Notes: generated by a model not told the origin, from the sequence alone. A stretch of 64,000 bases of DNA from Vulcanimicrobiota bacterium (GCA_003135555.1 PLCF01000062.1:1-64000), one strand, 5' to 3'; positions 1-64,000 are shown, numbered from the stretch's first letter. Made by a program: numbers and translations.

Positions 1-171
1 CTGCGCGCCGGACAGGATCTTCATCAGCGTCGACTTGCCGGCGCCGTTCTCGCCGACGAGCGCATGCACTTCGCCGCAGTCTACGTCGAAGGTGACCCCG
101 TCGAGCGCGCGCACGCCGGGAAACGTCTTGACGATGTCGCGCATCTGCAGCAGCGGCGCAGACGGCGTCAC
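1..171 (-). CDS. Sugar ABC transporter ATP-binding protein (RbsA/MglA-like), 5' part; runs off window edge
   Basis: Minus strand from GTG at 171 reads [20 protein letters not shown]...[21 protein letters not shown] (Walker A); directly downstream of the binding-protein gene. Confidence 0.9.
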
Positions 172-181
172 GCCGGCGACT

Positions 182-1162
182 CTACTTTGCGTCGGCCTTG
201 GTGAACGTGCCGACCGGCACCGATATCTTCGCCGCGGGCGTCTTGCCGCTGAAGTAGTCGTGAATGGCGTCGATCGTCCGGCTGCCGATTTGGTCGGGAT
301 GCTGGATCGCGTCGCCGTACATCTGCCCGGCCGCGATCGCGGTGCGTGCCTCGGGCGCGGCATCGTAGCCGATCACCACGATTTTGGCGCCCAAGCCCGC
401 CGCCTGGACCGCCTTGGCAGCGCCGAGCGCCGAGTCGTCGTTGATCCCGAAGACGCCTCTGAGGTCCTTGTGCGACTGGAGGATGTCTTCCATGGACGAC
501 GAGGCTTTGGCGCGTTCCCCACCGCCGTCGATGTCGGAGACGACGGTGACGCCTGGGCAACCCGTGGCCAACGCCTGCTTGAAGCCCTTGACGCGATCCT
601 GAACCGAGGTGACTTCGGGCTCGTCGATGATCGCGATCTGGCCGGTATGGCCCGGCAGCGCGGCGCACATGAGCTTCCCGGCCTGGGCACCGCCTTGGAC
701 GTTGTCGCTGGCGATATGGGCGACGACGGTGCCGTCCTTGGACGCGCTGGCGATGTCGGCGGTGAAGACGGGGACCTTCGCCTTGTTGGCCTCGACGATG
801 GCGCTACCGATCGCCTGCGAGTCGTAGGGGGTCAGGACGATCGCCGCGACCTTTTGCGAGATGAAGTCCTCGACCTGACTCTGCTGTTTGGCGTTGTCGC
901 GTGCCGCGTCGACGACGGTGACGGTGTAGCCGTACTTGGCGGCTTCGTCCCGCATCCCGCGCTCCATGTCCTGATAGAACTGCGCCTCGCGGTTCTGAAT
1001 CGAGACCCCGATCGACTTCGGGCCGCCGCTCGCCGCCGCGTCGGGCGCTGCGCTCGCCCCCGTCGTCGTGGTGGTCGAGCTGGAGCTGGAGGTGTCGGTC
1101 GACTTCGTGCAGCCGCCGAGGACCAGCGCAAGCGCGCATGCGAGAGTGCAGAGCGTCTTCAT
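182..1162 (-). CDS. Sugar ABC transporter substrate-binding lipoprotein (RbsB-like)
   Basis: ATG at 1162, lipobox LVLGGC, motifs [35 protein letters not shown]. Confidence 0.9.
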
Positions 1163-1295
1163 ACCGTCGGAGCGGATGCGGGAGTCGGCGCCGGAACCCC
1201 TGCGAGCGCCCGGGGAAGCGCAAATTGACACCCACTTGAGAGTTCTTCTCATGTGCGGAGGAGGGCTCTCGACGGCGCGGCGGTAGGGATTCTTA

Positions 1296-1465
1296 CGAGC
1301 CGCTGCCGGGTATCCCGCGTGCCCGGCCAGGCACCGGCCCGCGGCGATGAGGGCGCACGATGCGGCGATGCGGCGCCCTGCCGGAGGACGCATCGCGGCC
1401 CCGTTTGGTGCGCCAAGCGCTCAATACCGAGGGTTTCGGCACCTCTACGGGTCGGCGGCGGCTCG
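1296..1465 (+). ncRNA. Candidate 6S RNA-like rod-shaped RNA
   Basis: 14-bp closing stem 1296-1309/1452-1465 with two G-U pairs on + strand; nested stems CCCG/CGGG, GTGCC/GGCAC, GCACC/GGTGC, AGGGCGC/GCGCCCT; asymmetric bubble; TTGACA at 1225. Confidence 0.45.
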
Positions 1466-1556
1466 CGCGGCGCGCGCGCTGGGCGCGGCCTCGTGGCGGC
1501 GAGCAGCGGCTCGACGCGGGCGCGGGCGCCGGTCCGGCGTTTCAAGCGTGAGGCCG

Positions 1557-1634
1557 TGTGCACAAGAGACCGTGCCGCCGCGTCCCGGCCTTATCCACAG
1601 TATCGCAGGTCACTCCTGTGCACCGTGTGGAGAC
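1557..1634. promoter_or_regulatory. DnaA-box-like cluster
   Basis: Perfect TTATCCACA at 1591-1599 plus degenerate TGTGCACAA (1557) and TGTGGAGAC (1626). Confidence 0.35.
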
Positions 1635-1654
1635 CAACCGCGCTGCGACGTTTG

Positions 1655-1978
1655 TCAGGACTCCGGCGTGTGCGCGGTGACGGTGATTCGCCGCGCCTGC
1701 ACCGGAGCTCCGCCGCCCGGGCGTTGCAGCGTCAGCACCACGGTCGAGCGTCCCGGCTGCGGGGACGTCAGGCGAAATGTTCGCGCGCCGCCCGCGCCGA
1801 CCGCCGAGCCGCCGAGCTCGAAAGCGGGCGCGGCGGCGTCCTCGAGCGCACCCCGCTCCGCCACGTGCCAGAGGTAGCCGGTGGTCGGGTTCTCGGGCAA
1901 AACGATCTCGAACGGCTCACCCGCAGCCGCTTCGATCGAGGCGCCGTCGGCCGGATCGACGTGCCGAGTCACCGGCAA
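1655..1978 (-). CDS. Chagasin-family (I42) cysteine protease inhibitor
   Basis: Motifs LPENPTTGYLW and VGAGG; immediately downstream of a C1 protease. Confidence 0.85.
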   Translation of the reverse strand: MPVTRHVDPADGASIEAAAGEPFEIVLPENPTTGYLWHVAERGALEDAAAPAFELGGSAVGAGGARTFRLTSPQPGRSTVVLTLQRPGGGAPVQARRITVTAHTPES

Positions 1979-1991
1979 CCCCCCGCCGGGC

Positions 1992-2792
1992 CTACGTCTC
2001 TTGGCGAATCGTCCAAAAGTCGCTCGCGAGGCGGTGCGACGTGATGTAGGCGTAGGGCATCTTGAAGTAGCCTTTGATCCCCCAGTTTGCCGCCCACGAA
2101 TTGCGCACGATGATCATCTGCTCGGCATCGATGTACCCCACCGCCATCACGGCGTGGCCGCCGACGACCTTCTCTTTGCCCGAGGGCATCGTCATGACGC
2201 CGCTCTTGGCCATCGCAGTGCTCTCGAAGCTCTCGTAGACCGTGAAGCCGAAGACGAAGGGGAACCCTTCGGCGAGGCAGCCCCGCATCTGCGCGATGTC
2301 CTGTACGACCCGGTAGTAGCGCGTGGCCCGAGTCTTGAGCGCATCGGTAAACGCCTTAGCCGGAGGCTTGACGGCAAACTGCTTGATATCGTAGCCCCAG
2401 TCGGCCTCAGGACACACGCCCAGCGAGGCGACCGACTTGATGCCGTCGCGGATCTGCGCGCCGCTGTCGGTTGCGGTGGTGCCTTCCATGACGCGTTCGT
2501 TGTAGTAGATGAACAAGCGCGACGGCGTGAACTTCGGTTGGTGGATGAACTCAACGGCCGCGGCGATGGCGTTTCCCGTGCAACTGCCGAGCTGCCCTTG
2601 GTCGTACACGGGCGGGCACTTCGCACGGAGATCGGCCTTCGCCGGCAAGTTGGTGATCTGCGCGAAGGGCGCAGCATAGAGAAGGTCGCGTGCATCCGGC
2701 AGATCGGGATGCCACCCGTAGTGTTTGGTGGCTCGTTTCTTCGGAGCTGCACCAGAAACGGCTTTGCCTGCGGCGGCTGGTCTTTTCGCCAC
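1992..2792 (-). CDS. Papain-like C1 family cysteine peptidase
   Basis: DQGQLGSCTGNA (Cys), GGHAV (His), VRNSW (Asn); probable GTG start at 2792 after GGGAG. Confidence 0.93.
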   Translation of the reverse strand: MAKRPAAAGKAVSGAAPKKRATKHYGWHPDLPDARDLLYAAPFAQITNLPAKADLRAKCPPVYDQGQLGSCTGNAIAAAVEFIHQPKFTPSRLFIYYNERVMEGTTATDSGAQIRDGIKSVASLGVCPEADWGYDIKQFAVKPPAKAFTDALKTRATRYYRVVQDIAQMRGCLAEGFPFVFGFTVYESFESTAMAKSGVMTMPSGKEKVVGGHAVMAVGYIDAEQMIIVRNSWAANWGIKGYFKMPYAYITSHRLASDFWTIRQET

Positions 2793-2986
2793 GACGTCAC
2801 TCCCACTCGACGACAGCGACGGACCCGCGGGCGAACGGGCGTCGCGAGATCTCTGAGCGCGGAGGCCTCGGGTCACCCGCCACCACACCAGCGACGGGCT
2901 TAGCCGCAGTGGTCATGCGGGCCCCCCACAGCCTATCCGCGCGCCGGACCTAGCCATGACCCCGGGGCGGCGTGAACGACGCGTGC

Positions 2987-3843
2987 ATGCTCGCGCTCGC
3001 TTTTTCGGCCGCGATCGCCGGGATCGATGCCTACATCGTGCGCGTCGAAACCGATTCCTCGGCCGGCACGCCGTGGTTCGCGATCGTCGGCCTGCCGGAT
3101 CGTGCACTCAACGAATCGCGCGACCGCATCCGGGCGGCGATCGTCAACTCGGGCTTCGGCTTTCCGCCCGGCAAGCTGCTGGCCAACCTCGCGCCCGCCG
3201 ACCTGCGCAAGACCGGTGCGGGCTTCGAGCTCGCCATCGCCTTGGCGCTCCTGGCAACCGACGAGCAGCTCCCTGACGCGTCGCTGCGCGCGTACGTGGC
3301 CTGCGGCGAGCTCGCACTGGGCGGCGAATTGCGCGCGGTGCAGGGCGTGCTCGCCATGACGCTGGCCGCCAAGCGGGCCGGGTTCGCCCGCATCATCGTC
3401 CCTGAAGCGAACCGCGACGAAGCCGCCCTCATTGAGGGGATCGAGGTCTACGCGGTGCCGGCGCTGGCCGATGCGGTCGCCGTCGTGCTCGGCCACGGCG
3501 ACAAGTTCCGGCGTCGCGGCGCGACGCTGCTCGACGACGCCGACCGCGCCGCCTCCGGCGATTTCGCCGATGTCAAAGGACAGACGCTGGCGAAGCGGGC
3601 GCTGGAGATCGCCGCCGCGGGCGGACACAACGTCGTCCTGGTCGGTCCACCCGGCTGCGGCAAGACGATGCTGGCGCGGCGGCTGCCGTCGATCTTGCCG
3701 TCGATGACGACGTCCGAGGCGCTCGACGTCACGCAGGTCTACAGCGTCGCGGGCTTACTCGGCGCGCGACCGCGGGTGGTCGGGACGCGGCCGTTTCGCG
3801 CACCGCACCACACCGCCAGCCGCGTCTCGCTCGTCGGCGGCGG
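2987..3843 (+). pseudogene. comM: comM/yifB Mg-chelatase-like ATPase, 5' half (interrupted by transposon)
   Basis: IVGLPD, NLAPADLRKTG, GELALGG, AAAGGHN, GPPGCGKT, RPFRAPHH...LVGG, then a break at TGTCA. Confidence 0.95.
3839..3843 (+). repeat. 5-bp target site duplication GGCGG (left copy)
   Basis: Same pentamer at 46546-46550; removing the element and one copy restores GTC GGC GGC GGA TCG CAG CCG (VGGGSQP). Confidence 0.95.
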
Positions 3844-3912
3844 TGTCATTTCCATCAATTAGTGCTACCGAACAGAAGTTAGTGCTACTGGTACAGGAGT
3901 TATTGCTACTGG
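3844..3912 (+). repeat. Transposon end (tns-distal) with three putative TnsB binding sites
   Basis: CAATTAGTGCTACCG (3856), ACAGAAGTTAGTGCTACTGG (3872), ACAGGAGTTATTGCTACTGG (3893). Confidence 0.9.
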
Positions 3913-4221
3913 CTAAAAATCTGAGCGGCACTGGACGAGCTAGCGAGGTCCGAACCTGCGCCCCTTCAGCCGGCTCGAAAACTCCGCGCGGCCGTTGCCC
4001 CATCGCCTGGGCTAGGTCCCGAATCCAGGGCGTCGGTCCGGTCAACCTGCGATGCGCGGACGCCGAATGATGACCGGCTCCGACCATCTGGGCAGCTCGA
4101 TTGGATCGCCGGCTTCGCAACGCCAGCCGGAAAGCAAAACCGCGCGCGAGTAGTCTACTCGCCGACGATACGATGCTTTTCGGCGTGGAAGGCGTACGGC
4201 AACACGCGGACCATTAAGCTC

Positions 4222-5064
4222 GTGCGATCTTCATCGGAGGCGATACGGGATACGGTCCCGTTCGGAACGCTAGACCAGCTCGAGAGTGGCCTGTGCTATT
4301 ACGTACGGCAGCGGATTCCTAAGGCAATCCCGATGGAACCGTACCACTGCAAGCCGCAGGCAATATGCGTGGAGTCAGCGGAATGCGACTTCACCGTCCC
4401 TCTACGCCATTGCATCCAAATGCTAGCCACATGGGACACACCGGATCACTTAAGGACGATCATCGGACGCCACCTCAGCACTCCGCAACACGTTGCCGTG
4501 TATGTCGTTGAAGATTCGGGTCAGATAGTGATCATGCCATGCGGGGCAATTCTGCAATCCTGCTATATGCCAACCGCGGCGTACCTCAGCGCGTGGCTAG
4601 AAGGGCCAGCCAGCTCCTTTGCTTGTGATAAGGTCATCTACAACGGTTTCGGGTTCTTCAATTACGACCAGTCATCATCGCTGCGCGTCTATCCTATTCG
4701 CGCCGCCAGGGATCGGGAATTTGCTGAGCGCGAAATATCCCAGCTGCTTCCGAGGGCGCTAACGTACGCATCGCGCGAGGGCGGCGAAATGCCATTCATC
4801 ATCCGGCCACCATTTCGGGGTCGGGTTCGAGTTCGCGGCAAGGCCGTCATCGACCATTGGGGCGAGAAAACGGTCCGGCTCTTCTTGAGTAAGATGTGGT
4901 TCTCACCGGCGAATCAGTTTGAGACCTTAGCGGGCACAGAGCTACGCGACGAAGTCGCGGCGCGAATCGCGTTCAGCCCCCGATTCACCTACTCGGGGGC
5001 CGTCGCATCACTTCCAGCGCTAGACCATACGCGCTATCCAAGCAATCGACGCAGCCCGTCTTGA
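4222..5064 (+). CDS. Hypothetical protein, possibly truncated TnsE-like N-terminal domain
   Basis: First ORF inside the distal end; segments VPFGTLDQLESG, IVIMPCGAILQSCY, PFIIRPPFRG resemble TnsE-like proteins from memory; frame open from 3925. Confidence 0.4.
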   Translation: MRSSSEAIRDTVPFGTLDQLESGLCYYVRQRIPKAIPMEPYHCKPQAICVESAECDFTVPLRHCIQMLATWDTPDHLRTIIGRHLSTPQHVAVYVVEDSGQIVIMPCGAILQSCYMPTAAYLSAWLEGPASSFACDKVIYNGFGFFNYDQSSSLRVYPIRAARDREFAEREISQLLPRALTYASREGGEMPFIIRPPFRGRVRVRGKAVIDHWGEKTVRLFLSKMWFSPANQFETLAGTELRDEVAARIAFSPRFTYSGAVASLPALDHTRYPSNRRSPS

Positions 5065-5144
5065 GGTTTAGGGCGGAGCTTTCTGCTGCCGGGACGCATC
5101 TTGAAGCAATCGAGGATCTGTCCAGCAGGTTGCCTCTCTACCCG

Positions 5145-5196
5145 AGCAACCTTGTCACCGTTGTCACGAGAAATTGACGTTGCCACGTTTGTCAAG
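5145..5196 (+). repeat. TTG(T/C)CAC-repeat site, copy 1
   Basis: AGCAACCTTGTCACCGTTGTCACGAGAAATTGAC; 30/34 identical to 15455-15488. Confidence 0.8.
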
Positions 5197-5253
5197 CTCG
5201 CTTGTAGAGCATAAAGAGCGTTACGCGCAGCCGGAGTCGCGCTGCTCCAAGCC

Positions 5254-5616
5254 TTGTCTGATCCAGCGCCTTTTGCAGCGCTGAGGGCATTTTTCCGTGT
5301 AGCGGACTCGTGGCGCCTTGATCGAGGGCAGCGGGCTATGCTTCTTGCCGCCAGCGAGCGGTCCATCGACCGCTGGCAGGCTGATGCAGCTGCAGCTGAC
5401 CTGACGCGGGCTCAGATCGAACGCCTAGCACACGTCATCGGAATCTACAGTGGCTTGCACGCGATTTTCGGGGAGGCGCCGATCGCTGGCGATTGGGTCC
5501 ACCGTCCAAACGCGGATTTTGGTAACGCTGCGCCTCTCGATCGCATGCTTGCGGGAAATCTCAGTGACCTTGTAGACGTGCGCCGGTACATCGATGTCTG
5601 GCGCGCCGGCCCGTGA
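5254..5616 (+). CDS. Xre/MbcA/ParS-type antitoxin (DUF2384-like)
   Basis: ERLAHVIGIYSGLHAIF, WVHRPNADFGNAAPLDRML...DVRRYID; no adjacent RES toxin. Confidence 0.85.
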   Translation: MSDPAPFAALRAFFRVADSWRLDRGQRAMLLAASERSIDRWQADAAAADLTRAQIERLAHVIGIYSGLHAIFGEAPIAGDWVHRPNADFGNAAPLDRMLAGNLSDLVDVRRYIDVWRAGP

Positions 5617-5770
5617 ACGCGCGTCCTTCGTCGCGTCTCCCTTCACGACCGATCGACCGTCAGGCGCAACTATTTGACGCCGACAGGCTGCGGCGCAATT
5701 GGGGGCCAAGCAAGAGACAACAGCGCCGAATACAGCGAAGCGCCACGACCTTTGGGTGAGATTTGCGGGC

Positions 5771-8700
5771 ATGACAGGAAAGAAGGCGGCGAAGACCAGT
5801 CGGATCGCTCAGCGCGCGTCAAAGATGCGAAGTCAAGGCGGCGGTCGCAGGGTATCTGCAGGCTTAGGATATCAGTATTCGTACGGCGCATTCCTGGCTG
5901 TGCAGGTCATCGCGCGCTCCGCGCCGCTTTGGGATCTCGACCCCTCGGTTGAAATTCAGAGTATTCTGACAGAGCAGGACGTCGCCGTTGATGATTTGGT
6001 CGCGCTAACTTCCAATGGCGGCTTCGCATTCGTTCAGGCAAAGCGCTCAGTTGATGTGTCGCCCAAGCCGGCATCACCATTCTACAAGGCGCTAAGCGGC
6101 TTCACGGAACTGTACATCGGCTTCGCAAAGGTTCTGCAAGCCCGCAACGCACCTCCCCGCTCATTTGATGTAGCACGAGATCGTCTCGTCTTTGCTGTTG
6201 GACGCCGCACGTCGAAGAACATCGTGGACGGCTTTCAATCTGTGTGCACAATCGCTCGATCCAGCGCTCCGATCGACAGTGCAGCGAACAAGCACACCGC
6301 GAACGCCTTGGCCACTGCGGCGACAATCATAGAGAACGCCTGGAAGAACCACACCGGCGCGAACGCGACGCCTGAAGAAGTGAGGTCCGTTCTAGCGTCA
6401 ATTTGGGTCCATCCTTGCGAATGCGACGATGGCGAGCGCGATCACGTCGCCGCACTCAATCAACTCCGGACCGTCGTGCTACCGGCAGCCAAAGATGGCC
6501 CGGTTTGGCAGCGCCTTAAAGCCTTGTGCCATCGCCACTCGAACATCGGCGGAGGCTTCGATCGCACGGCCCTCTACGCAGAAGTCCGTCAGGCGGGCGC
6601 GGACGTCCTTGGTTCGCAGGCCGATCATCGTGAGGACCGTGCCCGGATAGTGTCCGAATCGAAGCGGTTCGCCGACCGGTACCGTGCTCAAACATACGTT
6701 ACAATTGCCGGCGAACCGCTACGACTCCGCCCTGAAACGCAACGGCTCCTAAGCAGTGAAGCACAGCGCGGATCGCTCCTCGTCATCGGCCAGCCAGGCG
6801 TCGGGAAGACCGGAAGCGTTGTGACGTTATACGCGGCATGCCAAGAGGCGCAGGTTGAAGCTGCATTCGTTCCGGTCGAGAGGTTGAGAACAGGCGGTGG
6901 CAACTTAGAAAAGCTCTTCGGGCTGCGAAAACCGATGCGGGAGGTGATGACCGATTGGGGCGGGACGCAACCGGCGTTCTTTATCATCGACGGGCTCGAC
7001 GCCGCTCGTGGCATCGATGAACTCAATGACGTGGTGGAGGCACTATTTCAAATGGCGTCGTCCGCGTCGCCACGCTGGAAGTTCATCGTGTCGATGCGCT
7101 CTTATGATGCGCTCCGAGCGCGGCTCCAAAACACTGAGCTGCCGATCATTTTCCGCGTTACGGAAGAGGCTCCACAAATCTCGATGCGTGCAGAACTGGA
7201 GGGCATCAGATGTTTCGAAGTTCCGGAACTCACGAATGATGACCTGGCTCCAGCGCGCTCGAAGCTCAACGCCCTCGATGTCGCGCTTGGAAACCCCGAT
7301 GTCCTCAAGTTAGCCCGCATCCCATTCAATCTATGGTTGTTGATCGGACTGATCGAAGACGGCCTCGTCGGTTCCGAGCTGCAATCGATAACGACCCAGA
7401 TTCAGCTACTGAACAGTTACTGGAAACAACGTGTCGAGCGCGGCGATGAAACGATCGACCGTGAACGCCTCCTGACTCGTGCGTGCCAGTTAATGATTCA
7501 GGAAAGGGCGCTCACCTGCGATCGCAATGACCTTCTACAGTCGGGACAAGAAGAGCGTGTCGCTAACGACTTGTGCAGTATTGGCGTGCTCGACGAACTG
7601 CGTATGCCCGGTGCTTTTAGCGCGGCACAATACCGCTTTTCTCATAACACCCTTTTCGATTTCGCTGTGGCAAAGCGAATCCTAGCGCAACGCGGTGAGC
7701 TTGATCGGCTCCTAGCGGACAACCCTGGCGCACTCACCCTCATTGTGCCTAGCTTGCGCATGTTCTTTCAGGAACTGTGGGACGAGGGTGCCGGGGCGGG
7801 ACGTCGCGACCGCTTTTGGACGACCTTGCTCGATATCGCCGCCAACGAGGAGCTGCCCGCGGTCGCGAGCGTAATCGGCGTAGCCATCGCTTCACGCAAA
7901 GCCGAGGCTACCTCCGAAGTCTCAAAGCTCGTAGAAGGCCTGGATAATCCCCGGAGCCGGCGTGCCGCGCTTAGGATCATCGAATGGATTCACGGGTCGC
8001 TAGGGATGGATGGCGTCGACCCTTTCGCTAAAGCCGGCGAGCCGTGGGATTACCTCGCCAGGGCGCTCATGAATGATCCCGGCGACGGTGCTGACTGGGC
8101 GTCGTTTCGGCTCCAGTCCATGCTCTTGGAACGAGGCGGGCGCCTGAGTGAGGCGGCGCTTCAGAACGTCGCGACCGCCGCTCGCGAGCTCCTAAATCAC
8201 TTGCTCGCGTCTCCTGTGCGCAATGATCGCTTTATCTCGGTCGCAATAGCAACCGTCATGAAGAGCGCAGGAGCCGATGTAGCCGTGGCGGCCCGCGCTC
8301 TTCGCCCGCTGCTCGCCGCGAACTATAGACGAACGAATGCTTGGAGTGACATGCCAGCGATCGCGAGGGAGCTTTCGCGATTGCACGCTTCAGCGCCTGA
8401 CTTCGTCGCAGAAGTGTACGATGCTTGTTTTCATACCCAGGAGCTCTCCGAAGAGACGGTTAGCATCTCGCAAAGTCGCATTTTCGCGATGACCTCAAAC
8501 AGGCGCCAAGACCTTGACCACGCGAAGTGGCAGCTGGGCCGCGACTACCAAAGCTTCCTCGATGCCTCGCCAGTCGCCGCTACACGAGCTGTAGTCGCGG
8601 CCGTTGACGCGTATGCTAAGACACATAATGTCGCTAAATTAGGAGCCGGATGCGAAGTCCAGCTCGGCTCCATTAGTCGCCACGTCACGCCGGACATGAG

Positions 8701-9052
8701 CTCATCTTGGCTTGATACCATTCTTACGAAGCACGAACCCGCGTTCGATATGCTTGAAGCGTGGTGTAAGGGGATGGACCAGCTCTATCGCCAGGATACT
8801 CGCCTTTTTGAGGCGTGCTTTAACGACTTTATCGCGACGTCATGGAGTGCCGTTTACTGGCGCAAGCTGCTGTCCGCAGCCGCGCGGTACCCTGAAACGC
8901 TCGGCCGCGCCGTGTTTCCCCTGCTCACGCAGCGGCCAGTTCTTACAGGCTACGATACGAGCGACGCCGCCGCGGACGCGGTAACAGCCGTATACCCGTT
9001 GCTGTCGACTGAGGAGCGTGCCGCCATCGAGCACGCCATTCTGGCGATTTGA
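5771..9052 (+). CDS. PD-(D/E)XK nuclease + STAND/NACHT NTPase (Avs-like), N-terminal part
   Basis: N-terminal GLGYQ...VDDLV...FVQAK; Walker A GQPGVGKT; Walker B FIIDGLD; RIPFNL; RFSHNTLFDF. Confidence 0.8.
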   Translation: MTGKKAAKTSRIAQRASKMRSQGGGRRVSAGLGYQYSYGAFLAVQVIARSAPLWDLDPSVEIQSILTEQDVAVDDLVALTSNGGFAFVQAKRSVDVSPKPASPFYKALSGFTELYIGFAKVLQARNAPPRSFDVARDRLVFAVGRRTSKNIVDGFQSVCTIARSSAPIDSAANKHTANALATAATIIENAWKNHTGANATPEEVRSVLASIWVHPCECDDGERDHVAALNQLRTVVLPAAKDGPVWQRLKALCHRHSNIGGGFDRTALYAEVRQAGADVLGSQADHREDRARIVSESKRFADRYRAQTYVTIAGEPLRLRPETQRLLSSEAQRGSLLVIGQPGVGKTGSVVTLYAACQEAQVEAAFVPVERLRTGGGNLEKLFGLRKPMREVMTDWGGTQPAFFIIDGLDAARGIDELNDVVEALFQMASSASPRWKFIVSMRSYDALRARLQNTELPIIFRVTEEAPQISMRAELEGIRCFEVPELTNDDLAPARSKLNALDVALGNPDVLKLARIPFNLWLLIGLIEDGLVGSELQSITTQIQLLNSYWKQRVERGDETIDRERLLTRACQLMIQERALTCDRNDLLQSGQEERVANDLCSIGVLDELRMPGAFSAAQYRFSHNTLFDFAVAKRILAQRGELDRLLADNPGALTLIVPSLRMFFQELWDEGAGAGRRDRFWTTLLDIAANEELPAVASVIGVAIASRKAEATSEVSKLVEGLDNPRSRRAALRIIEWIHGSLGMDGVDPFAKAGEPWDYLARALMNDPGDGADWASFRLQSMLLERGGRLSEAALQNVATAARELLNHLLASPVRNDRFISVAIATVMKSAGADVAVAARALRPLLAANYRRTNAWSDMPAIARELSRLHASAPDFVAEVYDACFHTQELSEETVSISQSRIFAMTSNRRQDLDHAKWQLGRDYQSFLDASPVAATRAVVAAVDAYAKTHNVAKLGAGCEVQLGSISRHVTPDMSSSWLDTILTKHEPAFDMLEAWCKGMDQLYRQDTRLFEACFNDFIATSWSAVYWRKLLSAAARYPETLGRAVFPLLTQRPVLTGYDTSDAAADAVTAVYPLLSTEERAAIEHAILAI

Positions 9053-10662
9053 TGCCTAACGTGAACGCGCGCATCCGCAATCGACTACTTCACGCCATTC
9101 CGATTGAGCTCGCCGCAACGGACAGCGCTCGTAAGGCAATCGCTGCGCTTCCGGCGCCCGAAGAGCGGCGGCGGGCGGTCGAGGCGTTTACGCTGCCGTA
9201 TGGAGAGCGCGAATTCTTACAAGAGCGTGGCGTCGACCTCGATCAGCCTGCGAATGCCCGCTGCCGAGAAGCGCGGGATCGTGTCACCCCCTTCGTCACG
9301 CAGTATCGCGGACAGCGGCTCCCGCAAGATGCCGTCGCGGGCGTCCTTCCAGCTTTGCGATTGCTCCGCATTGCCCTAAGCGATCCGGCTGTGCACGAAG
9401 AGCAGGCTCGGGTCGGCTGGGACACGCTCGCGCAGGCTTGCGAGTTACTGGCGCCGGTACCTGAGTTGCCTCCAGATGTCGTGGTATTCGTGAGGCAAGC
9501 GATTGTCGATGCGCTAGCGACTGATCCGGGTGATTTCGATTCTAACTTCGACGAGCACTCAAGCTGGGGATCTCCGGCTCCGCATGTGCCCGCCGCGACG
9601 GCTGCAATGTATCTATATCCCGAGCATTCTAGCCCTGAGTCGGCCGATGCTGTGCGACGCGCGTCTTCTTCTCCTTTCCGTCCTGCGCGGGCTCAGGTCG
9701 CATCGCTCTTGCTTCGACTCCACAAAGTGGAGCCCGGCCTGATGTGGGAGCTCGCTAGACGCTACGCGTTCGAAGAGCCCAGTCCGGGAGTCGTCCATGC
9801 GTTTGTCGCGCGATCCCTTGGGCATCTCTTCATGCTCGACGCCCAGGAAGCAATGAGCTACCTAAGTGCCGCGGCTGAGCGCGCAGCACAAGGGGGTCCG
9901 ACTTGGCAGAACGTCTTGAGTTCCACACGGAGCCTTTACGTGTGGCGGTACCTCGGTGGGGAAACGGCTGCCGAACCCCCCGTTTTGAACCTACTCGATC
10001 GGCGAAATGAGGCGACGGATGCGGTCCGGTCCATGCTCTTCGACCTGCGGCGCTTCGTTCGAGAAGGTGATGCCTCGTCGATCATCGTTCGACGTAGTGT
10101 CGCGCTTCTAGAGACGTGTGCGGGACTGTTTAGTGACGACCTTGCGCAAATCGAAAAGGACGCACGGGAACGTCCCTTAACCGAAGGTGAAATCGCGCGC
10201 GCAAAGTCGGTATCAACGAATCTCCACGAATTGGCGAGTGAGCTGTACTTCGCATCAGGCGCATATTCGCGGCCGGACAACCCGAAGGCGAGACCGGATG
10301 CCGCTGACCTTCGTTTCCTGACGGACATTATGCCGACGTTGCGGCGCCTTACTCCCGTAGGCATGCCGGGCGTCGTCCATAGGCTGCTTGAGCTCATAGA
10401 ATTCTTCGTCGACGATCGGGCGGCTGAGCTGTTCCCAATCGTGACGAGCCTAATTCAAGCCGGCGCGAAGAACCAGTATCAATACGAGCATATGGGCGCC
10501 GAGCTCGCCGTGGGGCTTATCGAGCGATACATGGTGTCTTATCGTGATGTCGTCGAGAGCTCCGAGGAGAATCGCCGGGCGTTGATCCGCGCCCTGGATG
10601 TCTTTGCGTCGTGGCCTAACGCGGTCCGGCTTGTCTATGACTTTGATGAATTGTTTCGGTGA
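9052..10662 (+). CDS. Helical-repeat protein, probable C-terminal sensor part of the Avs-like protein
   Basis: ATG overlaps the upstream TGA (TGATG); predominantly helical sequence; no catalytic motif recognised. Confidence 0.65.
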   Translation: MPNVNARIRNRLLHAIPIELAATDSARKAIAALPAPEERRRAVEAFTLPYGEREFLQERGVDLDQPANARCREARDRVTPFVTQYRGQRLPQDAVAGVLPALRLLRIALSDPAVHEEQARVGWDTLAQACELLAPVPELPPDVVVFVRQAIVDALATDPGDFDSNFDEHSSWGSPAPHVPAATAAMYLYPEHSSPESADAVRRASSSPFRPARAQVASLLLRLHKVEPGLMWELARRYAFEEPSPGVVHAFVARSLGHLFMLDAQEAMSYLSAAAERAAQGGPTWQNVLSSTRSLYVWRYLGGETAAEPPVLNLLDRRNEATDAVRSMLFDLRRFVREGDASSIIVRRSVALLETCAGLFSDDLAQIEKDARERPLTEGEIARAKSVSTNLHELASELYFASGAYSRPDNPKARPDAADLRFLTDIMPTLRRLTPVGMPGVVHRLLELIEFFVDDRAAELFPIVTSLIQAGAKNQYQYEHMGAELAVGLIERYMVSYRDVVESSEENRRALIRALDVFASWPNAVRLVYDFDELFR

Positions 10663-10799
10663 GCACGCACGTCAACGACTAAATTTAGCCCGGATCCACT
10701 AAATGCTCAAGCGATTTGGCCTCAGAAACGTTGACAACTTCCGGGGTCCAAGAAAGAGACGCTCGATGAGCGCGTTCTCCGAAGGTCGTGGCTTCGCGA

Positions 10800-11981
10800 C
10801 TAGGTCGCTGCAGTCCAGAGGTCTGGCAGGGTGTCCACGACCGGCAAGTAGAGGTCCGCGTAGTGCTGCAGTTCATGCCGCACGGCATCACGCGTGCTCG
10901 TGCCATTCGCTGTGCGGTACATGTGCATCATCATTCCGACGAACGCATCGGCGAAACGTTGTCGCGCTAGGTCAATGTGGAAGTACTCCTCGTAGGCCTT
11001 CGACACCCCTTCTTTCGTTGCATCCGAACCGAGAATCGCACGAAACCTCACGTTAGCCCGCGAGGTGAGTTCGAAGTGACGAAAGACTTGTTGCGCCAAG
11101 TAATAGCCGGTCAGTAGTATGCCGCAGTACTGGTCAACGAGTTTAATACTCGGCCGTTGACCGAAACGGACAATGATCTCGCCGTCAGCATCGAACTGCA
11201 TGCGGTGCCTTACTTGATTCTCCGTGCGTGCGCCGGGAGGTTCCTCGCCGTCCGCCATAAAGAACGCCTCGGCGAGCGTCTTCCGAATGGGCAGCGGCTC
11301 ATGGATGTGATTTTCTTTTCCGCGAGTTGTCGCTTCGAACGTCCTGAATAACCCATCGTCGTCTGATTCGAGCAGACGTGCCGCCCGGTAGACGGCCGGC
11401 GCTATCTCGATGCCGAAGAAGATGTCTGGATTGATTGATGTCGGTTGAATCGAAACGAATCGAATCTTGTTCTTGATGGGCGAGAGTTGCGGCTCCGTAT
11501 CTTGCCGTTGCTGGAGCATTTGGATGTCGCTTAGGCTGAGTTCTAGGGTCTCGTTCCCGCGTCGTATCGGAAGCCGCTTGCGGTCGCTGCCGAGGTACTC
11601 GAGTGGACCACGGTTGCTGGGTGCTACGCGTATCGCGATCAGCGCGTTCCCCGTCGCGTTGGGCGCAAGCCCGACCACCTCAAAATCGGGGGCCGGATGC
11701 ACCCAGGCGTTCACCGCGCTGCTGATGCCAAGAAGCGTCTGATGCGAGACATCCGGCGCTTTCGCAGCGTACGTCAGCGGTTGACCTTTGACCGGGTCCT
11801 CGATGCCGACCACGATGAGACCACCGTCGGCGTTCGCGAACGCGCAGACGTTGTACGCGATCTCGCGCGAGGGAATCTGTCGCTTGAACTCAAGCCGCTG
11901 GGTTTCTTCGTTCACCGCGGCGATTGCTTGGAACAGGTCGTCTACGGTGAACGCCCGCAGGTCGTCGGTGTAGGGGTTCAC
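10800..11981 (-). CDS. Schlafen/AlbA_2 domain protein with unknown C-terminal domain
   Basis: EETQRLEFKR...VCAFANADGGLIVVGIED; RRGNETLELS. Confidence 0.85.
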   Translation of the reverse strand: MNPYTDDLRAFTVDDLFQAIAAVNEETQRLEFKRQIPSREIAYNVCAFANADGGLIVVGIEDPVKGQPLTYAAKAPDVSHQTLLGISSAVNAWVHPAPDFEVVGLAPNATGNALIAIRVAPSNRGPLEYLGSDRKRLPIRRGNETLELSLSDIQMLQQRQDTEPQLSPIKNKIRFVSIQPTSINPDIFFGIEIAPAVYRAARLLESDDDGLFRTFEATTRGKENHIHEPLPIRKTLAEAFFMADGEEPPGARTENQVRHRMQFDADGEIIVRFGQRPSIKLVDQYCGILLTGYYLAQQVFRHFELTSRANVRFRAILGSDATKEGVSKAYEEYFHIDLARQRFADAFVGMMMHMYRTANGTSTRDAVRHELQHYADLYLPVVDTLPDLWTAAT

Positions 11982-12202
11982 GGCGGGGGGATGCCTCCGG
12001 TCTTCCGTTGCTCCGCCAAAGCCGCGTGCGTCTTGGTCGTGACGTAGAGTTCGTTTGCGGTCAGGATGAGCGATGCGGCTTGCACGGCCCGCGCGATGCC
12101 GACGCGGCGGTGGCTGAACGGATATTTATAGTAGCCGATTGCCCCGGAGAAGAGGTGCATTGCCGCTTCGCGCTCGGCTGGTGCCGCCTCCGGAATCGTC
12201 AA
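11978..12202 (-). pseudogene. TIGR02391-family C-terminal fragment
   Basis: AEREAAMHLFSGAIGYYKYPFSHR resembles the family signature; N-terminus missing. Confidence 0.6.
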
Positions 12203-12227
12203 CTGGCCATTCTCTGGATGGAATGAA

Positions 12228-12671
12228 GTGACCCCTCGGTTTCTGGACAGATATTGGGAGCGTCAACGCGCCCAGTTTCGGGTCGGGCATGGGAAACAAA
12301 CCCTTCAATGGAAATCGTGTTACATGGCAACCAGCATGACAAGAGAACAGATGCTTGAAATTGGCAACTGCATTGTAATCTTCGGGCTGCGCGCCGAAAC
12401 GGCCCCGCCGTCGCTTGACAACGAGTATGAGCGCATTAGAGAGAGTCATCGCTCCGTCATTGTCGGACTCCAAGTCGCTGTTGGTCTGCTTTTTGAGCCG
12501 GAAGACTGGAAGCGATTGCGAGACGCAACCGATAGAGTGTTCTTTCGCAAACTTGGCTACGTTCCGAAATTCTCGACCCGCTTCAGTCGAGGCAATGACG
12601 AAACAGCCGCTTTAAAGGCGTTCCTTGACGCGGCCGAATCGGATTGGTCGCCTCCGCAAGAGCCGTTGTGA
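12228..12671 (+). CDS. Hypothetical protein (start uncertain)
   Basis: Open frame with plausible composition; stop 1 nt before the J-domain gene start. Confidence 0.4.
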   Translation: MTPRFLDRYWERQRAQFRVGHGKQTLQWKSCYMATSMTREQMLEIGNCIVIFGLRAETAPPSLDNEYERIRESHRSVIVGLQVAVGLLFEPEDWKRLRDATDRVFFRKLGYVPKFSTRFSRGNDETAALKAFLDAAESDWSPPQEPL

Positions 12672-12672
12672 C

Positions 12673-13347
12673 GTGACAATCGCGGAGGCATATGGGGCCC
12701 TCGGGCTTGACGCGTTCACGACGACGCCTGAACAGGTGCGTATACGCTTCCGCGACCTCATACGCGCCAATCATCCGGACAAGAAACCGTCACATGAGGA
12801 GGCACAAGCAAATGAGGCGACCCGCACAATAGTCGAGGCGTACACCCTGCTCCGCGAAGACGGCTTCCCACGCGCGACTACCCATCGCCGAAACTATACT
12901 GCCGGTACCAAAGCCCACTACGAACGTCAGGCAGCGCCTGAATCGGCTGACCCGTTGGCATGGCTCGACGACGTTTGGCGCGAGAGCGTTCGGCATAAGC
13001 CGCCGGAAGTCGCGATTTCAAATGCTCTGCTACGCGCCATGTGGTGGTTTATCGGCGGGGCTGCATTCGCGTGGCTCGGTGGGTCCGTACTGTTTACAGG
13101 TTCCCTTTGGTGGTTCGGGATGATTTGGCTCGGGATTGGTCTCCGATTCGTCTGGGCTGGTTGGACGATGGGCGTTGAGGTTGCGCGGTATTGGCGAGTC
13201 TTCAAGTCCGTCGCCGCCCCTGCAACCGTCGCCTTTACTCGTCGCGGAGTCCACCGTCGCGTCGGGACCGTTATCGCGGCGATTCTAGGCCTCGTCGCGG
13301 CGGCCTTGATTGCGCTACGCTTGTTCGGGACCACCTCACCCGGCTAA
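12673..13347 (+). CDS. J-domain (DnaJ-like) membrane protein
   Basis: AYGALGL...FRDLIRANHPDK...IVEAYTLL (HPD motif); three hydrophobic C-terminal segments. Confidence 0.85.
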   Translation: MTIAEAYGALGLDAFTTTPEQVRIRFRDLIRANHPDKKPSHEEAQANEATRTIVEAYTLLREDGFPRATTHRRNYTAGTKAHYERQAAPESADPLAWLDDVWRESVRHKPPEVAISNALLRAMWWFIGGAAFAWLGGSVLFTGSLWWFGMIWLGIGLRFVWAGWTMGVEVARYWRVFKSVAAPATVAFTRRGVHRRVGTVIAAILGLVAAALIALRLFGTTSPG

Positions 13348-13357
13348 AGCCCGCGCC

Positions 13358-13490
13358 TACAACAGATATTTACAACAGATAGCGCGGACAACCACGGAAA
13401 ACGGGGGACTGCGGCGGAACGAGAAGCCCTGCGCTGCAAGGATTCTCGCTCCGGCGTTACGGGGCCGGACGGTCTGGGGGACTGGGGTTA
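13358..13490 (+). other. Relic att site of a tRNA-Pro(GGG)-targeting integrative element
   Basis: TACAACAGATA direct repeat (13358, 13371), then CGGT-CTGGGGG-ACTG anticodon-arm-like stem-loop at 13470-13484. Confidence 0.5.
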
Positions 13491-13496
13491 AGCTTA

Positions 13497-13733
13497 CTAA
13501 GGCGCGGACTCCGAGCCGGCGACGGGCGCCACTTTATGCGAACGCACCAGCACATCGCCGACCTGGACGAGTTCGAAGTCGCCATCGCGGGTGCGCTCGA
13601 TGATTCGCCCCTCGCGCATAAAGTGCACCGAGTGACCGTCGGCTAAGGCTTGCGTGATTTCGCGCTTCAGTAATTCGTTTGCGGCGGCCACCGCCTCAAG
13701 CATCTCGTCGGTAAACTCCCCCATCGCCTTCAC
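13497..13733 (-). CDS. Small hypothetical protein
   Basis: 78-aa ORF, GGAG upstream, plausible composition. Confidence 0.5.
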   Translation of the reverse strand: MKAMGEFTDEMLEAVAAANELLKREITQALADGHSVHFMREGRIIERTRDGDFELVQVGDVLVRSHKVAPVAGSESAP

Positions 13734-13888
13734 AGTCTACTCCGTACGAATACCAATTCTGCGCTATTGGCTCGGGCGCACCGGACGTGACCCCCTGACC
13801 CACCGATTCGCATCGCTTTCGGACATAGCAGAAGCTCCGACGCGAGGCCTCGCCGACCACACCACGCCGGCGTACGGCGTCATCGGCG

Positions 13889-14224
13889 TCATCGTGGCCC
13901 TGGTTGGGGGCGCCAGGGTCGCAGCACTTCTTCAGCGTTCCGGCGGAACAATCGATCCCGTCGCTGCGCAGCTTCGGCCGAAACGAGTCGCCAGAGGACG
14001 AGGTCCCCAATGAAGAGCGCGAGGAGTTCATTGTAGGAAATGACGCTCAAGAAGAATAGCAACCCGGCGAGAGCGAGCATCGAAACGTAGGCGCGCGCTG
14101 AATGGGCGGTCGCGCGCATGCTCGCGCGCGTTGAACTGCGGTGAAGGTCGACGGCCGTCCAGTAGATAGCGTGGCATGCGATTACGGCGACTAGAATTGC
14201 CGACACGACCAGGTATGTCGTCAT
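13889..14224 (-). CDS. Small membrane protein
   Basis: ATG at 14224 (MTTYLVVSAILVAVIAC); 2-3 hydrophobic segments; follows the EexN-like gene. Confidence 0.5.
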   Translation of the reverse strand: MTTYLVVSAILVAVIACHAIYWTAVDLHRSSTRASMRATAHSARAYVSMLALAGLLFFLSVISYNELLALFIGDLVLWRLVSAEAAQRRDRLFRRNAEEVLRPWRPQPGPR

Positions 14225-14273
14225 TCTATCGTCACGCTGCTGCTGCTGTCGTGCTTGAGATGCGGCTCGCAAC

Positions 14274-14624
14274 TCAAAAACGGATCGTGCCTTTCTCGGC
14301 CGCAGCGCAATCCGGATCGGTGCGCGGCTTGGGTAGTGAATTGCAGTAGCCGCCTTCGAGCGCCGCTTGCATCTGATGCGCTCTGTACCATGCCACGTTG
14401 TGACCGTGAAAAGGCGGTCCGTGCTCGGCTGCGACAGCTCGCGCGTCGGCATCCATAGCAGCATTGCATTCTGGATCATTTGCGGGGGCGTACAGCTTGG
14501 TGCATTCTTTGAGTTTAGCGTCGCGTGCGTCTGGGTGTTCAAGGTAGTACGAATTGTTGGTTGGTGCGTGGCTGCAAGCCGCGAGAATCAATGCTAGCCC
14601 GACGGCAAAGAGGAGAACCCTCAC
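14274..14624 (-). CDS. Lipoprotein with two tandem EexN-like (entry exclusion) repeats
   Basis: Lipobox LILAAC; repeats SYYLEHPDARDAKLKEC...DPECNAA and AWYRAHQMQAALEGGYC...DPDCAAA. Confidence 0.7.
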   Translation of the reverse strand: MRVLLFAVGLALILAACSHAPTNNSYYLEHPDARDAKLKECTKLYAPANDPECNAAMDADARAVAAEHGPPFHGHNVAWYRAHQMQAALEGGYCNSLPKPRTDPDCAAAEKGTIRF

Positions 14625-14998
14625 GGTCGGTCCAGTGCATCGTCGCATCGCACCCACCGCGGCGGCCGCGACGCGGGGCGCCGTCTGTGAAGATGAGGGC
14701 GCCCTCGTCCCGCACCCGACCGAAGATGGCGTCCCCACGCGTTTGTGCGCATTCTCAGCGCGCCAGGAGTCACAGTTGCCCGGCCTGACGGAGCCGACAT
14801 CGCCTCTCAGCAGGTAGCTGCAGCGCGCTCCTAGGTGTCCAGGATGCTCCGCATGTCGGCATCGTAGAGTGTCCCGCGCGCTCTTCACCAGCAGTCTCCT
14901 AACCCGACCCTTGGGCCGGTCGAGGGCCCACTACGGTTATATGTAGCTATAACCCTGCGGTTACAGTCTCAGCTGCCTCCCGTTGCCAAGACCGGCAT

Positions 14999-15391
14999 AT
15001 GGCAAGGGCGACCGCCCCGGCGGGCACTCCGAGTGACCTTGGGAGGCTGCTCAAAGACGTGCGATCGCGCGCCGGCGTCAGCATCCAGGCCCTGGCGCGC
15101 AAGGCGAAGATCGCCCCGATCTTGATTAGCCGCGTGGAGGCGGGAGTCAGACCGAATCTCGACGCCGCAACCTTGGTGAAGATCGCGGAGGCCCTCGACA
15201 TCGACATTGTCCCGCTGCTGGTCGCAAGCGGCGTCATCCCCGCCGGCCGCCCGAACTCGAAGCGAACGCTGGCGGTCGATGACAGGCACGAGCTAGCCGA
15301 GCGAATTGCGAAGCTTGAGCGGCGGCTCGACCGGGATCGGATCGAACTCGCGGATATCCGCGAAGCGCTTCTGCGGTGTCCTCGCGGCTGA
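14999..15391 (+). CDS. XRE-family HTH regulator
   Basis: LGRLLKDVR...SIQALARKAKI...ISRVEAG...TLVKIAEALDI; C-terminal coiled coil. Confidence 0.85.
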   Translation: MARATAPAGTPSDLGRLLKDVRSRAGVSIQALARKAKIAPILISRVEAGVRPNLDAATLVKIAEALDIDIVPLLVASGVIPAGRPNSKRTLAVDDRHELAERIAKLERRLDRDRIELADIREALLRCPRG

Positions 15392-15445
15392 TGGAGAGGC
15401 GCTCCGGCCCGTCTTAGACTTTCAGCACGGGCAGAGCGACTGTGC

Positions 15446-15527
15446 TTGACACCTAGCAACCTTGACACGGTTGTCACGAAAAATCGACTTGTCACGGTTG
15501 CCACGCATGCCACGCTTACTTGCCAAG
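15446..15527 (+). repeat. TTG(A/T/C)CAC-repeat site, copy 2
   Basis: About seven octamer variants (TTGACACG, TTGTCACG x2, TTGCCACG, ATGCCACG, TTGCCAAG); core shared with 5145-5178. Confidence 0.8.
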
Positions 15528-15644
15528 TAGAGCGAGCTTTGCCGGGGCCGCGAGCTATGGTTCGGCCACGGTGAGGCAGACCAATTCGGTCGTCGGTGCT
15601 GACGCCATTCGCTAAGATCGTCGCCACAGACGTACCGACGATGA

Positions 15645-16526
15645 ATGATCCAGAAAACGTGCCGCCCAGGAGGCCTCCGTGGCGCGGCGCCGGTCAGGTG
15701 CGGAGCGAGGGCTGCGGGCTGGCGACGATGTAATGCTTTCCGAGTGAATTGGGCGGACGTCCACTTCGTAGAATGCAGCCTCGGGGCGCGCCAACTCTTC
15801 GAAAAAGCCGTCGCTGAAGCGGCACTGTTTCATTTGCCGATCGACGCGCATCCGCCGGGCACCGATGGCGCGCTGGCAGATCAAATCTTGCCCCCGCTGC
15901 GCGCATGGCAAGAACGCGGAATCATGCCGTATAGGCTGACAGCCACCTCATTACTCAAAGACAGCGACAAGCTCGGTGGCGTCCTCCAAATCCAGTTAAC
16001 ATCGGTGTTTTCAGAATCCGAGCCAGAGCGGCTTGAATGGGTCTCACGCTCACGCGTTGTCGCGGAGGATGGCCTGTGGCGCAGGGACTTGTACGCGGTT
16101 TTTAAGCAACGCGATGACGATCAGATCGACCTCATGCGCGTGAATCGGGAAGTCGCCAAGGAATCGCGAGACATCATGGGCGCGACGGTTGCATGGTCGC
16201 TCCGTCACTTTATGTGGCTGATCCACGCGCTATCGTCGGTCGAGTACACTGCCGTCGAAGAACGGGTCTCGCGTCCGGTCGCGCGCGCAACCGGAATGCC
16301 GCGAACGACATGGAGAATTCATCTTCGAAAGCGCGGATCGAGGACGGAACCGTCGATGCGCCAGCAGTTTGCCGAGGTGGTTCGTGCAGCACACGCGGTT
16401 CGCGGGCATCTTCGGACACATCACCGAACGGGTGAGAAGTCCATCCGCGTGCGCCCGCACGTTCGCGGAAAGGGCGACGTCGTCCAAATCAAGGACTACG
16501 TGCTGCACCCCGACGACAACCACTAA
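15645..16526 (+). CDS. Hypothetical phage-like protein (start uncertain)
   Basis: C-terminal HAVRGHLR...VRPHVRG motif, a pattern I associate with phage proteins. Confidence 0.55.
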   Translation: MIQKTCRPGGLRGAAPVRCGARAAGWRRCNAFRVNWADVHFVECSLGARQLFEKAVAEAALFHLPIDAHPPGTDGALADQILPPLRAWQERGIMPYRLTATSLLKDSDKLGGVLQIQLTSVFSESEPERLEWVSRSRVVAEDGLWRRDLYAVFKQRDDDQIDLMRVNREVAKESRDIMGATVAWSLRHFMWLIHALSSVEYTAVEERVSRPVARATGMPRTTWRIHLRKRGSRTEPSMRQQFAEVVRAAHAVRGHLRTHHRTGEKSIRVRPHVRGKGDVVQIKDYVLHPDDNH

Positions 16527-16687
16527 CAAGGTAGGGTCGCAAGGTTTTCCTATGCGGCGCCGACCCGGCACCCTCGCCTAACGTCCCACTTATAGGGGCT
16601 CGATAAGGCGGGACCAGGTAGCACGCTAGCTCCCGCTCCGAGAGCGGCTACCGGACACCGCGTAGAGGAAAGCTACGAGGCAAACGC

Positions 16688-17383
16688 ATGAGACCAGATA
16701 CTATGGCGCACCGAAAACGCTTCGCAGCCGCTGCAGGCATTGCTTTACTTGTATTCATTGTACTGCTGAGCCTATCGCTCGGTACGTTGAAGTCGGTGGC
16801 GGCAGCTCTCCTAGTCTTCCTCGTCGTGTACGCAGCGGCTTCCGCAAACATACTGGCTGCTTTCATCGCGCATAGACAACTCACGGTCGCTGAAGCCGAG
16901 GCTGCGGCGAGCCGCCAAGAACGCTCTCGAAAGCCGGATCTTGATTTGAGACTTTGGTTGCGCGGCCCGCACACAGAGGCTTACTATCCTGGAGGTAGCC
17001 CCGCTCCAGATGGTCGGTTCATCAACTATCTAGGAATCCACATTTACAACGGCGGTGCGCGAGTCACGAGTTCTGTGCATGTGTCAATTCTCGTCCCAAA
17101 TGACCTCAATCCCGAGCTGGCGGGCGGCTACAGCGACATCCCGACCTTCGTTCAGGGATTGACGACTTTTGCCGAGGGCCGCTATTGGCACGAGTTCCAT
17201 CACGTTGTTACGACGCCCATACACCCCGGCCAATCCCTGCAGGTTGGTCAGGTCATGGTGTCCGGCGATAGGCCACTGCCTGCCAAGCTTCTATGGTCGC
17301 TGCAGTCAGACCAGGATCACTATCCAGCTGATTGTCCTTATGGAGAGGTACCGGTAGTCTTCACGTCCCACGGCCGCCGGTAG
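16688..17383 (+). CDS. Membrane protein with C-terminal beta-rich domain
   Basis: Two N-terminal hydrophobic helices; GAGG before ATG; 13 nt upstream of the next gene. Confidence 0.65.
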   Translation: MRPDTMAHRKRFAAAAGIALLVFIVLLSLSLGTLKSVAAALLVFLVVYAAASANILAAFIAHRQLTVAEAEAAASRQERSRKPDLDLRLWLRGPHTEAYYPGGSPAPDGRFINYLGIHIYNGGARVTSSVHVSILVPNDLNPELAGGYSDIPTFVQGLTTFAEGRYWHEFHHVVTTPIHPGQSLQVGQVMVSGDRPLPAKLLWSLQSDQDHYPADCPYGEVPVVFTSHGRR

Positions 17384-17396
17384 CGAATCTCTTCGG

Positions 17397-19040
17397 ATGA
17401 AAGTTTCCCTTCGTCGTATCGTTTCCGCCGTCGTCGCCCTTCCGAGACGTGCTCGCCTTGCCACGAGCCTGATCCGTGAAACGCTACGTTACCTCCGTGA
17501 GGATCGCCCACTCGAGAATGGAGCGTTCCGCGCCGTTGGGCTCCCGTACGACGCGACGCCGGCACACGTGGTGTTGTGGCGTGCGCTCCGCTCGTTGCCG
17601 GAAGTGATCCGGGAGCACGAGAGGCAGTTTGTGGAAACGCAGCGCCTGTTCGACGAACGCGAGCCCTTCCTGCGTATCGCGCGATCCGACGCCCCCAAGT
17701 CGTACGAATGGCGAGGGCCAGCCGACGTGGTCTTTGCCAGTCGTTCGCTTTCGGGGATGTTGACGGTGCGTTGGGACGGTTCGCGCCTGTCCGGCAACCT
17801 GGAACACGACGGCTCCGTACGGTCCGGCCCGCTCGGCCTCTCCGGATCGAATCCGGGCCGTCTTCGCGGCCCCGAGGCGCTTGGTACCGCGCAGCTTCCA
17901 GGAACGACCCTGGAGGGCATCTCTGGCGAGTTCACGGCCTTTGGTACGTCCACGACATCGTCGTTCACGGCGCTGCGGATGACGCGCACAGAGCGGCCCG
18001 GCCGCGATGTCTTCCATCGCTATTGCTTCCGCGGCGGACGGCTTCGCGGTTGGGCCTCGTTGACGGAACGCATCTCGTCGCGCACGCCCAAACGTTTCCG
18101 GACAGAGCGGACGCGAGATTCCTTCGATGTTCTAATCTTTGGAAGACGCACACGGATCACGCAGGTTCACGACGATGAATACGAGCAGCGGGAGCAGGTC
18201 CTCGGCGTTACCATCGAGGGCGATCCATTCAGCGAGCGCGAGGAACGCCTGCTTTGGCTCGTCCTATCGTTCGTCGCCGGCAATCGCGTTCAGCCCATCA
18301 CCGTGGAGCATTTCGACGCCGCCGCGACGCGAACGCAGATTGCCATGCTGGGTGCGGTCGAGTACGGTGAGCGTGCTACCGCCCCTCCGTTCGACCTCCG
18401 CATCACCGAACCGACGTTCGGGCCGCCGGACTTTGAACGCCTGACGCAGGGGTTCGGGGAACTGGAAGACGCCGGCTATCCGATTGCGGAAGCACTGCAC
18501 CACCTGCACGACTCGAACACCGGCTACACGCAGGTCGAACTGAAGAACCTCCTATTCTGCATTCACACCCTCTTTGAGGCCTGGGCGGATGAGAACGACC
18601 AACGGGAGATCATCGGGACGAAGGCACACGACGGCCTGCGCAAACAGGTTTCTTCGGAGCTTGACCGCGTCTTCGGTGCAGACACCGAGATTCGCGCCGC
18701 CGTGCGAAGCGCTCTGCGAACCGCGCACAATCGGGTCGGAGCGCAATTGCAGGAACTATTCTTTGAGAGACTCGGGGTCGTGCTCTCGGACGCGGATCGT
18801 CGCGCGCTCCGTCGCCGCAACTCGCTCTTCCACAATGGCTACCTGGTTCCGAAAGCCGGCCAATCGCAACTGGACTTCCTCCAGGAATTGGTCGACGATG
18901 CAGCGACGCTTCGAACGCTCGCACACATCGCGATTCTGAAACTGGTGCGATACGACGGCACGGTCTTCGACTACCGCACGTGGTCATCGATCGGCATGTC
19001 GTCAGGGCCGGGCCAGCTTTATCTTCGCGCGGCTACGTAG
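17397..19040 (+). CDS. ApeA-like protein with C-terminal HEPN domain
   Basis: LSFVAG, LFCIHTLFEAW helix, RRRNSLFHNG (Rx4H). Confidence 0.7.
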   Translation: MKVSLRRIVSAVVALPRRARLATSLIRETLRYLREDRPLENGAFRAVGLPYDATPAHVVLWRALRSLPEVIREHERQFVETQRLFDEREPFLRIARSDAPKSYEWRGPADVVFASRSLSGMLTVRWDGSRLSGNLEHDGSVRSGPLGLSGSNPGRLRGPEALGTAQLPGTTLEGISGEFTAFGTSTTSSFTALRMTRTERPGRDVFHRYCFRGGRLRGWASLTERISSRTPKRFRTERTRDSFDVLIFGRRTRITQVHDDEYEQREQVLGVTIEGDPFSEREERLLWLVLSFVAGNRVQPITVEHFDAAATRTQIAMLGAVEYGERATAPPFDLRITEPTFGPPDFERLTQGFGELEDAGYPIAEALHHLHDSNTGYTQVELKNLLFCIHTLFEAWADENDQREIIGTKAHDGLRKQVSSELDRVFGADTEIRAAVRSALRTAHNRVGAQLQELFFERLGVVLSDADRRALRRRNSLFHNGYLVPKAGQSQLDFLQELVDDAATLRTLAHIAILKLVRYDGTVFDYRTWSSIGMSSGPGQLYLRAAT

Positions 19041-19755
19041 AGGCGTCCGGTGATATCCACGGGATCCGGAAGACCGAGGTGGCGTTGGTGGTGTCGACCG
19101 GAGTCATGGATAGGATCCCGGGTCCGGCCAAGATCACCGTGTATTTCTTCGTCAGCCGCTCGATCAGCATGATGGCCTCGTCGAGGCTGTCGTACGTCGG
19201 TCGCGTGAACTGAGGGTCGGCTTTTCTTTTGTCGTTGTGTGCGATCTCGCGGTCGCTGATGTGCACGAGCAACTTCGTCGCGTCCTCAAGTTCGGCGAGG
19301 TCCGCTTCCAGGGGCGCTTTGTCGAGATGCTGACCGCTCGCATCGCAGTGGTTCTTCCAGTGAAGACCAGCGAGGTGGTCGGACATCGAGGTATCGTACG
19401 TGAATCCGCCAGGAATAGGACGGCGGTACATCTCGAAGGTCCATTCACGCGTGACCATCGTGTGGTTCTCGATGAGGTCGTCGATCAGGCCGGTGAGCGT
19501 GACGGAGTCTTTGTCCCGCTTCACCAGGCGCCGGACCGCGAGAACCGCGTAATCCTTGTAGATGTAGCGGAAGTAGTACACGATCCGGTTGTTTGGGTCG
19601 AGCGCGGGGTTCTTGTTGACGACGTCCTCGTAGATCGCGTTCCACCGCCGAAAGTCCATGAGGTGGAGCACCTGCGATCGGATGTCGTCCATCCACGTCT
19701 CCCACTTCTCATGTTTCTGTGGGTTCATCTTGTTCGTCGGCGTCTCGGTAGACAT
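19033..19755 (-). CDS. HEPN/AbiU2-like protein
   Basis: VLAVRRLVKRDKDSVTL and SDREIAHND; ATG overlaps the upstream TGA. Confidence 0.65.
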   Translation of the reverse strand: MSTETPTNKMNPQKHEKWETWMDDIRSQVLHLMDFRRWNAIYEDVVNKNPALDPNNRIVYYFRYIYKDYAVLAVRRLVKRDKDSVTLTGLIDDLIENHTMVTREWTFEMYRRPIPGGFTYDTSMSDHLAGLHWKNHCDASGQHLDKAPLEADLAELEDATKLLVHISDREIAHNDKRKADPQFTRPTYDSLDEAIMLIERLTKKYTVILAGPGILSMTPVDTTNATSVFRIPWISPDAST

Positions 19756-19964
19756 CAGGCGATCCCGTGCACGGCTTCGAGCCGCCCCGGCATCACCACG
19801 TACGCCGCCATCGTCGGCGTGCGCGGGAGGCCGCCCGCGCGGATCGCACGGACCTGATCGTACATGTTTCGGTACACCCAGAGGATCTCGGTGCCGGGGG
19901 TGTCGTCGACCTCGACGCCGTCGAATGGCCCGTTGACGAGCCGGATCTTTGCTGCCGCCTCCAT
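19755..19964 (-). CDS. Small hypothetical protein
   Basis: IRLVNGPFDG motif; TGATG coupling to the next gene. Confidence 0.55.
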   Translation of the reverse strand: MEAAAKIRLVNGPFDGVEVDDTPGTEILWVYRNMYDQVRAIRAGGLPRTPTMAAYVVMPGRLEAVHGIA

Positions 19965-20094
19965 GCGAACGTACGTTCGATACAGCCCCCTGGTGCCCTG
20001 CGGTCACCCGAAACCCTGGTCGGCTCTTGAGAACTTCGCTGCAACGCCTGGGGCAAGCCACCATCCAGCCGACACCAATGACACGTCTTTTCAC

Positions 20095-20418
20095 CTAGTT
20101 CCCCGTATCGATACGATCGAGAACGGGCTCGAAGGCGACTGCGATCTCATCCACGGCATTCGGCTTGCTGAACAAACGCTGCATAGTGCGCAGCATGCCT
20201 ATGACGTGAATCACTGTCTCACCGAGCGTCTTACTTAGCGAAAAGACCGTAAAGCTCAAATGAAACGTATAGTCGGTAGGGTCACCACCGCCGGCCTTAC
20301 GCAGGACGTCTGCCGTTGCGAGCGCGCTACCGTGTACGAAGGCGCTCCCAAGCGCATAGTGTCCATCGTAGAGTACTGTCGCTTTCCCCGCGAAGACGTC
20401 CTCGAACATGCAATCCAA
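20095..20418 (-). pseudogene. Probable DUF5677-like C-terminal fragment
   Basis: LYDGHYALGSAFVHGS pattern; short and apparently N-truncated. Confidence 0.35.
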
Positions 20419-20505
20419 GCCGTGGCGAGCCTTTCGGGCCGAACTCGTGCATCCTACGGACTTGCCCCGGCATCAGGGGGCGTCCGATCAGCGGACGTGC
20501 TGTGC

Positions 20506-21273
20506 CTACGTCGATTGCACCATTGCGTAAGCAAACGCGAAGAACTTCCGATTGAGCTCCTCGTAGTCGTCGCCGGCGAGCGCCTCGACCACGTCCGGGC
20601 ACACGTTACTGCGGAATGGGTGATGCGCACCATCAGGTGCGATCGCGATCCCGAGGGCGTCGGCGATGATCGGAACTGCCTTCATCTGCTGCGGAGTGGG
20701 AGGTTCGGTGCGAGACCATTCGTCGGCATGGCGAAAATTCGCCGCAGCCGCCTCGAGCACGTCGCCGACCGACCTCCCGACCACCAGCGGCCCCGCCGCG
20801 CTCCAGGTGGACGGTTTGCCCAGGTCGTTCCAGCAACGTCGCAGCGCGGCGTGGAGCACGACCACGATGGCGCCGGCATACGCGTCGCGGCCCAGTTCGT
20901 TCGCGCCGATCTCATCGGTGAGCGAGTGGAACACGTCGATTGAGACTTCGCGGCGCGCGCGCAGGACAGCGACGTCGTTCTGCTGCTCGCGCAGCCGCTC
21001 GCGGCGATCCGCGGCGGAGGACACGAACCGGAACAGCACACCGAGCGTTGGCGCATTGAAGCGCCACCGCTGCACCAGCCGGAAAAGTGCGTTGAAGCGG
21101 TCGTCGCCGAGTTTGATGTCGCCGTCGTGCATCCCGAGATTGCCGCCGACGCTGAATGAGACGTCCGCTCCACCCTTGAGCAAGTCAAGGCCGTAGGCCT
21201 CGACGACGTCACCGTACGCGGGAGGGTTTAGCAGACCGTCGTCCGCCGAGAGGTCCCCGCTGTCAGACTTCAT
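20506..21273 (-). CDS. Hypothetical protein, possible divergent HEPN fold
   Basis: YAGAIVVVL helix and AAAANFRHADEW; co-oriented downstream of the DarT-ARH operon. Confidence 0.6.
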   Translation of the reverse strand: MKSDSGDLSADDGLLNPPAYGDVVEAYGLDLLKGGADVSFSVGGNLGMHDGDIKLGDDRFNALFRLVQRWRFNAPTLGVLFRFVSSAADRRERLREQQNDVAVLRARREVSIDVFHSLTDEIGANELGRDAYAGAIVVVLHAALRRCWNDLGKPSTWSAAGPLVVGRSVGDVLEAAAANFRHADEWSRTEPPTPQQMKAVPIIADALGIAIAPDGAHHPFRSNVCPDVVEALAGDDYEELNRKFFAFAYAMVQST

Positions 21274-21427
21274 CCAATCCGTTTCCAGGCGTTGGCTCCG
21301 GCGATCGCGATAACCGCGTACGATGCGGTGATTCCCGACGCAGAGCCCCACACAGCCCGGCGCCCCGCAAGGCAGGCTCGGGGTGCGGCGATGGAGTGGT
21401 ATTCGGAAAGGCCGGGCTTACGGATCG

Positions 21428-23209
21428 TCACGGGCGGCGCCGGCGCATCCGCCGGATTACTGACGCGGCAAACACCGCGCCCAGTTCGGGGCCGTGCTCG
21501 ATGTCCGCGAAGCGCGCGATGTAGCGGCCGATGAGATCGTGCTTGAAGCCGCTCTCTTCAATCCGCGCCGCAAGCGTTTCGGTGTCGGGCAGAACTCCTT
21601 GAGCCGCGCGCCGCTCTGCCTCGGCCTGGCGATCGCTGCGGGAGGGCGCTTCCGCCGGCCGGCGGACGTCCCAGAACCGCGTCGAGCCGCGCGAAGCCTG
21701 GTCATCCGGACCGGAGGGCCCCTCGCGCTGCTCGGACTCACGTGGCGGTTTTCGCTCTTCGTCTCCTGTCAGGGTCATCTGCTTGGGCTTCTCCGAGGAA
21801 GCCGTAACGGGTGGGACCGACGCCGCGTCCGAGGCGCGCCGGGTCGGAGCGGAGGACGGGGAGAGATCCGGGATGGGCTCGCGCACCTTGGCGAGGATGC
21901 TCTGCCCGAAGTCCAACGTCATCCATTGCCAGATGCTCTTTGCCCCCTTGCCGGTTCGACGGAATTCTGGACCGCGCTCGGTCACGAAGCCCAGTCCGCT
22001 AAGGGCGGGCTTGCCGCCAACCATTCCAACCGCGTCGCTTTGACTCTGGGGCGGCTCCCACCGCAGCAGATCAGGATAGGAGAAGCTCGACGCGTTGCGC
22101 GACTCCGATATCGCCTCCAGCCGGCGCGCCTCCTGGTCGATGTACGGCAGGTCCTGAATCGGTCCCGGAACGTCGAGAGAGGTCACGCAGCCGAGCAACG
22201 CGCCCGCCATCGTCCCGATGCTATCCGTGTCAGTTCCGAGCTCGTTGGCTGCCGTTACGATCGCTCCGACCGGATCGTCCTTGAACAGCCACGCCAGGAA
22301 GTACGCAGCGACTGCGGTGTGGGTGCCGGAACCGCGGACTTTGGACTCGCGTAGTCCGAGCGCGTCGCAGATGCGACCGTACATGTAGGCGGGTTCGCCG
22401 GCATCAACAGCGAGCGCCACCGCAAGCAATTCCTGCATTTCGCGGATGGTCTCGTCCACCGAGGCTGAGAACGTCGTCCCCGATTCCTTCTCCCACTTGC
22501 GTAGCCAAAAGTCCTGAAGGTCCGCGTCGTCGCGCACAATGGTGGTCACGAGGCGCATGCGCTTGAGATGGTCCTGCGCCCAACGGGGATGCGGTAGTTC
22601 GCGTTCGCCAAGCGCGAAGGCGAGAACGAACGCATGGAAGGCTGCGCCAAGAAAACCGCGCGGGTGTCCGTGGGTGCTCAGGCTATTGCGCAGTACGTCC
22701 GGAAGATACGACGCCAGATCGCCCCTGGTGCGGGCGGCCCAGACGTGCGGCTGCACCCGCATGGCGGCACCATTGCCGCCCGCGTCGACGTACCTTGCCG
22801 TCTTGTCATCGAAGAAGTTTGTGGACCAGGTGTAGATGTGCCGCGTCAGAGAGTTGGCGGCAGCCCGGCTGGAGCGTCCTGCCCCAAGCGCGTACGCCGA
22901 CCAGACGGGCAGTTCGACCTTTGCGAACGCCTCAACATCGAAGCGCCCGTCGCCGCGGATGGCTCGGCTCGTCGCAAGGCGCAGCTGCGTATCGTCGGAG
23001 TAGGTCCCTTCCGGAAGCCTCGCCTCCACTCCAAACTGTCCCCCGATCTTCCGCCGCCAGGCAACCGTGCGTTCTACCCGCTCAGTTCCAGCGCGGTGGC
23101 GCAAGCCCGCCGCGTCGGTGAGCTCGGTGATGAAGCCGAGGGCATCACCGTAAGCAGCCCAGCGCGAACTCCGAACGACCGTGCTCAGCTCATCCATGGC
23201 GCCCCTCAT
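21428..23209 (-). CDS. ADP-ribosylglycohydrolase (ARH/DraG family) with long C-terminal extension
   Basis: AYGDALG, YSDDTQL, GNGAAMR, THGHP, GTDTDSIGTMAGALLG; ATGA overlap with darT stop. Confidence 0.92.
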   Translation of the reverse strand: MRGAMDELSTVVRSSRWAAYGDALGFITELTDAAGLRHRAGTERVERTVAWRRKIGGQFGVEARLPEGTYSDDTQLRLATSRAIRGDGRFDVEAFAKVELPVWSAYALGAGRSSRAAANSLTRHIYTWSTNFFDDKTARYVDAGGNGAAMRVQPHVWAARTRGDLASYLPDVLRNSLSTHGHPRGFLGAAFHAFVLAFALGERELPHPRWAQDHLKRMRLVTTIVRDDADLQDFWLRKWEKESGTTFSASVDETIREMQELLAVALAVDAGEPAYMYGRICDALGLRESKVRGSGTHTAVAAYFLAWLFKDDPVGAIVTAANELGTDTDSIGTMAGALLGCVTSLDVPGPIQDLPYIDQEARRLEAISESRNASSFSYPDLLRWEPPQSQSDAVGMVGGKPALSGLGFVTERGPEFRRTGKGAKSIWQWMTLDFGQSILAKVREPIPDLSPSSAPTRRASDAASVPPVTASSEKPKQMTLTGDEERKPPRESEQREGPSGPDDQASRGSTRFWDVRRPAEAPSRSDRQAEAERRAAQGVLPDTETLAARIEESGFKHDLIGRYIARFADIEHGPELGAVFAASVIRRMRRRRP

Positions 23210-23856
23210 TGGAACGTCCGAGGGTCGACAACCACTTTGACCGCCTTGAGCCGAAACGTCTGCAACAATGCGTGAACCTGGTCGCCATCGGCCTCATCGG
23301 CAACATAGATGGTCTTGAGGAATCTCAGGGGGAGTGCGTCGGGATACAGCGCCTCTGCTTGACGACAGGTCGGCCACGCCTGGTTCATTCCGCCGGCCCG
23401 GCGGACGACCTTGCCTTCCCACTGCACGATGTGCGATGCGTATAGCGCGCGCAGACCCTCGAACCCCGGAGCACGGAGCGCGCCTGTGTACATGTTGTTT
23501 GTCGTCGCAAACAGGACTCCGGGGTGCGCCAAGATATCCGGTGTGAACGAGAGCACGCACCAAAAGAGGTCTGGCTCGTCCCGGTACCACTTGTTCATCG
23601 CCACGTCGAGGAACGCCGCGTTCACGCGGTCGATCGACAGGTTGACGTAATCAAGCTGGTCCACGTCGCGGCGGAGCTTCGCATTCGGGCGGTAGATGTG
23701 TTTGAGGTACTGGCTCTCGTCGAGGTGTCGGCGCGCGAGAACGTGGCTGGTCGCTGCGATTCCGAGCAGACCCGAGTTGCGCGTGAAATGGACGACTTCG
23801 GAGATGGCGAGCTTGCGCACCAACTCCGCAACGTCGCCCTCAGCAGGTGCCCTCAC
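23206..23856 (-). CDS. darT: DarT-family (DUF4433) DNA ADP-ribosyltransferase
   Basis: VVHFTRNSGLLGI, YVNLSI, FATTNN, catalytic QAEAL; GTGA overlap with helicase stop. Confidence 0.85.
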   Translation of the reverse strand: MRAPAEGDVAELVRKLAISEVVHFTRNSGLLGIAATSHVLARRHLDESQYLKHIYRPNAKLRRDVDQLDYVNLSIDRVNAAFLDVAMNKWYRDEPDLFWCVLSFTPDILAHPGVLFATTNNMYTGALRAPGFEGLRALYASHIVQWEGKVVRRAGGMNQAWPTCRQAEALYPDALPLRFLKTIYVADEADGDQVHALLQTFRLKAVKVVVDPRTFQ

Positions 23857-25247
23857 ACGTCCACCGCTTCGTATGTGGCGGGGTCGATGTATTGCACCAG
23901 GACCGATTCTTCGCCCGGCTTGTAGCCAAGCACGACGCTCTTCTTCGCACGCCCGACCGCCATGGCCAGCAACTTGCGCAGCGTCTCGAGTTGAGTGTCG
24001 CCGTCCTCATCGCCGTGGTCACGTGTGACCTGCTCATTGAGCCCGAGCAGGAGGACGTGGTCAAACTCGAGGCCTTTCGCGGAATGCAACGTGCTGAGCG
24101 CGATGTACTCATCGCCTTGCGGCCACTCCGACTCGCGCGTGATGTCGACCCAGTCAAGCCCCGCCGCGCTCAAGCCATCCTTGATGTAGTTGAACCAACC
24201 CTTGGGATGCAGGAACGCAACCGACTCCTTCGTGCCGTTGACGCTGTTCTTGATGTACTCGATCGCGAAGGCAAGCTGCGGCTGGAATTTCCCGCGCAGA
24301 ACGATCGGCTTGACCCCACTCTTCACGCACGTGCTGAAGTCCGGAATCGTGCCTTCCTCGGAGACGTCGATGTCGCGCAAGATGCTGCGCGCGAACTGCG
24401 CAATCTCGACTGTGTTGCGGTAGTTCTGACGAAGGCGCACGATGTCGCGAGCGGCGATCTGCACCCCGACCTCCTGCCACGTGAAGCCGCGCGCGTATAT
24501 CTGCTGCACCTGGTCCAAGACGAATGTCGCGGAAAAGTCGTCGTCCACCAGCTGACGGCGGATAGCGCGGATCTGATTGGCCGAGAAATCCTGCACTTCG
24601 TCGGCGACGACGACGTCGTACCCCCGGCCGAGCCGCTCACGGGCGAGCTCGACGGCGAGGTCATTCCAATCCGGCAGACCTTCCTCTGCTTTCCACGCGA
24701 CGTACGGCAACAGGACTTCGTCCATGAGCCGGCGGCGGTTGACGCGTGGCGCCAGGCCTCGGCCGATGCGTCGCACGGTTAGATACTCCTCGAGGTCCTC
24801 GGGCAGGAAGCGTCCCAGTGCGTAGTCGACCTCCTCGCACAGGAAGTTCGACTCGAGGTGAAGTCCCGCGCCGAGCTCACAGATCTTCTCGCGTCGCGAC
24901 TGGTCCGGCAGGATGTCGCCGGTCAACGTCAACCGCTTCGACCACTTCCCGAACGTTGAGATCGTGAGTTGCAGGCCATCGGCGTCCTCGACCGCTTCAC
25001 GCGCGAGCTCCTCGATGTAGCCACGCAGCGTCCGATTAAACGTGACGACGAGCATCTTTACCGGCTCGTCCAGACCGAGGCGCTCCCGACGCGCGAGCCA
25101 GGCGTTCGCGAGGTACCGAAGGCGCAGAAGGGCGCTCGTGGTCTTCCCACTGCCGGCGGCGCCGCGGACGACGAAGTACCCTGGCCTGTTCGAGCGGATG
25201 ACCGTCAGCTGCTCGGGTGTCGGAAGGACGCCTTGAAGAACGCGCAC
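23853..25247 (-). CDS. Short UvrD/Rep-like SF1 helicase
   Basis: GAAGSGKT, VTFN, DEVQD, QQIY, NYRN, STLHSAKGLEFDHV, GRAK. Confidence 0.92.
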   Translation of the reverse strand: MRVLQGVLPTPEQLTVIRSNRPGYFVVRGAAGSGKTTSALLRLRYLANAWLARRERLGLDEPVKMLVVTFNRTLRGYIEELAREAVEDADGLQLTISTFGKWSKRLTLTGDILPDQSRREKICELGAGLHLESNFLCEEVDYALGRFLPEDLEEYLTVRRIGRGLAPRVNRRRLMDEVLLPYVAWKAEEGLPDWNDLAVELARERLGRGYDVVVADEVQDFSANQIRAIRRQLVDDDFSATFVLDQVQQIYARGFTWQEVGVQIAARDIVRLRQNYRNTVEIAQFARSILRDIDVSEEGTIPDFSTCVKSGVKPIVLRGKFQPQLAFAIEYIKNSVNGTKESVAFLHPKGWFNYIKDGLSAAGLDWVDITRESEWPQGDEYIALSTLHSAKGLEFDHVLLLGLNEQVTRDHGDEDGDTQLETLRKLLAMAVGRAKKSVVLGYKPGEESVLVQYIDPATYEAVDV

Positions 25248-25256
25248 GCTGCCAGC

Positions 25257-25853
25257 TTAGAGGTGTGGCCAGAGGGAGGCGATGTAGGCGGTCTCGGCGA
25301 TCAGCTGCGCGGGCAGAAGCGGGTTCGGCGCGTACGCATGGATGCGTCGACGACGGACATCGAGGATTGCGAACACGGCGCCCGGGCGGTACGTGGCGAG
25401 GGTCGAACCCATCAGCTCCAAGCCCACCGCGATACGGTGGCGCGCGATGGGCTGATCCTTGAAATGGAGCTTGATGACGTGCTCCGTGCCGTTGATGTCC
25501 AGGCCGATCTCCGGGTTCACGGCAACCGAGACTCCATTACTCGACCACGTCGTGCGCGGCGGGTCGAACCAGGTCAGACTCTTGCGACCCCACCACCGGG
25601 CATGTTCTGTCGCGATGACCGGATAGTGAGCCGCCTTGCGGGCATCAGTCGCCCGAGCCGCCGCCTGCGCCGTAAGGTACGCCTTCGTTCGCCCTTCCGA
25701 ATGCGTCTCCACGATCGCCTCGCGAACGCCCTTGTAGAAGTCCGTCGCTGGCGAGTACGGTGCCCGGTGCTTCAGCTCCGCGAGCTTCGCGGCTTTCGGC
25801 GGCCCGGCGCGCATCAGGACCTCGAGGTAGTCGGTAAATCCGAGGTTGGGCAT
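25257..25853 (-). CDS. Hypothetical protein, possible degenerate PD-(D/E)XK fold
   Basis: DFYKGVREAI, VAVNPEIGLDING, VIKLHFK; 9 nt before the helicase start. Confidence 0.7.
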   Translation of the reverse strand: MPNLGFTDYLEVLMRAGPPKAAKLAELKHRAPYSPATDFYKGVREAIVETHSEGRTKAYLTAQAAARATDARKAAHYPVIATEHARWWGRKSLTWFDPPRTTWSSNGVSVAVNPEIGLDINGTEHVIKLHFKDQPIARHRIAVGLELMGSTLATYRPGAVFAILDVRRRRIHAYAPNPLLPAQLIAETAYIASLWPHL

Positions 25854-25917
25854 GGAGGTCGTCGTCCCGGAACGGGTTGCTGCCCGATCAGGCGGCCCGT
25901 CGTTCGGGCGCTCGGAA

Positions 25918-25946
25918 ACGATAGCTTATCCACGCCTCCACGTCAA
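25918..25946 (-). promoter_or_regulatory. Sigma70-like promoter for the helicase-DarT-ARH operon
   Basis: Minus strand TTGACG-17 nt-TATCGT. Confidence 0.6.
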
Positions 25947-25995
25947 TGGGACAATCTGTAAACCTAGCTGATGCTTATCTCACACGCGGTAGCCC

Positions 25996-26024
25996 TTGAC
26001 GGCGCCGTGGAAATGGCGTTTAAT
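25996..26024 (+). promoter_or_regulatory. Sigma70-like promoter for xre-immA, probably leaderless mRNA
   Basis: TTGACG-17 nt-TTTAAT; ATG 7 nt after the -10 box; no Shine-Dalgarno. Confidence 0.65.
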
Positions 26025-26031
26025 CGAAAGT

Positions 26032-26376
26032 ATGTTCGATGAGTCCGTCGTGTACGAAGCCATCGGTTCGGCCGTGGCGACCGCGCGTCGAGCAAGAGGC
26101 ATTTCCCAAGATGACCTCGCGGCGGCGCTCGGCCTTAGCCGCGGCAGCGTAAGCAACATCGAAGCCGGCCGACAAAAGATGCTGGTCCATACCTTGATGC
26201 GAGCGGCCCAACACCTTGGCGTGCCCGTTGCGCGTTTTATTCCGGACGCGAACACCGGTCGGCGCGCTGAGCCCGAAGCGGAGATGGAGCTCAACAGTGT
26301 GCGGCAGCTACGACGCAGCGAGCGTGACGAGATTCTTGCGGTCGTTCAGCGAATGACCACCCGCGATGCCAAGTAG
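26032..26376 (+). CDS. XRE-family HTH repressor
   Basis: ARRARGISQDDLAAALGLSRGSVSNIEAGRQ. Confidence 0.9.
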   Translation: MFDESVVYEAIGSAVATARRARGISQDDLAAALGLSRGSVSNIEAGRQKMLVHTLMRAAQHLGVPVARFIPDANTGRRAEPEAEMELNSVRQLRRSERDEILAVVQRMTTRDAK

Positions 26377-26902
26377 AAACTTCGCCGTGGAGGTCGCGGC
26401 CCTGCTCTCCGAGCACGGTATCGACCAGCCGCCGGTCGATCTCGAGAGGATCGTGCACGATCTCGGAGTGCGCCTCGAATATCCACGACTCGCCGATTCC
26501 CTGTCCGGCTTTCTTGCGAACAAGGACGGAGACCGCGTGATTGGCGTGAACGTTAAGCATCACAAAAATCGCCAGCGCTTCACGCTTGCGCACGAAATCG
26601 CACACCTAATGCTTGGTCATGAGACAGGCGAAGTGCACGTCGACAAGGGAATCGTCTTGTTCCGAGATGCCGACTCGGCCAGCGACAACACGGAAATCGA
26701 GATCGAAGCGAACCGATATGCGGCCGAACTGCTCATCCCAAAGGCAATGCTCCAGCAGGATCTGGCGCGTCTCAACGCCTTCGACGCGATCACCGACGAC
26801 GATCTCGAGTATCTCGCGAACCGCTACGCCATCAGCATGGCGGCGTTGCTCAACCGCCTGGGCGATGTCGGTTTCGCGACGATGTCCGCGCGCCGTCGGT
26901 GA
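26366..26902 (+). CDS. ImmA/IrrE-family Zn metallopeptidase
   Basis: RQRFTLAHEIAH, EIEANRYAAELLIP; overlaps xre stop. Confidence 0.93.
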   Translation: MPSRNFAVEVAALLSEHGIDQPPVDLERIVHDLGVRLEYPRLADSLSGFLANKDGDRVIGVNVKHHKNRQRFTLAHEIAHLMLGHETGEVHVDKGIVLFRDADSASDNTEIEIEANRYAAELLIPKAMLQQDLARLNAFDAITDDDLEYLANRYAISMAALLNRLGDVGFATMSARRR

Positions 26903-27188
26903 GCCGGTGCGCGAGAGACTAGGCTCGAACCTCGGACTTCATCGTCGCCCTGTTCGAGACGCTACAATTGCAGCACTTCTTCAGAACCCGGCGAAGATTT
27001 CGGTCGGAAGTACGAGCGGCGGGCCAGTCACGTCTCGCCGTCCGCGCTTCGCGTGAAGGGCCCGCGCCTACACGTTTACCCGGCTGGCACCGGTCGGGAT
27101 GCGTGAGACCCTCGGACGACCTCAGGACTGACAGTTCTCGCCGCGCGCGACAGGCTTGCGCCGATGCGCCGCGAGAAGAGCCGCGAGG

Positions 27189-28538
27189 GTGAACGAGCAC
27201 GACGTCGCGCTCGCCGTGCTTTCGGCGTTGCGCCGGCACCTGGACAACCCGAACGACGACTCCAGCGGCTGGAGCCTACCCATCACCGTGGCTCACGAGG
27301 TCGGCGTGACTGTGGAGGCGGTCCTGGACGAGTTCCACATCCTGGCTGATCAGGGCGAGGTCGAACTGAATCGGCAGTTGCCGGGGCTCGCCGCAAGGGC
27401 AAAAATCTCGGTGAAGGGCCAGGCGCGGCTGGCGCGGCTGGCGGAGGCGAAGCGGGCCGCGGCGCTGCGCCCGCACACCGGCGTGCCGGCGGCGTCGCGG
27501 AAAGCATTCAAGTACGACGTCTTCGTATCGCACGCGTCCGAGGACGCCGCGGCCTTCGGTGACCTGCTCGTGATCGAAATGGAGCGGCGCGGCTTGAAGG
27601 TGTGGTACGACCGCGACCGCATGGCGCACGGTGACGCGATGATCGAGCTGATCAACGAGGGTCTTCGCAGCTCGCGCTGCGGCGTCATCGTAGCGAGCCC
27701 GCACTACTTCGGCAAGGTGTACACGAAGCCGGAGATCGGCGCTCTTCTCCACTTCGCCATGCGGGACGACGCGCGGAAGGTACTGCCGATCGTGTACCAG
27801 ATGAGCCAGGACGATCTCCTGGACATCCATCCCGTGCTCGCGAACTACATCAACATCGAAGCCGTAAAGCACGATCCCGCCGAAATCGCACGGTTCGTTG
27901 CGGCCGCGGTCTTGCCGCAGGACGCGGCGCGCCTGGCCGAGTCCGTCGCGCTCGATACGACGATGGCCGGCGAAGTGCACCGCTCGCGCGAACTTGGTGT
28001 AAGCTCGTTTGCGCCAGGAATGCGCGACGCGCCGTACGACGCACTTCCGGAGCAGCCGCACCTGCTCGCTGTGCGTCCGCACATTCAGATCGCCTGGTAC
28101 GAACCCGACGAGAGGGATGGCTACCCCAGCATCTCGTGGGCGCTGACGAACGTCGGCGCCGGCGAGGCGCGGGAGATAGCCGTGTTTTTACCGGGGATAG
28201 TGTCGTACGACGCGGGTGCGCTCGCCGTTGGCGCCTCCAACACCGAGCGGCGCCGCTTCGATGACCGCTACGCGTACTACGAGATCATGAAGCCGCCGAT
28301 ACAAGCCATCGTCGAGTTCGCAGACGTCCACGGTAACGTATATCGCGAATACGCAAACGTCAGCGCGTCCTTCAAGTGGCGCGAAAACCCCGCCGACTAC
28401 ACTACGACGTACTTCGGGCACCCATATCCCGTCTCGGGCCGCATCGTCGAGCCCGACGTCGAACGCGACCGCTTCTTCCTGACGGCGCCCACGTGGAATG
28501 TCGACCTGGCCCGATGGCCGTTCTCGGGCTTCGGATGA
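27189..28538 (+). CDS. wHTH-TIR-unknown domain protein
   Basis: YDVFVSHASED, LKVWYD, INEGLRSSR, SPHYFGKVYTKPEI (Glu at the expected catalytic position), VLPI. Confidence 0.88.
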   Translation: MNEHDVALAVLSALRRHLDNPNDDSSGWSLPITVAHEVGVTVEAVLDEFHILADQGEVELNRQLPGLAARAKISVKGQARLARLAEAKRAAALRPHTGVPAASRKAFKYDVFVSHASEDAAAFGDLLVIEMERRGLKVWYDRDRMAHGDAMIELINEGLRSSRCGVIVASPHYFGKVYTKPEIGALLHFAMRDDARKVLPIVYQMSQDDLLDIHPVLANYINIEAVKHDPAEIARFVAAAVLPQDAARLAESVALDTTMAGEVHRSRELGVSSFAPGMRDAPYDALPEQPHLLAVRPHIQIAWYEPDERDGYPSISWALTNVGAGEAREIAVFLPGIVSYDAGALAVGASNTERRRFDDRYAYYEIMKPPIQAIVEFADVHGNVYREYANVSASFKWRENPADYTTTYFGHPYPVSGRIVEPDVERDRFFLTAPTWNVDLARWPFSGFG

Positions 28539-28548
28539 AGGCTCGGCG

Positions 28549-29373
28549 ATGATCCTGACTCCTGCGATGAGCGTGGTACTGCTGGCAGTCGCCTTCGTCG
28601 CCACGTTTTTTGCCGTATGGTGCGGATATGTCGCGTACCGCGCGGCTTCCGCGGCAACGCCACGTGACCGCTGGAACGCGCCGCCACGTACGCGCCCCGT
28701 TCTTCAAGCGGGGACGATGCGGCTTGGGGCTGCACGCGATCGAGAGCGGAGGCGGGCCGCCGCATTCACGGCGGTAAGCGGCGCATGGTGGCTTACCGCG
28801 ACCGCGTCGGCCGCCGCTGCGGCGACCAGCGGCCTCGCGTTGCTTGCGTTTTCGACGATGGCCATCGTCGCTGGCCTCCTCGTCTGCGGCATCAGCATCG
28901 CGGACAGTTCCGCGCGCCGGCGGCTCGAAGCAGAACAGAATCGCCGCGCGGATGCGATCCAGCGGATTGAAGAGGCCGCCATTAACCCCGCGACGCCGAC
29001 GCGCACCGTGGCGCAACAACTCGCGGAATGGTCGTCGAACCCGGACCTGGTCGTATATGCGCAACATTCCCAAGGGCCCATCCGAACGACGATGCGTGGA
29101 CGGCTCTACGCCGATCCGCAATGGGGCTACAGTTTGTACGCGGCGGATTGGGCGCTAGGGCCGCTCGATTCGGTGAGCCCAATCCGCGGCGTTGCGCTGA
29201 ACTTAGGACATTACGGTGAGGCCCCGACATGGCAGCCCGGCAACGGCACGTTCGGCGCAGTCTGGCGATTCGAGCGCCGCGCGATGACACCGGAGGGCCT
29301 GATGGGCATCGTGGAAACGTTCACAATATCTGTAGTTGACCCATTTGAATTCTTCGGACCGCTCGACGCGTAG
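28549..29373 (+). CDS. Membrane protein
   Basis: Two to three hydrophobic segments plus soluble C-terminus; 10 nt after TIR gene stop. Confidence 0.6.
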   Translation: MILTPAMSVVLLAVAFVATFFAVWCGYVAYRAASAATPRDRWNAPPRTRPVLQAGTMRLGAARDRERRRAAAFTAVSGAWWLTATASAAAAATSGLALLAFSTMAIVAGLLVCGISIADSSARRRLEAEQNRRADAIQRIEEAAINPATPTRTVAQQLAEWSSNPDLVVYAQHSQGPIRTTMRGRLYADPQWGYSLYAADWALGPLDSVSPIRGVALNLGHYGEAPTWQPGNGTFGAVWRFERRAMTPEGLMGIVETFTISVVDPFEFFGPLDA

Positions 29374-29406
29374 CGCGACCCTTACCTCACGCCCTCTTGG
29401 GGGTAC

Positions 29407-30261
29407 TTACGTGGTTGGCGTCGCCGCGCTACTCCAAACCGAGCAAACGTTGCCACGAAGCGCAGCGGCGAGGTCGTTGGCCACGGTAAGAAGAGTCGGG
29501 AAGCTGGTCAGATTCCCGAGCGCGAGTTGCGCATCAGCGCGGAAGGCGCGGCGATGAGCGACGTCGTCCCGGTTTACCTTGATAACGGCGTTCAGCGAAT
29601 CGAGATGCGCCGAGACGCGGTACCACATGTCCTCGTCGAACTCCGGTCGACGCACGTCGAGCGCGCGTCGGAACGTGGTGAAGCGGCGCTCCGTTTGAAG
29701 CTTGGTCTGAGCAAAGTCCTTTGCGAACTTCGACGCCTTGCCGGCAGGAATGTGCGCTATGAATGCATCGTACAACCATTCCATGAGAGCCTCGCCGGCG
29801 ACGCCGAGCATCACGGTCGTCGCCAGGTATCGCCGTCCTTGGAACGAGTGAACCGCCTCGACCAGATAGGTAATGATGATGTCGTCGGCGTTCGGTATGC
29901 GTCGCCGTGCCTCGGCCATATAGCTCTCCGCGTCGTGCGGCGTGACGGGAGACTGCGCCGGGTCAAGGACTTTCCGGCCGTAACTCGTGACGAGGAAGTA
30001 TGGGAAATATCGATGCGAGTCTCCCTCGCCGTGGCTTGGGGCGAGCTTCGATCCCGGCACGATGATGCCGTCGACGACTAGCGCGAAGAGAACGGAATAG
30101 AAGTCGGCGTTCGCGGCTGGCGCCCACGGAGTCGACGTTTCGTCGACGCCGGCGCGCAAGTCGTCCACCTTCAACGGATAGTCGAGCGGCGAGCGCTCCT
30201 TGCCCGTGAGCAGAGCGCGAAGATTCTCAAGGACCTGCGCCTTCATCTTATCGAACGTCAT
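29407..30261 (-). CDS. wHTH + HEPN-like protein
   Basis: LVVDGIIVPG...LVTSYGR; YLATTVMLGVAGEALM; NRDDVAH (Rx4H). Confidence 0.7.
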   Translation of the reverse strand: MTFDKMKAQVLENLRALLTGKERSPLDYPLKVDDLRAGVDETSTPWAPAANADFYSVLFALVVDGIIVPGSKLAPSHGEGDSHRYFPYFLVTSYGRKVLDPAQSPVTPHDAESYMAEARRRIPNADDIIITYLVEAVHSFQGRRYLATTVMLGVAGEALMEWLYDAFIAHIPAGKASKFAKDFAQTKLQTERRFTTFRRALDVRRPEFDEDMWYRVSAHLDSLNAVIKVNRDDVAHRRAFRADAQLALGNLTSFPTLLTVANDLAAALRGNVCSVWSSAATPTT

Positions 30262-30410
30262 CCTGCGCCGAGAGTTCGCCAGTCGCGAGTTACTTCCGGC
30301 ACGAACCAGCCGATAGGACCGCCGCAAGAGCGCGGTGGGCGCGGCTAGTCCCACAAATGCGAGCATGCAGCGACGACGCACGGCCACCTCAGGCGAGACC
30401 AGGAGAAGGG

Positions 30411-31358
30411 ATGATGGGTTACGACGAGAGCGATGCCGCGAACGACGCCTACATCGAGCAACTCTACAAGGAGTTTCGCCAAGAGTACGGCGAGGAGATA
30501 GCCGAGGACAGAGCGGCTAACGAGGTCATCGTTGGCGTCGTGGCCGCGCATCGCATCTGGTGGCCCCGGGCGCAGGCGGCGGTCGACAAAGCCAAGCGAC
30601 GCTTCGCGGATGCCGAATACGACGAGGCGGTGTTCCACATCGGCCGTGCATTTGACGGTTACATCAAGAACGCGCTCGTCGAACCCGTGCGCGCCGTTTT
30701 CGTGGAGCGATTCCGGCGTTCACTTCCTGCGGGCTTTCCCGTCAAGGCCGACACGCTCTTCAAGAGCATCAGCGGATTGGGCGGCACGTTGGCGTTCGCC
30801 GCTTATACGATCGCGCTCGTGTCGCGGACGCAACAGGCTGCCGAGGCGATCATCGAGCCGACCAAACTCCTCGTCAATGGCGGCGGCGCGGGACCCACGT
30901 GGACGGAGCGGGATCGGGCGTTCCATGCGCCGATCGACGTTGACGAACCGACGGCGCGCGGCTTGCTGGAACGTGCTGAGGCGATCCTGACCGCCATCGT
31001 AACCGAAGTGGAGCACCGCGTTCGCGAGGAGGAACAGGCCAAAGAACGGGTCGAGTTCTCCCCAGCGCGGGTCGAGATTCTAGGCATCCTTGCCGCGATG
31101 TACGACGCAGATGGATCGCGGAAAATTGAAGGCTTCCGCATTCCGCTACCATACAACGCGGCAAGCGACCGGACTGCCGCGCTGGCTTCGCTTGAGGAGC
31201 AGGGATACGTTCAACGGATTGATGGAGATTGGTCGTCGTCCGGCGCGTATCGCCTGACCCCCGACGGTCGCGAGTATTTCAGGACCTCCGTGGAGCCCCG
31301 CCTCGACAAAGACGTGAAGAACCGGGTCGTGTTCAATTCCTCGTTACTCGTCACCTAA
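30411..31358 (+). CDS. HEPN-like + wHTH protein
   Basis: EYDEAVFHIGRAFDGYIK helix; ERDRAFH (Rx4H); LEEQGYV...YRLTPDG. Confidence 0.65.
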   Translation: MMGYDESDAANDAYIEQLYKEFRQEYGEEIAEDRAANEVIVGVVAAHRIWWPRAQAAVDKAKRRFADAEYDEAVFHIGRAFDGYIKNALVEPVRAVFVERFRRSLPAGFPVKADTLFKSISGLGGTLAFAAYTIALVSRTQQAAEAIIEPTKLLVNGGGAGPTWTERDRAFHAPIDVDEPTARGLLERAEAILTAIVTEVEHRVREEEQAKERVEFSPARVEILGILAAMYDADGSRKIEGFRIPLPYNAASDRTAALASLEEQGYVQRIDGDWSSSGAYRLTPDGREYFRTSVEPRLDKDVKNRVVFNSSLLVT

Positions 31359-31395
31359 GAAACACGAGGGCGATCCGGTCGACGCCTTACTGGCT

Positions 31396-32127
31396 GTGAT
31401 CGACCAGATACCGGGCGACGTCTATGGCGGGTCCGGCATGGTGCGTGTTGGCCCGGATCGTCGCGTCGCGGGGCGCGCCTTCGTTCCGGTGGGGCGAGGT
31501 CACGCTCCGGAGGTCGCGTTTCCGATAGGCGGCGTCATGGTTCTCGGGCAGGACTTCGGCAACGAGCGGAACCTGGATGACGTCGTCGCGGCCGGCGAGG
31601 AGACGGACGCTGTGCCGACGTGGCGCGAGATCGGGAAGGCACTCCGAGCGGAGGACATCCCGATAGAGGCATGCTGGTTCACCAACTATGTGATGGGCGT
31701 GCGCCCCGGTCACGAGTCGAACTGCAGGGGGCGCAGCCCGGGGTTGCGCCACGGTGGCGGCTTGCGGCGCGCCTGCGCGGACCTGTTCAGCCGCCAGCTG
31801 CGCACGCAGCGGCCGTGTGCGGTCGTCGTGCTCGGGACGTATCTTCCGCCCGTGCTGGCAGCCGATGTCCCGCACATATTCGCGCCGTGGGCGGCTCGGT
31901 CGTTTCCGCTCCGGGACGCAGGCGACAACGCCGTGATCTGGAACGCGGCCGCCGGCGGCGTGACCATTCCGGTGATCGTGTCCATCGTGCATCCGAGCCT
32001 CCGCGGTCCAAACATGGCTGCGCGTAGATTTCAAGGACGCGCAGGCGCGGAGGCGGAGCGGTCACTGTTGCGGCTGGTGCGCGACGTCGTCTCTAAGCGG
32101 TGGAAGCCACCCCAGTCGAAGAGGTGA
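31396..32127 (+). CDS. Uracil-DNA glycosylase superfamily protein
   Basis: VMVLGQDFG, CWFTN, VVVLG, IVHPS. Confidence 0.75.
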   Translation: MIDQIPGDVYGGSGMVRVGPDRRVAGRAFVPVGRGHAPEVAFPIGGVMVLGQDFGNERNLDDVVAAGEETDAVPTWREIGKALRAEDIPIEACWFTNYVMGVRPGHESNCRGRSPGLRHGGGLRRACADLFSRQLRTQRPCAVVVLGTYLPPVLAADVPHIFAPWAARSFPLRDAGDNAVIWNAAAGGVTIPVIVSIVHPSLRGPNMAARRFQGRAGAEAERSLLRLVRDVVSKRWKPPQSKR

Positions 32128-32210
32128 ACGACAATCTGATGCACCCACCTGTCAGTCTGTCCGAGCACTCGCCAGGAACCGCCGTCGCTGGCAAGGGAAC
32201 GTACGCCACG

Positions 32211-32834
32211 ATGAAGCGCTGGCTGCCTCCGCTAACGCTTGGCCTCGCGATGACGACGCTAGGTGCCGCAATTGCATCACCGGTGCCCTGGCTAGAGCTC
32301 CGCATCGGACAGGTCGGCTACCTCGGCTTGAACGATGAAAACTACCCGGTGTGTCCGATGCGATACATCTTCGATCTGACGCAGGACGTCCAGACGTGTC
32401 CCACGATTCCGCGCGGCGAGGTCGTTCGGATCATCGGGATTCAGCGTGGCAAGCAGGCGATCACAGGAGCCGACACGATCGCGGTGGAGATTCAGCGCGC
32501 GAATGGGCGCGGAAGAAGCGGGTGGGTGGTTGTGTTTGCCGTTCAGCCCATCGTTCCGGCTGGAACGCGCATCACATTGCATGCGACCCACACCGGCGGC
32601 GACGTCATCAACCCGGGCTATTGGCGCAATCGAAGCGATCCGCCGAGGAGCGAAATTACTTTGCCCGGTACGACGGATGTTCAACTGATCCGGCAGGTGC
32701 CGCCGGACAATGATGCTGACTTCTTCGTCCGGTTCCTGAACGGCCCGAAGAAGGGCCAGACCGGCTGGACGGTGTTGGGGTCCGAAGCCACGATCCAGGG
32801 CACGCAACGCAACGTCGCCGTCCTTGGAGGTTGA
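32211..32834 (+). CDS. Secreted hypothetical protein (SH3-like segments possible)
   Basis: Signal peptide MKRWLPPLTLGLAM; GRSGWV and GQTGWT segments. Confidence 0.6.
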   Translation: MKRWLPPLTLGLAMTTLGAAIASPVPWLELRIGQVGYLGLNDENYPVCPMRYIFDLTQDVQTCPTIPRGEVVRIIGIQRGKQAITGADTIAVEIQRANGRGRSGWVVVFAVQPIVPAGTRITLHATHTGGDVINPGYWRNRSDPPRSEITLPGTTDVQLIRQVPPDNDADFFVRFLNGPKKGQTGWTVLGSEATIQGTQRNVAVLGG

Positions 32835-33036
32835 CGAGTCTCAACACTTTGACGTCGCCACCTGCGAGGAGGTGTCGCTCAGTGTGCTCAGAGCGCCAGC
32901 CTTCATATGCTGCAGGACATTGGTTCGACTCCACGTGTCCCTCCGCACTATTGAACCAAAGAATATCGCCAGGCCGGAAAGGGACTAACGAGGAAGCCGT
33001 TGCGAACGACAAACGGTAGAATCTCAAAGGTTAACG

Positions 33037-33609
33037 GTGGCAACAGATCTCGCGATACATCACGTATGTGGCCTGGACGAGCTCCGGGACGCTCCGCTTG
33101 TGTCCGCCGATCGGATCGTCTCAATCCTTGATCCGCACGGCAACTCGCCTCGCGAGCTGCTTTCGACTACTGCTCCCGTCCTCACGTTGCGGTTTGAGGA
33201 TGTCGTTGACGCCGCGGACGGCGCCGCTCCTACGATGGCTCACGTCAAGGCTTTGCTTCAATTTGATGCAGCTGCTCGTATCAACGAGCGCCTCGTAATT
33301 CATTGTACTGCTGGTATTTCACGCTCGACGGCGGCGCTCGCCATTCTCCTTGCTGCACGCCATCCAGCGCTCGATGACGAAATCTTTGCAGCAATTCGGC
33401 GAATTCGGCCAAGAGCTTGGCCAAATTCGCTAGTCGTATCGCTCGGAGATCGGGCCCTTGCTCGACAGGGGACTTTGATCGCGGCACTGCATCGTCATTA
33501 TAACTATCAGGTCAGACATCCGGAGCTCGGGGCCATTTTTCGTGCCACTGCTCGCCTGAGCGATATCCCGGAAGAAACAACAGACAGCGATTCGTCCACG
33601 TTCCAGTGA
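33037..33609 (+). CDS. Protein tyrosine/dual-specificity phosphatase
   Basis: LRFED, IHCTAGISRS (CX5R), RPRAWPN. Confidence 0.9.
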   Translation: MATDLAIHHVCGLDELRDAPLVSADRIVSILDPHGNSPRELLSTTAPVLTLRFEDVVDAADGAAPTMAHVKALLQFDAAARINERLVIHCTAGISRSTAALAILLAARHPALDDEIFAAIRRIRPRAWPNSLVVSLGDRALARQGTLIAALHRHYNYQVRHPELGAIFRATARLSDIPEETTDSDSSTFQ

Positions 33610-33804
33610 GGGGGTGAGTCGCTTGCGATGCAACCAATTGTCTCTCTCGCCATTCACGGAAGCGCGACGCTACCCATGAGAAGAAGCTGCCGAACAAAGC
33701 CTCGAGAGAGTGGTATTATGAGGCCGTGTCCTTCTCGGACACGCAGAGAGTTCGCCGCTACTCGTGTAACTCGATCCCAAAGAATCGGACGCCAGGTCGA
33801 CCAA

Positions 33805-33942
33805 GTGAACGAGCCGGTTATTCAGCACTTCGTCCCGCAGGTGTACCTACTCAAGTTCGACGCTGGCAAAGGCATCATTGTCTACGATGTGTCAAAGCGG
33901 CCGGGCGCGATTACCAGAATCATCGGCCTCCGACTTGAATAG
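33805..33942 (+). pseudogene. DUF4238 N-terminal fragment
   Basis: QHFVPQVYLLKF followed by an early stop. Confidence 0.55.
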
Positions 33943-33997
33943 GTTGTCCAGTGAATCCCAGGCCAGGCCATTCCGAGCCGGCCAAAAGGGTGACAAA

Positions 33998-34648
33998 ATG
34001 AACTATCTCATCCGTACCATTGTGGCGGCATTTGTCGTTGGCGCATGCTGCGTATCACTTGTGAGCGCTCAGGCGCAGAGTAGCGTTCGGGTACCGGCAG
34101 CACAGCGAGCCCTGACCAGCCTTCTTGTGAAGTATAACGATCTCGATAAAGGCACGCCAAGTGAAGGCCCGCCAAATGAGATGCAGAGCAAAAAGATAGA
34201 GTCTGACTTTAGAAAGCACTTCTGCGCCATGATACCGACAGATAGCGTATCTGGCTGGATTGGGAAGGTGAACACGATTGATGACAACTCTCCCGATAAG
34301 GGAATTCGCCTTGCCCTCGAAGTGCATACGAACAGCCTCAGCAATGACATTATCAATCGGAATGGTGGAACGTCACTTGGCATCCAGCTCACGTTAGGAA
34401 ACTATTACTCCTATGGCGTGAGTGCCCAAAATACCCAACGACATTCGGTAACGACCATCCCTGTTGGTTCACCACTTTATAATATTTCCTCAACATTGCG
34501 GACTGACGATATCATTATGTTTAGTGGGAGTTTTGTGCCGTTTTCTTCTGCGCGTGCATGTACTGAAAATCTTGGCCATTCGACGTATTTTTCGTTATTT
34601 CGCTTCTCAGCGATTCGCAAACTCGGACATGACTTGACATTGGAATGA
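33998..34648 (+). CDS. Secreted hypothetical protein, low GC
   Basis: Signal peptide; AT-rich codons relative to neighbours. Confidence 0.65.
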   Translation: MNYLIRTIVAAFVVGACCVSLVSAQAQSSVRVPAAQRALTSLLVKYNDLDKGTPSEGPPNEMQSKKIESDFRKHFCAMIPTDSVSGWIGKVNTIDDNSPDKGIRLALEVHTNSLSNDIINRNGGTSLGIQLTLGNYYSYGVSAQNTQRHSVTTIPVGSPLYNISSTLRTDDIIMFSGSFVPFSSARACTENLGHSTYFSLFRFSAIRKLGHDLTLE

Positions 34649-34796
34649 GACGTTGACCAGAACGCTGTTACTTCTTTCGCTGGCTCGTTCACCGTCGGCC
34701 TGCTTTGTGGGAACGGAGCGTTCTTCGAGACAGCGAACCGGGCGCCGCATGAACGACGCTGCCGAGACCCAGACCTTAACGCAGTGGTGTGAGAGC

Positions 34797-35696
34797 CTAC
34801 AGCGGGAACGGCCCGAGAATGAAGCTAGCATTCGCGGTCGGTTCGGTCGCCATCGCATTACCATCGGCGTGGAAATCAAGATGGAAGGTTGGCGGCGTGC
34901 CCACGGTATGAGCAGCGGCTTCGAAATCTCTGACGATTGTTGCGATGTTCTCGCGAACCCGCTTTTCGTAATCAACTACTAGCAGAATTGCCCGGTCTGC
35001 CAGCCAATGCGCTCGCATAGATGTCCCCGCTGCTGAAATTCCCCCGCCAATTGGCGCGAACACCTCACCGTTGACGGTATTCAAGATGTTACCGTAGGTC
35101 GCTCGGATTTTCGCGCGATCTTCGTCGCTCCATTCATAACCGGTGACGCCCTTAGCGCGAGCGTGCTCGACGGCCTGCGGCCAATTGCGCTGCAATATTT
35201 CGAGCAACACGATCTTTGACCAGGACTGATGTTTGAAGAACCCGATGCAATGCACGACGTCATCGCATATGAACGCAAAGAGAACGTCATCCCCTCCCTG
35301 CACTTTGCCCTGAGCGTCGCGGAGACCCAAATGAAAGTGGGTAATACCCCAATCATTGAGTAGCTTGTCCTCGTATGTCGGTTTGGACGCGTTGCGACTT
35401 AACCTGGCAGTGACGTCGATGCCCTGTTCGAGTTCGGACTTCAGCTCAGCATATCCAGGCGTCAGGTCCGGAGGACAAGCGAACTCCTTAGACTCGACGA
35501 TCTCCTTAGACTCGACGACAGTATAGCGTTGCACTTTCGGGCGGCGGCGCGCGTTTGCATAGTACCGATAGACGGCGTCTTGATAAGGTTCGGTGGGGTC
35601 TATTGCAATGGCGTTTCTAGTGAGAAGCTGCTCGACGAGCTCTCGAAAGTCAGCGTGAAAGTCAAGCTTGACGTCCCCACCGGCGTTGTTCGTCAT
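34797..35696 (-). CDS. Hypothetical protein (DxLLNDWGIxHFHL type)
   Basis: GGAGG before ATG; DKLLNDWGITHFHLG, DVLFAFI, FFKH. Confidence 0.75.
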   Translation of the reverse strand: MTNNAGGDVKLDFHADFRELVEQLLTRNAIAIDPTEPYQDAVYRYYANARRRPKVQRYTVVESKEIVESKEFACPPDLTPGYAELKSELEQGIDVTARLSRNASKPTYEDKLLNDWGITHFHLGLRDAQGKVQGGDDVLFAFICDDVVHCIGFFKHQSWSKIVLLEILQRNWPQAVEHARAKGVTGYEWSDEDRAKIRATYGNILNTVNGEVFAPIGGGISAAGTSMRAHWLADRAILLVVDYEKRVRENIATIVRDFEAAAHTVGTPPTFHLDFHADGNAMATEPTANASFILGPFPL

Positions 35697-35876
35697 CAAA
35701 ATGACCTCCAACAGGCTGAGCTAAGCTGGCGTTCCCCATATGAGGGCCAGAGAACGCCTTCCTGAGCTTCACCCGTCCGGTTCGTCACTTTTGCCTCATA
35801 TCATGAGCGCGAATCACCTAATAATTATAGCAAAACACGCTTCGACTCTGCAGCGATTTAGAAAATCATCCGGAGA

Positions 35877-36410
35877 ATGCGGGTTGAGATGGCTCTCGCG
35901 ACCGACCTCCCGCCTCGCTCTGCCACTGACCTTGGCGAACTCGCCGTTGACAGGTGGATGGAGACGGTCGGCGACGCGCTGAACGAACGTAGCGAGCGTG
36001 CCTTCATAGTGGTCTTCAACTGGGACCTCGCGAGGCCGCGAGTCGCGCGCCATGTACGCATAGCGGAATCCGGGACGCCGCTTGCTGACTTCGCCCACCT
36101 CTCTTATTTCCACGTTGACGCCGATGGCGTGCCGGTTACCTCGCCAAGCGCGACGCCGCTCCGGGCCGTGCGCGCGATCGGCCTCCTCGGCGATTGGTTC
36201 CCGGCGCCGCAATACACGCCCGCCGCTTCGCCGCAGATCGGACGGCGCTATGCGCTTGTCCCGCGAGAGGGGCTGACCGTCCGCGGAACGGTCATGGACG
36301 CGAATGGGAACGGCTTGCTTATGCGTGTTGACGGCGCGGATGAGGGCTCGGAGCGGTGGCTAGAGCGGCATGTCTACACCGCGCTCTACGACTTGGGCCG
36401 CGGCTCGTAG
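35877..36410 (+). CDS. Hypothetical protein (start uncertain)
   Basis: 177-aa ORF after an AT-rich promoter-like spacer. Confidence 0.5.
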   Translation: MRVEMALATDLPPRSATDLGELAVDRWMETVGDALNERSERAFIVVFNWDLARPRVARHVRIAESGTPLADFAHLSYFHVDADGVPVTSPSATPLRAVRAIGLLGDWFPAPQYTPAASPQIGRRYALVPREGLTVRGTVMDANGNGLLMRVDGADEGSERWLERHVYTALYDLGRGS

Positions 36411-36556
36411 AACCAGCGCACGCGGAGAATTTCGGTTATCGTAGCTGCAAAGCTTCGGCAGGACCAGGCGCGACGAGTCATCACGCATCGCGCACTGATG
36501 TCTGGGCGCGGCAACCGCATTACCATGCTTCGGACCAGCTTCGCTATGCTCCGTGC

Positions 36557-36754
36557 ATGGACGCGCTTGACCAGCTGATCGACCGGCTCAGCCGCAAGCT
36601 GGCTGCTATTGAGCGCCGCGTAGCCCGCCTAGAACGCGAGGAAGCGATGACCAGCGACGACCCACCCGGGAAGGTCGTGCCGGACTCGCCTTCACCCCGG
36701 GGCTCGCGATCTTCCGCACCGCCACGTTCAGGTCCCGGCCACGACTGCGACTAG
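36557..36754 (+). CDS. Small coiled-coil protein
   Basis: MDALDQLIDRLSRKLAAIERRVARLERE. Confidence 0.4.
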   Translation: MDALDQLIDRLSRKLAAIERRVARLEREEAMTSDDPPGKVVPDSPSPRGSRSSAPPRSGPGHDCD

Positions 36755-37109
36755 TGCGCTTCGGTTCGGGGCTCCGATAGAGTCGGCTGTGGGGCCTCTG
36801 TTAACCTTCGGCGAACCCAGGACTGGCGTCGGCCCATTCGGGGCTCTATCATTGATGCGGGGCGGCGGCTCGCTCTAGGTCCGCAGGACCGGAGCCCACA
36901 CCCGGAGCCGTCGCTCCGCTCGTTGTTGCTTGTCCACCAACGGGGACTGACCTCGCGACGACCGACGCCTACGGTTTCCGCCGCCACGAAATTCAAGCTA
37001 CTGACTATCCCCTGGATGAGTTGAGGCAAAAGAACATCTTAGATTTGTAGATGCGTTCGCCGAGGATTTCCCTTGTTAGCGAAACCGCCAGAACAATTCG
37101 TAGGCGCAG

Positions 37110-38213
37110 ATGGAGGGTGTCATGCAGACGCCGGATCCTAAGGTACTGAACGATGTCTATAGTCGATACAAGTTAAGCTTTTCGGAAATTCCAGAAGTTA
37201 GTGTTCCATCGGCCCATAGCGTTGAAATGGAACTGGTTTGCGCAAAGGAGTCGTATGCTGCCTATGCTGTTTATCCTGATTTGCCCGGAGACCCAATGCA
37301 TGACCGCGTTCCCGTGGCAAACAGCGCCTTGTTCGTCCCGGGTGCTCTCGATGTCGCAGGGTTCTTAGACGCGGCCGCGGGCGACTGGGAGAGCCCACGG
37401 GGTTATCGCGAGATCAAAACCGATCGCGCTGGCGCCTTGGTGATTTGGAAGGATAACCACGTGATCGTCGCCTTCCGCGGTACGGCCAATTGGCAGGATT
37501 GGATTCATAACGGCAATTCAAAGAAGATCTCTCCCCCAATCGGTGAGATCGGTGAGTACGGATCCCTTGTACTGCATATGGGCTTCTATGGCCTCACGGA
37601 AAATATATTTCCGGCAATTCTCCAAGCGATAATCTATCGTGCAACAGCGATACAGTCAAATTTGTCGCATCGCTCACCCCTAGTCCTGACACTTTGCGGG
37701 CACAGCCTGGGCGGGGCGCTCGCCCTATGCTTTGCTGCTAAGCTTCGAAAGCAAAAATTGGAGCCCGGCACGATACCAGGGCCCGTGCTAGGCGCTACCT
37801 ATACTTTCGGCGCTCCTCGCATCGGAAGAGGCTCGGTCTGGCGATTCATCGAGCGTCCTCACTATCGGCTCATTGTTTCGGGCGATCCGATACCGCGTTT
37901 TCCGCCCGGCTTCGACGAGGACTACGAGGCCACGTACCTCGGAAGGCCGACGCAACCCGTAAGTCAGCCGAAGTCGGTTCTTAAGAAAATATGGCGTGCC
38001 GCCGAATCTACGATTCTTAGCCGTGTAGATGTCAAATGCCATGATATGGAGATCTACATAGCTTCGATTACACAAAAGCTGGCTGCAACGAGACCCAATA
38101 TACTTTCAACGAACGCGCCGCCGCAAAGTCCAGCGAAAACTGATCTGACTACCAAACACCAGGAGTACCTTAAGAAACTTTCCGCTTTAAGGCCTCGTCT
38201 GCCGCGACGATGA
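37110..38213 (+). CDS. Lipase class 3 family protein
   Basis: VAFRGT, HMGF, GHSLGG, YTFGAPRIG, GDPIPRFP, HDMEIY. Confidence 0.92.
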   Translation: MEGVMQTPDPKVLNDVYSRYKLSFSEIPEVSVPSAHSVEMELVCAKESYAAYAVYPDLPGDPMHDRVPVANSALFVPGALDVAGFLDAAAGDWESPRGYREIKTDRAGALVIWKDNHVIVAFRGTANWQDWIHNGNSKKISPPIGEIGEYGSLVLHMGFYGLTENIFPAILQAIIYRATAIQSNLSHRSPLVLTLCGHSLGGALALCFAAKLRKQKLEPGTIPGPVLGATYTFGAPRIGRGSVWRFIERPHYRLIVSGDPIPRFPPGFDEDYEATYLGRPTQPVSQPKSVLKKIWRAAESTILSRVDVKCHDMEIYIASITQKLAATRPNILSTNAPPQSPAKTDLTTKHQEYLKKLSALRPRLPRR

Positions 38214-38520
38214 AGACTGTCCCCTCGACGAACATGAACAAGCGCAAAGCTTCGAGCGTCTCAATAGCGACGGACGGCAGGCAACGGTCCAGGTCGTCCA
38301 CCACTACTACCAATTGCTGGATGTCGGCGTCGACAAGCAGCTGGCGGAATTCTTCCCGAAAGCTATGAATCTTGTTGAGTGACATCGCGTTCCTGTGCGT
38401 CCTTGAGCCAAGCGTCATCGTCGGATGAGTCCGAAATGGCACCGCGGGCCGTTTCCAGTGCTCCTTCGGTGAGCAGGCTCGTGCCCGCGGTCGGGATCGC
38501 CAACGCGGCCGATGCCACCT
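38170..38520 (-). pseudogene. KAP P-loop NTPase (QatA-like) internal fragment
   Basis: LVVVVDDLDRCLPSVAIETLEALRLF...FIVAADE; no Walker A; both ends missing. Confidence 0.75.
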
Positions 38521-38881
38521 TAGTTCAGATGTTCGCGGTCGCTGTTTGCATAAGGAATGAGTCTATGGCGAAACTGGCGAAGGCGTGAAAGCTACCGATG
38601 ATGTGTACGTATCCGATATGCTGGTGCGTCACGAGCGAAACATGGCATGACGACGAGTCCGGCGCGTTCTGCCGCGGAGAAGCCGGCGTTGCAAGGGCCC
38701 GCGAGGCGCGCGATGGCGAGTAGCTCGTCGCGCCGGTCGCTCTTGGTCCTTGCGATTCACGACGCATTCTTGGACTAGGCCGATACCGTGTTGATGTGAG
38801 CATCACGTCGAACATTCACGATCTCTCTCGCGCGCCGCTTGTTCGCCTGCCGGCTGCGCGGCTACCGGCGGGAAATCAGCC

Positions 38882-40363
38882 ATGAAGAGATTGAGGCCGC
38901 AGGACGTCGGCGGCATGCCGGTCGACGCGCTCCATCGGCTCGGGCTGGCGATGCCGGGCGTCGTCTCGCCGTCGGCCGAGGGCATCACCATCCGGGGCCG
39001 GGGGGCCGACCCGCGCGGCCTCTCCGTCCGTCTGCTCCTCGACGGCTCGAATCCGGGCGGCTTCGCGCGGTCGTGGTCCGGTGTCGAACCGCACAATCCG
39101 GGCAGCACGATGGATTTGGCCGGACGGGCTGAGGCGCGCCGCGTAGCGCGCGAACGGCTGCAGACCGGCCGACTCGGCGACTTCATCTGGCCGGTCGCGA
39201 CGGCCGCGCCGGATCACCGCTTCGCGATGCTCAACGACATCCTGGTCCCGGCGTTCTTCGACGAGCATCCGGGGGGCCAGATTCATCTCGTGGAGTGCGC
39301 GCCGGGATTCAATCGGTCGCTGGCGCTACTCAGCATCTTGCAGCGGGCGAATATCCTGAAGACGGCAGATCCCGCCACGCTTCAGGCCTATCTCGGCAAA
39401 TCGGCGATGTCGACGTTCGGCCTCAACGTCCCGGCGGAAGCGCTCTTCTCGGCGCTCACGTTCGGCCTGTCGTGGTCGTACCCGACGCTTCCTGGCTTCG
39501 TCGGCACGTGCGGGCACGAACGCTTCCTAGTGTTTCTTCTCGAAACGCCCTACGAGGTCGAAACGCCGGACGCCACCTCCTTCGAGCGGATGCTGCCCAA
39601 CATGCTCAACATCATGGGGGAGCGAATCGAGACGAGTCCGCTCGCGCCGCCCGACTACGTCCCTCCCCCTCTCACGCGCCCGCTAGACCGCCGTCGCTTC
39701 ACGGTCGACGAGATGGCGACGTATCTGCGCGCCTACGTCGACGCGCTCGGCGAGACGTTCGCGTGGCTGGGCGACCTGGACAACTACGGCAAGGAAGCTG
39801 AGCCCGACGTCCTCGACGTCGACTTCGCGCAGGCGACATGGCTCACGTTCTTCGTCCTGCTGGCGGTGCAGTTCGAAATCATCACGAGCCGCGTGCACTT
39901 CGCGCGCAAGTTCGCGTTCTTCGATTCGCTCGAACTCTACACGGCGCTCGTCACGTCGAACTTCGGCGCGCAGACGAACACCTGGATCTCGCTCGCGTCG
40001 GACGCGCACGCGCGGCAGACGCTGGTACCGCAGTTGAGCCGCTTCGGCGCCGTCGGTGCCGAACTCGCGCAATCCGTCGCCGCCATCCGCGACCGCGCGA
40101 GCGATGTCGTGACGCGCGGACTGCTCTACCCGCGCGACGCCGCCGGCAACGTGCTCTTCGGCGGGTCGTCGCTGCCGATCGATGCATTCGAGCCGAAGCT
40201 CTACCGCGAGCTGCGGAACACGCGCCACGGCTTCGCGATCCGGAACGCCGCCGTCCTGAACGTCCACACGGGCGATATCAGCAACGATCTGCCCGACCTC
40301 AGCCTCGCGATGTTCCTTGGCCTGCTCGCCGACAAGACGCCGTTCACGCTGAAGCGCGCGTAA
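38882..40363 (+). CDS. Hypothetical protein, possible C-terminal HEPN
   Basis: 493 aa, strong GC3 bias; YRELRNTRHGF. Confidence 0.75.
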   Translation: MKRLRPQDVGGMPVDALHRLGLAMPGVVSPSAEGITIRGRGADPRGLSVRLLLDGSNPGGFARSWSGVEPHNPGSTMDLAGRAEARRVARERLQTGRLGDFIWPVATAAPDHRFAMLNDILVPAFFDEHPGGQIHLVECAPGFNRSLALLSILQRANILKTADPATLQAYLGKSAMSTFGLNVPAEALFSALTFGLSWSYPTLPGFVGTCGHERFLVFLLETPYEVETPDATSFERMLPNMLNIMGERIETSPLAPPDYVPPPLTRPLDRRRFTVDEMATYLRAYVDALGETFAWLGDLDNYGKEAEPDVLDVDFAQATWLTFFVLLAVQFEIITSRVHFARKFAFFDSLELYTALVTSNFGAQTNTWISLASDAHARQTLVPQLSRFGAVGAELAQSVAAIRDRASDVVTRGLLYPRDAAGNVLFGGSSLPIDAFEPKLYRELRNTRHGFAIRNAAVLNVHTGDISNDLPDLSLAMFLGLLADKTPFTLKRA

Positions 40364-40585
40364 CCCGATTCGGGGCAGGGGAGGGTGCAGAACGTTTGCG
40401 TCGGACGGATGCGCTTATTCTTCGCCATGGACGCTCTCAACATGCTGGGCTACGAGGCGCTCACGTACCGTGATGCGGCGCGCGGACGTACCGTGTAGCT
40501 GACGAAAGGGGAGGTCTTGCACGGATTGCGCAGCGCTAGAACCGAAACGCTTAGGGATCAGGACGTCTACGTGCGATCGCGAAGC

Positions 40586-40623
40586 AAAAAAAAAGAGCCC
40601 GCCGTGGCCGAAACCAGGCGGGC
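40586..40623 (-). terminator. Rho-independent terminator
   Basis: GCCCGCC/GGCGGGC hairpin next to an A9 run on + (U9 on minus). Confidence 0.7.
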
Positions 40624-40660
40624 CATTCTAGTTCCACAACGGCTTCGCCCACAAGAGGCC

Positions 40661-40860
40661 TTGAGGCTCAATGCTGAATGATCAGCCCGGCATTCGTTTG
40701 AGCGCGCTGATGACTCCGCGCTTCATCGTCCCGCGATCGACGGCGCGGTGGCCCTTAGAGTTAATATCAAGGCTGCTATCGCGACCGACAACAACGAAAT
40801 GGTCGTACGCGCCCCTGCGGGCAGGTGTCGGGCTGATCCTGCTGAGAAGCTGACCCTCAA
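40661..40860 (+). ncRNA. Candidate structured RNA, multibranch
   Basis: Outer stem TTGAGG/CCTCAA; 15-bp stem 40680-40694/40824-40838; five internal hairpins. Confidence 0.45.
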
Positions 40861-41618
40861 TGCCGGACGAGTATAGCGGCGGAGTTTTGGGAGGCCAAAA
40901 GCCGTGCCCGAAGTGCCGAGCGATCGTGCCGGCCGTCGCGAAGATTTGCGCGACATGCGGCTCCTCGTTGCCACGATCACCCGTGTCGGATCTCGGTGCT
41001 CCGGCAAAGCCTTCGATCAAGACATGCGCCTCTTGCGGCTCAACCGTGCCGATCTCGGCGAGGATTTGCGCGTCCTGCAACTCGTACTTCCCGCGCGAAA
41101 CCAAATCGCAGTCATCGCCGGACTACGGAATCACAGATGCAGCTCCGACGCGCCACCCCTCTCCATCGGGTAGCCCGGTAGCCGGACTCGTCATCATCGC
41201 GCTTGTTGTGGCAGTCGGGTTCGCCGGGTTCAAGTGGTACGCGGGTCAAAATCCGGAGGCAGCCGGCCGCGCTTCGGCGCGCGCGTCTACAGGCGATGGG
41301 CCCACCGCAGATCCGAGTACTGGAACATTTTCAGGTTCAGACGAAATATCTGCTTTGCCGACACCAGCGCAAGATCTGCTACGTTTTGTCGGTCGGACCG
41401 GACATACCGTTGAAGAGAATGCAGAAATGGGCTGTGAAGATCGCTACACGGGCTCGGGCCACTACCCGGGCACGATTCACGTATCTCCAGCCGACCTTGG
41501 TGCCAGTTATGTTTCATGGACTACGTGCGGCTTTACGTTCAAATTCCGGATTTCAGCCGACGGAAATCACGTCGCTGCTCTCAACAATCCGGCCCTTTCA
41601 GCGCTTGGAGGAGAATAG
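40860..41618 (+). CDS. Double zinc-ribbon membrane protein
   Basis: CPKC..CATC, CASC..CASC, one transmembrane helix. Confidence 0.8.
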   Translation: MPDEYSGGVLGGQKPCPKCRAIVPAVAKICATCGSSLPRSPVSDLGAPAKPSIKTCASCGSTVPISARICASCNSYFPRETKSQSSPDYGITDAAPTRHPSPSGSPVAGLVIIALVVAVGFAGFKWYAGQNPEAAGRASARASTGDGPTADPSTGTFSGSDEISALPTPAQDLLRFVGRTGHTVEENAEMGCEDRYTGSGHYPGTIHVSPADLGASYVSWTTCGFTFKFRISADGNHVAALNNPALSALGGE

Positions 41619-41861
41619 CAGCGTCGTTTGCTGCGAATTTTCCCCTTCATCGATAGCCGAATCTGTTTGGGATACTAGCCGTCCTTGGAAGTCGCTATCG
41701 CGTTGGCGATGGTCTCGGACGACTTGAGCTACTGCAGCCTCCGACTTCGTCACGATCACGCCCGCGCCCATTGGCGCTCCAATCTGACTACGCGTTGCAG
41801 TTCGGGGTCAGGGGTCCAGCAGAGTGACAAAAACGGGGGCGTCGCGTCGGCTCTAACGCGA

Positions 41862-43013
41862 TCAACGCAGCAAGTGCCCTAGATGGCGCTTACGGAGCAC
41901 GTCGGAGCCTCCAAGGAGCTTCGATACCTCGCTCTTGCGAGGCCGTGCGCCTTGGGATCGAAGATGGCGAATCGCGGCCTCGATTTCTTCGATGCTGGGG
42001 CTGTAAGTAGAGCGGTCAAAGTACTCTCGCACGATGCTCCAGTACCAGAATGGAGCGTGCGGCAAGTGTTTACCTAGATAGCTCGCGGACAGGCCGAGGC
42101 GCGTCGACCTTTCGATGAACTGGAGCGGCCAGTCACGTAGTAAGAACGCGGCCATTCGCATAAGGCGCGCGCGCTGAGGAACTGGGAGGAGCTCAAATAG
42201 TTGTAGACTCCCTCCGAAGGCCGGCTCGAAATCCGCGATGGCGAGCTCAGTGCCGAGATGCTTGCGAAGCGCTCTCGCCGCTCGACCGGAGGATAGCACG
42301 ACAAGCAGCACCCGCAACCCAGCGAAGTAGAGATGCGGAAAGAGGACTTGGTCAGCGATCATCGCGGTTCCACTAGCAACAATGTCGCCGAGGCCCTTCG
42401 TAAACTCCACTGCGTCTGGCGGCGCAGCTCTACCATCGATCAGGCGAAGGTCGCTTTCACATTCGAAGCACGTCGTAAGAAGTCGCGCGTCAAGTGCGGC
42501 TCGGTCGCCAAGATCGCGGCGGTGGAAATGCACTGGCAAAAGACATCGTGGGCATCGATCGCGCAACTCCAGTGCGTGTCGCACGCAAACGGTCGAGAAA
42601 GCTAGGCGCCATGTTCGGCGATAGTATGGTTGTTCGGATAAGCATGCCGGGCAGAATTGTTGCCCAAACCGCCGCCTGAGCCGGTGATAGACTCCGATCG
42701 GCATGATCCACGGCGTGTGTCCGTTAGGTTGGTGTTGCTCGAATACAACGCCCTCTAGTGACGCTAGGCTGGTCTGAAATGCCGCCGTCATAGGAGTGCT
42801 GGTGCCCCGCGCCATCTCCTCTAGCACGGACTGCGGGGCGAAGTTGTCGATATCTCGATTCCAAAGGTCACGTCCGGGCCACGCCAGCGATGTAAAAGTA
42901 TGCAGCTTGAGTCCGTTGCCGGCAGCAGTCCGAACGATCCATGAGGTTAACAGCTCATCCTGTAGAGGCTTCGGGTGAAACGGCCAGAGATTGCCGCGAT
43001 CTCTGGCCGCCAC
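41862..43013 (-). CDS. tniQ: TniQ family target-selector protein
   Basis: PKPLQDELLTSWIVR, QFCPACL, YRRTWRL, CVRH, CPRC, CFEC. Confidence 0.93.
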   Translation of the reverse strand: MAARDRGNLWPFHPKPLQDELLTSWIVRTAAGNGLKLHTFTSLAWPGRDLWNRDIDNFAPQSVLEEMARGTSTPMTAAFQTSLASLEGVVFEQHQPNGHTPWIMPIGVYHRLRRRFGQQFCPACLSEQPYYRRTWRLAFSTVCVRHALELRDRCPRCLLPVHFHRRDLGDRAALDARLLTTCFECESDLRLIDGRAAPPDAVEFTKGLGDIVASGTAMIADQVLFPHLYFAGLRVLLVVLSSGRAARALRKHLGTELAIADFEPAFGGSLQLFELLPVPQRARLMRMAAFLLRDWPLQFIERSTRLGLSASYLGKHLPHAPFWYWSIVREYFDRSTYSPSIEEIEAAIRHLRSQGARPRKSEVSKLLGGSDVLRKRHLGHLLR

Positions 43014-43016
43014 TAG

Positions 43017-43883
43017 CTACAGAGTCCTCTCGCGGTTGCGTCCAGAGGGCGACGTATAACCCACTCGATCGAGTACCGAAATAGTGATTTGTTCCTTGCG
43101 GGACTCGATGGCGTGAAGCGCTGCGCGCCTTAGAAGCGTACTTATCTCACCAATAGTGCCCTCCGTCATGCTCAGGACCTTTAGTGCGATACGTTCGGCT
43201 GTCAGGTTCGACGCCTTCTGAAGGGGAAGCGTTTTCTCGAAGGTAGCGAGCAACCGAAGGTATTCGTCGCCCATCCTCCACTTCGGCAGGATCGCCGGCT
43301 CGAACCGACTCGCGAGCTGTGGATCAGTATTGATAGCAGCGAACGCTTTCTGAATCCCCACGCCGACGATCGGGATCATCAGCTCATTGCCCATTTGCTT
43401 GATCATGGCCAAGAACTGCCGTTGCCGCTGGCGATTTCCAGAGAGGATGTGGTGAATCTCATCGATGATCAGAACGCGAACGCCGACTGTTTCTAGTAGC
43501 CGCATGACCTGAAACTCTCTTTGGTCTAAGCGACTGGCAGCCTTAAACGGGGCGCGCAGAGCATGCAGGATAGCGTTGTAAAAGCGGCCCTCTTCCGGCA
43601 CATGCGGCGCTTCCACGAGCAGCACCGGAAAGCAAGACGCATCGCCCTCAAGGTTGAGCCGCGGCGGATGCTCTCGCGCGAATTTGCGCACGATCATCGT
43701 CTTGCCGTTGTTCGTCTCGCCGACGATTAGTACGTTTCCCATCCTATGCGTCTTGGGCATCGTCAGCAGGTCTTCGAGCTGGGCCAATATCTGCAGAGCC
43801 CGCGAGTATGCCATCCAGCGGACGCCGCGGATAGCTGCGATGCGCTCGGAGTCATCTTGAACCGTGCCGCCGCCGGTGATCAC
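43017..43883 (-). CDS. tnsC: TnsC/TniB AAA+ ATPase
   Basis: GETNNGKT, VLIIDEIH, DPQLASRF; GTGA overlap with tnsB. Confidence 0.95.
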   Translation of the reverse strand: MITGGGTVQDDSERIAAIRGVRWMAYSRALQILAQLEDLLTMPKTHRMGNVLIVGETNNGKTMIVRKFAREHPPRLNLEGDASCFPVLLVEAPHVPEEGRFYNAILHALRAPFKAASRLDQREFQVMRLLETVGVRVLIIDEIHHILSGNRQRQRQFLAMIKQMGNELMIPIVGVGIQKAFAAINTDPQLASRFEPAILPKWRMGDEYLRLLATFEKTLPLQKASNLTAERIALKVLSMTEGTIGEISTLLRRAALHAIESRKEQITISVLDRVGYTSPSGRNRERTL

Positions 43884-45745
43884 GCGTCCTCGATCTCGAA
43901 CGGCTCAATGTCGGAGCGTGGAAGAATCCCCACGTTGTCCCCAGACTCTGGCAACATAGTATGGCTGACGACAAGGCTAAGGCGCGGGCGTCGCTCGGTG
44001 GACCTTCTCCTCTCGGCGGCGCGCCGCACCGCCTTAGTCCTGCCAGCAGCCTCTTCTTGCTTCTGCCGCAGACGCTCGTACGATTCGAAAATGGCGTCCT
44101 CGTCAACATGCTCGTTGGCGTCCTTCGCCAGCTCAACTGCACGTCTATGCTCCCAGATGCTCATCGGCGGCCGTGACAAATTACGATACGGGATCGAGAA
44201 ATACTGTCGGAGATCTTCGTTCCAGAAGTAAATCGTGCTAATATCTCGCGGATCTCGCCGAAACACGAATTCCTTCGCTTTGCCGTCGACCTTCATGTCG
44301 CCGAACGGAACAAGCACCTCATCAAAGTAGGTGATATTGTCAATCTGGACACCATAGTTTTGTATGGTGCGTAATTCGAGCGGCAGAAAGTCCAGGCGCA
44401 GTCGGTCGCTCTCGAAGCGACGCCGCATGCCGTAGGGCAGGCGGCCGCCCTTGCCCACCGTAGCATCTTGCCAGCGCTGAAGCGGGGACATCTTGATGCC
44501 CGCATGTACTTTTTGGTGGTACACGCCAGTTATGTACTCGGCCATCCATGATTCGAGCTCCGCCAGGGTCATCACCGCGCGCTTCGCCGAGTCGTATTCT
44601 CCGCGCTCTGCCGGGCTCGAAAAGGTCGCGCCGGGCAAGGTCTGAAGCGCCTTACTCAGAGTGCCCATCATCCGCTCGATGTGGCCGCCATAATGAGGTG
44701 TCGCTACCGGGCGAAACTGGATGTCTATATCATATTGTTGACACGCACGCCGCAGCATCGTGCCGCGAAACTCCTTCGCGTTGTCGACGTGGATTTTCGA
44801 CGGGAGCCCCCAGCATGGCCACTTATTGGTAATGTTGCGCCGTGCAAGCCAGGCTTCTTTAGGATAGATAGCGTGCGAAAGTGCGAGACCTGTTGAAAGG
44901 GCGCCGACTGGGTCGAGGGATATACAGAAGCCGAGCACCATCCGGCTGTAGACATCGAACACCAAAGTAATGAACGCGCGATCGATCGGGCGCCGGAACT
45001 CTTCGTCCACAAGCATGACGTTGAGCGGCGTGTGATCTATTTGGACCAGCGAAAGCGGCCCCTGTGCCTCGTCAAACGTTCCGGGCCTCAGAGTGTGCCG
45101 GTCCCTTGCGATCTTGGAATGAGCGCGCCGGCGTAGCAGATCGTACTCGGTAATTTGCGCGATTCTGGCTCGCACCGTGTTTGCGTGCGGCGGTAGAATC
45201 CCAGCGTTTCGACATCGTCGTCCGACTTCGAGAATCGTCGCTTGCGCCGTCGGCTGCTGCACCGTCAGGTAAAAGTCCTCGATCGAAGCCTTCAGTATTA
45301 CCTCCGCATCCGGGCGGAGGCGCGCCCTTCCGCGCCCGCCGCGTTGGCTTAACAGCGGTAGAAGCGATGAGAGCTTTCCCGATGAGCGAAAGACACGGCG
45401 CCAACGATACAGAGCTGATGCCTCGAAGCCGAATTGGGACGCACGTTGCTCAAAATCGTGACGCGCGTGTCTTCTGTCGTCGAGGAACGGCTTTATGATC
45501 TCAAGCCTCTCGCGAGCCATTGCCCAATCCCGCGCTGTAACTAACGTCAGTTCAGGCGCCAGGTTCGGTTTGGTAGTCGCTGGAGGCACGGGACGAAGGT
45601 CTGGGATCGCTAGGCGTTCTGGAAGACCTGTCTTCGTATCTTGGGCGAGTACCGAAGTGAGGTCGAGCACGCGCATGATCTGGTAGTGCCGTCCGTCAAC
45701 CGTCACTTCTGCGCCTGGCTCAACAACCACGTCGTCTGTTTTCAT
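43880..45745 (-). CDS. tnsB: TnsB DDE transposase
   Basis: VQIDHT, IHVDNAKEF, GHIER; DPRDIS C-terminal domain; ATGA overlap with tnsA. Confidence 0.95.
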   Translation of the reverse strand: MKTDDVVVEPGAEVTVDGRHYQIMRVLDLTSVLAQDTKTGLPERLAIPDLRPVPPATTKPNLAPELTLVTARDWAMARERLEIIKPFLDDRRHARHDFEQRASQFGFEASALYRWRRVFRSSGKLSSLLPLLSQRGGRGRARLRPDAEVILKASIEDFYLTVQQPTAQATILEVGRRCRNAGILPPHANTVRARIAQITEYDLLRRRAHSKIARDRHTLRPGTFDEAQGPLSLVQIDHTPLNVMLVDEEFRRPIDRAFITLVFDVYSRMVLGFCISLDPVGALSTGLALSHAIYPKEAWLARRNITNKWPCWGLPSKIHVDNAKEFRGTMLRRACQQYDIDIQFRPVATPHYGGHIERMMGTLSKALQTLPGATFSSPAERGEYDSAKRAVMTLAELESWMAEYITGVYHQKVHAGIKMSPLQRWQDATVGKGGRLPYGMRRRFESDRLRLDFLPLELRTIQNYGVQIDNITYFDEVLVPFGDMKVDGKAKEFVFRRDPRDISTIYFWNEDLRQYFSIPYRNLSRPPMSIWEHRRAVELAKDANEHVDEDAIFESYERLRQKQEEAAGRTKAVRRAAERRRSTERRPRLSLVVSHTMLPESGDNVGILPRSDIEPFEIEDA

Positions 45746-46401
45746 GGTGTCTCTCGCCGGAGCAAGAGCTCCGTGTTCAAGGTCAGCGGCTCCGTGAGGC
45801 ACGCCGAGACAATGGTGCTCTGCGACAGATGATGCCAAAGTGTCGGGACCAGCTCTGCCCTGTAATCCGGATCATCGTCGAACTCGGAAAGAAGGGCGCC
45901 AACGCTAATCGTCCCGAGACGCTTCAGGGCGGCGATCAGGACCGCTGTGTGCTCGCGATCAGGTTCGTGCCTGCGGAATGGCAGTAAGAACTTCGCATTT
46001 TGGAGGACCGGGGTGCGAATCTCGACCTCCGTCATTATCTGGTACTTCCAACCTCGTTGCCAGGCGTACGCCATCGCAGCACGCAGCCTCGGCTTGTATT
46101 CGCACCACCGCTCGAAGAGCTCGTTGCGATACTTTACGTCACAAAGCAGCGGCGGCCGGCCGAGGCGGTCGTCATACTCGATGTAGAAGTCGGGCACGCC
46201 GCGGCGGACGTCTCCCCGGGGCCCTCGGTATTCCAGACGAAGCGGCTGAGCGTCGTATCGAACTACACCCGCGTCGAATTCGAGAAGGGTCGCAAAATCG
46301 CGCTCTAATGTGGATTCGACCCCAACCATTTGACGGGTCTTCGCGCTCGCAACAAAGCCTCGAACACCCCGACCTCTGGCGGGAATCCGGCGCACGCTCA
46401 C
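45742..46401 (-). CDS. tnsA: TnsA endonuclease
   Basis: ESTLERDF, QPLRL, VPDFYIEY, CDVKY, TEVEIR. Confidence 0.93.
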   Translation of the reverse strand: MSVRRIPARGRGVRGFVASAKTRQMVGVESTLERDFATLLEFDAGVVRYDAQPLRLEYRGPRGDVRRGVPDFYIEYDDRLGRPPLLCDVKYRNELFERWCEYKPRLRAAMAYAWQRGWKYQIMTEVEIRTPVLQNAKFLLPFRRHEPDREHTAVLIAALKRLGTISVGALLSEFDDDPDYRAELVPTLWHHLSQSTIVSACLTEPLTLNTELLLRRETP

Positions 46402-46420
46402 GAGGTCTTCCTCCGTGAAA

Positions 46421-46545
46421 CTGGTTGCACCAATTGTCGTGACTCTTCCAACTGGTAGCGATAACTCCTGTTAGCCAGTAGCGTTAACTTCTGTGAATCG
46501 GGCCGCTAGGAGGCTGCACAGTAGCACGAACTCGCGGAATTGACA
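46421..46545 (-). repeat. Transposon end (tnsA-proximal) with four putative TnsB sites
   Basis: Minus strand TGTCAATTCC, GAGTTCGTGCTACTG, ACAGAAGTTAACGCTACTGG, ACAGGAGTTATCGCTACCAG, CAATTGGTGCAACCAG. Confidence 0.9.
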
Positions 46546-47217
46546 GGCGGATCGCAGCCGCGACCGGGCGAGATCTCGCTGGCCCAACATGGCGTGCTGT
46601 ACCTAGACGAGCTCGCGGAGTTCTCGCGCGCAACGCTCGAAGTGCTGCGCCAACCGCTCGAAGAGGGGACGGTGACGATCGCACGCGCTGCCGCCACGTT
46701 GACGTTCCCCGCGCGCTTCACACTGGTCGCTTCGATGAATCCCTGCCCGTGCGGCTTTCGCGGCGACCGCACCGCGGATTGCCGCTGCGACGATGCCGCG
46801 GTGCAGAAGTATCTCGCCAAGCTGTCGGGGCCGCTGCTGGACCGGATCGATCTCCACGTCACCGTGTCGCGGGTGTCGTTCGACGAACTGGTCGGGCGCG
46901 GTCCTGCAGAGTCATCCGCAGCGGTGCGCGGACGCGTCGAAGCGGCCCGCAAACGTCAGGCCGCACGGCTACGCGACACGGAGGCAGTGACGAACGCGGC
47001 GATCCCCGCCGCCGACGTGCGGAAGCTCTGCCCGCTCAGCACTGAGCCGCTCGCGCTCCTTGAAGGCGCCGTCACGCGCGGCGCGCTCAGCGCACGAGCC
47101 TTCGACCGCGTCGTTCGCGTCGCGCGCACGATCGCGGATCTCGCCGGAGCCGACCGCGTCGCCCGCGAACACGTCGCAGAAGCGCTCGTGTACCGCGGCG
47201 CCGCGAGTCGTGGCTGA
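46546..47217 (+). pseudogene. comM: comM/yifB 3' half (begins with right TSD copy)
   Basis: SQPRPGEISLAQHGVLYLDELAEF, LRQPLE, MNPCPCG, LSGPLLDRID, RVARTIADL. Confidence 0.95.
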
Positions 47218-47230
47218 GACATATTCGACG

Positions 47231-47521
47231 TTAATCGTGGCTGATGTAGAACTGCACGGTTTGGGCGAGCTCGTTGCCGGTGGCATCCTGCGCGGTCAGG
47301 CGGTATGTGCCGGCGGGTGTCGAGGCGTCGATGGCTACGGACACGCTGCCGCTGCCGCCCGAGAACAACAGCGTACCGCCGCCGAGCGTCGCGCCGCTGG
47401 TATCGTCGATCATGAGGATCTGAGCGCCGCCCGGCATGTCGGCGTAGTCGGCATTGACCTGCTCTTTGGTCTGGCCGGTATAGTCGAGCCTGGGGTCCGG
47501 GCCCTGGTCGTCGATGCTCAC
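47231..47521 (-). CDS. Small beta-rich hypothetical protein
   Basis: GGAGG before GTG; PAGTYRLTA Ig-like segment. Confidence 0.55.
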   Translation of the reverse strand: MSIDDQGPDPRLDYTGQTKEQVNADYADMPGGAQILMIDDTSGATLGGGTLLFSGGSGSVSVAIDASTPAGTYRLTAQDATGNELAQTVQFYISHD

Positions 47522-47653
47522 AACGGCCTCCGACGTTCGACTGGATGGGATGCGACACCGTGTGCTTCCACGTTTTCACCCTTCCGCGCTCTTGCGCGCG
47601 CCGATGTCTTATCGAATCGCGCCGATGATCCTTGCCGTGGCTTTGGGGCAAGC

Positions 47654-47746
47654 CGGCTGCGCGGCGCCGGCGTAGTGACAAACGCGGCGATCGCGGCGGC
47701 GGACATCCGCCGGCTGTGTCCGCTCGACGCCGACACGCTCGCGGCG
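47654..47746 (+). repeat. Diverged duplicate fragment of comM 3' region
   Basis: Encodes RLRGAGVVTNAAIAAADIRRLCPLDADTLAA versus RLRDTEAVTNAAIPAADVRKLCPLSTEPLAL at 46966-47058. Confidence 0.85.
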
Positions 47747-47817
47747 CCAACCTCGAAGTCTGCTTAGCATTGGTGAGCTTTGGGCAGATTATCGGAATCA
47801 CGATGAAGGAGCGATGA

Positions 47818-48258
47818 ATGCCCGAAAACCCAACCATTACCGGCATTAGCCAGGTTGCGACCGTGTTCGTCCCGGTTGAGAACCAGGACCGAGCGCTCAA
47901 GTTCTACACTGAAAAGCTTGGATTCGAGAAGCGTGTTGACTTCCAATACGGTGGAGGCAGCCGCTGGATAGAAGTGGCCCCGCCGGGCTCGGTTGTCGCA
48001 CTGGCGCTCGTCCCGCCAAGTGAGGGCAGGCCTGTCGGCGGCGGCCAGACCCATTGTGCATTCACAACGAAAAACATCGAGGCTGAACACGCCGCCCTCC
48101 GAGATCGAGGCGTGGTCGTCGACGCCGAGATCGCGCGCAAGGGGAAACGTAGGTCAGGGCTTGTCTCGGTTGAGGTTTCCATTGCGGACCCTGTGCCGCC
48201 GCAGTTCTTCTTTCGCGACACCGAGGGAAATCGTTTCCTGATCGTCGATGCGGGGTGA
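47818..48258 (+). CDS. VOC/glyoxalase family protein
   Basis: VPVENQDRALKFYTEKLGF, RWIEV, FFFRDTEGN; AAGGAG SD. Confidence 0.9.
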   Translation: MPENPTITGISQVATVFVPVENQDRALKFYTEKLGFEKRVDFQYGGGSRWIEVAPPGSVVALALVPPSEGRPVGGGQTHCAFTTKNIEAEHAALRDRGVVVDAEIARKGKRRSGLVSVEVSIADPVPPQFFFRDTEGNRFLIVDAG

Positions 48259-48334
48259 CCGGGCCAAGCCAGTAGACCTCGCTCTACATAGCAGGGCCAG
48301 GTCGATCGCCGATGGGTTGCAGAACCGGCTCGAC

Positions 48335-48573
48335 GCTCAAACCGTCTTGGGGACATATCCCTCGCGGTGGCCGATCGTTTGCGAGGCCATCGCAGCTTTG
48401 GCGGCGCGAGCCCAGGGTGAGTCGCAGGTTCCGTCCGACTCTGCCGCCGGCACTTCGGACTGGACGTCGAACAGGAATTGCGCTCGGGCGAGCGTCTGGG
48501 AGTTGACGACTGCACCGGCGTAGACGTCTTGCGCGAGCTGATGGTCGCAACCATGCCAGAGCGAGCGCGTGCC
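48335..48573 (-). repeat. 239-bp duplicate of the 3' end of the ABC binding-protein gene (matches 51695-51933)
   Basis: Ungapped, offset 3360, 13 mismatches by hand count; includes the stop codon. Confidence 0.95.
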
Positions 48574-48634
48574 GCAAAAGCACCGATAAATCCTGCGACA
48601 GGCTTACTCGTCTTGAAGTTTGTTCGAGAATTGC

Positions 48635-48672
48635 GCGCCGAGCGGTCAGGGCATCCGCCGACCGCTCGGCGC
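48635..48672 (-). terminator. Hairpin downstream of lipoprotein gene
   Basis: 13-bp perfect inverted repeat GCGCCGAGCGGTC/GACCGCTCGGCGC; weak U tract. Confidence 0.55.
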
Positions 48673-48691
48673 AACTCGGCGCGACAACCGC

Positions 48692-50272
48692 TTACGGTAG
48701 GTTGGGGTCTCCGAGCACCTGGGAAGGCTCGCCCGGAGTCCATGTCTCGTAACTGCGGCAGTACCCAGTGTTGTCGTCGGCCCAGTAGTCGTAGTAGGAA
48801 TGCAGCACGCTGTAGGAGTTCTTGACGACATACGAGTTCGCCCCAAGCAACTCCGGCACGGGACCGTAGCCATCGATAGTCCCACAGTTGTAGGTGTACT
48901 GCTCTGCGTCAGTCGCCGCCAAGCAGTATCCATAAGAGTCAATCGCGCAGTCAGGCGGCGCGGGTACGACGAAGGGCCCCGCTGGCTGCCGACGAGTTGA
49001 GGAGGCTAGATAGCCCGTATCTACACCATCGAACGCTTCAGTGACGTATCCGTTTGGCGAGATTTTTGAGTCCGCGGCGTTAGCGCTGGGATAATTCTGC
49101 TGGCCGCCGTAGAAATTCGCCGGATTGGTAGAATGCACCATCTCGCAGTACGTACCGCTACACGTATTTTGCCATTCTCCGTACGCCACTTCAAGATAGT
49201 GCAGTGAGTTATCGCCATTTGCGTCTACCCCGAAATACGATCCGTCATTTGTCTGTGACGATTGCCCGATGCTTGTAACGCGGGAAATGGAACATACCGT
49301 GCAGGGAGTCTGGATCTGCGCTGCATCGAGCCCAGGATGGTTTACGTCCCCAGGGGCCACAGCAAACAGCCACGCTGCGTTTTGAAATGTTACCGTTTCG
49401 GTTGGCGAGTACGCGTTCGCCGGATTGTAACCGGGGATATTTCCAATAACGACATACACCATCGGCGCACCACCGATTTGGGCAGGATTTACCAGGCCGG
49501 CCATCATTCCCAGGTAGTTGCCGCATGCATACCGCGCGTTTGGGTTCTGCAAATTCTGATGAACACTTGCACTCAAGTATGGATTAATATCCGCGGCCCC
49601 GGTGTGTGTGAACATTCCGCCTTCGTAAAGTCCGCCAATTGCATCCCGCCACTCCCAGTACATAAATCCGTTGTCCCCGCTACTTGCCATGTATGTGTCA
49701 CCACAAGGCAGGAACACTACCGCCCAACCGCCCGTCACGCCGCACCGCGAGACATTGCGAACGTATGGACCCGTGCCACCGAAAGGATCGGGAGGGGAGC
49801 ACGAGCTGGAGTAGCTACGCGTTTCCCGTCGACTGCCGGCGACCGTAGTTGCCGCGCTCACGAGACCGCCGACCGTGCGGCTTTCGGCGCGCCGCTGCAG
49901 CTTCGCTTGCGTCGCCAGCGCTATGTTGTTGGAAAGCACTTTGTGACCGTCGAAGTATAGAAAATCTCCGCGACGATTTTTGGGCATAAGGCCCATCAGT
50001 TTGTGCGCCATGATGCGATCTGCGCCGGTTACACCCGGATCGATGTAGCTGTCGAGGTCGTGATCTGAGAGAACTTTGCCTCGCGCCGGCTCAAACTTGT
50101 TCGGAACAGCCCATACCGGCGTTGCGACCGCCGTTTTTGTGGAAATTGCATGAGAACCGTACGCGCTAGGTGTCGCCGGCGCAACGCCAGCGCCTTTCGG
50201 CGAACAGCTCACCAGGGCAAGGGAAGAGAGTAATAGAGTGGTCAGGGAAACCCGGATTCCCATTCGGTCCAT
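48692..50272 (-). CDS. Cys-rich secreted lipoprotein of unknown function
   Basis: Lipobox LALVSC; multiple Cys; GPYVRNVS...LPC segment. Confidence 0.75.
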   Translation of the reverse strand: MDRMGIRVSLTTLLLSSLALVSCSPKGAGVAPATPSAYGSHAISTKTAVATPVWAVPNKFEPARGKVLSDHDLDSYIDPGVTGADRIMAHKLMGLMPKNRRGDFLYFDGHKVLSNNIALATQAKLQRRAESRTVGGLVSAATTVAGSRRETRSYSSSCSPPDPFGGTGPYVRNVSRCGVTGGWAVVFLPCGDTYMASSGDNGFMYWEWRDAIGGLYEGGMFTHTGAADINPYLSASVHQNLQNPNARYACGNYLGMMAGLVNPAQIGGAPMVYVVIGNIPGYNPANAYSPTETVTFQNAAWLFAVAPGDVNHPGLDAAQIQTPCTVCSISRVTSIGQSSQTNDGSYFGVDANGDNSLHYLEVAYGEWQNTCSGTYCEMVHSTNPANFYGGQQNYPSANAADSKISPNGYVTEAFDGVDTGYLASSTRRQPAGPFVVPAPPDCAIDSYGYCLAATDAEQYTYNCGTIDGYGPVPELLGANSYVVKNSYSVLHSYYDYWADDNTGYCRSYETWTPGEPSQVLGDPNLP

Positions 50273-50281
50273 TTGATTTTC

Positions 50282-51406
50282 CTACTTTCCGCAGTTGCGA
50301 GTTGACTTACGAAGTGGTCGAAGCAATACGACGCTGACATTCCTTCCTTTCGTGGCGAGGCCGAGGATCGAGCCGTCCGACGCAACAAAGTATGCGTCAG
50401 AAACGTGGACTTGACGTCCACTTAGCAGCTGATCGATCAGCGTCAATGTAGGCGGCGTTGCGTGCAGGTCGAAGACGAAGGCTGCGTTACTTCCCGCGTC
50501 GCGTGCTATAGATCCGACAACGAAGCCTCCCCCGCTGACGTCGTAGGCGGTCCCCTGAGCGCGCGAGATCATCTGCGCATGCGCGTTTGCATAGATCATT
50601 GGATGACCGTATGCATTCAGCGAGATACGATCGTCCCCGACGATGACTGAATTCGTGTTTGCTCCCCAGGCGACTCCTTGATACAGGTCGTGCAGAACGC
50701 CGGCACGCCACACGACGGCGTGCGGTCGCGTCGACCCACCATCCGCTGCGCTGAGCCGGTAGCCCCAGAACATGCCATCTTGGCCACCCGTTGGAATCGG
50801 GCCGCGTAACATCTTCTCCATACGACCATCTCGGAGTATTGCAGTCCCGACCGCTTCGGGGTAACCATTTGAATGCGCAGCTATGTACGATGGCTGTTCA
50901 GCGAGATCGTCGACGCCGAAGATCAATGCAGAGCTACTTCCGGCAACAATCCAGTAATTGTTTCGATCGGTAGTAGCCAGCGGAAGAATGCGATGCCAGC
51001 GTTCGCGTTCCCACATGAATGATGCCGCCTCAACACCACTATACGCGCCCGCAACGGGATTGGCGATGGTGACGATCGGTCTCCCTGATGCAAGCGCTAC
51101 GCTGACAAGCCGTGCCTGCGGAAAAGCACGTCGTCCCGACGCGTCGAGTTGTGCGGCAAAAAACGAAGCGCCAAGCAGCGCGGTGCTTGGCGGCGATAGA
51201 ATCGTTCTGCGGCCGGCTGAGATCAGTTCGACGCGGTCAAGGCTGCTCGTTTGGTTTCGAAGGAGAGCCGCAACGTTGCCGTCGCGATCCATGAATACGG
51301 TCGCAGGCTTTGCGAAAACCGGCGGACTCCACGTCGGTCGGCTTAGGTCGATATCGCCAAGCAAGGGCGTCAGCGCCAAACAGGCAACTGCTACCAGAGA
51401 CTGCAA
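50282..51406 (-). CDS. Secreted HAF-repeat-like beta-propeller protein
   Basis: AWGANTNSVIVG, AYDVSGGGFVVGS, AYFVASDGSILG. Confidence 0.6.
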   Translation of the reverse strand: MQSLVAVACLALTPLLGDIDLSRPTWSPPVFAKPATVFMDRDGNVAALLRNQTSSLDRVELISAGRRTILSPPSTALLGASFFAAQLDASGRRAFPQARLVSVALASGRPIVTIANPVAGAYSGVEAASFMWERERWHRILPLATTDRNNYWIVAGSSSALIFGVDDLAEQPSYIAAHSNGYPEAVGTAILRDGRMEKMLRGPIPTGGQDGMFWGYRLSAADGGSTRPHAVVWRAGVLHDLYQGVAWGANTNSVIVGDDRISLNAYGHPMIYANAHAQMISRAQGTAYDVSGGGFVVGSIARDAGSNAAFVFDLHATPPTLTLIDQLLSGRQVHVSDAYFVASDGSILGLATKGRNVSVVLLRPLRKSTRNCGK

Positions 51407-51696
51407 AACTAAGCCGATTGTCGGGCGGGCCTACCCGAATCCGAAAACACTACAAGCGTACTCGAGAGCGCGCGTTGACAAAGCAAGAAAAAGTCCATAT
51501 CGCCACGCTCGTCGGATCCCGACGATTCACCGAAGCACGCGAACCTTGGCATGGCACCACCCTTCTCATCCCATGTCACCGCAGCTCTTGCTAACATTGG
51601 CAACGTAGCACAAGGCCGTCAAGCTCTGCAAGGGGGCAACTGTTTCGCGTCGCGCTTCCCGGCGCTTCTAACGAGCCTTTGGGTGTTGAAGCAAGC

Positions 51697-52974
51697 TCAA
51701 ACCGTCTTGGGGATATATCCCTCGCGGTGGCCGATCGTTTGCGAGGCCATTGCAGCTTTGGCGGCGCGCGCCCAGGGTGAGTCGCAGGTTCCGTCCGACT
51801 CTGCCGCCGGCACTTCGGACTGGACGTCGAACAGGAATTGCGTGCGGGCGAAGGTCTTGGCGTTGACGACTGCACCGGCATAGACGTCTTGCGCGAGCTG
51901 ATGGTCGCAACCGTGCCACACCGAGCGCGTGCCTTTGTAGCCGTCGAAGGCATGATCGTCAAACGCGGCGGCGAGCTTCTCGGCGTCCGTGGTGTGGGCG
52001 GCCAGGATGCGATCGGTCAGCGCGACCAGGCCGCCGTAGCCGTAAAAGTGCCGCGCCGAGACGGGCGCGTTGATGGCGCGGTGGATGCGCGCCGCCAACT
52101 TGCGCGACGAATCCGACGCGTTCGGCGACCACAGCACCGAGAACGTCGCGCCGGCGATCGCGTCGAGCGGGACAACCTTGTAGTAGAAATCCTCGAGGTT
52201 GATCCCGGCGAGGTGCATCTGCTTCTGCATCCCGAACGCGACGAACTGTTTGATCGAGTTCGCCGCGTCTTGCCCGCTGTTTGCGAGGATCAGGACGTCG
52301 GCGCCGCTGTTACGAATCTTGGTGAGCGACGGCGAGAACTCGCTCGTGCCGAGCGGAACTACGTCGTGTCCCACCTCGGTGCCGCCGGCGCGCTGGAGCG
52401 CCTGGGACAGCTGCGCGTACGAGTCGCGACCCATCCCGTAGTCGGACTGCAGAAAGTACCACTTCTTGCCCAGCGCCAGCAACCGGTTTGCGAGCGGACG
52501 CATCACCATGCGCGCGTTGCAGCCGAAACGGTACGTCAAGCGCCGCGCTTTTTCGCCGGTCAGCGTCGAGTCGAACGGGCCCAGCGCCAAGTTGAAAATG
52601 CCGAGCTCGTCGACGAGCGGGCCCAGCGCGAGCCCGTTGGCGGAGGATGTCCCGCCGAAGAGCACGTCCACCTTCTCCTGGCCGATCAGCCGCCGCGCCT
52701 CCGTGGCGGCCGTGGCCGGGTTCGATGCGTCGTCACCGAACACGAACTCGAACGTCACGCGGCTGGTGCGGTTGATGTCCTCGAGCGCAAGCTGCGCGCC
52801 GGTCTTGTGCAGCGCGGCCACGTCGGCGAAGACGCCGCTGAACGAGTCCAGAAAACCGATCCGCACGACCGGCTTGCCGGCGCCGCGCGCGAACGACGGC
52901 AGCGCCGCGATCCCGGCCGCAGCCGCGCCGGCGCCCAGGACGCGAGCACGAGTCGGCGTCGAGCCATGCAACAT
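51697..52974 (-). CDS. Branched-chain amino acid-type ABC substrate-binding protein
   Basis: Tat-like leader, RIGFLDSFSG, DDASNP, GGTSSA, SDYGMG, EFSPSLTKI. Confidence 0.9.
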   Translation of the reverse strand: MLHGSTPTRARVLGAGAAAAGIAALPSFARGAGKPVVRIGFLDSFSGVFADVAALHKTGAQLALEDINRTSRVTFEFVFGDDASNPATAATEARRLIGQEKVDVLFGGTSSANGLALGPLVDELGIFNLALGPFDSTLTGEKARRLTYRFGCNARMVMRPLANRLLALGKKWYFLQSDYGMGRDSYAQLSQALQRAGGTEVGHDVVPLGTSEFSPSLTKIRNSGADVLILANSGQDAANSIKQFVAFGMQKQMHLAGINLEDFYYKVVPLDAIAGATFSVLWSPNASDSSRKLAARIHRAINAPVSARHFYGYGGLVALTDRILAAHTTDAEKLAAAFDDHAFDGYKGTRSVWHGCDHQLAQDVYAGAVVNAKTFARTQFLFDVQSEVPAAESDGTCDSPWARAAKAAMASQTIGHREGYIPKTV

Positions 52975-53049
52975 GGCGAGCGCTTCTCGGCTGGATCGAG
53001 CAGCCCTTTCGCTCAAGGGCCGCCGCATCCGCAAACGAAGTCCCGCCGC

Positions 53050-54165
53050 ATGCCCAGTTATCGCGCCGACAACGTCGGCAGCTTTCTGCGCCCCCAGGAA
53101 CTGCTCGACGCGCGGCACTCGGGCGCCGACCCGCAGCGGCTGAGCGCGATCGAAGATCGCGAGATCCGGCGCATCCTCGCCAAACAGCGGGAGCTCGGTT
53201 TCGAGATCTTCACCGACGGCGAGTTTCGCCGCGGCGGTTTCATGACCGATCTGACCGATGCCGTCGAGGGCTTCGACTCCGATGCCGGCGTCGCCCGAAC
53301 CTGGAACGCGGCCGACGTCGCCAAGGGGGTCGCGCCCAGCGCGGTGCGCGGCGTCGTTACCGAGAAGCTGCGTCAAACGCGACGCCTGACGGCACACGAG
53401 CTGCCGTTCTTGGAGCAGCACAGCCCCGGCCCGATCAAGATGACGCTGCCCAGCGCGACGCAGTTTCCGGCGATCGCCTACAAGAAGGGGATCAGCGAGC
53501 GCGCCTATCCGAACCACTCGGCGTTCTTGGCCGACGTGGTCGAGATCGTGGCGGCCGAGACGAAGGCGCTCGCCGCGGACGGTGTCGCCTACATTCAGAT
53601 CGACGCGCCCCGCTACAGCTACTACCTCGATCCGAAGTGGCGCGATTTTCTGCGCGCGGAATTCGGCGAGCCCGACGCGCTCCTGGACGAGGCGATCGCT
53701 GCGGACAACGCCTGCTTTCGCGCCGCGCGCAAGCCCGGCGTCACGCTCGCGATCCACCTGTGCCGCGGCAACAACCGCAGCCAATGGTATGCCAGCGGCG
53801 GCTACGACGCGATCGCCGAAAAACTGTTCAACGAGCTCGAAGTCGATCGGTTCCTGTTGGAATACGACGACGAACGCTCGGGCTCGTTCGAACCGCTGCG
53901 CCTGGTGCCCAAGGGCAAGACGGTCGTGTTGGGGCTCGTGAGCTCGAAATCGCCGCAGCTCGAAGAGCAGACGACGCTGCTGCGCCGCATCGATGCCGCG
54001 AGCAAGTACGTTCCGCTCCAAAACCTCGCACTCAGCCCGCAGTGCGGCTTCGCCTCGATGGCGGAGGGCAATCTCCTCACCGAAGCCGACCAATGGGCCA
54101 AGCTCCAACTCGTGGTCGACACAGCGCAGCAGGTCTGGGGTACTAGCGCACGCGGTGGAACGTGA
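53050..54165 (+). CDS. Cobalamin-independent methionine synthase catalytic-domain protein (MetE-like)
   Basis: VGSFLRP, TDGEFRR, IQIDAP, HLCRGN, LEYD, LSPQCGFAS. Confidence 0.93.
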   Translation: MPSYRADNVGSFLRPQELLDARHSGADPQRLSAIEDREIRRILAKQRELGFEIFTDGEFRRGGFMTDLTDAVEGFDSDAGVARTWNAADVAKGVAPSAVRGVVTEKLRQTRRLTAHELPFLEQHSPGPIKMTLPSATQFPAIAYKKGISERAYPNHSAFLADVVEIVAAETKALAADGVAYIQIDAPRYSYYLDPKWRDFLRAEFGEPDALLDEAIAADNACFRAARKPGVTLAIHLCRGNNRSQWYASGGYDAIAEKLFNELEVDRFLLEYDDERSGSFEPLRLVPKGKTVVLGLVSSKSPQLEEQTTLLRRIDAASKYVPLQNLALSPQCGFASMAEGNLLTEADQWAKLQLVVDTAQQVWGTSARGGT

Positions 54166-54568
54166 CGGTGCCGCCGGCGTTCACGTCGCGCCATACCATC
54201 GTGTTCGCCGTGGTGAAGGTATAGCGGTACATCCCACCGGGTGGTTTGGCGCTGGGCTCGTAGTGACCCGTGCCGACCGCAGCGCCGACGACGTAGTGGC
54301 TCTTCGGCATCCAATCGGTGACGCTGCGACCGACGATGTGGTTCGGGAACACGCGGTACGTCCCGGACTGACCCGTCACGTACGTACCGCAGCGGTCGAT
54401 TTCGTTGTAGGTTCCGGTCGTTGTCATGACGAGATCGAACTGGCAGCTCATCCCGTTGATGGGGTATGCGGCGCGCCACGACCCGGCGAACGGATCCTGC
54501 GCGGCGCTCGCGAGCGGCACGGCGCAGAGCGCAAGGGCAGCGAGAAATGTGAATATGTTCTTCGGCAC
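54143..54568 (-). CDS. Secreted hypothetical protein
   Basis: Signal peptide then DPFAGSW beta-rich domain. Confidence 0.65.
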   Translation of the reverse strand: MPKNIFTFLAALALCAVPLASAAQDPFAGSWRAAYPINGMSCQFDLVMTTTGTYNEIDRCGTYVTGQSGTYRVFPNHIVGRSVTDWMPKSHYVVGAAVGTGHYEPSAKPPGGMYRYTFTTANTMVWRDVNAGGTVTFHRVR

Positions 54569-54653
54569 ACGGGGTCGTTCATCACGGAAGCTTCGGTTCA
54601 TGCTTTCCGTTGACGGAAAGCGCGGGCTTCGTCGGCCAAAGGGGTGAACGCCC

Positions 54654-54857
54654 GTGTCGATGCCTGAACCGAAGTCCGGTGCGAAAAAGCCGCGCAAGCG
54701 CGGCGGCTCGCGTTCGTGCCGCAATAAGAACGGCTCGCCGAAGGCCGCGTTCACGACCAAGAAGCTCGCCGAGCGCGCGATCCCCGGCACGAGCGTTCGC
54801 CTCGCGCCCTACGCCTGCGCCAAGCACGGCTGGCACCTCGGGCACCGCAAGCGCTAG
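54654..54857 (+). CDS. Small basic protein with C/H motif
   Basis: C...KAAFTTKKLAE...YACAKHGWHLG. Confidence 0.5.
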   Translation: MSMPEPKSGAKKPRKRGGSRSCRNKNGSPKAAFTTKKLAERAIPGTSVRLAPYACAKHGWHLGHRKR

Positions 54858-55915
54858 GACGGCGTTCGGACCACCGGTGCGCTGCGCGGCACCGCGAAGC
54901 CCGACCGCGAGACGGGGACGCTGTCGGGACGCACCACGCCGGCGTGCATGTCGTCCCAAGCGCGCTGCAGCGATGGGACGAGCGTCCGCAGCGCGTGCGA
55001 TCCGCGCGGCTCCTCGTAGAAGCTGACCGGCAGTCCCATCCCCGCGAGAAAGCCCGCCGTCTGCTCGCCGTACTTGGTCGGAATGCTGGTGTCGTCGGCG
55101 CCGGTCACGACGTACACGCGCATATCGCTCCAGGCGATCGAGACGGGACGCACGCCGCTGTTGAGGATCGCACCGGAGACGCACAGCACCGCCGACCAGC
55201 GGTAGCCGCCGCGCGGCCCGATCTTGAAGACGCTGAAGCCGCCCATCGAATAGCCGGCCAGAAAGGTGCGGCCGCGATCGACCGGCAGCGCCGCCTGCAC
55301 CGCCGAGAGCAGATCGTAGACGTCGGTCGCCGCGGGCTCGGCATAGTCGTAGATACCGCGGCCGTAGGGGGCGACGAGGATGGTGCCGGTGCGGTCGGCG
55401 AGCCGGCGCAGCCAGGGCTGTCCGAGCAGCTCGGATTCCGTTTGCGGGTTTCCGTGCAGCACCATCGCCAGCGGTGCGCTCGCTTTCAAGCTCGCGGGGA
55501 CGTACACCGCGACGAGTTGCCAGACGCGGTCGACGCGCGACGGCACGAGCATTTCGTGCAAGCCGGGCGTTGCGCGCAACGGCGCCGCAGCACCGGTGAC
55601 GAGCTGGTCGACGGCGTCGAGGTCGAGCCGGGCGATGGCGGCGACGGTCTCGGCCCAATCTTCGGTCGGGTACCCGTCGGGCGGAGGCGTTTGCTGGCGC
55701 TCGAGATCGTCGAACAGGCGGCGGTGGAAGTTCGCGGCGCCCTCGGTGCCCAGCTCGACGTCGATGCGAGCGCGCGCGGCCGCATAGCGCTCCAACGCTT
55801 CGCCGATCGTGCCCGGCCCGAGCACCGCCGCAGCGACCGCGACCGGCCGCACGACCGTGCCCTGCATCGCAAGCACCAAGGCGAGCGCCGACAGCCGCAC
55901 CGTCCGCAGCATCAT
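54854..55915 (-). CDS. Secreted alpha/beta hydrolase (esterase/PHB depolymerase-like)
   Basis: VLHG, APYGRG, GYSMGG, GADDTSIP, GSH. Confidence 0.85.
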   Translation of the reverse strand: MMLRTVRLSALALVLAMQGTVVRPVAVAAAVLGPGTIGEALERYAAARARIDVELGTEGAANFHRRLFDDLERQQTPPPDGYPTEDWAETVAAIARLDLDAVDQLVTGAAAPLRATPGLHEMLVPSRVDRVWQLVAVYVPASLKASAPLAMVLHGNPQTESELLGQPWLRRLADRTGTILVAPYGRGIYDYAEPAATDVYDLLSAVQAALPVDRGRTFLAGYSMGGFSVFKIGPRGGYRWSAVLCVSGAILNSGVRPVSIAWSDMRVYVVTGADDTSIPTKYGEQTAGFLAGMGLPVSFYEEPRGSHALRTLVPSLQRAWDDMHAGVVRPDSVPVSRSGFAVPRSAPVVRTPS

Positions 55916-56005
55916 GCTCGGAGTGTAGCAGCCCGGACGGCGAGGAGCGAGGTCCAAGAGCGTCGCGCTGACGGTACCCCGGGGCGCGCGGCGAACGGAC
56001 CAGGA

Positions 56006-56482
56006 GTGCACCCCGAAGCGGAACGCTTGATCGCCGCGCACCGGCTGGCGCGGCATCCCGAAGGCGGCTGGTATCGCGAGACGTACCGCAGCGCCGAGCG
56101 CGTCACCACGTCGCGCGGCAGCATGCGCAGCGCGACGACCTCAATCTACTTTCTGCTCACGCCCGAGACATTTTCCGCATTCCACCACCTGTCGTCGGAC
56201 GAGACGTGGCACTTCTATCGCGGGGATCCGGTGAACATCGAGGTGATCGACGCCAGCGGGGCGCACGAAACACGCGTCGTGGGCGCCGGCGACGCGCTGC
56301 AAACCACGATCGGGGGCGGCGCGTACTTTGCCGCCCACGTCGATGCGGCCGGCGGCTATGCGTTCGTCGGCTGCGACGTGGCGCCGGGCTTTGAATTCGC
56401 CGACTTCCAGCTCACCACGCGCTCGATGCTGACCGCGGCCTATCCGCACCTCGGTCCGCTCATCGCGCGCTACACCCGTTGA
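56006..56482 (+). CDS. Cupin_5 (DUF985) protein
   Basis: HPEGGWYRET, TSIYFLL, SDETWHFY, VAPGFEFADF. Confidence 0.92.
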   Translation: MHPEAERLIAAHRLARHPEGGWYRETYRSAERVTTSRGSMRSATTSIYFLLTPETFSAFHHLSSDETWHFYRGDPVNIEVIDASGAHETRVVGAGDALQTTIGGGAYFAAHVDAAGGYAFVGCDVAPGFEFADFQLTTRSMLTAAYPHLGPLIARYTR

Positions 56483-56970
56483 CGCGCAGAGAAGTCGCGA
56501 TGCTGGTGCGGCCCATCGAACCGTCCGACGAGGACGCGTACCGTGCGATCTTGGAAGCGACCAGTGCCGACGATCGCTATTGCCGGTTCTTCCACTTCGT
56601 CGACCACTTCGACCCCGAGGAGGTGCACCGTTTCGTCGAGACGCGAGCAGACATGATCGGCATGATCGCTTTCGATGGTGCGGTGCCGATGGGTGCCGCG
56701 CACGCCGCGCTGCTGGACGACAAGACCGCCGAACTCGCTATCGTCGTCGCGAGCGGCGCACGCCATCTCGGGGTCGGAACTGCGTGTCTCGATGCGCTCA
56801 TCGCGCGACTCAAGGAACGCGGATTCCGGCGCTTGATCGCCTGCGCGCTGCGCGAGAACAGTCCCTTCGAGCACTTGGCGCAACATGCAGGCTTCCACGT
56901 GGAAACATCCGACGGCGCCGCGCTGCGTTGGGTGTTGGCACTCACCGCCGAGCCGGAGCCGGCGTCGTGA
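56479..56970 (+). CDS. GNAT acetyltransferase-like protein
   Basis: VRPIEPSD, RFF, AELAIVV, HLGVG, EN. Confidence 0.85.
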   Translation: MTRREVAMLVRPIEPSDEDAYRAILEATSADDRYCRFFHFVDHFDPEEVHRFVETRADMIGMIAFDGAVPMGAAHAALLDDKTAELAIVVASGARHLGVGTACLDALIARLKERGFRRLIACALRENSPFEHLAQHAGFHVETSDGAALRWVLALTAEPEPAS

Positions 56971-57875
56971 CCGCCGTGAGCGAGCCCGCCTTCGCACCGG
57001 CCAACGGCATCCGCTTGTGCTACCAGACCTTCGGCGACCCGTCGCACCCGCCGCTGCTGCTCATCATGGGACTCGCGGTGCAAATGATCGTGTGGGACGA
57101 CGACTTCTGCGAAATGCTCGCTGCGCGAGGCTTCCGGGTGATCCGCTTCGACAACCGCGACATCGGCAAGTCGACGACGTTTCCGCAAGCGCGCGCACCG
57201 AGTTTCGTGGAACTGCTCTTCTCGCAGGCGACCGGGTTGCGCTTCCGCGTGCCGTACACGTTGCGCGATATGGCGGCGGACTCCGCGGGGCTCTTGGACG
57301 CGCTCGGCGTCGCGAGCGCGCACGTCGTCGGCGCCTCGATGGGCGGCATGATCGCCCAAGAGATGGCAATCGCGTTCTCCGGGCGGGTGACCACGCTGAC
57401 GTCGCTCATGTCGACGACCGGCGACCCCAAGCTGCCGCGGGCGCAGGCCAAGGCGCTGCGGGCGCTGGCGAAGCCCACGCCGCGCGACCGTGCCGGCTTC
57501 GTGCGGCGCTATGTGGAGACATGGGCAGTTCTCGCCGGCGACGGCTTTCCGTACGATCCCGACCGCATGGCCCGGCAGGGCGCGCTCGCCTACGACCGCG
57601 GCATCAACCCGCCCGGGGTCGCGCGCCAGATGCTCGCGATCATCGCGTCGGGAAATCGCACCAAGGCGCTGCGCGGACTGGCGGTGCCCACGCTGGTCCT
57701 CCACGGCACCCGCGATCCGCTGATCCCGGTCGACGCGGGCTCGGAGACCGCGCGCGCGATCCCGGGCGCGCGGCTGATGCTCATCGACGGCATGGGACAC
57801 TGGATGCCGCGCGAAGTGTGGCCACGGATCGTCGACGCGATCGCCCAGCATGCGTCCGGGACCAAACCCGCCTGA
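56967..57875 (+). CDS. Alpha/beta hydrolase
   Basis: LIMGL, RFDNRDIG, GASMGG, HGTRDPL, GMGH. Confidence 0.93.
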   Translation: MTAVSEPAFAPANGIRLCYQTFGDPSHPPLLLIMGLAVQMIVWDDDFCEMLAARGFRVIRFDNRDIGKSTTFPQARAPSFVELLFSQATGLRFRVPYTLRDMAADSAGLLDALGVASAHVVGASMGGMIAQEMAIAFSGRVTTLTSLMSTTGDPKLPRAQAKALRALAKPTPRDRAGFVRRYVETWAVLAGDGFPYDPDRMARQGALAYDRGINPPGVARQMLAIIASGNRTKALRGLAVPTLVLHGTRDPLIPVDAGSETARAIPGARLMLIDGMGHWMPREVWPRIVDAIAQHASGTKPA

Positions 57876-57905
57876 GCCGGCTCACCGCGCGAACGGAGCT
57901 CTACC

Positions 57906-59609
57906 GTGTCTGAAACGCCCTGGATTTCGTCCTATCCGTCGCCGGCACGCTGGGACGCCCCGCTCGCGGTGGGCCCGGTTTACGAGATCCTCGACACCGC
58001 CGCGCAGCGCTTTGGCGATCGTCCCGCGGTCGAGTTCATGGGCCGCCGCGCAACGTACCGCCAACTGCACGCGCTGGCGAACCGCGCCGCCAAGGGCTTC
58101 CAACAGCTGGGCGTGCGGCCCGGCGTACATGTCGGACTCTACCTGCCCAACACGCCGCACTATCTCGTCGCGTTCTTCGGCGTGCTCAAGGCCGGCGGAA
58201 CCGTCGTCAACTACTCGCCGCTCGATGCCGCGCAAGTCCTCGCGCACAAGGTCGAGGACAGCGAGACCTCGATCCTCGTCACGCTCGACGTTCCGACGCT
58301 GCTCCCGCAGATGGAAGCGCTGCTCGGGACAAGCGGTTTGCGGACGCTCGTCGTCGGCGGCTTGGACGATCTGGCGGGCTTCCCGGAGTACGCCGATGCG
58401 GCCGCCTCCAACGGCGCGGGGGCCGTCGCCAAGGATGGACATGTGCCGTTCCGCAGCCTGCTGGCGAACGACGGCGCGTATCAGGCGTATCCGATCGATA
58501 ATCCGAGCGAGTCGATCGCCGTGCTGCAGTATACCGGCGGCACGACCGGACTGCCCAAAGGCGCAGTCCTGACGCATGCCAACTTGACGGCGGCGATGAG
58601 TCAGTATCTCGAGACCACGCGGCTCGAGCCGCCGGTACTCACGCCGGGCGAGGAGCGCACCTTGTTGGTGCTGCCGCTCTTCCACATCTACTCGCTCTCC
58701 GCGGTCATGCTGCTGTGCGTCCGGCTCGGCGCGGAGATCATCTTGCACACGCGCTTCGACGTCGAAGCCGTGGCCAAGGACCTCGCCGCGAAAAAGATCA
58801 CGCTCTTCATGGGCGTCCCGACGATGTTCACGGCGCTCTTGGCCTATCCCGGGCTCGCGGAGCTCGACCTCACCTCGATCAAGTTCACCGGCTCAGGTGG
58901 CGCGCCGCTGCCGCTCGAAGTGCAGGAGCGCTTCCGCACCGTCACCGGCAGCGAGCTCAACGAAGGCTGGGGGATGACCGAGACGTCGCCCTCGGGGACG
59001 TTTACGCCGATGCGCGGGATGCGCAAGGCGGGCTCGTGCGGGATCCCCGTTCCGGGTGCCACGATCAAGTTCGCGAGCGTCACGGATCCCACGACGTACG
59101 TGCCGCTGGGCGAGCGCGGCGAGATCTGCATCAAAGGTCCCAACATCATGAAGGGCTATTGGAAGAACGCCCAGGCGACCGCCGACGTCATGACCGCGGA
59201 CGGTTTCTTGCGCACCGGCGACGTGGGCTACATGGACGCCGACGGTTTCGTCTTCATCGTCGACCGCATCAAGGACATGCTCTTGTGCGGCGGCTACAAC
59301 GTCTACCCGCGCAACATCGAAGAAGCGATCTACACCCACCCCGCCGTCGCCGAGGTCTCGGTGATCGGGATCCCCGACGAGTACCGCGGCCAGTCGCCCA
59401 AGGCGTTCATCGCGCTCAAGCCGGGCGCGACGCCGTTCAGCCTCGACGAGCTCAAGGGTTTCCTCAAAGACAAGCTCGGCAAACACGAGATGATCGGCGT
59501 CATCGAGTTTCGCGACTCGTTGCCCAAGACCGCAGTCGGCAAGATCCTCAAGACGGCGCTCTACGAAGAGGAAGCCCAACGCCGCGCCGCGGCGCCGGCG
59601 AAGGTCTGA
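57906..59609 (+). CDS. Long-chain/dicarboxylate acyl-CoA ligase
   Basis: YTGGTTGLPKG, EGWGMTET, RTGD, DRIKD, PKTAVGK. Confidence 0.95.
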   Translation: MSETPWISSYPSPARWDAPLAVGPVYEILDTAAQRFGDRPAVEFMGRRATYRQLHALANRAAKGFQQLGVRPGVHVGLYLPNTPHYLVAFFGVLKAGGTVVNYSPLDAAQVLAHKVEDSETSILVTLDVPTLLPQMEALLGTSGLRTLVVGGLDDLAGFPEYADAAASNGAGAVAKDGHVPFRSLLANDGAYQAYPIDNPSESIAVLQYTGGTTGLPKGAVLTHANLTAAMSQYLETTRLEPPVLTPGEERTLLVLPLFHIYSLSAVMLLCVRLGAEIILHTRFDVEAVAKDLAAKKITLFMGVPTMFTALLAYPGLAELDLTSIKFTGSGGAPLPLEVQERFRTVTGSELNEGWGMTETSPSGTFTPMRGMRKAGSCGIPVPGATIKFASVTDPTTYVPLGERGEICIKGPNIMKGYWKNAQATADVMTADGFLRTGDVGYMDADGFVFIVDRIKDMLLCGGYNVYPRNIEEAIYTHPAVAEVSVIGIPDEYRGQSPKAFIALKPGATPFSLDELKGFLKDKLGKHEMIGVIEFRDSLPKTAVGKILKTALYEEEAQRRAAAPAKV

Positions 59610-59611
59610 TC

Positions 59612-59998
59612 GTGGCGGATTCCAAGGACAAGGACCCGCTGGCGCCGTGGCGCGACCTGCTCTCGCAATGGGAGCAGAACGTCAACTCGCTGGCCAATCG
59701 CACGATGGGTTCCGACGAGTACAGCAGTTCGATGAACAGCGCGATGGGCGCGACGCTCAAGATGCAGGAGACGATTCGCCAGTTCATGGCGATCTATCTC
59801 GCCAGCGCGAATTTGCCCAGCCGCGCGGAGGTCCTCGGCATCGCCGAACGATTGGGCGGCGTCGAGTCGCGGCTCGACCGGATCACCGCGCTGCTGGAGC
59901 GCCTCGCCGAGGCGCGTCCCGGCGCGGCGACTACGCCGGCATCGCCGCCGCGTCCGCGCCCGCCGCGCACCAAGAGCCCGCCGAAGACCGAGTCCTGA
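59612..59998 (+). CDS. phaE: Short PhaE-like PHA synthase subunit
   Basis: DPLAPWR, YLASANLPSRAEV...ERLGGVESRLD; upstream of phaC. Confidence 0.7.
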   Translation: MADSKDKDPLAPWRDLLSQWEQNVNSLANRTMGSDEYSSSMNSAMGATLKMQETIRQFMAIYLASANLPSRAEVLGIAERLGGVESRLDRITALLERLAEARPGAATTPASPPRPRPPRTKSPPKTES

Positions 59999-60014
59999 GC
60001 GGGGCCGAAGGAGC

Positions 60015-61073
60015 GTGAACCCCACCGCCGAGCGCATCGGGAACGAGGTCGAGCGCGCGATTGCGCGCAGCCTCAAAGGCCTGGAGTATTTCGGCTCGCC
60101 GGCGCCCGTCGTCGGCCACACGCCCAAGGACGTCATCTTCGAGCGCGGGACGCTGCATCTGTACCACTACCGCCCGGTGACCGACGAGATCTACCGCGTC
60201 CCGATCCTCATCGTGATGGCGACGAGTAACCGCGGTTACATCCTCGATCTCGCGCCTGGGCAAAGTTTCGTCGAATACCTCATCGGACGCGGCTTCGACG
60301 TCTACCTCATCGATTGGAGCCCGCCCACGGCGGCCGACAGCGGCTTGCGCTTTGAGGACTACACGCTGCGCTTCATCCCCGACTGCGTCCAGCGCGTGCG
60401 CGACGACACCGGTGAACACGACCTCACGATCATCGGCTACTGCATGGGCGGCGTCTTGTCGGTGATGTACGTCGCCCTGCATCCCGACGATCAGCCGAAA
60501 AACTTCGTGTGCTTCACGACGCCGATCGACTTCAGCCGCATGGAGCTGTTCGCGAAGTGGTCGGACCGGCGCTACTTCGACGTCGACAAGCTCGTCGACG
60601 CGACCGGCAACGTGCCCTCGGAGCTGATCTTCACGTCGTTCGAGATGCTGCGGCCGGCGACGCGGCTGGCCGGCCAGATCACGCTCTGGGAAAACATCGC
60701 TGACGAAAAGTTCGTGCGCTCGTACCGCGCCTTCGAACGCTGGTCGAGCGACACGCTGCCGCTCGCCGGCGAGTATTTCCGCGAGACCATCAAAGAGCTG
60801 ATCTGGGAAAACCGCTTGCACCGTAACGAGCTGACGATCGGCGGGAAGCGAGCCGACCTGCGATCGATCACCGCCCCGCTGTTGCACGCGATGGCCGAGC
60901 ACGATCACATCGTCCCATACGCCGCCGCGAAGCCGCTGCTCGATCACGTCGGCTCGACCGACAAGGAGGAGATCATCTTGAAGGGCGGCCACGTCAGCCT
61001 CGTCGCCGGGCCCAACGCCGTGAAGCGCTTGTGGCCGCGCCTGGACGCCTGGCTCGGGGTGCGCTCGGTATGA
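60015..61073 (+). CDS. phaC: Class III-like PHA synthase
   Basis: GHTPK, YILDL, GYCMGG, HDHIVP, GGHV; 352 aa. Confidence 0.88.
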   Translation: MNPTAERIGNEVERAIARSLKGLEYFGSPAPVVGHTPKDVIFERGTLHLYHYRPVTDEIYRVPILIVMATSNRGYILDLAPGQSFVEYLIGRGFDVYLIDWSPPTAADSGLRFEDYTLRFIPDCVQRVRDDTGEHDLTIIGYCMGGVLSVMYVALHPDDQPKNFVCFTTPIDFSRMELFAKWSDRRYFDVDKLVDATGNVPSELIFTSFEMLRPATRLAGQITLWENIADEKFVRSYRAFERWSSDTLPLAGEYFRETIKELIWENRLHRNELTIGGKRADLRSITAPLLHAMAEHDHIVPYAAAKPLLDHVGSTDKEEIILKGGHVSLVAGPNAVKRLWPRLDAWLGVRSV

Positions 61074-61669
61074 GCGGCGCAAGCGTTCGTACCTATCCTC
61101 GCACGGTCGCGCTCGGCGTGACCGAGGTCGAGTTGCGCTACATGCGCGGCGGCGACGAGGCGGCGGTGCTCGCGTTCGCGCGCGCGCTGCCGCCGCACGA
61201 CCTGCTCTTCTTACCACGTGACATCACCCACCCCAAAGTGCTCGAGGCATGGCGCAGCGAGATCGAGCGCGGCGCGATGACGAGCCTGCTGGCGTTCGAA
61301 GGCGCGGAGGTCGTCGGCTGCGCGACGATCGCGCGCGACCCGCTGTCGTGGTCGCCGCACGTCGCCGAGTTGCGCGTCGTCGTGGCGCGCACCGCGCGCG
61401 GCAAGGGGCTCGGGCGCGTGCTGAGCACGGACGCGGGCGAGCTCGCCGTCGCGAGCGGCGTCGAGAAGCTCGTTGCGCACATGACACCCGATCAGGTCGG
61501 CGCAGTAACCGTCTTCGAGACGATGGGCTACCGGGCGGAGGCGCTCTTGCGCGACCACGTCCGCGATTCCGACGGCGTCAAGCACGACTTGGTGATCTTG
61601 AGCCTCGACGTCGACCGCTTTCGCACGCGCGCCGCAGCATACGGGCTGGCGGAGTCCCAAGCCCCGTAA
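61070..61669 (+). CDS. GNAT acetyltransferase
   Basis: HVAELRVVV, RGKGLG, GYRAEALLRDHV. Confidence 0.88.
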   Translation: MSGASVRTYPRTVALGVTEVELRYMRGGDEAAVLAFARALPPHDLLFLPRDITHPKVLEAWRSEIERGAMTSLLAFEGAEVVGCATIARDPLSWSPHVAELRVVVARTARGKGLGRVLSTDAGELAVASGVEKLVAHMTPDQVGAVTVFETMGYRAEALLRDHVRDSDGVKHDLVILSLDVDRFRTRAAAYGLAESQAP

Positions 61670-61783
61670 GCCGGGCGAAAAGAGTACGGGCCCGCTCGCT
61701 TGGCGAAGGCCGCGTAGCGCGAACTGCGGTTCGCACCCCGGCGTGTGGGGAACGACCACACGAGGGAGGACGGTTACGACGAC

Positions 61784-62578
61784 ATGACCACTGCCAGTTG
61801 GAATTGGGCCGGTTCGGCCGGTAATCACCGGGGACTGCGCCCGCCGTCGAAGCTGCTCTGGCTGGCGGAATACCGCGCGCTGTGGGAGGTCGGCTTCTCG
61901 CTCGCCGCCGCGCCGTTGCTGCTCGGCGCGCCGCGCGGCGACGGGCACCCCGTGCTCGTCTTGCCGGGCTTTCTCGTCAGCGACGTGTCGACGGCCCTGT
62001 TGCGCCGCTATCTCACGCTGTTGGGCTACGACACCCACGGCTGGGAGCTGGGGCGCAACCTCGGCGGCGTGTCGCGGATGCGCTCCAAACTGCGCGACCG
62101 CTTGGCGCAGATCCACGCGACGTCGGGACGCAAGGTGACCCTGGTCGGCTGGAGCTTGGGCGGCGTGTACGCCCGCGACCTCGCGCTCGCGATGCCCGCT
62201 GCGGTGCGCTCCGTCATCACGCTGGGTAGCCCGTTCACGCGCAGCCCGCACGCCAGCAACATCAGCGACATCTACGAGTTCGTCAGCGGCGAAGGGCCCT
62301 GGGACGAAGGCGCGCACGAGTTCGACGCGATCGCCGACGATTTGCCGATGCCGTCGACCTCGATCTGGTCCAAGATCGACGGCGTGGTGAGCTGGCAGTC
62401 GTCGGTGCTCAAGACCAATGCGCACGCCGAGAACATCGAAGTGCTCGGCGCGAGCCACATCGGGCTGGGCGCAAACGCGGCCGTGCTCTGGGCCGTCGCC
62501 GACCGTCTCGCGCTGCCTGAAGGCGCGTTCAAGCCCTTCGTCCGCAACGGACCGTTCGCGATCGCTTACGGCACCTAA
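61784..62578 (+). CDS. Alpha/beta hydrolase
   Basis: PVLVLPG, GWSLGG, ITLGSP, DGVV, SHIG. Confidence 0.9.
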   Translation: MTTASWNWAGSAGNHRGLRPPSKLLWLAEYRALWEVGFSLAAAPLLLGAPRGDGHPVLVLPGFLVSDVSTALLRRYLTLLGYDTHGWELGRNLGGVSRMRSKLRDRLAQIHATSGRKVTLVGWSLGGVYARDLALAMPAAVRSVITLGSPFTRSPHASNISDIYEFVSGEGPWDEGAHEFDAIADDLPMPSTSIWSKIDGVVSWQSSVLKTNAHAENIEVLGASHIGLGANAAVLWAVADRLALPEGAFKPFVRNGPFAIAYGT

Positions 62579-63099
62579 CGGTGCGGGAGCATAACGACGG
62601 AAATCCCGAACTCGCCTTTTATCCTCGAATCAGTATTGTGCTCGAAGTCGATCTCGGCGCCGCGTGAATTGCGCCAGCATTCGACCAAGACGGTTCCGGT
62701 GAGAAAATCCGGCAGGCTGGAAGCCGCCGGACAATCCGCTTTCGCGAAGCCGGCCGGCAACGAGCCGTGCCCAATTGCCAGAAAATCGGCCTGATCCGCG
62801 AAGACGCCGACAGGTGAAAATCCGCACAACAGATCGACGCTGAGGGGCTTATCGCGCGCCTGCGGGTCGCAGCCGCCGATCAGGTTGCGCGCGGCGGCGG
62901 GCATATGTTTCGGGCCGGGATAGACCGGCCCGGCCATTGTGTACGCCTCCGCCAATCCCCAGCTGAAGAACTCGCGCATCGCGTCGGGTCGCCAGTCGGG
63001 GGGCGCAGGCGACGGCGATGCGTCCAAATTCGCCGCCGATGCAGCGGGGAAACCGGTCAGCAGCGCACAGGCGATCGCGAGACTCAGGGTTTTCTTCAC
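62575..63099 (-). CDS. Secreted hypothetical protein
   Basis: GAGG SD; signal peptide MKKTLSLAIACALL. Confidence 0.65.
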   Translation of the reverse strand: MKKTLSLAIACALLTGFPAASAANLDASPSPAPPDWRPDAMREFFSWGLAEAYTMAGPVYPGPKHMPAAARNLIGGCDPQARDKPLSVDLLCGFSPVGVFADQADFLAIGHGSLPAGFAKADCPAASSLPDFLTGTVLVECWRNSRGAEIDFEHNTDSRIKGEFGISVVMLPHR

Positions 63100-63283
63100 G
63101 GCGCATCCTCCTACTCCGGTCGCTCACGCCTTGGCGGTACGTCCTCGCGGGCCCTCGGGCTTTTTGCTCGACGTCACAGCCGGAACGTGCGCGCAGTCGC
63201 TTACGGAGTGCGATGACCGTCGCCGCGGACGACGGCATCGACACGCGCGCTCAGCGCGAACGCCGCTGCGGCTGGGGACCGAG

Positions 63284-63541
63284 TTAGCCGCCGCCGTCGC
63301 CGCTGAGCGCGGGCATGAGGACGCGCATCCGCATCTGCTCCTCGATTGCCTGGTCGTCCGAGCTCGGGGCGCCGGCTTGGGCAACGCCGGCTTGCTGATT
63401 ATGCCGGCGACGTCGCGATGGGGTGGCTACCGCCACCGGTGCAGCGACCGTCGCGGCCTGAGCCGCAGCGGGGGCTGCCGGGGTCGGGGTGGACGTCAGC
63501 GCGGCGATTGCGATCGCGGCGCTACCGATGAATGGGAGCAC
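63284..63541 (-). CDS. Small secreted protein ending DGGG
   Basis: GGAGG SD, hydrophobic leader, Pro/Ala linker. Confidence 0.55.
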   Translation of the reverse strand: MLPFIGSAAIAIAALTSTPTPAAPAAAQAATVAAPVAVATPSRRRRHNQQAGVAQAGAPSSDDQAIEEQMRMRVLMPALSGDGGG

Positions 63542-63545
63542 GGAG

Positions 63546-63848
63546 TTAGCCTCCTCCAGTGACGATGGGTGGGTTGATTCGGTCGACTTCGTCGTGCCAC
63601 GCACGCGTCAACTGATCGACGCTGAGCGCTTTCGAGTAGTCGGGATGGAAGGTTCGGTCGAGCCGGCGGGGCTGCGCCGAAGTCGTTCCGCGCGCGGCAT
63701 CGGTGATGCCGATAACGCGGATCTGCGCTGCGGGAGGCGCGTCGGTAACGAGTGTCCCGACGACGTTCCCTTGCGCATCGAGGACCGTGTACTGTGCGCC
63801 GAGTGCGACAAAGGTCGCGATCGCGGCGGCTTGGATGGCTGATTTCAC
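63546..63848 (-). CDS. Small secreted protein ending TGGG
   Basis: GGAG SD, hydrophobic leader, VLDAQGNVVGTL. Confidence 0.55.
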   Translation of the reverse strand: MKSAIQAAAIATFVALGAQYTVLDAQGNVVGTLVTDAPPAAQIRVIGITDAARGTTSAQPRRLDRTFHPDYSKALSVDQLTRAWHDEVDRINPPIVTGGG

Positions 63849-64000
63849 GAAGGTTCTCCAAGAACGGTGCACTGCAAGGCATACGCCGCAGAGACCGTCT
63901 TCGGATCGCCGTTCAGGCGGCGTCCATAACCACGAGCGCGGCGTGTTGATGCGTTCCACGATCGGAGGCTCGTCAAAGAGAGTGCCCAGCATATGGCACT

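Follow-up and report, generated by a model that had tools for sequence, protein, structure and literature searches.

The 64-kb window analysed here (the whole stretch PLCF01000062.1:1-64000 of Vulcanimicrobiota bacterium GCA_003135555.1) contains a comM gene, encoding a YifB-type Mg-chelatase-like AAA+ ATPase, that is split in two by a 42.7-kb element at 3844-46545. The 5' part of comM (2972..3843, plus strand; Pfam ChlI) stops short of the Walker B motif, its frame reading six element codons to a stop at 3862. In the 3' part (46546..47217, plus strand; Pfam Mg_chelatase_C) Walker B (VLYLDE) is coded by 46594-46611, the Asp codon starting 60 nt past the last base of the element. The insertion divides the Pfam Mg_chelatase profile into positions 1-95 on the left and 93-206 on the right, and the TIGR00368 (YifB) profile into 2-285 and 281-499 of 499. 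Scripted deletion of 3844-46550 in silico gave a single ComM/YifB open frame of 512 aa, as expected from the original prediction that removal would restore comM in frame. A home site inside comM, with disruption of the gene, is characteristic of the Tn6022 family. As ComM is cut before Walker B its ATPase is lost, which may impair natural transformation in the host; no ComEC was detected in the host's metagenome-assembled genome (MAG), which is 84% complete.

The ends of the element lie exactly where they had been predicted. TGTCA occupies both termini, the left reading TGTCATTTCC from 3844 and the right reading TGTCAATTCC (reverse complement) with its last base at 46545; the two termini share 9 of their first 10 and 14 of their first 20 bases. 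The proposed GGCGG target-site duplication was also recovered, as 5-bp copies at 3839-3843 and 46546-46550. At the left end (3844..3912, plus strand) the terminal TGTCATTT is followed by three 20-nt direct repeats that resemble TnsB-binding sites (3852-3871, 3872-3891 and 3893-3912), while the right end (46419..46545, minus strand), which closes with ...GGAATTGACA, has three clear repeats predicted to bind TnsB (46453-46466, 46476-46489 and 46519-46532). The '3 plus 4' binding sites initially reported were thus confirmed for three on each side, but the fourth right-hand repeat, at ~46419-46432, is degenerate and fails the motif threshold. When the whole 64-kb window was searched for the motif AGTTANYGCTACYR, with up to two mismatches allowed, nine matches were obtained against 2.73 expected, a number that none of 100 shuffles gave, and six of these fall within the element ends, three per side and in inverted orientation. 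The locus therefore displays the TGT...ACA termini, TnsB-site arrays and 5-bp duplication of a Tn7-like element.

It could be argued that these junctions are an artefact of metagenome-bin assembly, or that the position in comM is a chance match. Indeed the genome is a 98-contig MAG, and the assembly may have been made from the very runs that hold the junction. Against this, contigs from public runs pass from window position 3843 directly into the 25-30 letters that follow 46550, and contigs of other samples, and of another study, contain precisely this empty site, in which GGCGG occurs once. In one run (X4) a 1384-nt contig at a depth of 142 covers 3174-3843 with one mismatch and continues into 30 letters identical to 46551-46580; a second run (X2) has the empty site in one contig (depth 30), and another of its contigs (depth 8.4) extends from 3814 into the element; and in a third (X1) a 20.6-kb contig crosses the left junction with zero mismatches. 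The search for empty comM alleles in relatives was likewise successful, in the same metagenome and in congeners with an intact gene (for example G026, at 94% identity). As the exact empty site stands beside the occupied one in metagenome contigs the insertion is real and polymorphic, and dozens of related elements use the same site, making either artefact or coincidence extremely improbable. The polymorphism, in flanks with a single difference over 670 nt, argues for a recent entry of the element into this lineage.

The transposition genes occupy the right-hand part of the element, all on the minus strand and, in agreement with the uninterrupted tnsABC-tniQ originally described, with four frames that lack internal stops. 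They comprise tnsA, encoding the endonuclease (45742..46401; Pfam Tn7_TnsA-like_N and Tn7_Tnp_TnsA_C, NCBIfam TnsA_like), tnsB, encoding the DDE transposase (43880..45838; Pfam Mu-transpos_C and rve, PADLOC TnsB), tnsC, encoding a short TniB-type AAA+ regulator of 288 aa (43017..43883; Pfam TniB, E 3.4e-73), and tniQ, encoding a 383-aa protein (41862..43013; Pfam TniQ, E 5.9e-24) and the only recognizable target-selector gene. In PADLOC, TnsB and TnsC both score best with type V-K CAST models, and an AlphaFold model of TniQ (pLDDT 87) finds CAST TniQ proteins and the Tn7 TnsD-TnsC-DNA complex as its best Foldseek matches. Residues that are near-invariant in the family are retained in TnsB (37/37), including D268, D352 and E388, taken to be the DDE triad, and in TnsC (14/14), which keeps Walker A GK60-61 and Walker B DE141-142. 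TnsA retains 12 of 15, the departures being Y68G, E88D and F120Y; E88D falls in a motif read as PD-(D/E)xK-type, and with three near-invariant positions changed present-day activity is not assured. With TnsA and a TnsB DDE transposase, and TnsC with a TniQ/TnsD-family protein, added to its ends, the 42.7-kb segment qualifies as a true Tn7-like transposon, of the cut-and-paste kind that uses TnsA+TnsB.

To judge from profile matches, the cargo of ~38 kb is mainly a collection of anti-phage defence genes. A 280-aa ORF beside the left end (4222..5064, plus strand) has neither a Pfam or PADLOC match nor an Atlas lead. It is followed by a candidate defence NTPase, PDC-M54A (5699..10662, plus strand), which is broken into two ORFs that do not share a frame (5699-9052, PADLOC E 9.8e-161, profile 2-1083; 9049-10662, E 1.6e-80, 1097-1657 of 1657), by a Schlafen AlbA_2 domain protein (10800..11981, minus strand; PF04326, E 3.9e-12) and by a HEPN AbiU2-like protein (19033..20094, minus strand; PF18734, E 2.7e-6, 27.4 bits against a cut-off of 26.8). 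A DarT operon (21428..25247, minus strand; PADLOC DarT and GajB-like UvrD models) consists of three genes with overlapping stops and starts, for a UvrD-like helicase (23853-25247; PF13361/PF00580), the single-stranded DNA ADP-ribosyltransferase DarT (23206-23856; PF14487, E 6.7e-19) and a 593-aa ADP-ribosylglycohydrolase (21428-23209; PF03747, E 3.5e-31). On the plus strand lie genes for a CapH-like HTH protein (25996-26376; PADLOC capH E 2.8e-11, Pfam HTH_3), a CapP-like M78 peptidase (26366-26902; capP E 1.3e-28, Peptidase_M78) and a TIR-domain protein (27156-28538; PDC-S66 E 1.5e-34, ThsB E 4.1e-19, TIR_2). The remaining cargo includes a homologue of the defence protein PD-T4-7 (34797..35711, minus strand; PADLOC E 4.1e-29), a class 3 lipase-domain protein (37110..38213, plus strand; PF01764, E 8.7e-17), a 90-aa QatA/KAP NTPase remnant (38170..38442, minus strand; PADLOC QatA E 1.2e-30, profile 181-245 of 646, Pfam KAP_NTPase), a 493-aa ORF (38882..40363, plus strand) with a host-like third-codon-position GC of 0.88, and a protein with three zinc-ribbon repeats (40860..41618, plus strand; Pfam DZR, E 2e-9), in whose gene 32-nt repeats are the coding sequence of CxxC motifs. 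Thus the cargo is one of defence, as had been proposed; no resistance gene was recognized in the element with PADLOC or Pfam.

The position within comM is shared by a large set of relatives. Among 80 loci with relatives of TniQ, 60, from many phyla, show tnsA, and in 36 of these the 3' half of comM lies no more than 1 kb from tnsA and in matching orientation, its match beginning at residues 1-4 of the window's own 3' fragment in 31/36; in six more loci, from Sphingomonas, tnsA was undetected and the comM 3' half adjoins tnsB. The ACA terminus precedes the Walker-B Asp codon by 57-63 nt in 31 of 43 comM 3' fragments (60 nt in 16, as in the window, and 59 nt in 9). The comM site is, therefore, programmed across the family. 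In a TnsB tree with a Tn6022-type module as outgroup the window element clusters (SH-aLRT 96) with three others, whose MAGs carry Vulcanimicrobiota or Eremiobacteraeota in their titles, and the comM-inserted elements that surround its Tns proteins in large number place them, as predicted, within the comM-targeting set. The element is a member of a large Tn6022-related family that inserts into comM.

With respect to the selector, the query was the 480-aa TnsF of the Tn6022-type module. Using tblastn and four rounds of jackhmmer, TnsF was not found in the window but was detected in 4/90 fetched loci; it was not found in the 84% of the host genome that is available, and no TnsF-like protein was present in 61 genomes of the host class, a survey in which the positive control was matched, down to 31% identity. 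Relatives repeatedly encode, at their distal end, a ~600-aa protein that is probably TnsE, given its position and PMC11406308; an HMM derived from it matches 27 loci but none of the ORFs of the window, with E values up to 10 considered. The 280-aa ORF at 4222..5064 occupies the place of this TnsE-like gene but shows no detectable likeness to it, and the 493-aa ORF resembles neither TnsE nor TnsF detectably. Directly behind tniQ there is no ORF on the tniQ strand. As no TnsF or TnsE-like protein was found, targeting appears to rest on TnsA, TnsB, TnsC and the 383-aa TniQ alone. Taken as a whole, the identity of the element together with programmed, TnsF-less targeting of comM is, we believe, likely.

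We propose that TniQ-centred machinery would recognize the conserved comM coding sequence around Walker B, that TnsC would bridge about 60 bp from the recognized site, and that TnsA and TnsB would then insert the element at upstream Gly-Gly codons, with the right end nearest the recognized site and 5 bp duplicated. Such an insertion would truncate ComM before Walker B and deliver the ~38 kb of mostly defence cargo. TniQ itself would presumably read DNA, with Walker B as the anchor. That TniQ alone is the selector has, in our estimation, a chance close to even; we hold slightly more tentatively to the extension that, in most of the comM-targeting Tn7-like clade, TnsA, TnsB, a TniB-type TnsC and a TniQ of 330-400 aa suffice for insertion ~60 bp upstream of the Walker-B region. 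In the nearest comM-inserted relative (L030) the distance to the Asp codon is 42 nt instead of 60 nt, which counts against this mechanism. Furthermore, a conserved C-terminal three-helix motif of TniQ occurs in one subclade only, most comM-targeting relatives being without it, and has no significant Pfam match, and so no DNA-reading part was identified in the protein.

An alternative is that a further selector, unrecognized here, is needed, either a cargo or host protein acting in trans or a TnsF analogue that has diverged too far, and that TniQ is an adaptor. This is the role of TniQ in both Tn6022 and CASTs. In Tn6022, TnsABC and TniQ are insufficient for comM targeting and TnsF is required (PMC10293859, PMC11014353). 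At 383 aa the TniQ falls in a size range that Faure et al. consider too short for target selection of its own, and they report many loci with a short TniQ for which no partner could be identified, suggesting selector recruitment in trans (PMC10293859). There is also no DNA-binding extension common to comM-targeting TniQ proteins, and with a host genome that is 84% complete a selector encoded elsewhere could be missed. The elements of the phylum, however, share TnsA, TnsB, TnsC and TniQ and nothing beyond these, no conserved ORF recurs next to tniQ across the 80 loci, the class-wide survey for TnsF-like proteins was negative with a working control, and a host factor would need to be conserved in many phyla and always to indicate the same position in comM. 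We therefore consider a further selector unlikely, although far from negligible. Less probable still is an immobile relic, left by an ordinary member of the Tn6022 family whose tnsF and tnsE were lost once it had inserted. The lack of a detectable TnsF or TnsE-like gene in the element would fit such decay, as would the three unusual TnsA residues, the ~1.5 kb downstream of tniQ, which holds only the convergent zinc-ribbon ORF and no operon partner, and the partly decayed cargo, in which PDC-M54A is broken between two frames and QatA reduced to a fragment. Most same-site relatives, however, also lack a detectable TnsF, and within the class this holds for both other elements inserted in comM, indicating that absence of TnsF is a family trait rather than a private loss. 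Two relatives (L051 and L074) encode a TniQ fused to the N-terminal part of TnsF and are inserted at the position in comM that the window element occupies, and in the TnsB tree these fusion relatives stand among TnsF-less elements. Both ends, the duplication and the four tns frames are also intact, and the polymorphic insertion in nearly identical flanks argues for a recent event. If selection by TniQ is indeed sufficient, TnsF, essential in Tn6022, would be a lineage-specific addition or a repeatedly lost module, the 'short' TniQ core would read DNA unaided, and the family would represent a compact, protein-guided, site-specific integration system working in many phyla.

The choice of comM is not restricted to this type of element. 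Type I-B1 and I-F3 CRISPR-associated transposons also use it as a home site, through a guide RNA, a choice that the relevant passages of PMC9881144 and PMC11406308 read as convergent evolution; the window element, in contrast, contains no CRISPR-like array, Rfam match or Cas family (Pfam and PADLOC, Tns models aside). The Walker-B region of comM is similarly targeted by Tsy elements, tyrosine-recombinase transposons that use an active TnsF there (Faure et al. 2023, PMC10293859). The window element has neither a tyrosine recombinase nor a TnsF homologue, and its Tn7-type ends and 5-bp duplication show DDE transposition, unlike Tsy. In its defence-dominated cargo it resembles the Tn7-like defence carriers of Benler et al. 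2021 (PMC8649781), a study in which Tn6022, Tn5053 and type V-K CASTs form a single clade and whose main text does not mention comM.

Tn7 itself directs TnsABC to glmS with TnsD, a protein of ~500 aa, and to plasmids with TnsE, and its TnsC is long and not TniB-like. The window element shares with Tn7 several TnsB sites per end and a 5-bp duplication, and would share a selector acting on conserved coding sequence and insertion at a fixed distance, with the right end facing the site that the selector binds; Tn7, however, enters downstream of glmS without damage to the gene, whereas the window element splits comM. TnsD has C-terminal DNA-binding domains (PMC10293859). The window element also resembles Tn6022/AbaR elements, which have in common with it heteromeric TnsA+TnsB, a short TnsC of the TniB type, a TniQ that is likewise short (~360-380 aa), TGT/ACA ends, a 5-bp duplication and an inactivating insertion in comM near Walker B. 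Identity to the Tn6022-type module of an Acinetobacter plasmid is 38% for TnsB and TnsC, 31% for TnsA and 27% for TniQ, and the C-terminal 68 residues of TniQ show no relationship to their Tn6022-type counterpart. The Tn6022 duplication is ACCGC (PMC1326220, PMC11014353), against GGCGG here, and its site lies within ~50 bp of Walker B (PMC10293859), against 60 nt upstream of the Asp codon. TnsF of Tn6022 (Orf3/TniE), a protein of ~480-500 aa with zinc fingers and an inactivated tyrosine-recombinase fold, is encoded in an operon with tniQ, and a TnsE homologue on the opposite strand provides a plasmid-targeting pathway; neither was found in the window element. The original view that this element follows the strategy of Tn6022 therefore stands in that comM is targeted and disrupted, but not entirely with regard to mechanism, as no TnsF was found. 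The window element also carries defence rather than resistance genes, in a peat bacterium of another phylum. Operation of the same comM strategy in an unrelated high-GC host is thus upheld, although the case is not an isolated one, as relatives in many phyla share the position.

Two near-identical, inverted termini bound a block of lower G+C content (~52-67% across most of 4001-46000, against ~65-72% in the flanks of the window). The left terminus, TGTCATTTCC, starts at 3844 and the right, which in reverse complement reads TGTCAATTCC, ends at 46545; the two agree at 9 of their 10 outermost bases and at 14 of the outermost 20, and immediately outside each stands GGCGG (3839-3843 and 46546-46550), which bears out the exact ends and target duplication of the original prediction. 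Three 20-nt repeats follow the left terminus head to tail (3852-3912), and inside the right terminus the repeat recurs in inverted orientation, as three clear copies (46453-46466, 46476-46489 and 46519-46532) and a degenerate fourth. Thus, of the three plus four binding sites that had been proposed, the left set and three on the right stand, and the last is present only in degenerate form. A 14-nt degenerate motif derived from these repeats matches nine times in the 64 kb, against 2.73 expected, a number reached in none of 100 shuffles, and the end repeats account for six of these matches.

A 1-kb stretch spanning the left junction was partly represented in nine public metagenome runs, and four of these were compared, as contigs and at the left junction only, with window 2344-5343. 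In run X1 a single 20.6-kb contig spans this entire interval with zero differences. Run X2, which like X1 may be the source of the host assembly, contains both a 3242-nt contig extending from 3814 into the element (depth 8.4) and a 182-nt contig (depth 30) that stops matching at 3843 and then has 25 letters identical to 46551-46575; occupied and empty comM alleles therefore occur together in one sample. X4 is a further sample from the same study, and one of its contigs (1384 nt, depth 142) matches 3174-3843 with a single mismatch and then passes into 30 letters identical to 46551-46580; in X5, from a different study, contigs of more distant relatives likewise pass from 3843 to the right flank. 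Depth over 3844-5343 was zero in X4 and X5; missing coverage was not counted as evidence, and only contigs continuing into the right flank were used, these empty-site contigs being the sole view of that flank in runs compared at the left junction. The empty sites hold a single GGCGG, as predicted, and the element boundaries are thus correct to the base. Misassembly is countered by the X1 contig, which crosses the left junction without differences, and by the exact empty-site contigs elsewhere. The element entered a lineage with otherwise near-identical flanks. The empty alleles to be sought in relatives were also found in most congeners, in which comM is uninterrupted, many frames exceeding 500 aa (the gene in genome G026 is 94% identical); the TniQ of the element was found in 0 of 36 congeners searched.

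The interrupted gene comprises a 5' frame from 2972, with the ChlI domain and positions 1-95 of the Mg_chelatase profile, and a 3' frame from 46540, with Mg_chelatase positions 93-206 and the Mg_chelatase_C domain. Coverage of the YifB model TIGR00368 is 2-285 to the left of the element and 281-499 to the right, and scripted deletion of 3844-46550 yields one 512-aa frame, in agreement with the claim that removal restores comM in frame. The break falls within Gly-Gly-Gly codons, 60 nt upstream of the codon for the Walker B Asp (VLYLDE); a stop ends the 5' fragment after six codons of element sequence, leaving it without Walker B and everything downstream. Read directly from the sequence, truncation before Walker B predicts that ComM function is lost in this host. 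A search of the host assembly for a second comM found none, the sole other match being a 26-bit fragment. That the loss would lower transformation is carried over from other bacteria, in which comM disruption has this effect according to passages of PMC10293859 and PMC9881144. DprA is encoded on the same contig as the element; ComEC, found in 32 of 40 congeners, was not found in the host genome (84% complete).

Four transposition genes, all on the minus strand, adjoin the right end, and encode TnsA (both Pfam TnsA domains), TnsB (Mu-transpos_C and a weak rve match), a TniB-type TnsC of 288 aa and a TniQ of 383 aa. Within the host genome (3.57 Mb in 98 contigs) TnsB and TniQ are each single-copy. 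In the family alignment TnsB keeps 37 of 37 near-invariant residues, and we take D268, D352 and E388 to be its DDE triad. TnsC keeps 14 of 14, including Walker A GK and Walker B DE, and TnsA 12 of 15 (Y68G, E88D and F120Y differ); we read E88D, within a presumed PD-(D/E)xK-type motif, as still compatible with that motif. The tnsABC-tniQ set of the original prediction is thus recognized by Pfam, and TnsA, TnsB and TnsC retain most of their near-invariant residues. The AlphaFold model of TniQ (pLDDT 87, pTM 0.82) matches CAST TniQ proteins and the Tn7 TnsD-TnsC-DNA complex in predicted fold, and a PDB sequence search with TniQ returned TniQ entries only.

The cargo is fairly labelled a defence island, and is partly decayed. 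PADLOC and Pfam recognize a Schlafen AlbA_2 protein, CapH-like and CapP-like regulators adjoining a TIR protein, PD-T4-7, a class 3 lipase and a 90-aa QatA fragment, and an AbiU2-type HEPN protein lies slightly above the Pfam cut-off. The PADLOC system PDC-M54A, an NTPase that is a single protein of 1657 positions in the model, is represented at 5699-10662 by two ORFs in different frames with a 4-bp overlap (9049-9052), which could be a naturally two-gene form or the product of a frameshift or sequencing error. The canonical DarG is of the macrodomain type; in the operon at 21428-25247 DarT is paired instead with a 593-aa ADP-ribosylglycohydrolase, downstream of a UvrD-like helicase, and this may be a variant DarT toxin-antidote module. 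About half of the cargo ORFs have no PADLOC or Pfam match, and the same two resources recognized no resistance gene in the element, as expected of cargo claimed to serve defence rather than resistance. The window's pair at 26366-28538 has counterparts in a dual-tniQ locus of the same phylum (L058:12449-15595), where the M78 peptidase is 28% and the TIR protein 37% identical; this defence module is common to the two otherwise different cargos.

The position of the insertion recurs widely. There are 116 TniQ homologues in the protein collection, the best 50-51% identical and most 330-430 aa long, and a scan of species-representative genomes gave 309 relatives, from which the 80 best loci were carried forward. 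These are titled as Acidobacteriota, Vulcanimicrobiota, Bacteroidota genera, Verrucomicrobiales, Trueperaceae, Binataceae, alpha-, beta- and gammaproteobacterial genera and others, and include both MAGs and isolates. tnsA lies upstream of tniQ in 60 of these best 80 loci, and in 36 of the 60 the comM 3' half lies <1 kb from tnsA and, like that of the window, on the other strand, the match starting at residues 1-4 of the window's 3' fragment in 31. The other 24 comprise nine dual-tniQ loci, none adjoining comM, four with <150 nt of upstream sequence available, four in which the comM half is 1.6-3 kb distant, one adjoining a reversed comM 5' half, one with the 5' half only, at the far end, four in which nothing was seen, and L090, where comM from residue 79 onward lies 1.5 kb upstream of tnsA. 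Two loci within the 36, L052 and L076, adjoin comM at about residue 80, and with L090 they suggest a second programmed position in the gene; these three and L089 form a TnsB subclade (SH-aLRT 99). Among the 20 loci without a tnsA match, six from Sphingomonas (L050, L075, L077, L078, L082 and L083) have the comM half adjoining tnsB, and may be TnsA-less derivatives that retain the target. Walker B could be located, as an Asp-Glu pair, in 43 comM 3' fragments; the ACA terminus is 57-63 nt upstream of its Asp in 31 of these, exactly 60 nt in 16 and 59 nt in nine, the window showing 60 nt. An exception is L030, the closest comM-inserted relative, at 42 nt.

Elements of other kinds also occupy comM. 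In G034, of the same genus, the gene is interrupted at the Walker B codons (L020:1840-1990, L021:7780-7930) by an island of ~19 kb with ~7 comM codons repeated at both junctions, which encodes a 568-aa serine recombinase, a D5/Toprim primase-helicase, a CAP12/Pycsar-type TIR effector and a SIR2-like DUF4917 protein, and is thus a second, unrelated kind of defence island at comM in this genus. G027 (L022) has a full comM with additional copies of the 3' part (residues 22-221) and the 5' part (residues 3-190) on its flanks, and in G019 (L023) the 3' part adjoins sequence without a Tn7-type end; both arrangements look like further traces of elements at comM. Just past comM in the window, 48692-51406 has a lower G+C fraction (0.56-0.57) and minus-strand ORFs of 526 and 374 aa without a Pfam match, and may be another small island.

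Tn6022 requires TnsF beyond TnsABC and TniQ, as two groups show, and its TnsF binds a comM fragment of which 10 bp inside the Walker B coding sequence are needed (both in parts of PMC10293859 and PMC11014353). The reference used here was L107, a Tn6022-type module on an Acinetobacter plasmid, with the order TnsA, TnsB, TniB, TniQ (361 aa) and a 480-aa cysteine-rich 'hypothetical protein' that fits the 481-aa TnsF described in part of PMC11014353; the plasmid matches L108 and L109 are degraded tni modules and were left out. By tblastn the reference TnsF was found in 4 of 90 fetched loci and not in the window, and four rounds of jackhmmer over stop-to-stop frames of at least 50 aa recovered the same four. 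Three of these (L074:9866-12805, L092:2-2788 and L051:9971-12016) are fusions of an N-terminal TnsF part to TniQ, ~680-980 codons long; L074 and L051 share their comM position with the TnsF-less elements, and L092 is cut by the contig end. Faure et al. report one fusion of this type in their text. The fourth (L055:2691-4502) is a separate gene for a 604-aa homologue, on the other strand and just outside the Tn7-like element inserted in comM there; a comM fragment of 28 residues separates the two, and the locus may represent tandem occupation of comM by Tsy-like and Tn7-like elements.

The 604-aa homologue, used as a query, had no match in the host genome (84% complete) or in 61 genomes of the host's class; as a positive control it recovered both itself and, at 31% identity, a fusion in control genomes. 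The elements of the phylum have only TnsA, TnsB, TnsC and TniQ in common. That the element is a relic that lost TnsF we consider improbable. An unrecognized partner is a better candidate, if still a doubtful one. Across the 80 loci no ORF recurs after tniQ, the small conserved ORFs there being found in no more than four loci, none involving the window, and neither a CRISPR-like array nor an Rfam match was seen in the window. A ~600-aa protein recurs at the far end of 27 relatives and is probably the homologue of TnsE, the plasmid-pathway protein, that part of PMC11406308 describes as almost universal among comM-targeting elements. The window has no counterpart, and a PDB sequence search with a relative's ~530-aa distal protein gave nothing useful. 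Within the element, a 493-aa ORF (38882-40363) was set aside as a TnsF or TnsE analogue, having no Pfam, NCBIfam or PADLOC match and no relative in the fetched loci; its Atlas model is poor, and the best lead scored 0.87, below the 0.9 at which the tool reports more than a lead. Searches with a 280-aa left-end ORF as a diverged TnsE found nothing.

That TniQ suffices as the comM selector is the reading we prefer, at close to even odds. In Tn7 and CASTs a selector binds the target, TnsC assembles from it toward the insertion point, and the element inserts a fixed distance away, right end nearest the selector site. The window has the corresponding layout, its right end facing the comM 3' half and Walker B lying 60 nt away, and TniQ-centred recognition is proposed on that basis: a TniQ-centred complex would recognize the Walker-B region of comM, and TnsC would measure the spacing from there to the insertion point. 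Passages of Benler et al. (PMC8649781) give a CAST insertion distance of 50-60 bp. A search for the DNA-reading part of TniQ did not find it. The C-terminal helix-turn-helix (residues 340-375) was rejected as the comM reader, being absent from most comM-inserted relatives; the motif is conserved in alignment A1, is confined to a subclade that includes dual-TniQ loci not adjoining comM, and has a best Pfam match at chance level (12.8 bits).

Tn7-like elements in comM, the convergence of several element types on this gene and defence genes as Tn7-like cargo are already in print, and an element of this kind is expected from earlier work. What appears new is a broad comM-targeting clade without TnsF, for which our literature searches found no published family; they likewise found no work on transposons of this phylum. 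The nearest printed statement is that of Faure et al., who remark that in many loci a short TniQ has no partner that could be identified, and part of the supplement of PMC10293859 tags loci as tniq, tnse and tnsf, without attachment sites. The present case shows a defence-gene island on the move in a natural population from peat, in a phylum that is uncultured and poorly known.

In relation to Tn6022, identity to the L107 module is 38% for TnsB, 38% for TnsC, 31% for TnsA and 27% for TniQ, and the TniQ alignment ends at residue 315, so the last 68 residues of the window protein are unrelated. L107 served as the root of a 65-row TnsB tree, 17 of the 80 loci having been dropped for a missing, short or interrupted TnsB; this is a quick tree with several long branches, and only local grouping was therefore used. 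The window groups with three MAG elements titled Vulcanimicrobiota or Eremiobacteraeota (SH-aLRT 96), one in comM and two of the dual-tniQ type, and the comM label is scattered over the entire tree. The proposal that the element follows the same strategy as Tn6022 holds for insertion in comM and for related Tns proteins, and does not extend to TnsF, which was not found in the window. Mobile elements land in comM repeatedly, and Tn6022, where TnsF reads the gene, is the model case. Dozens of relatives lie at the same comM position with no TnsF found, and in these either the short TniQ reads DNA or another selector does; either answer would revise the view of how Tn7-like elements choose their targets.
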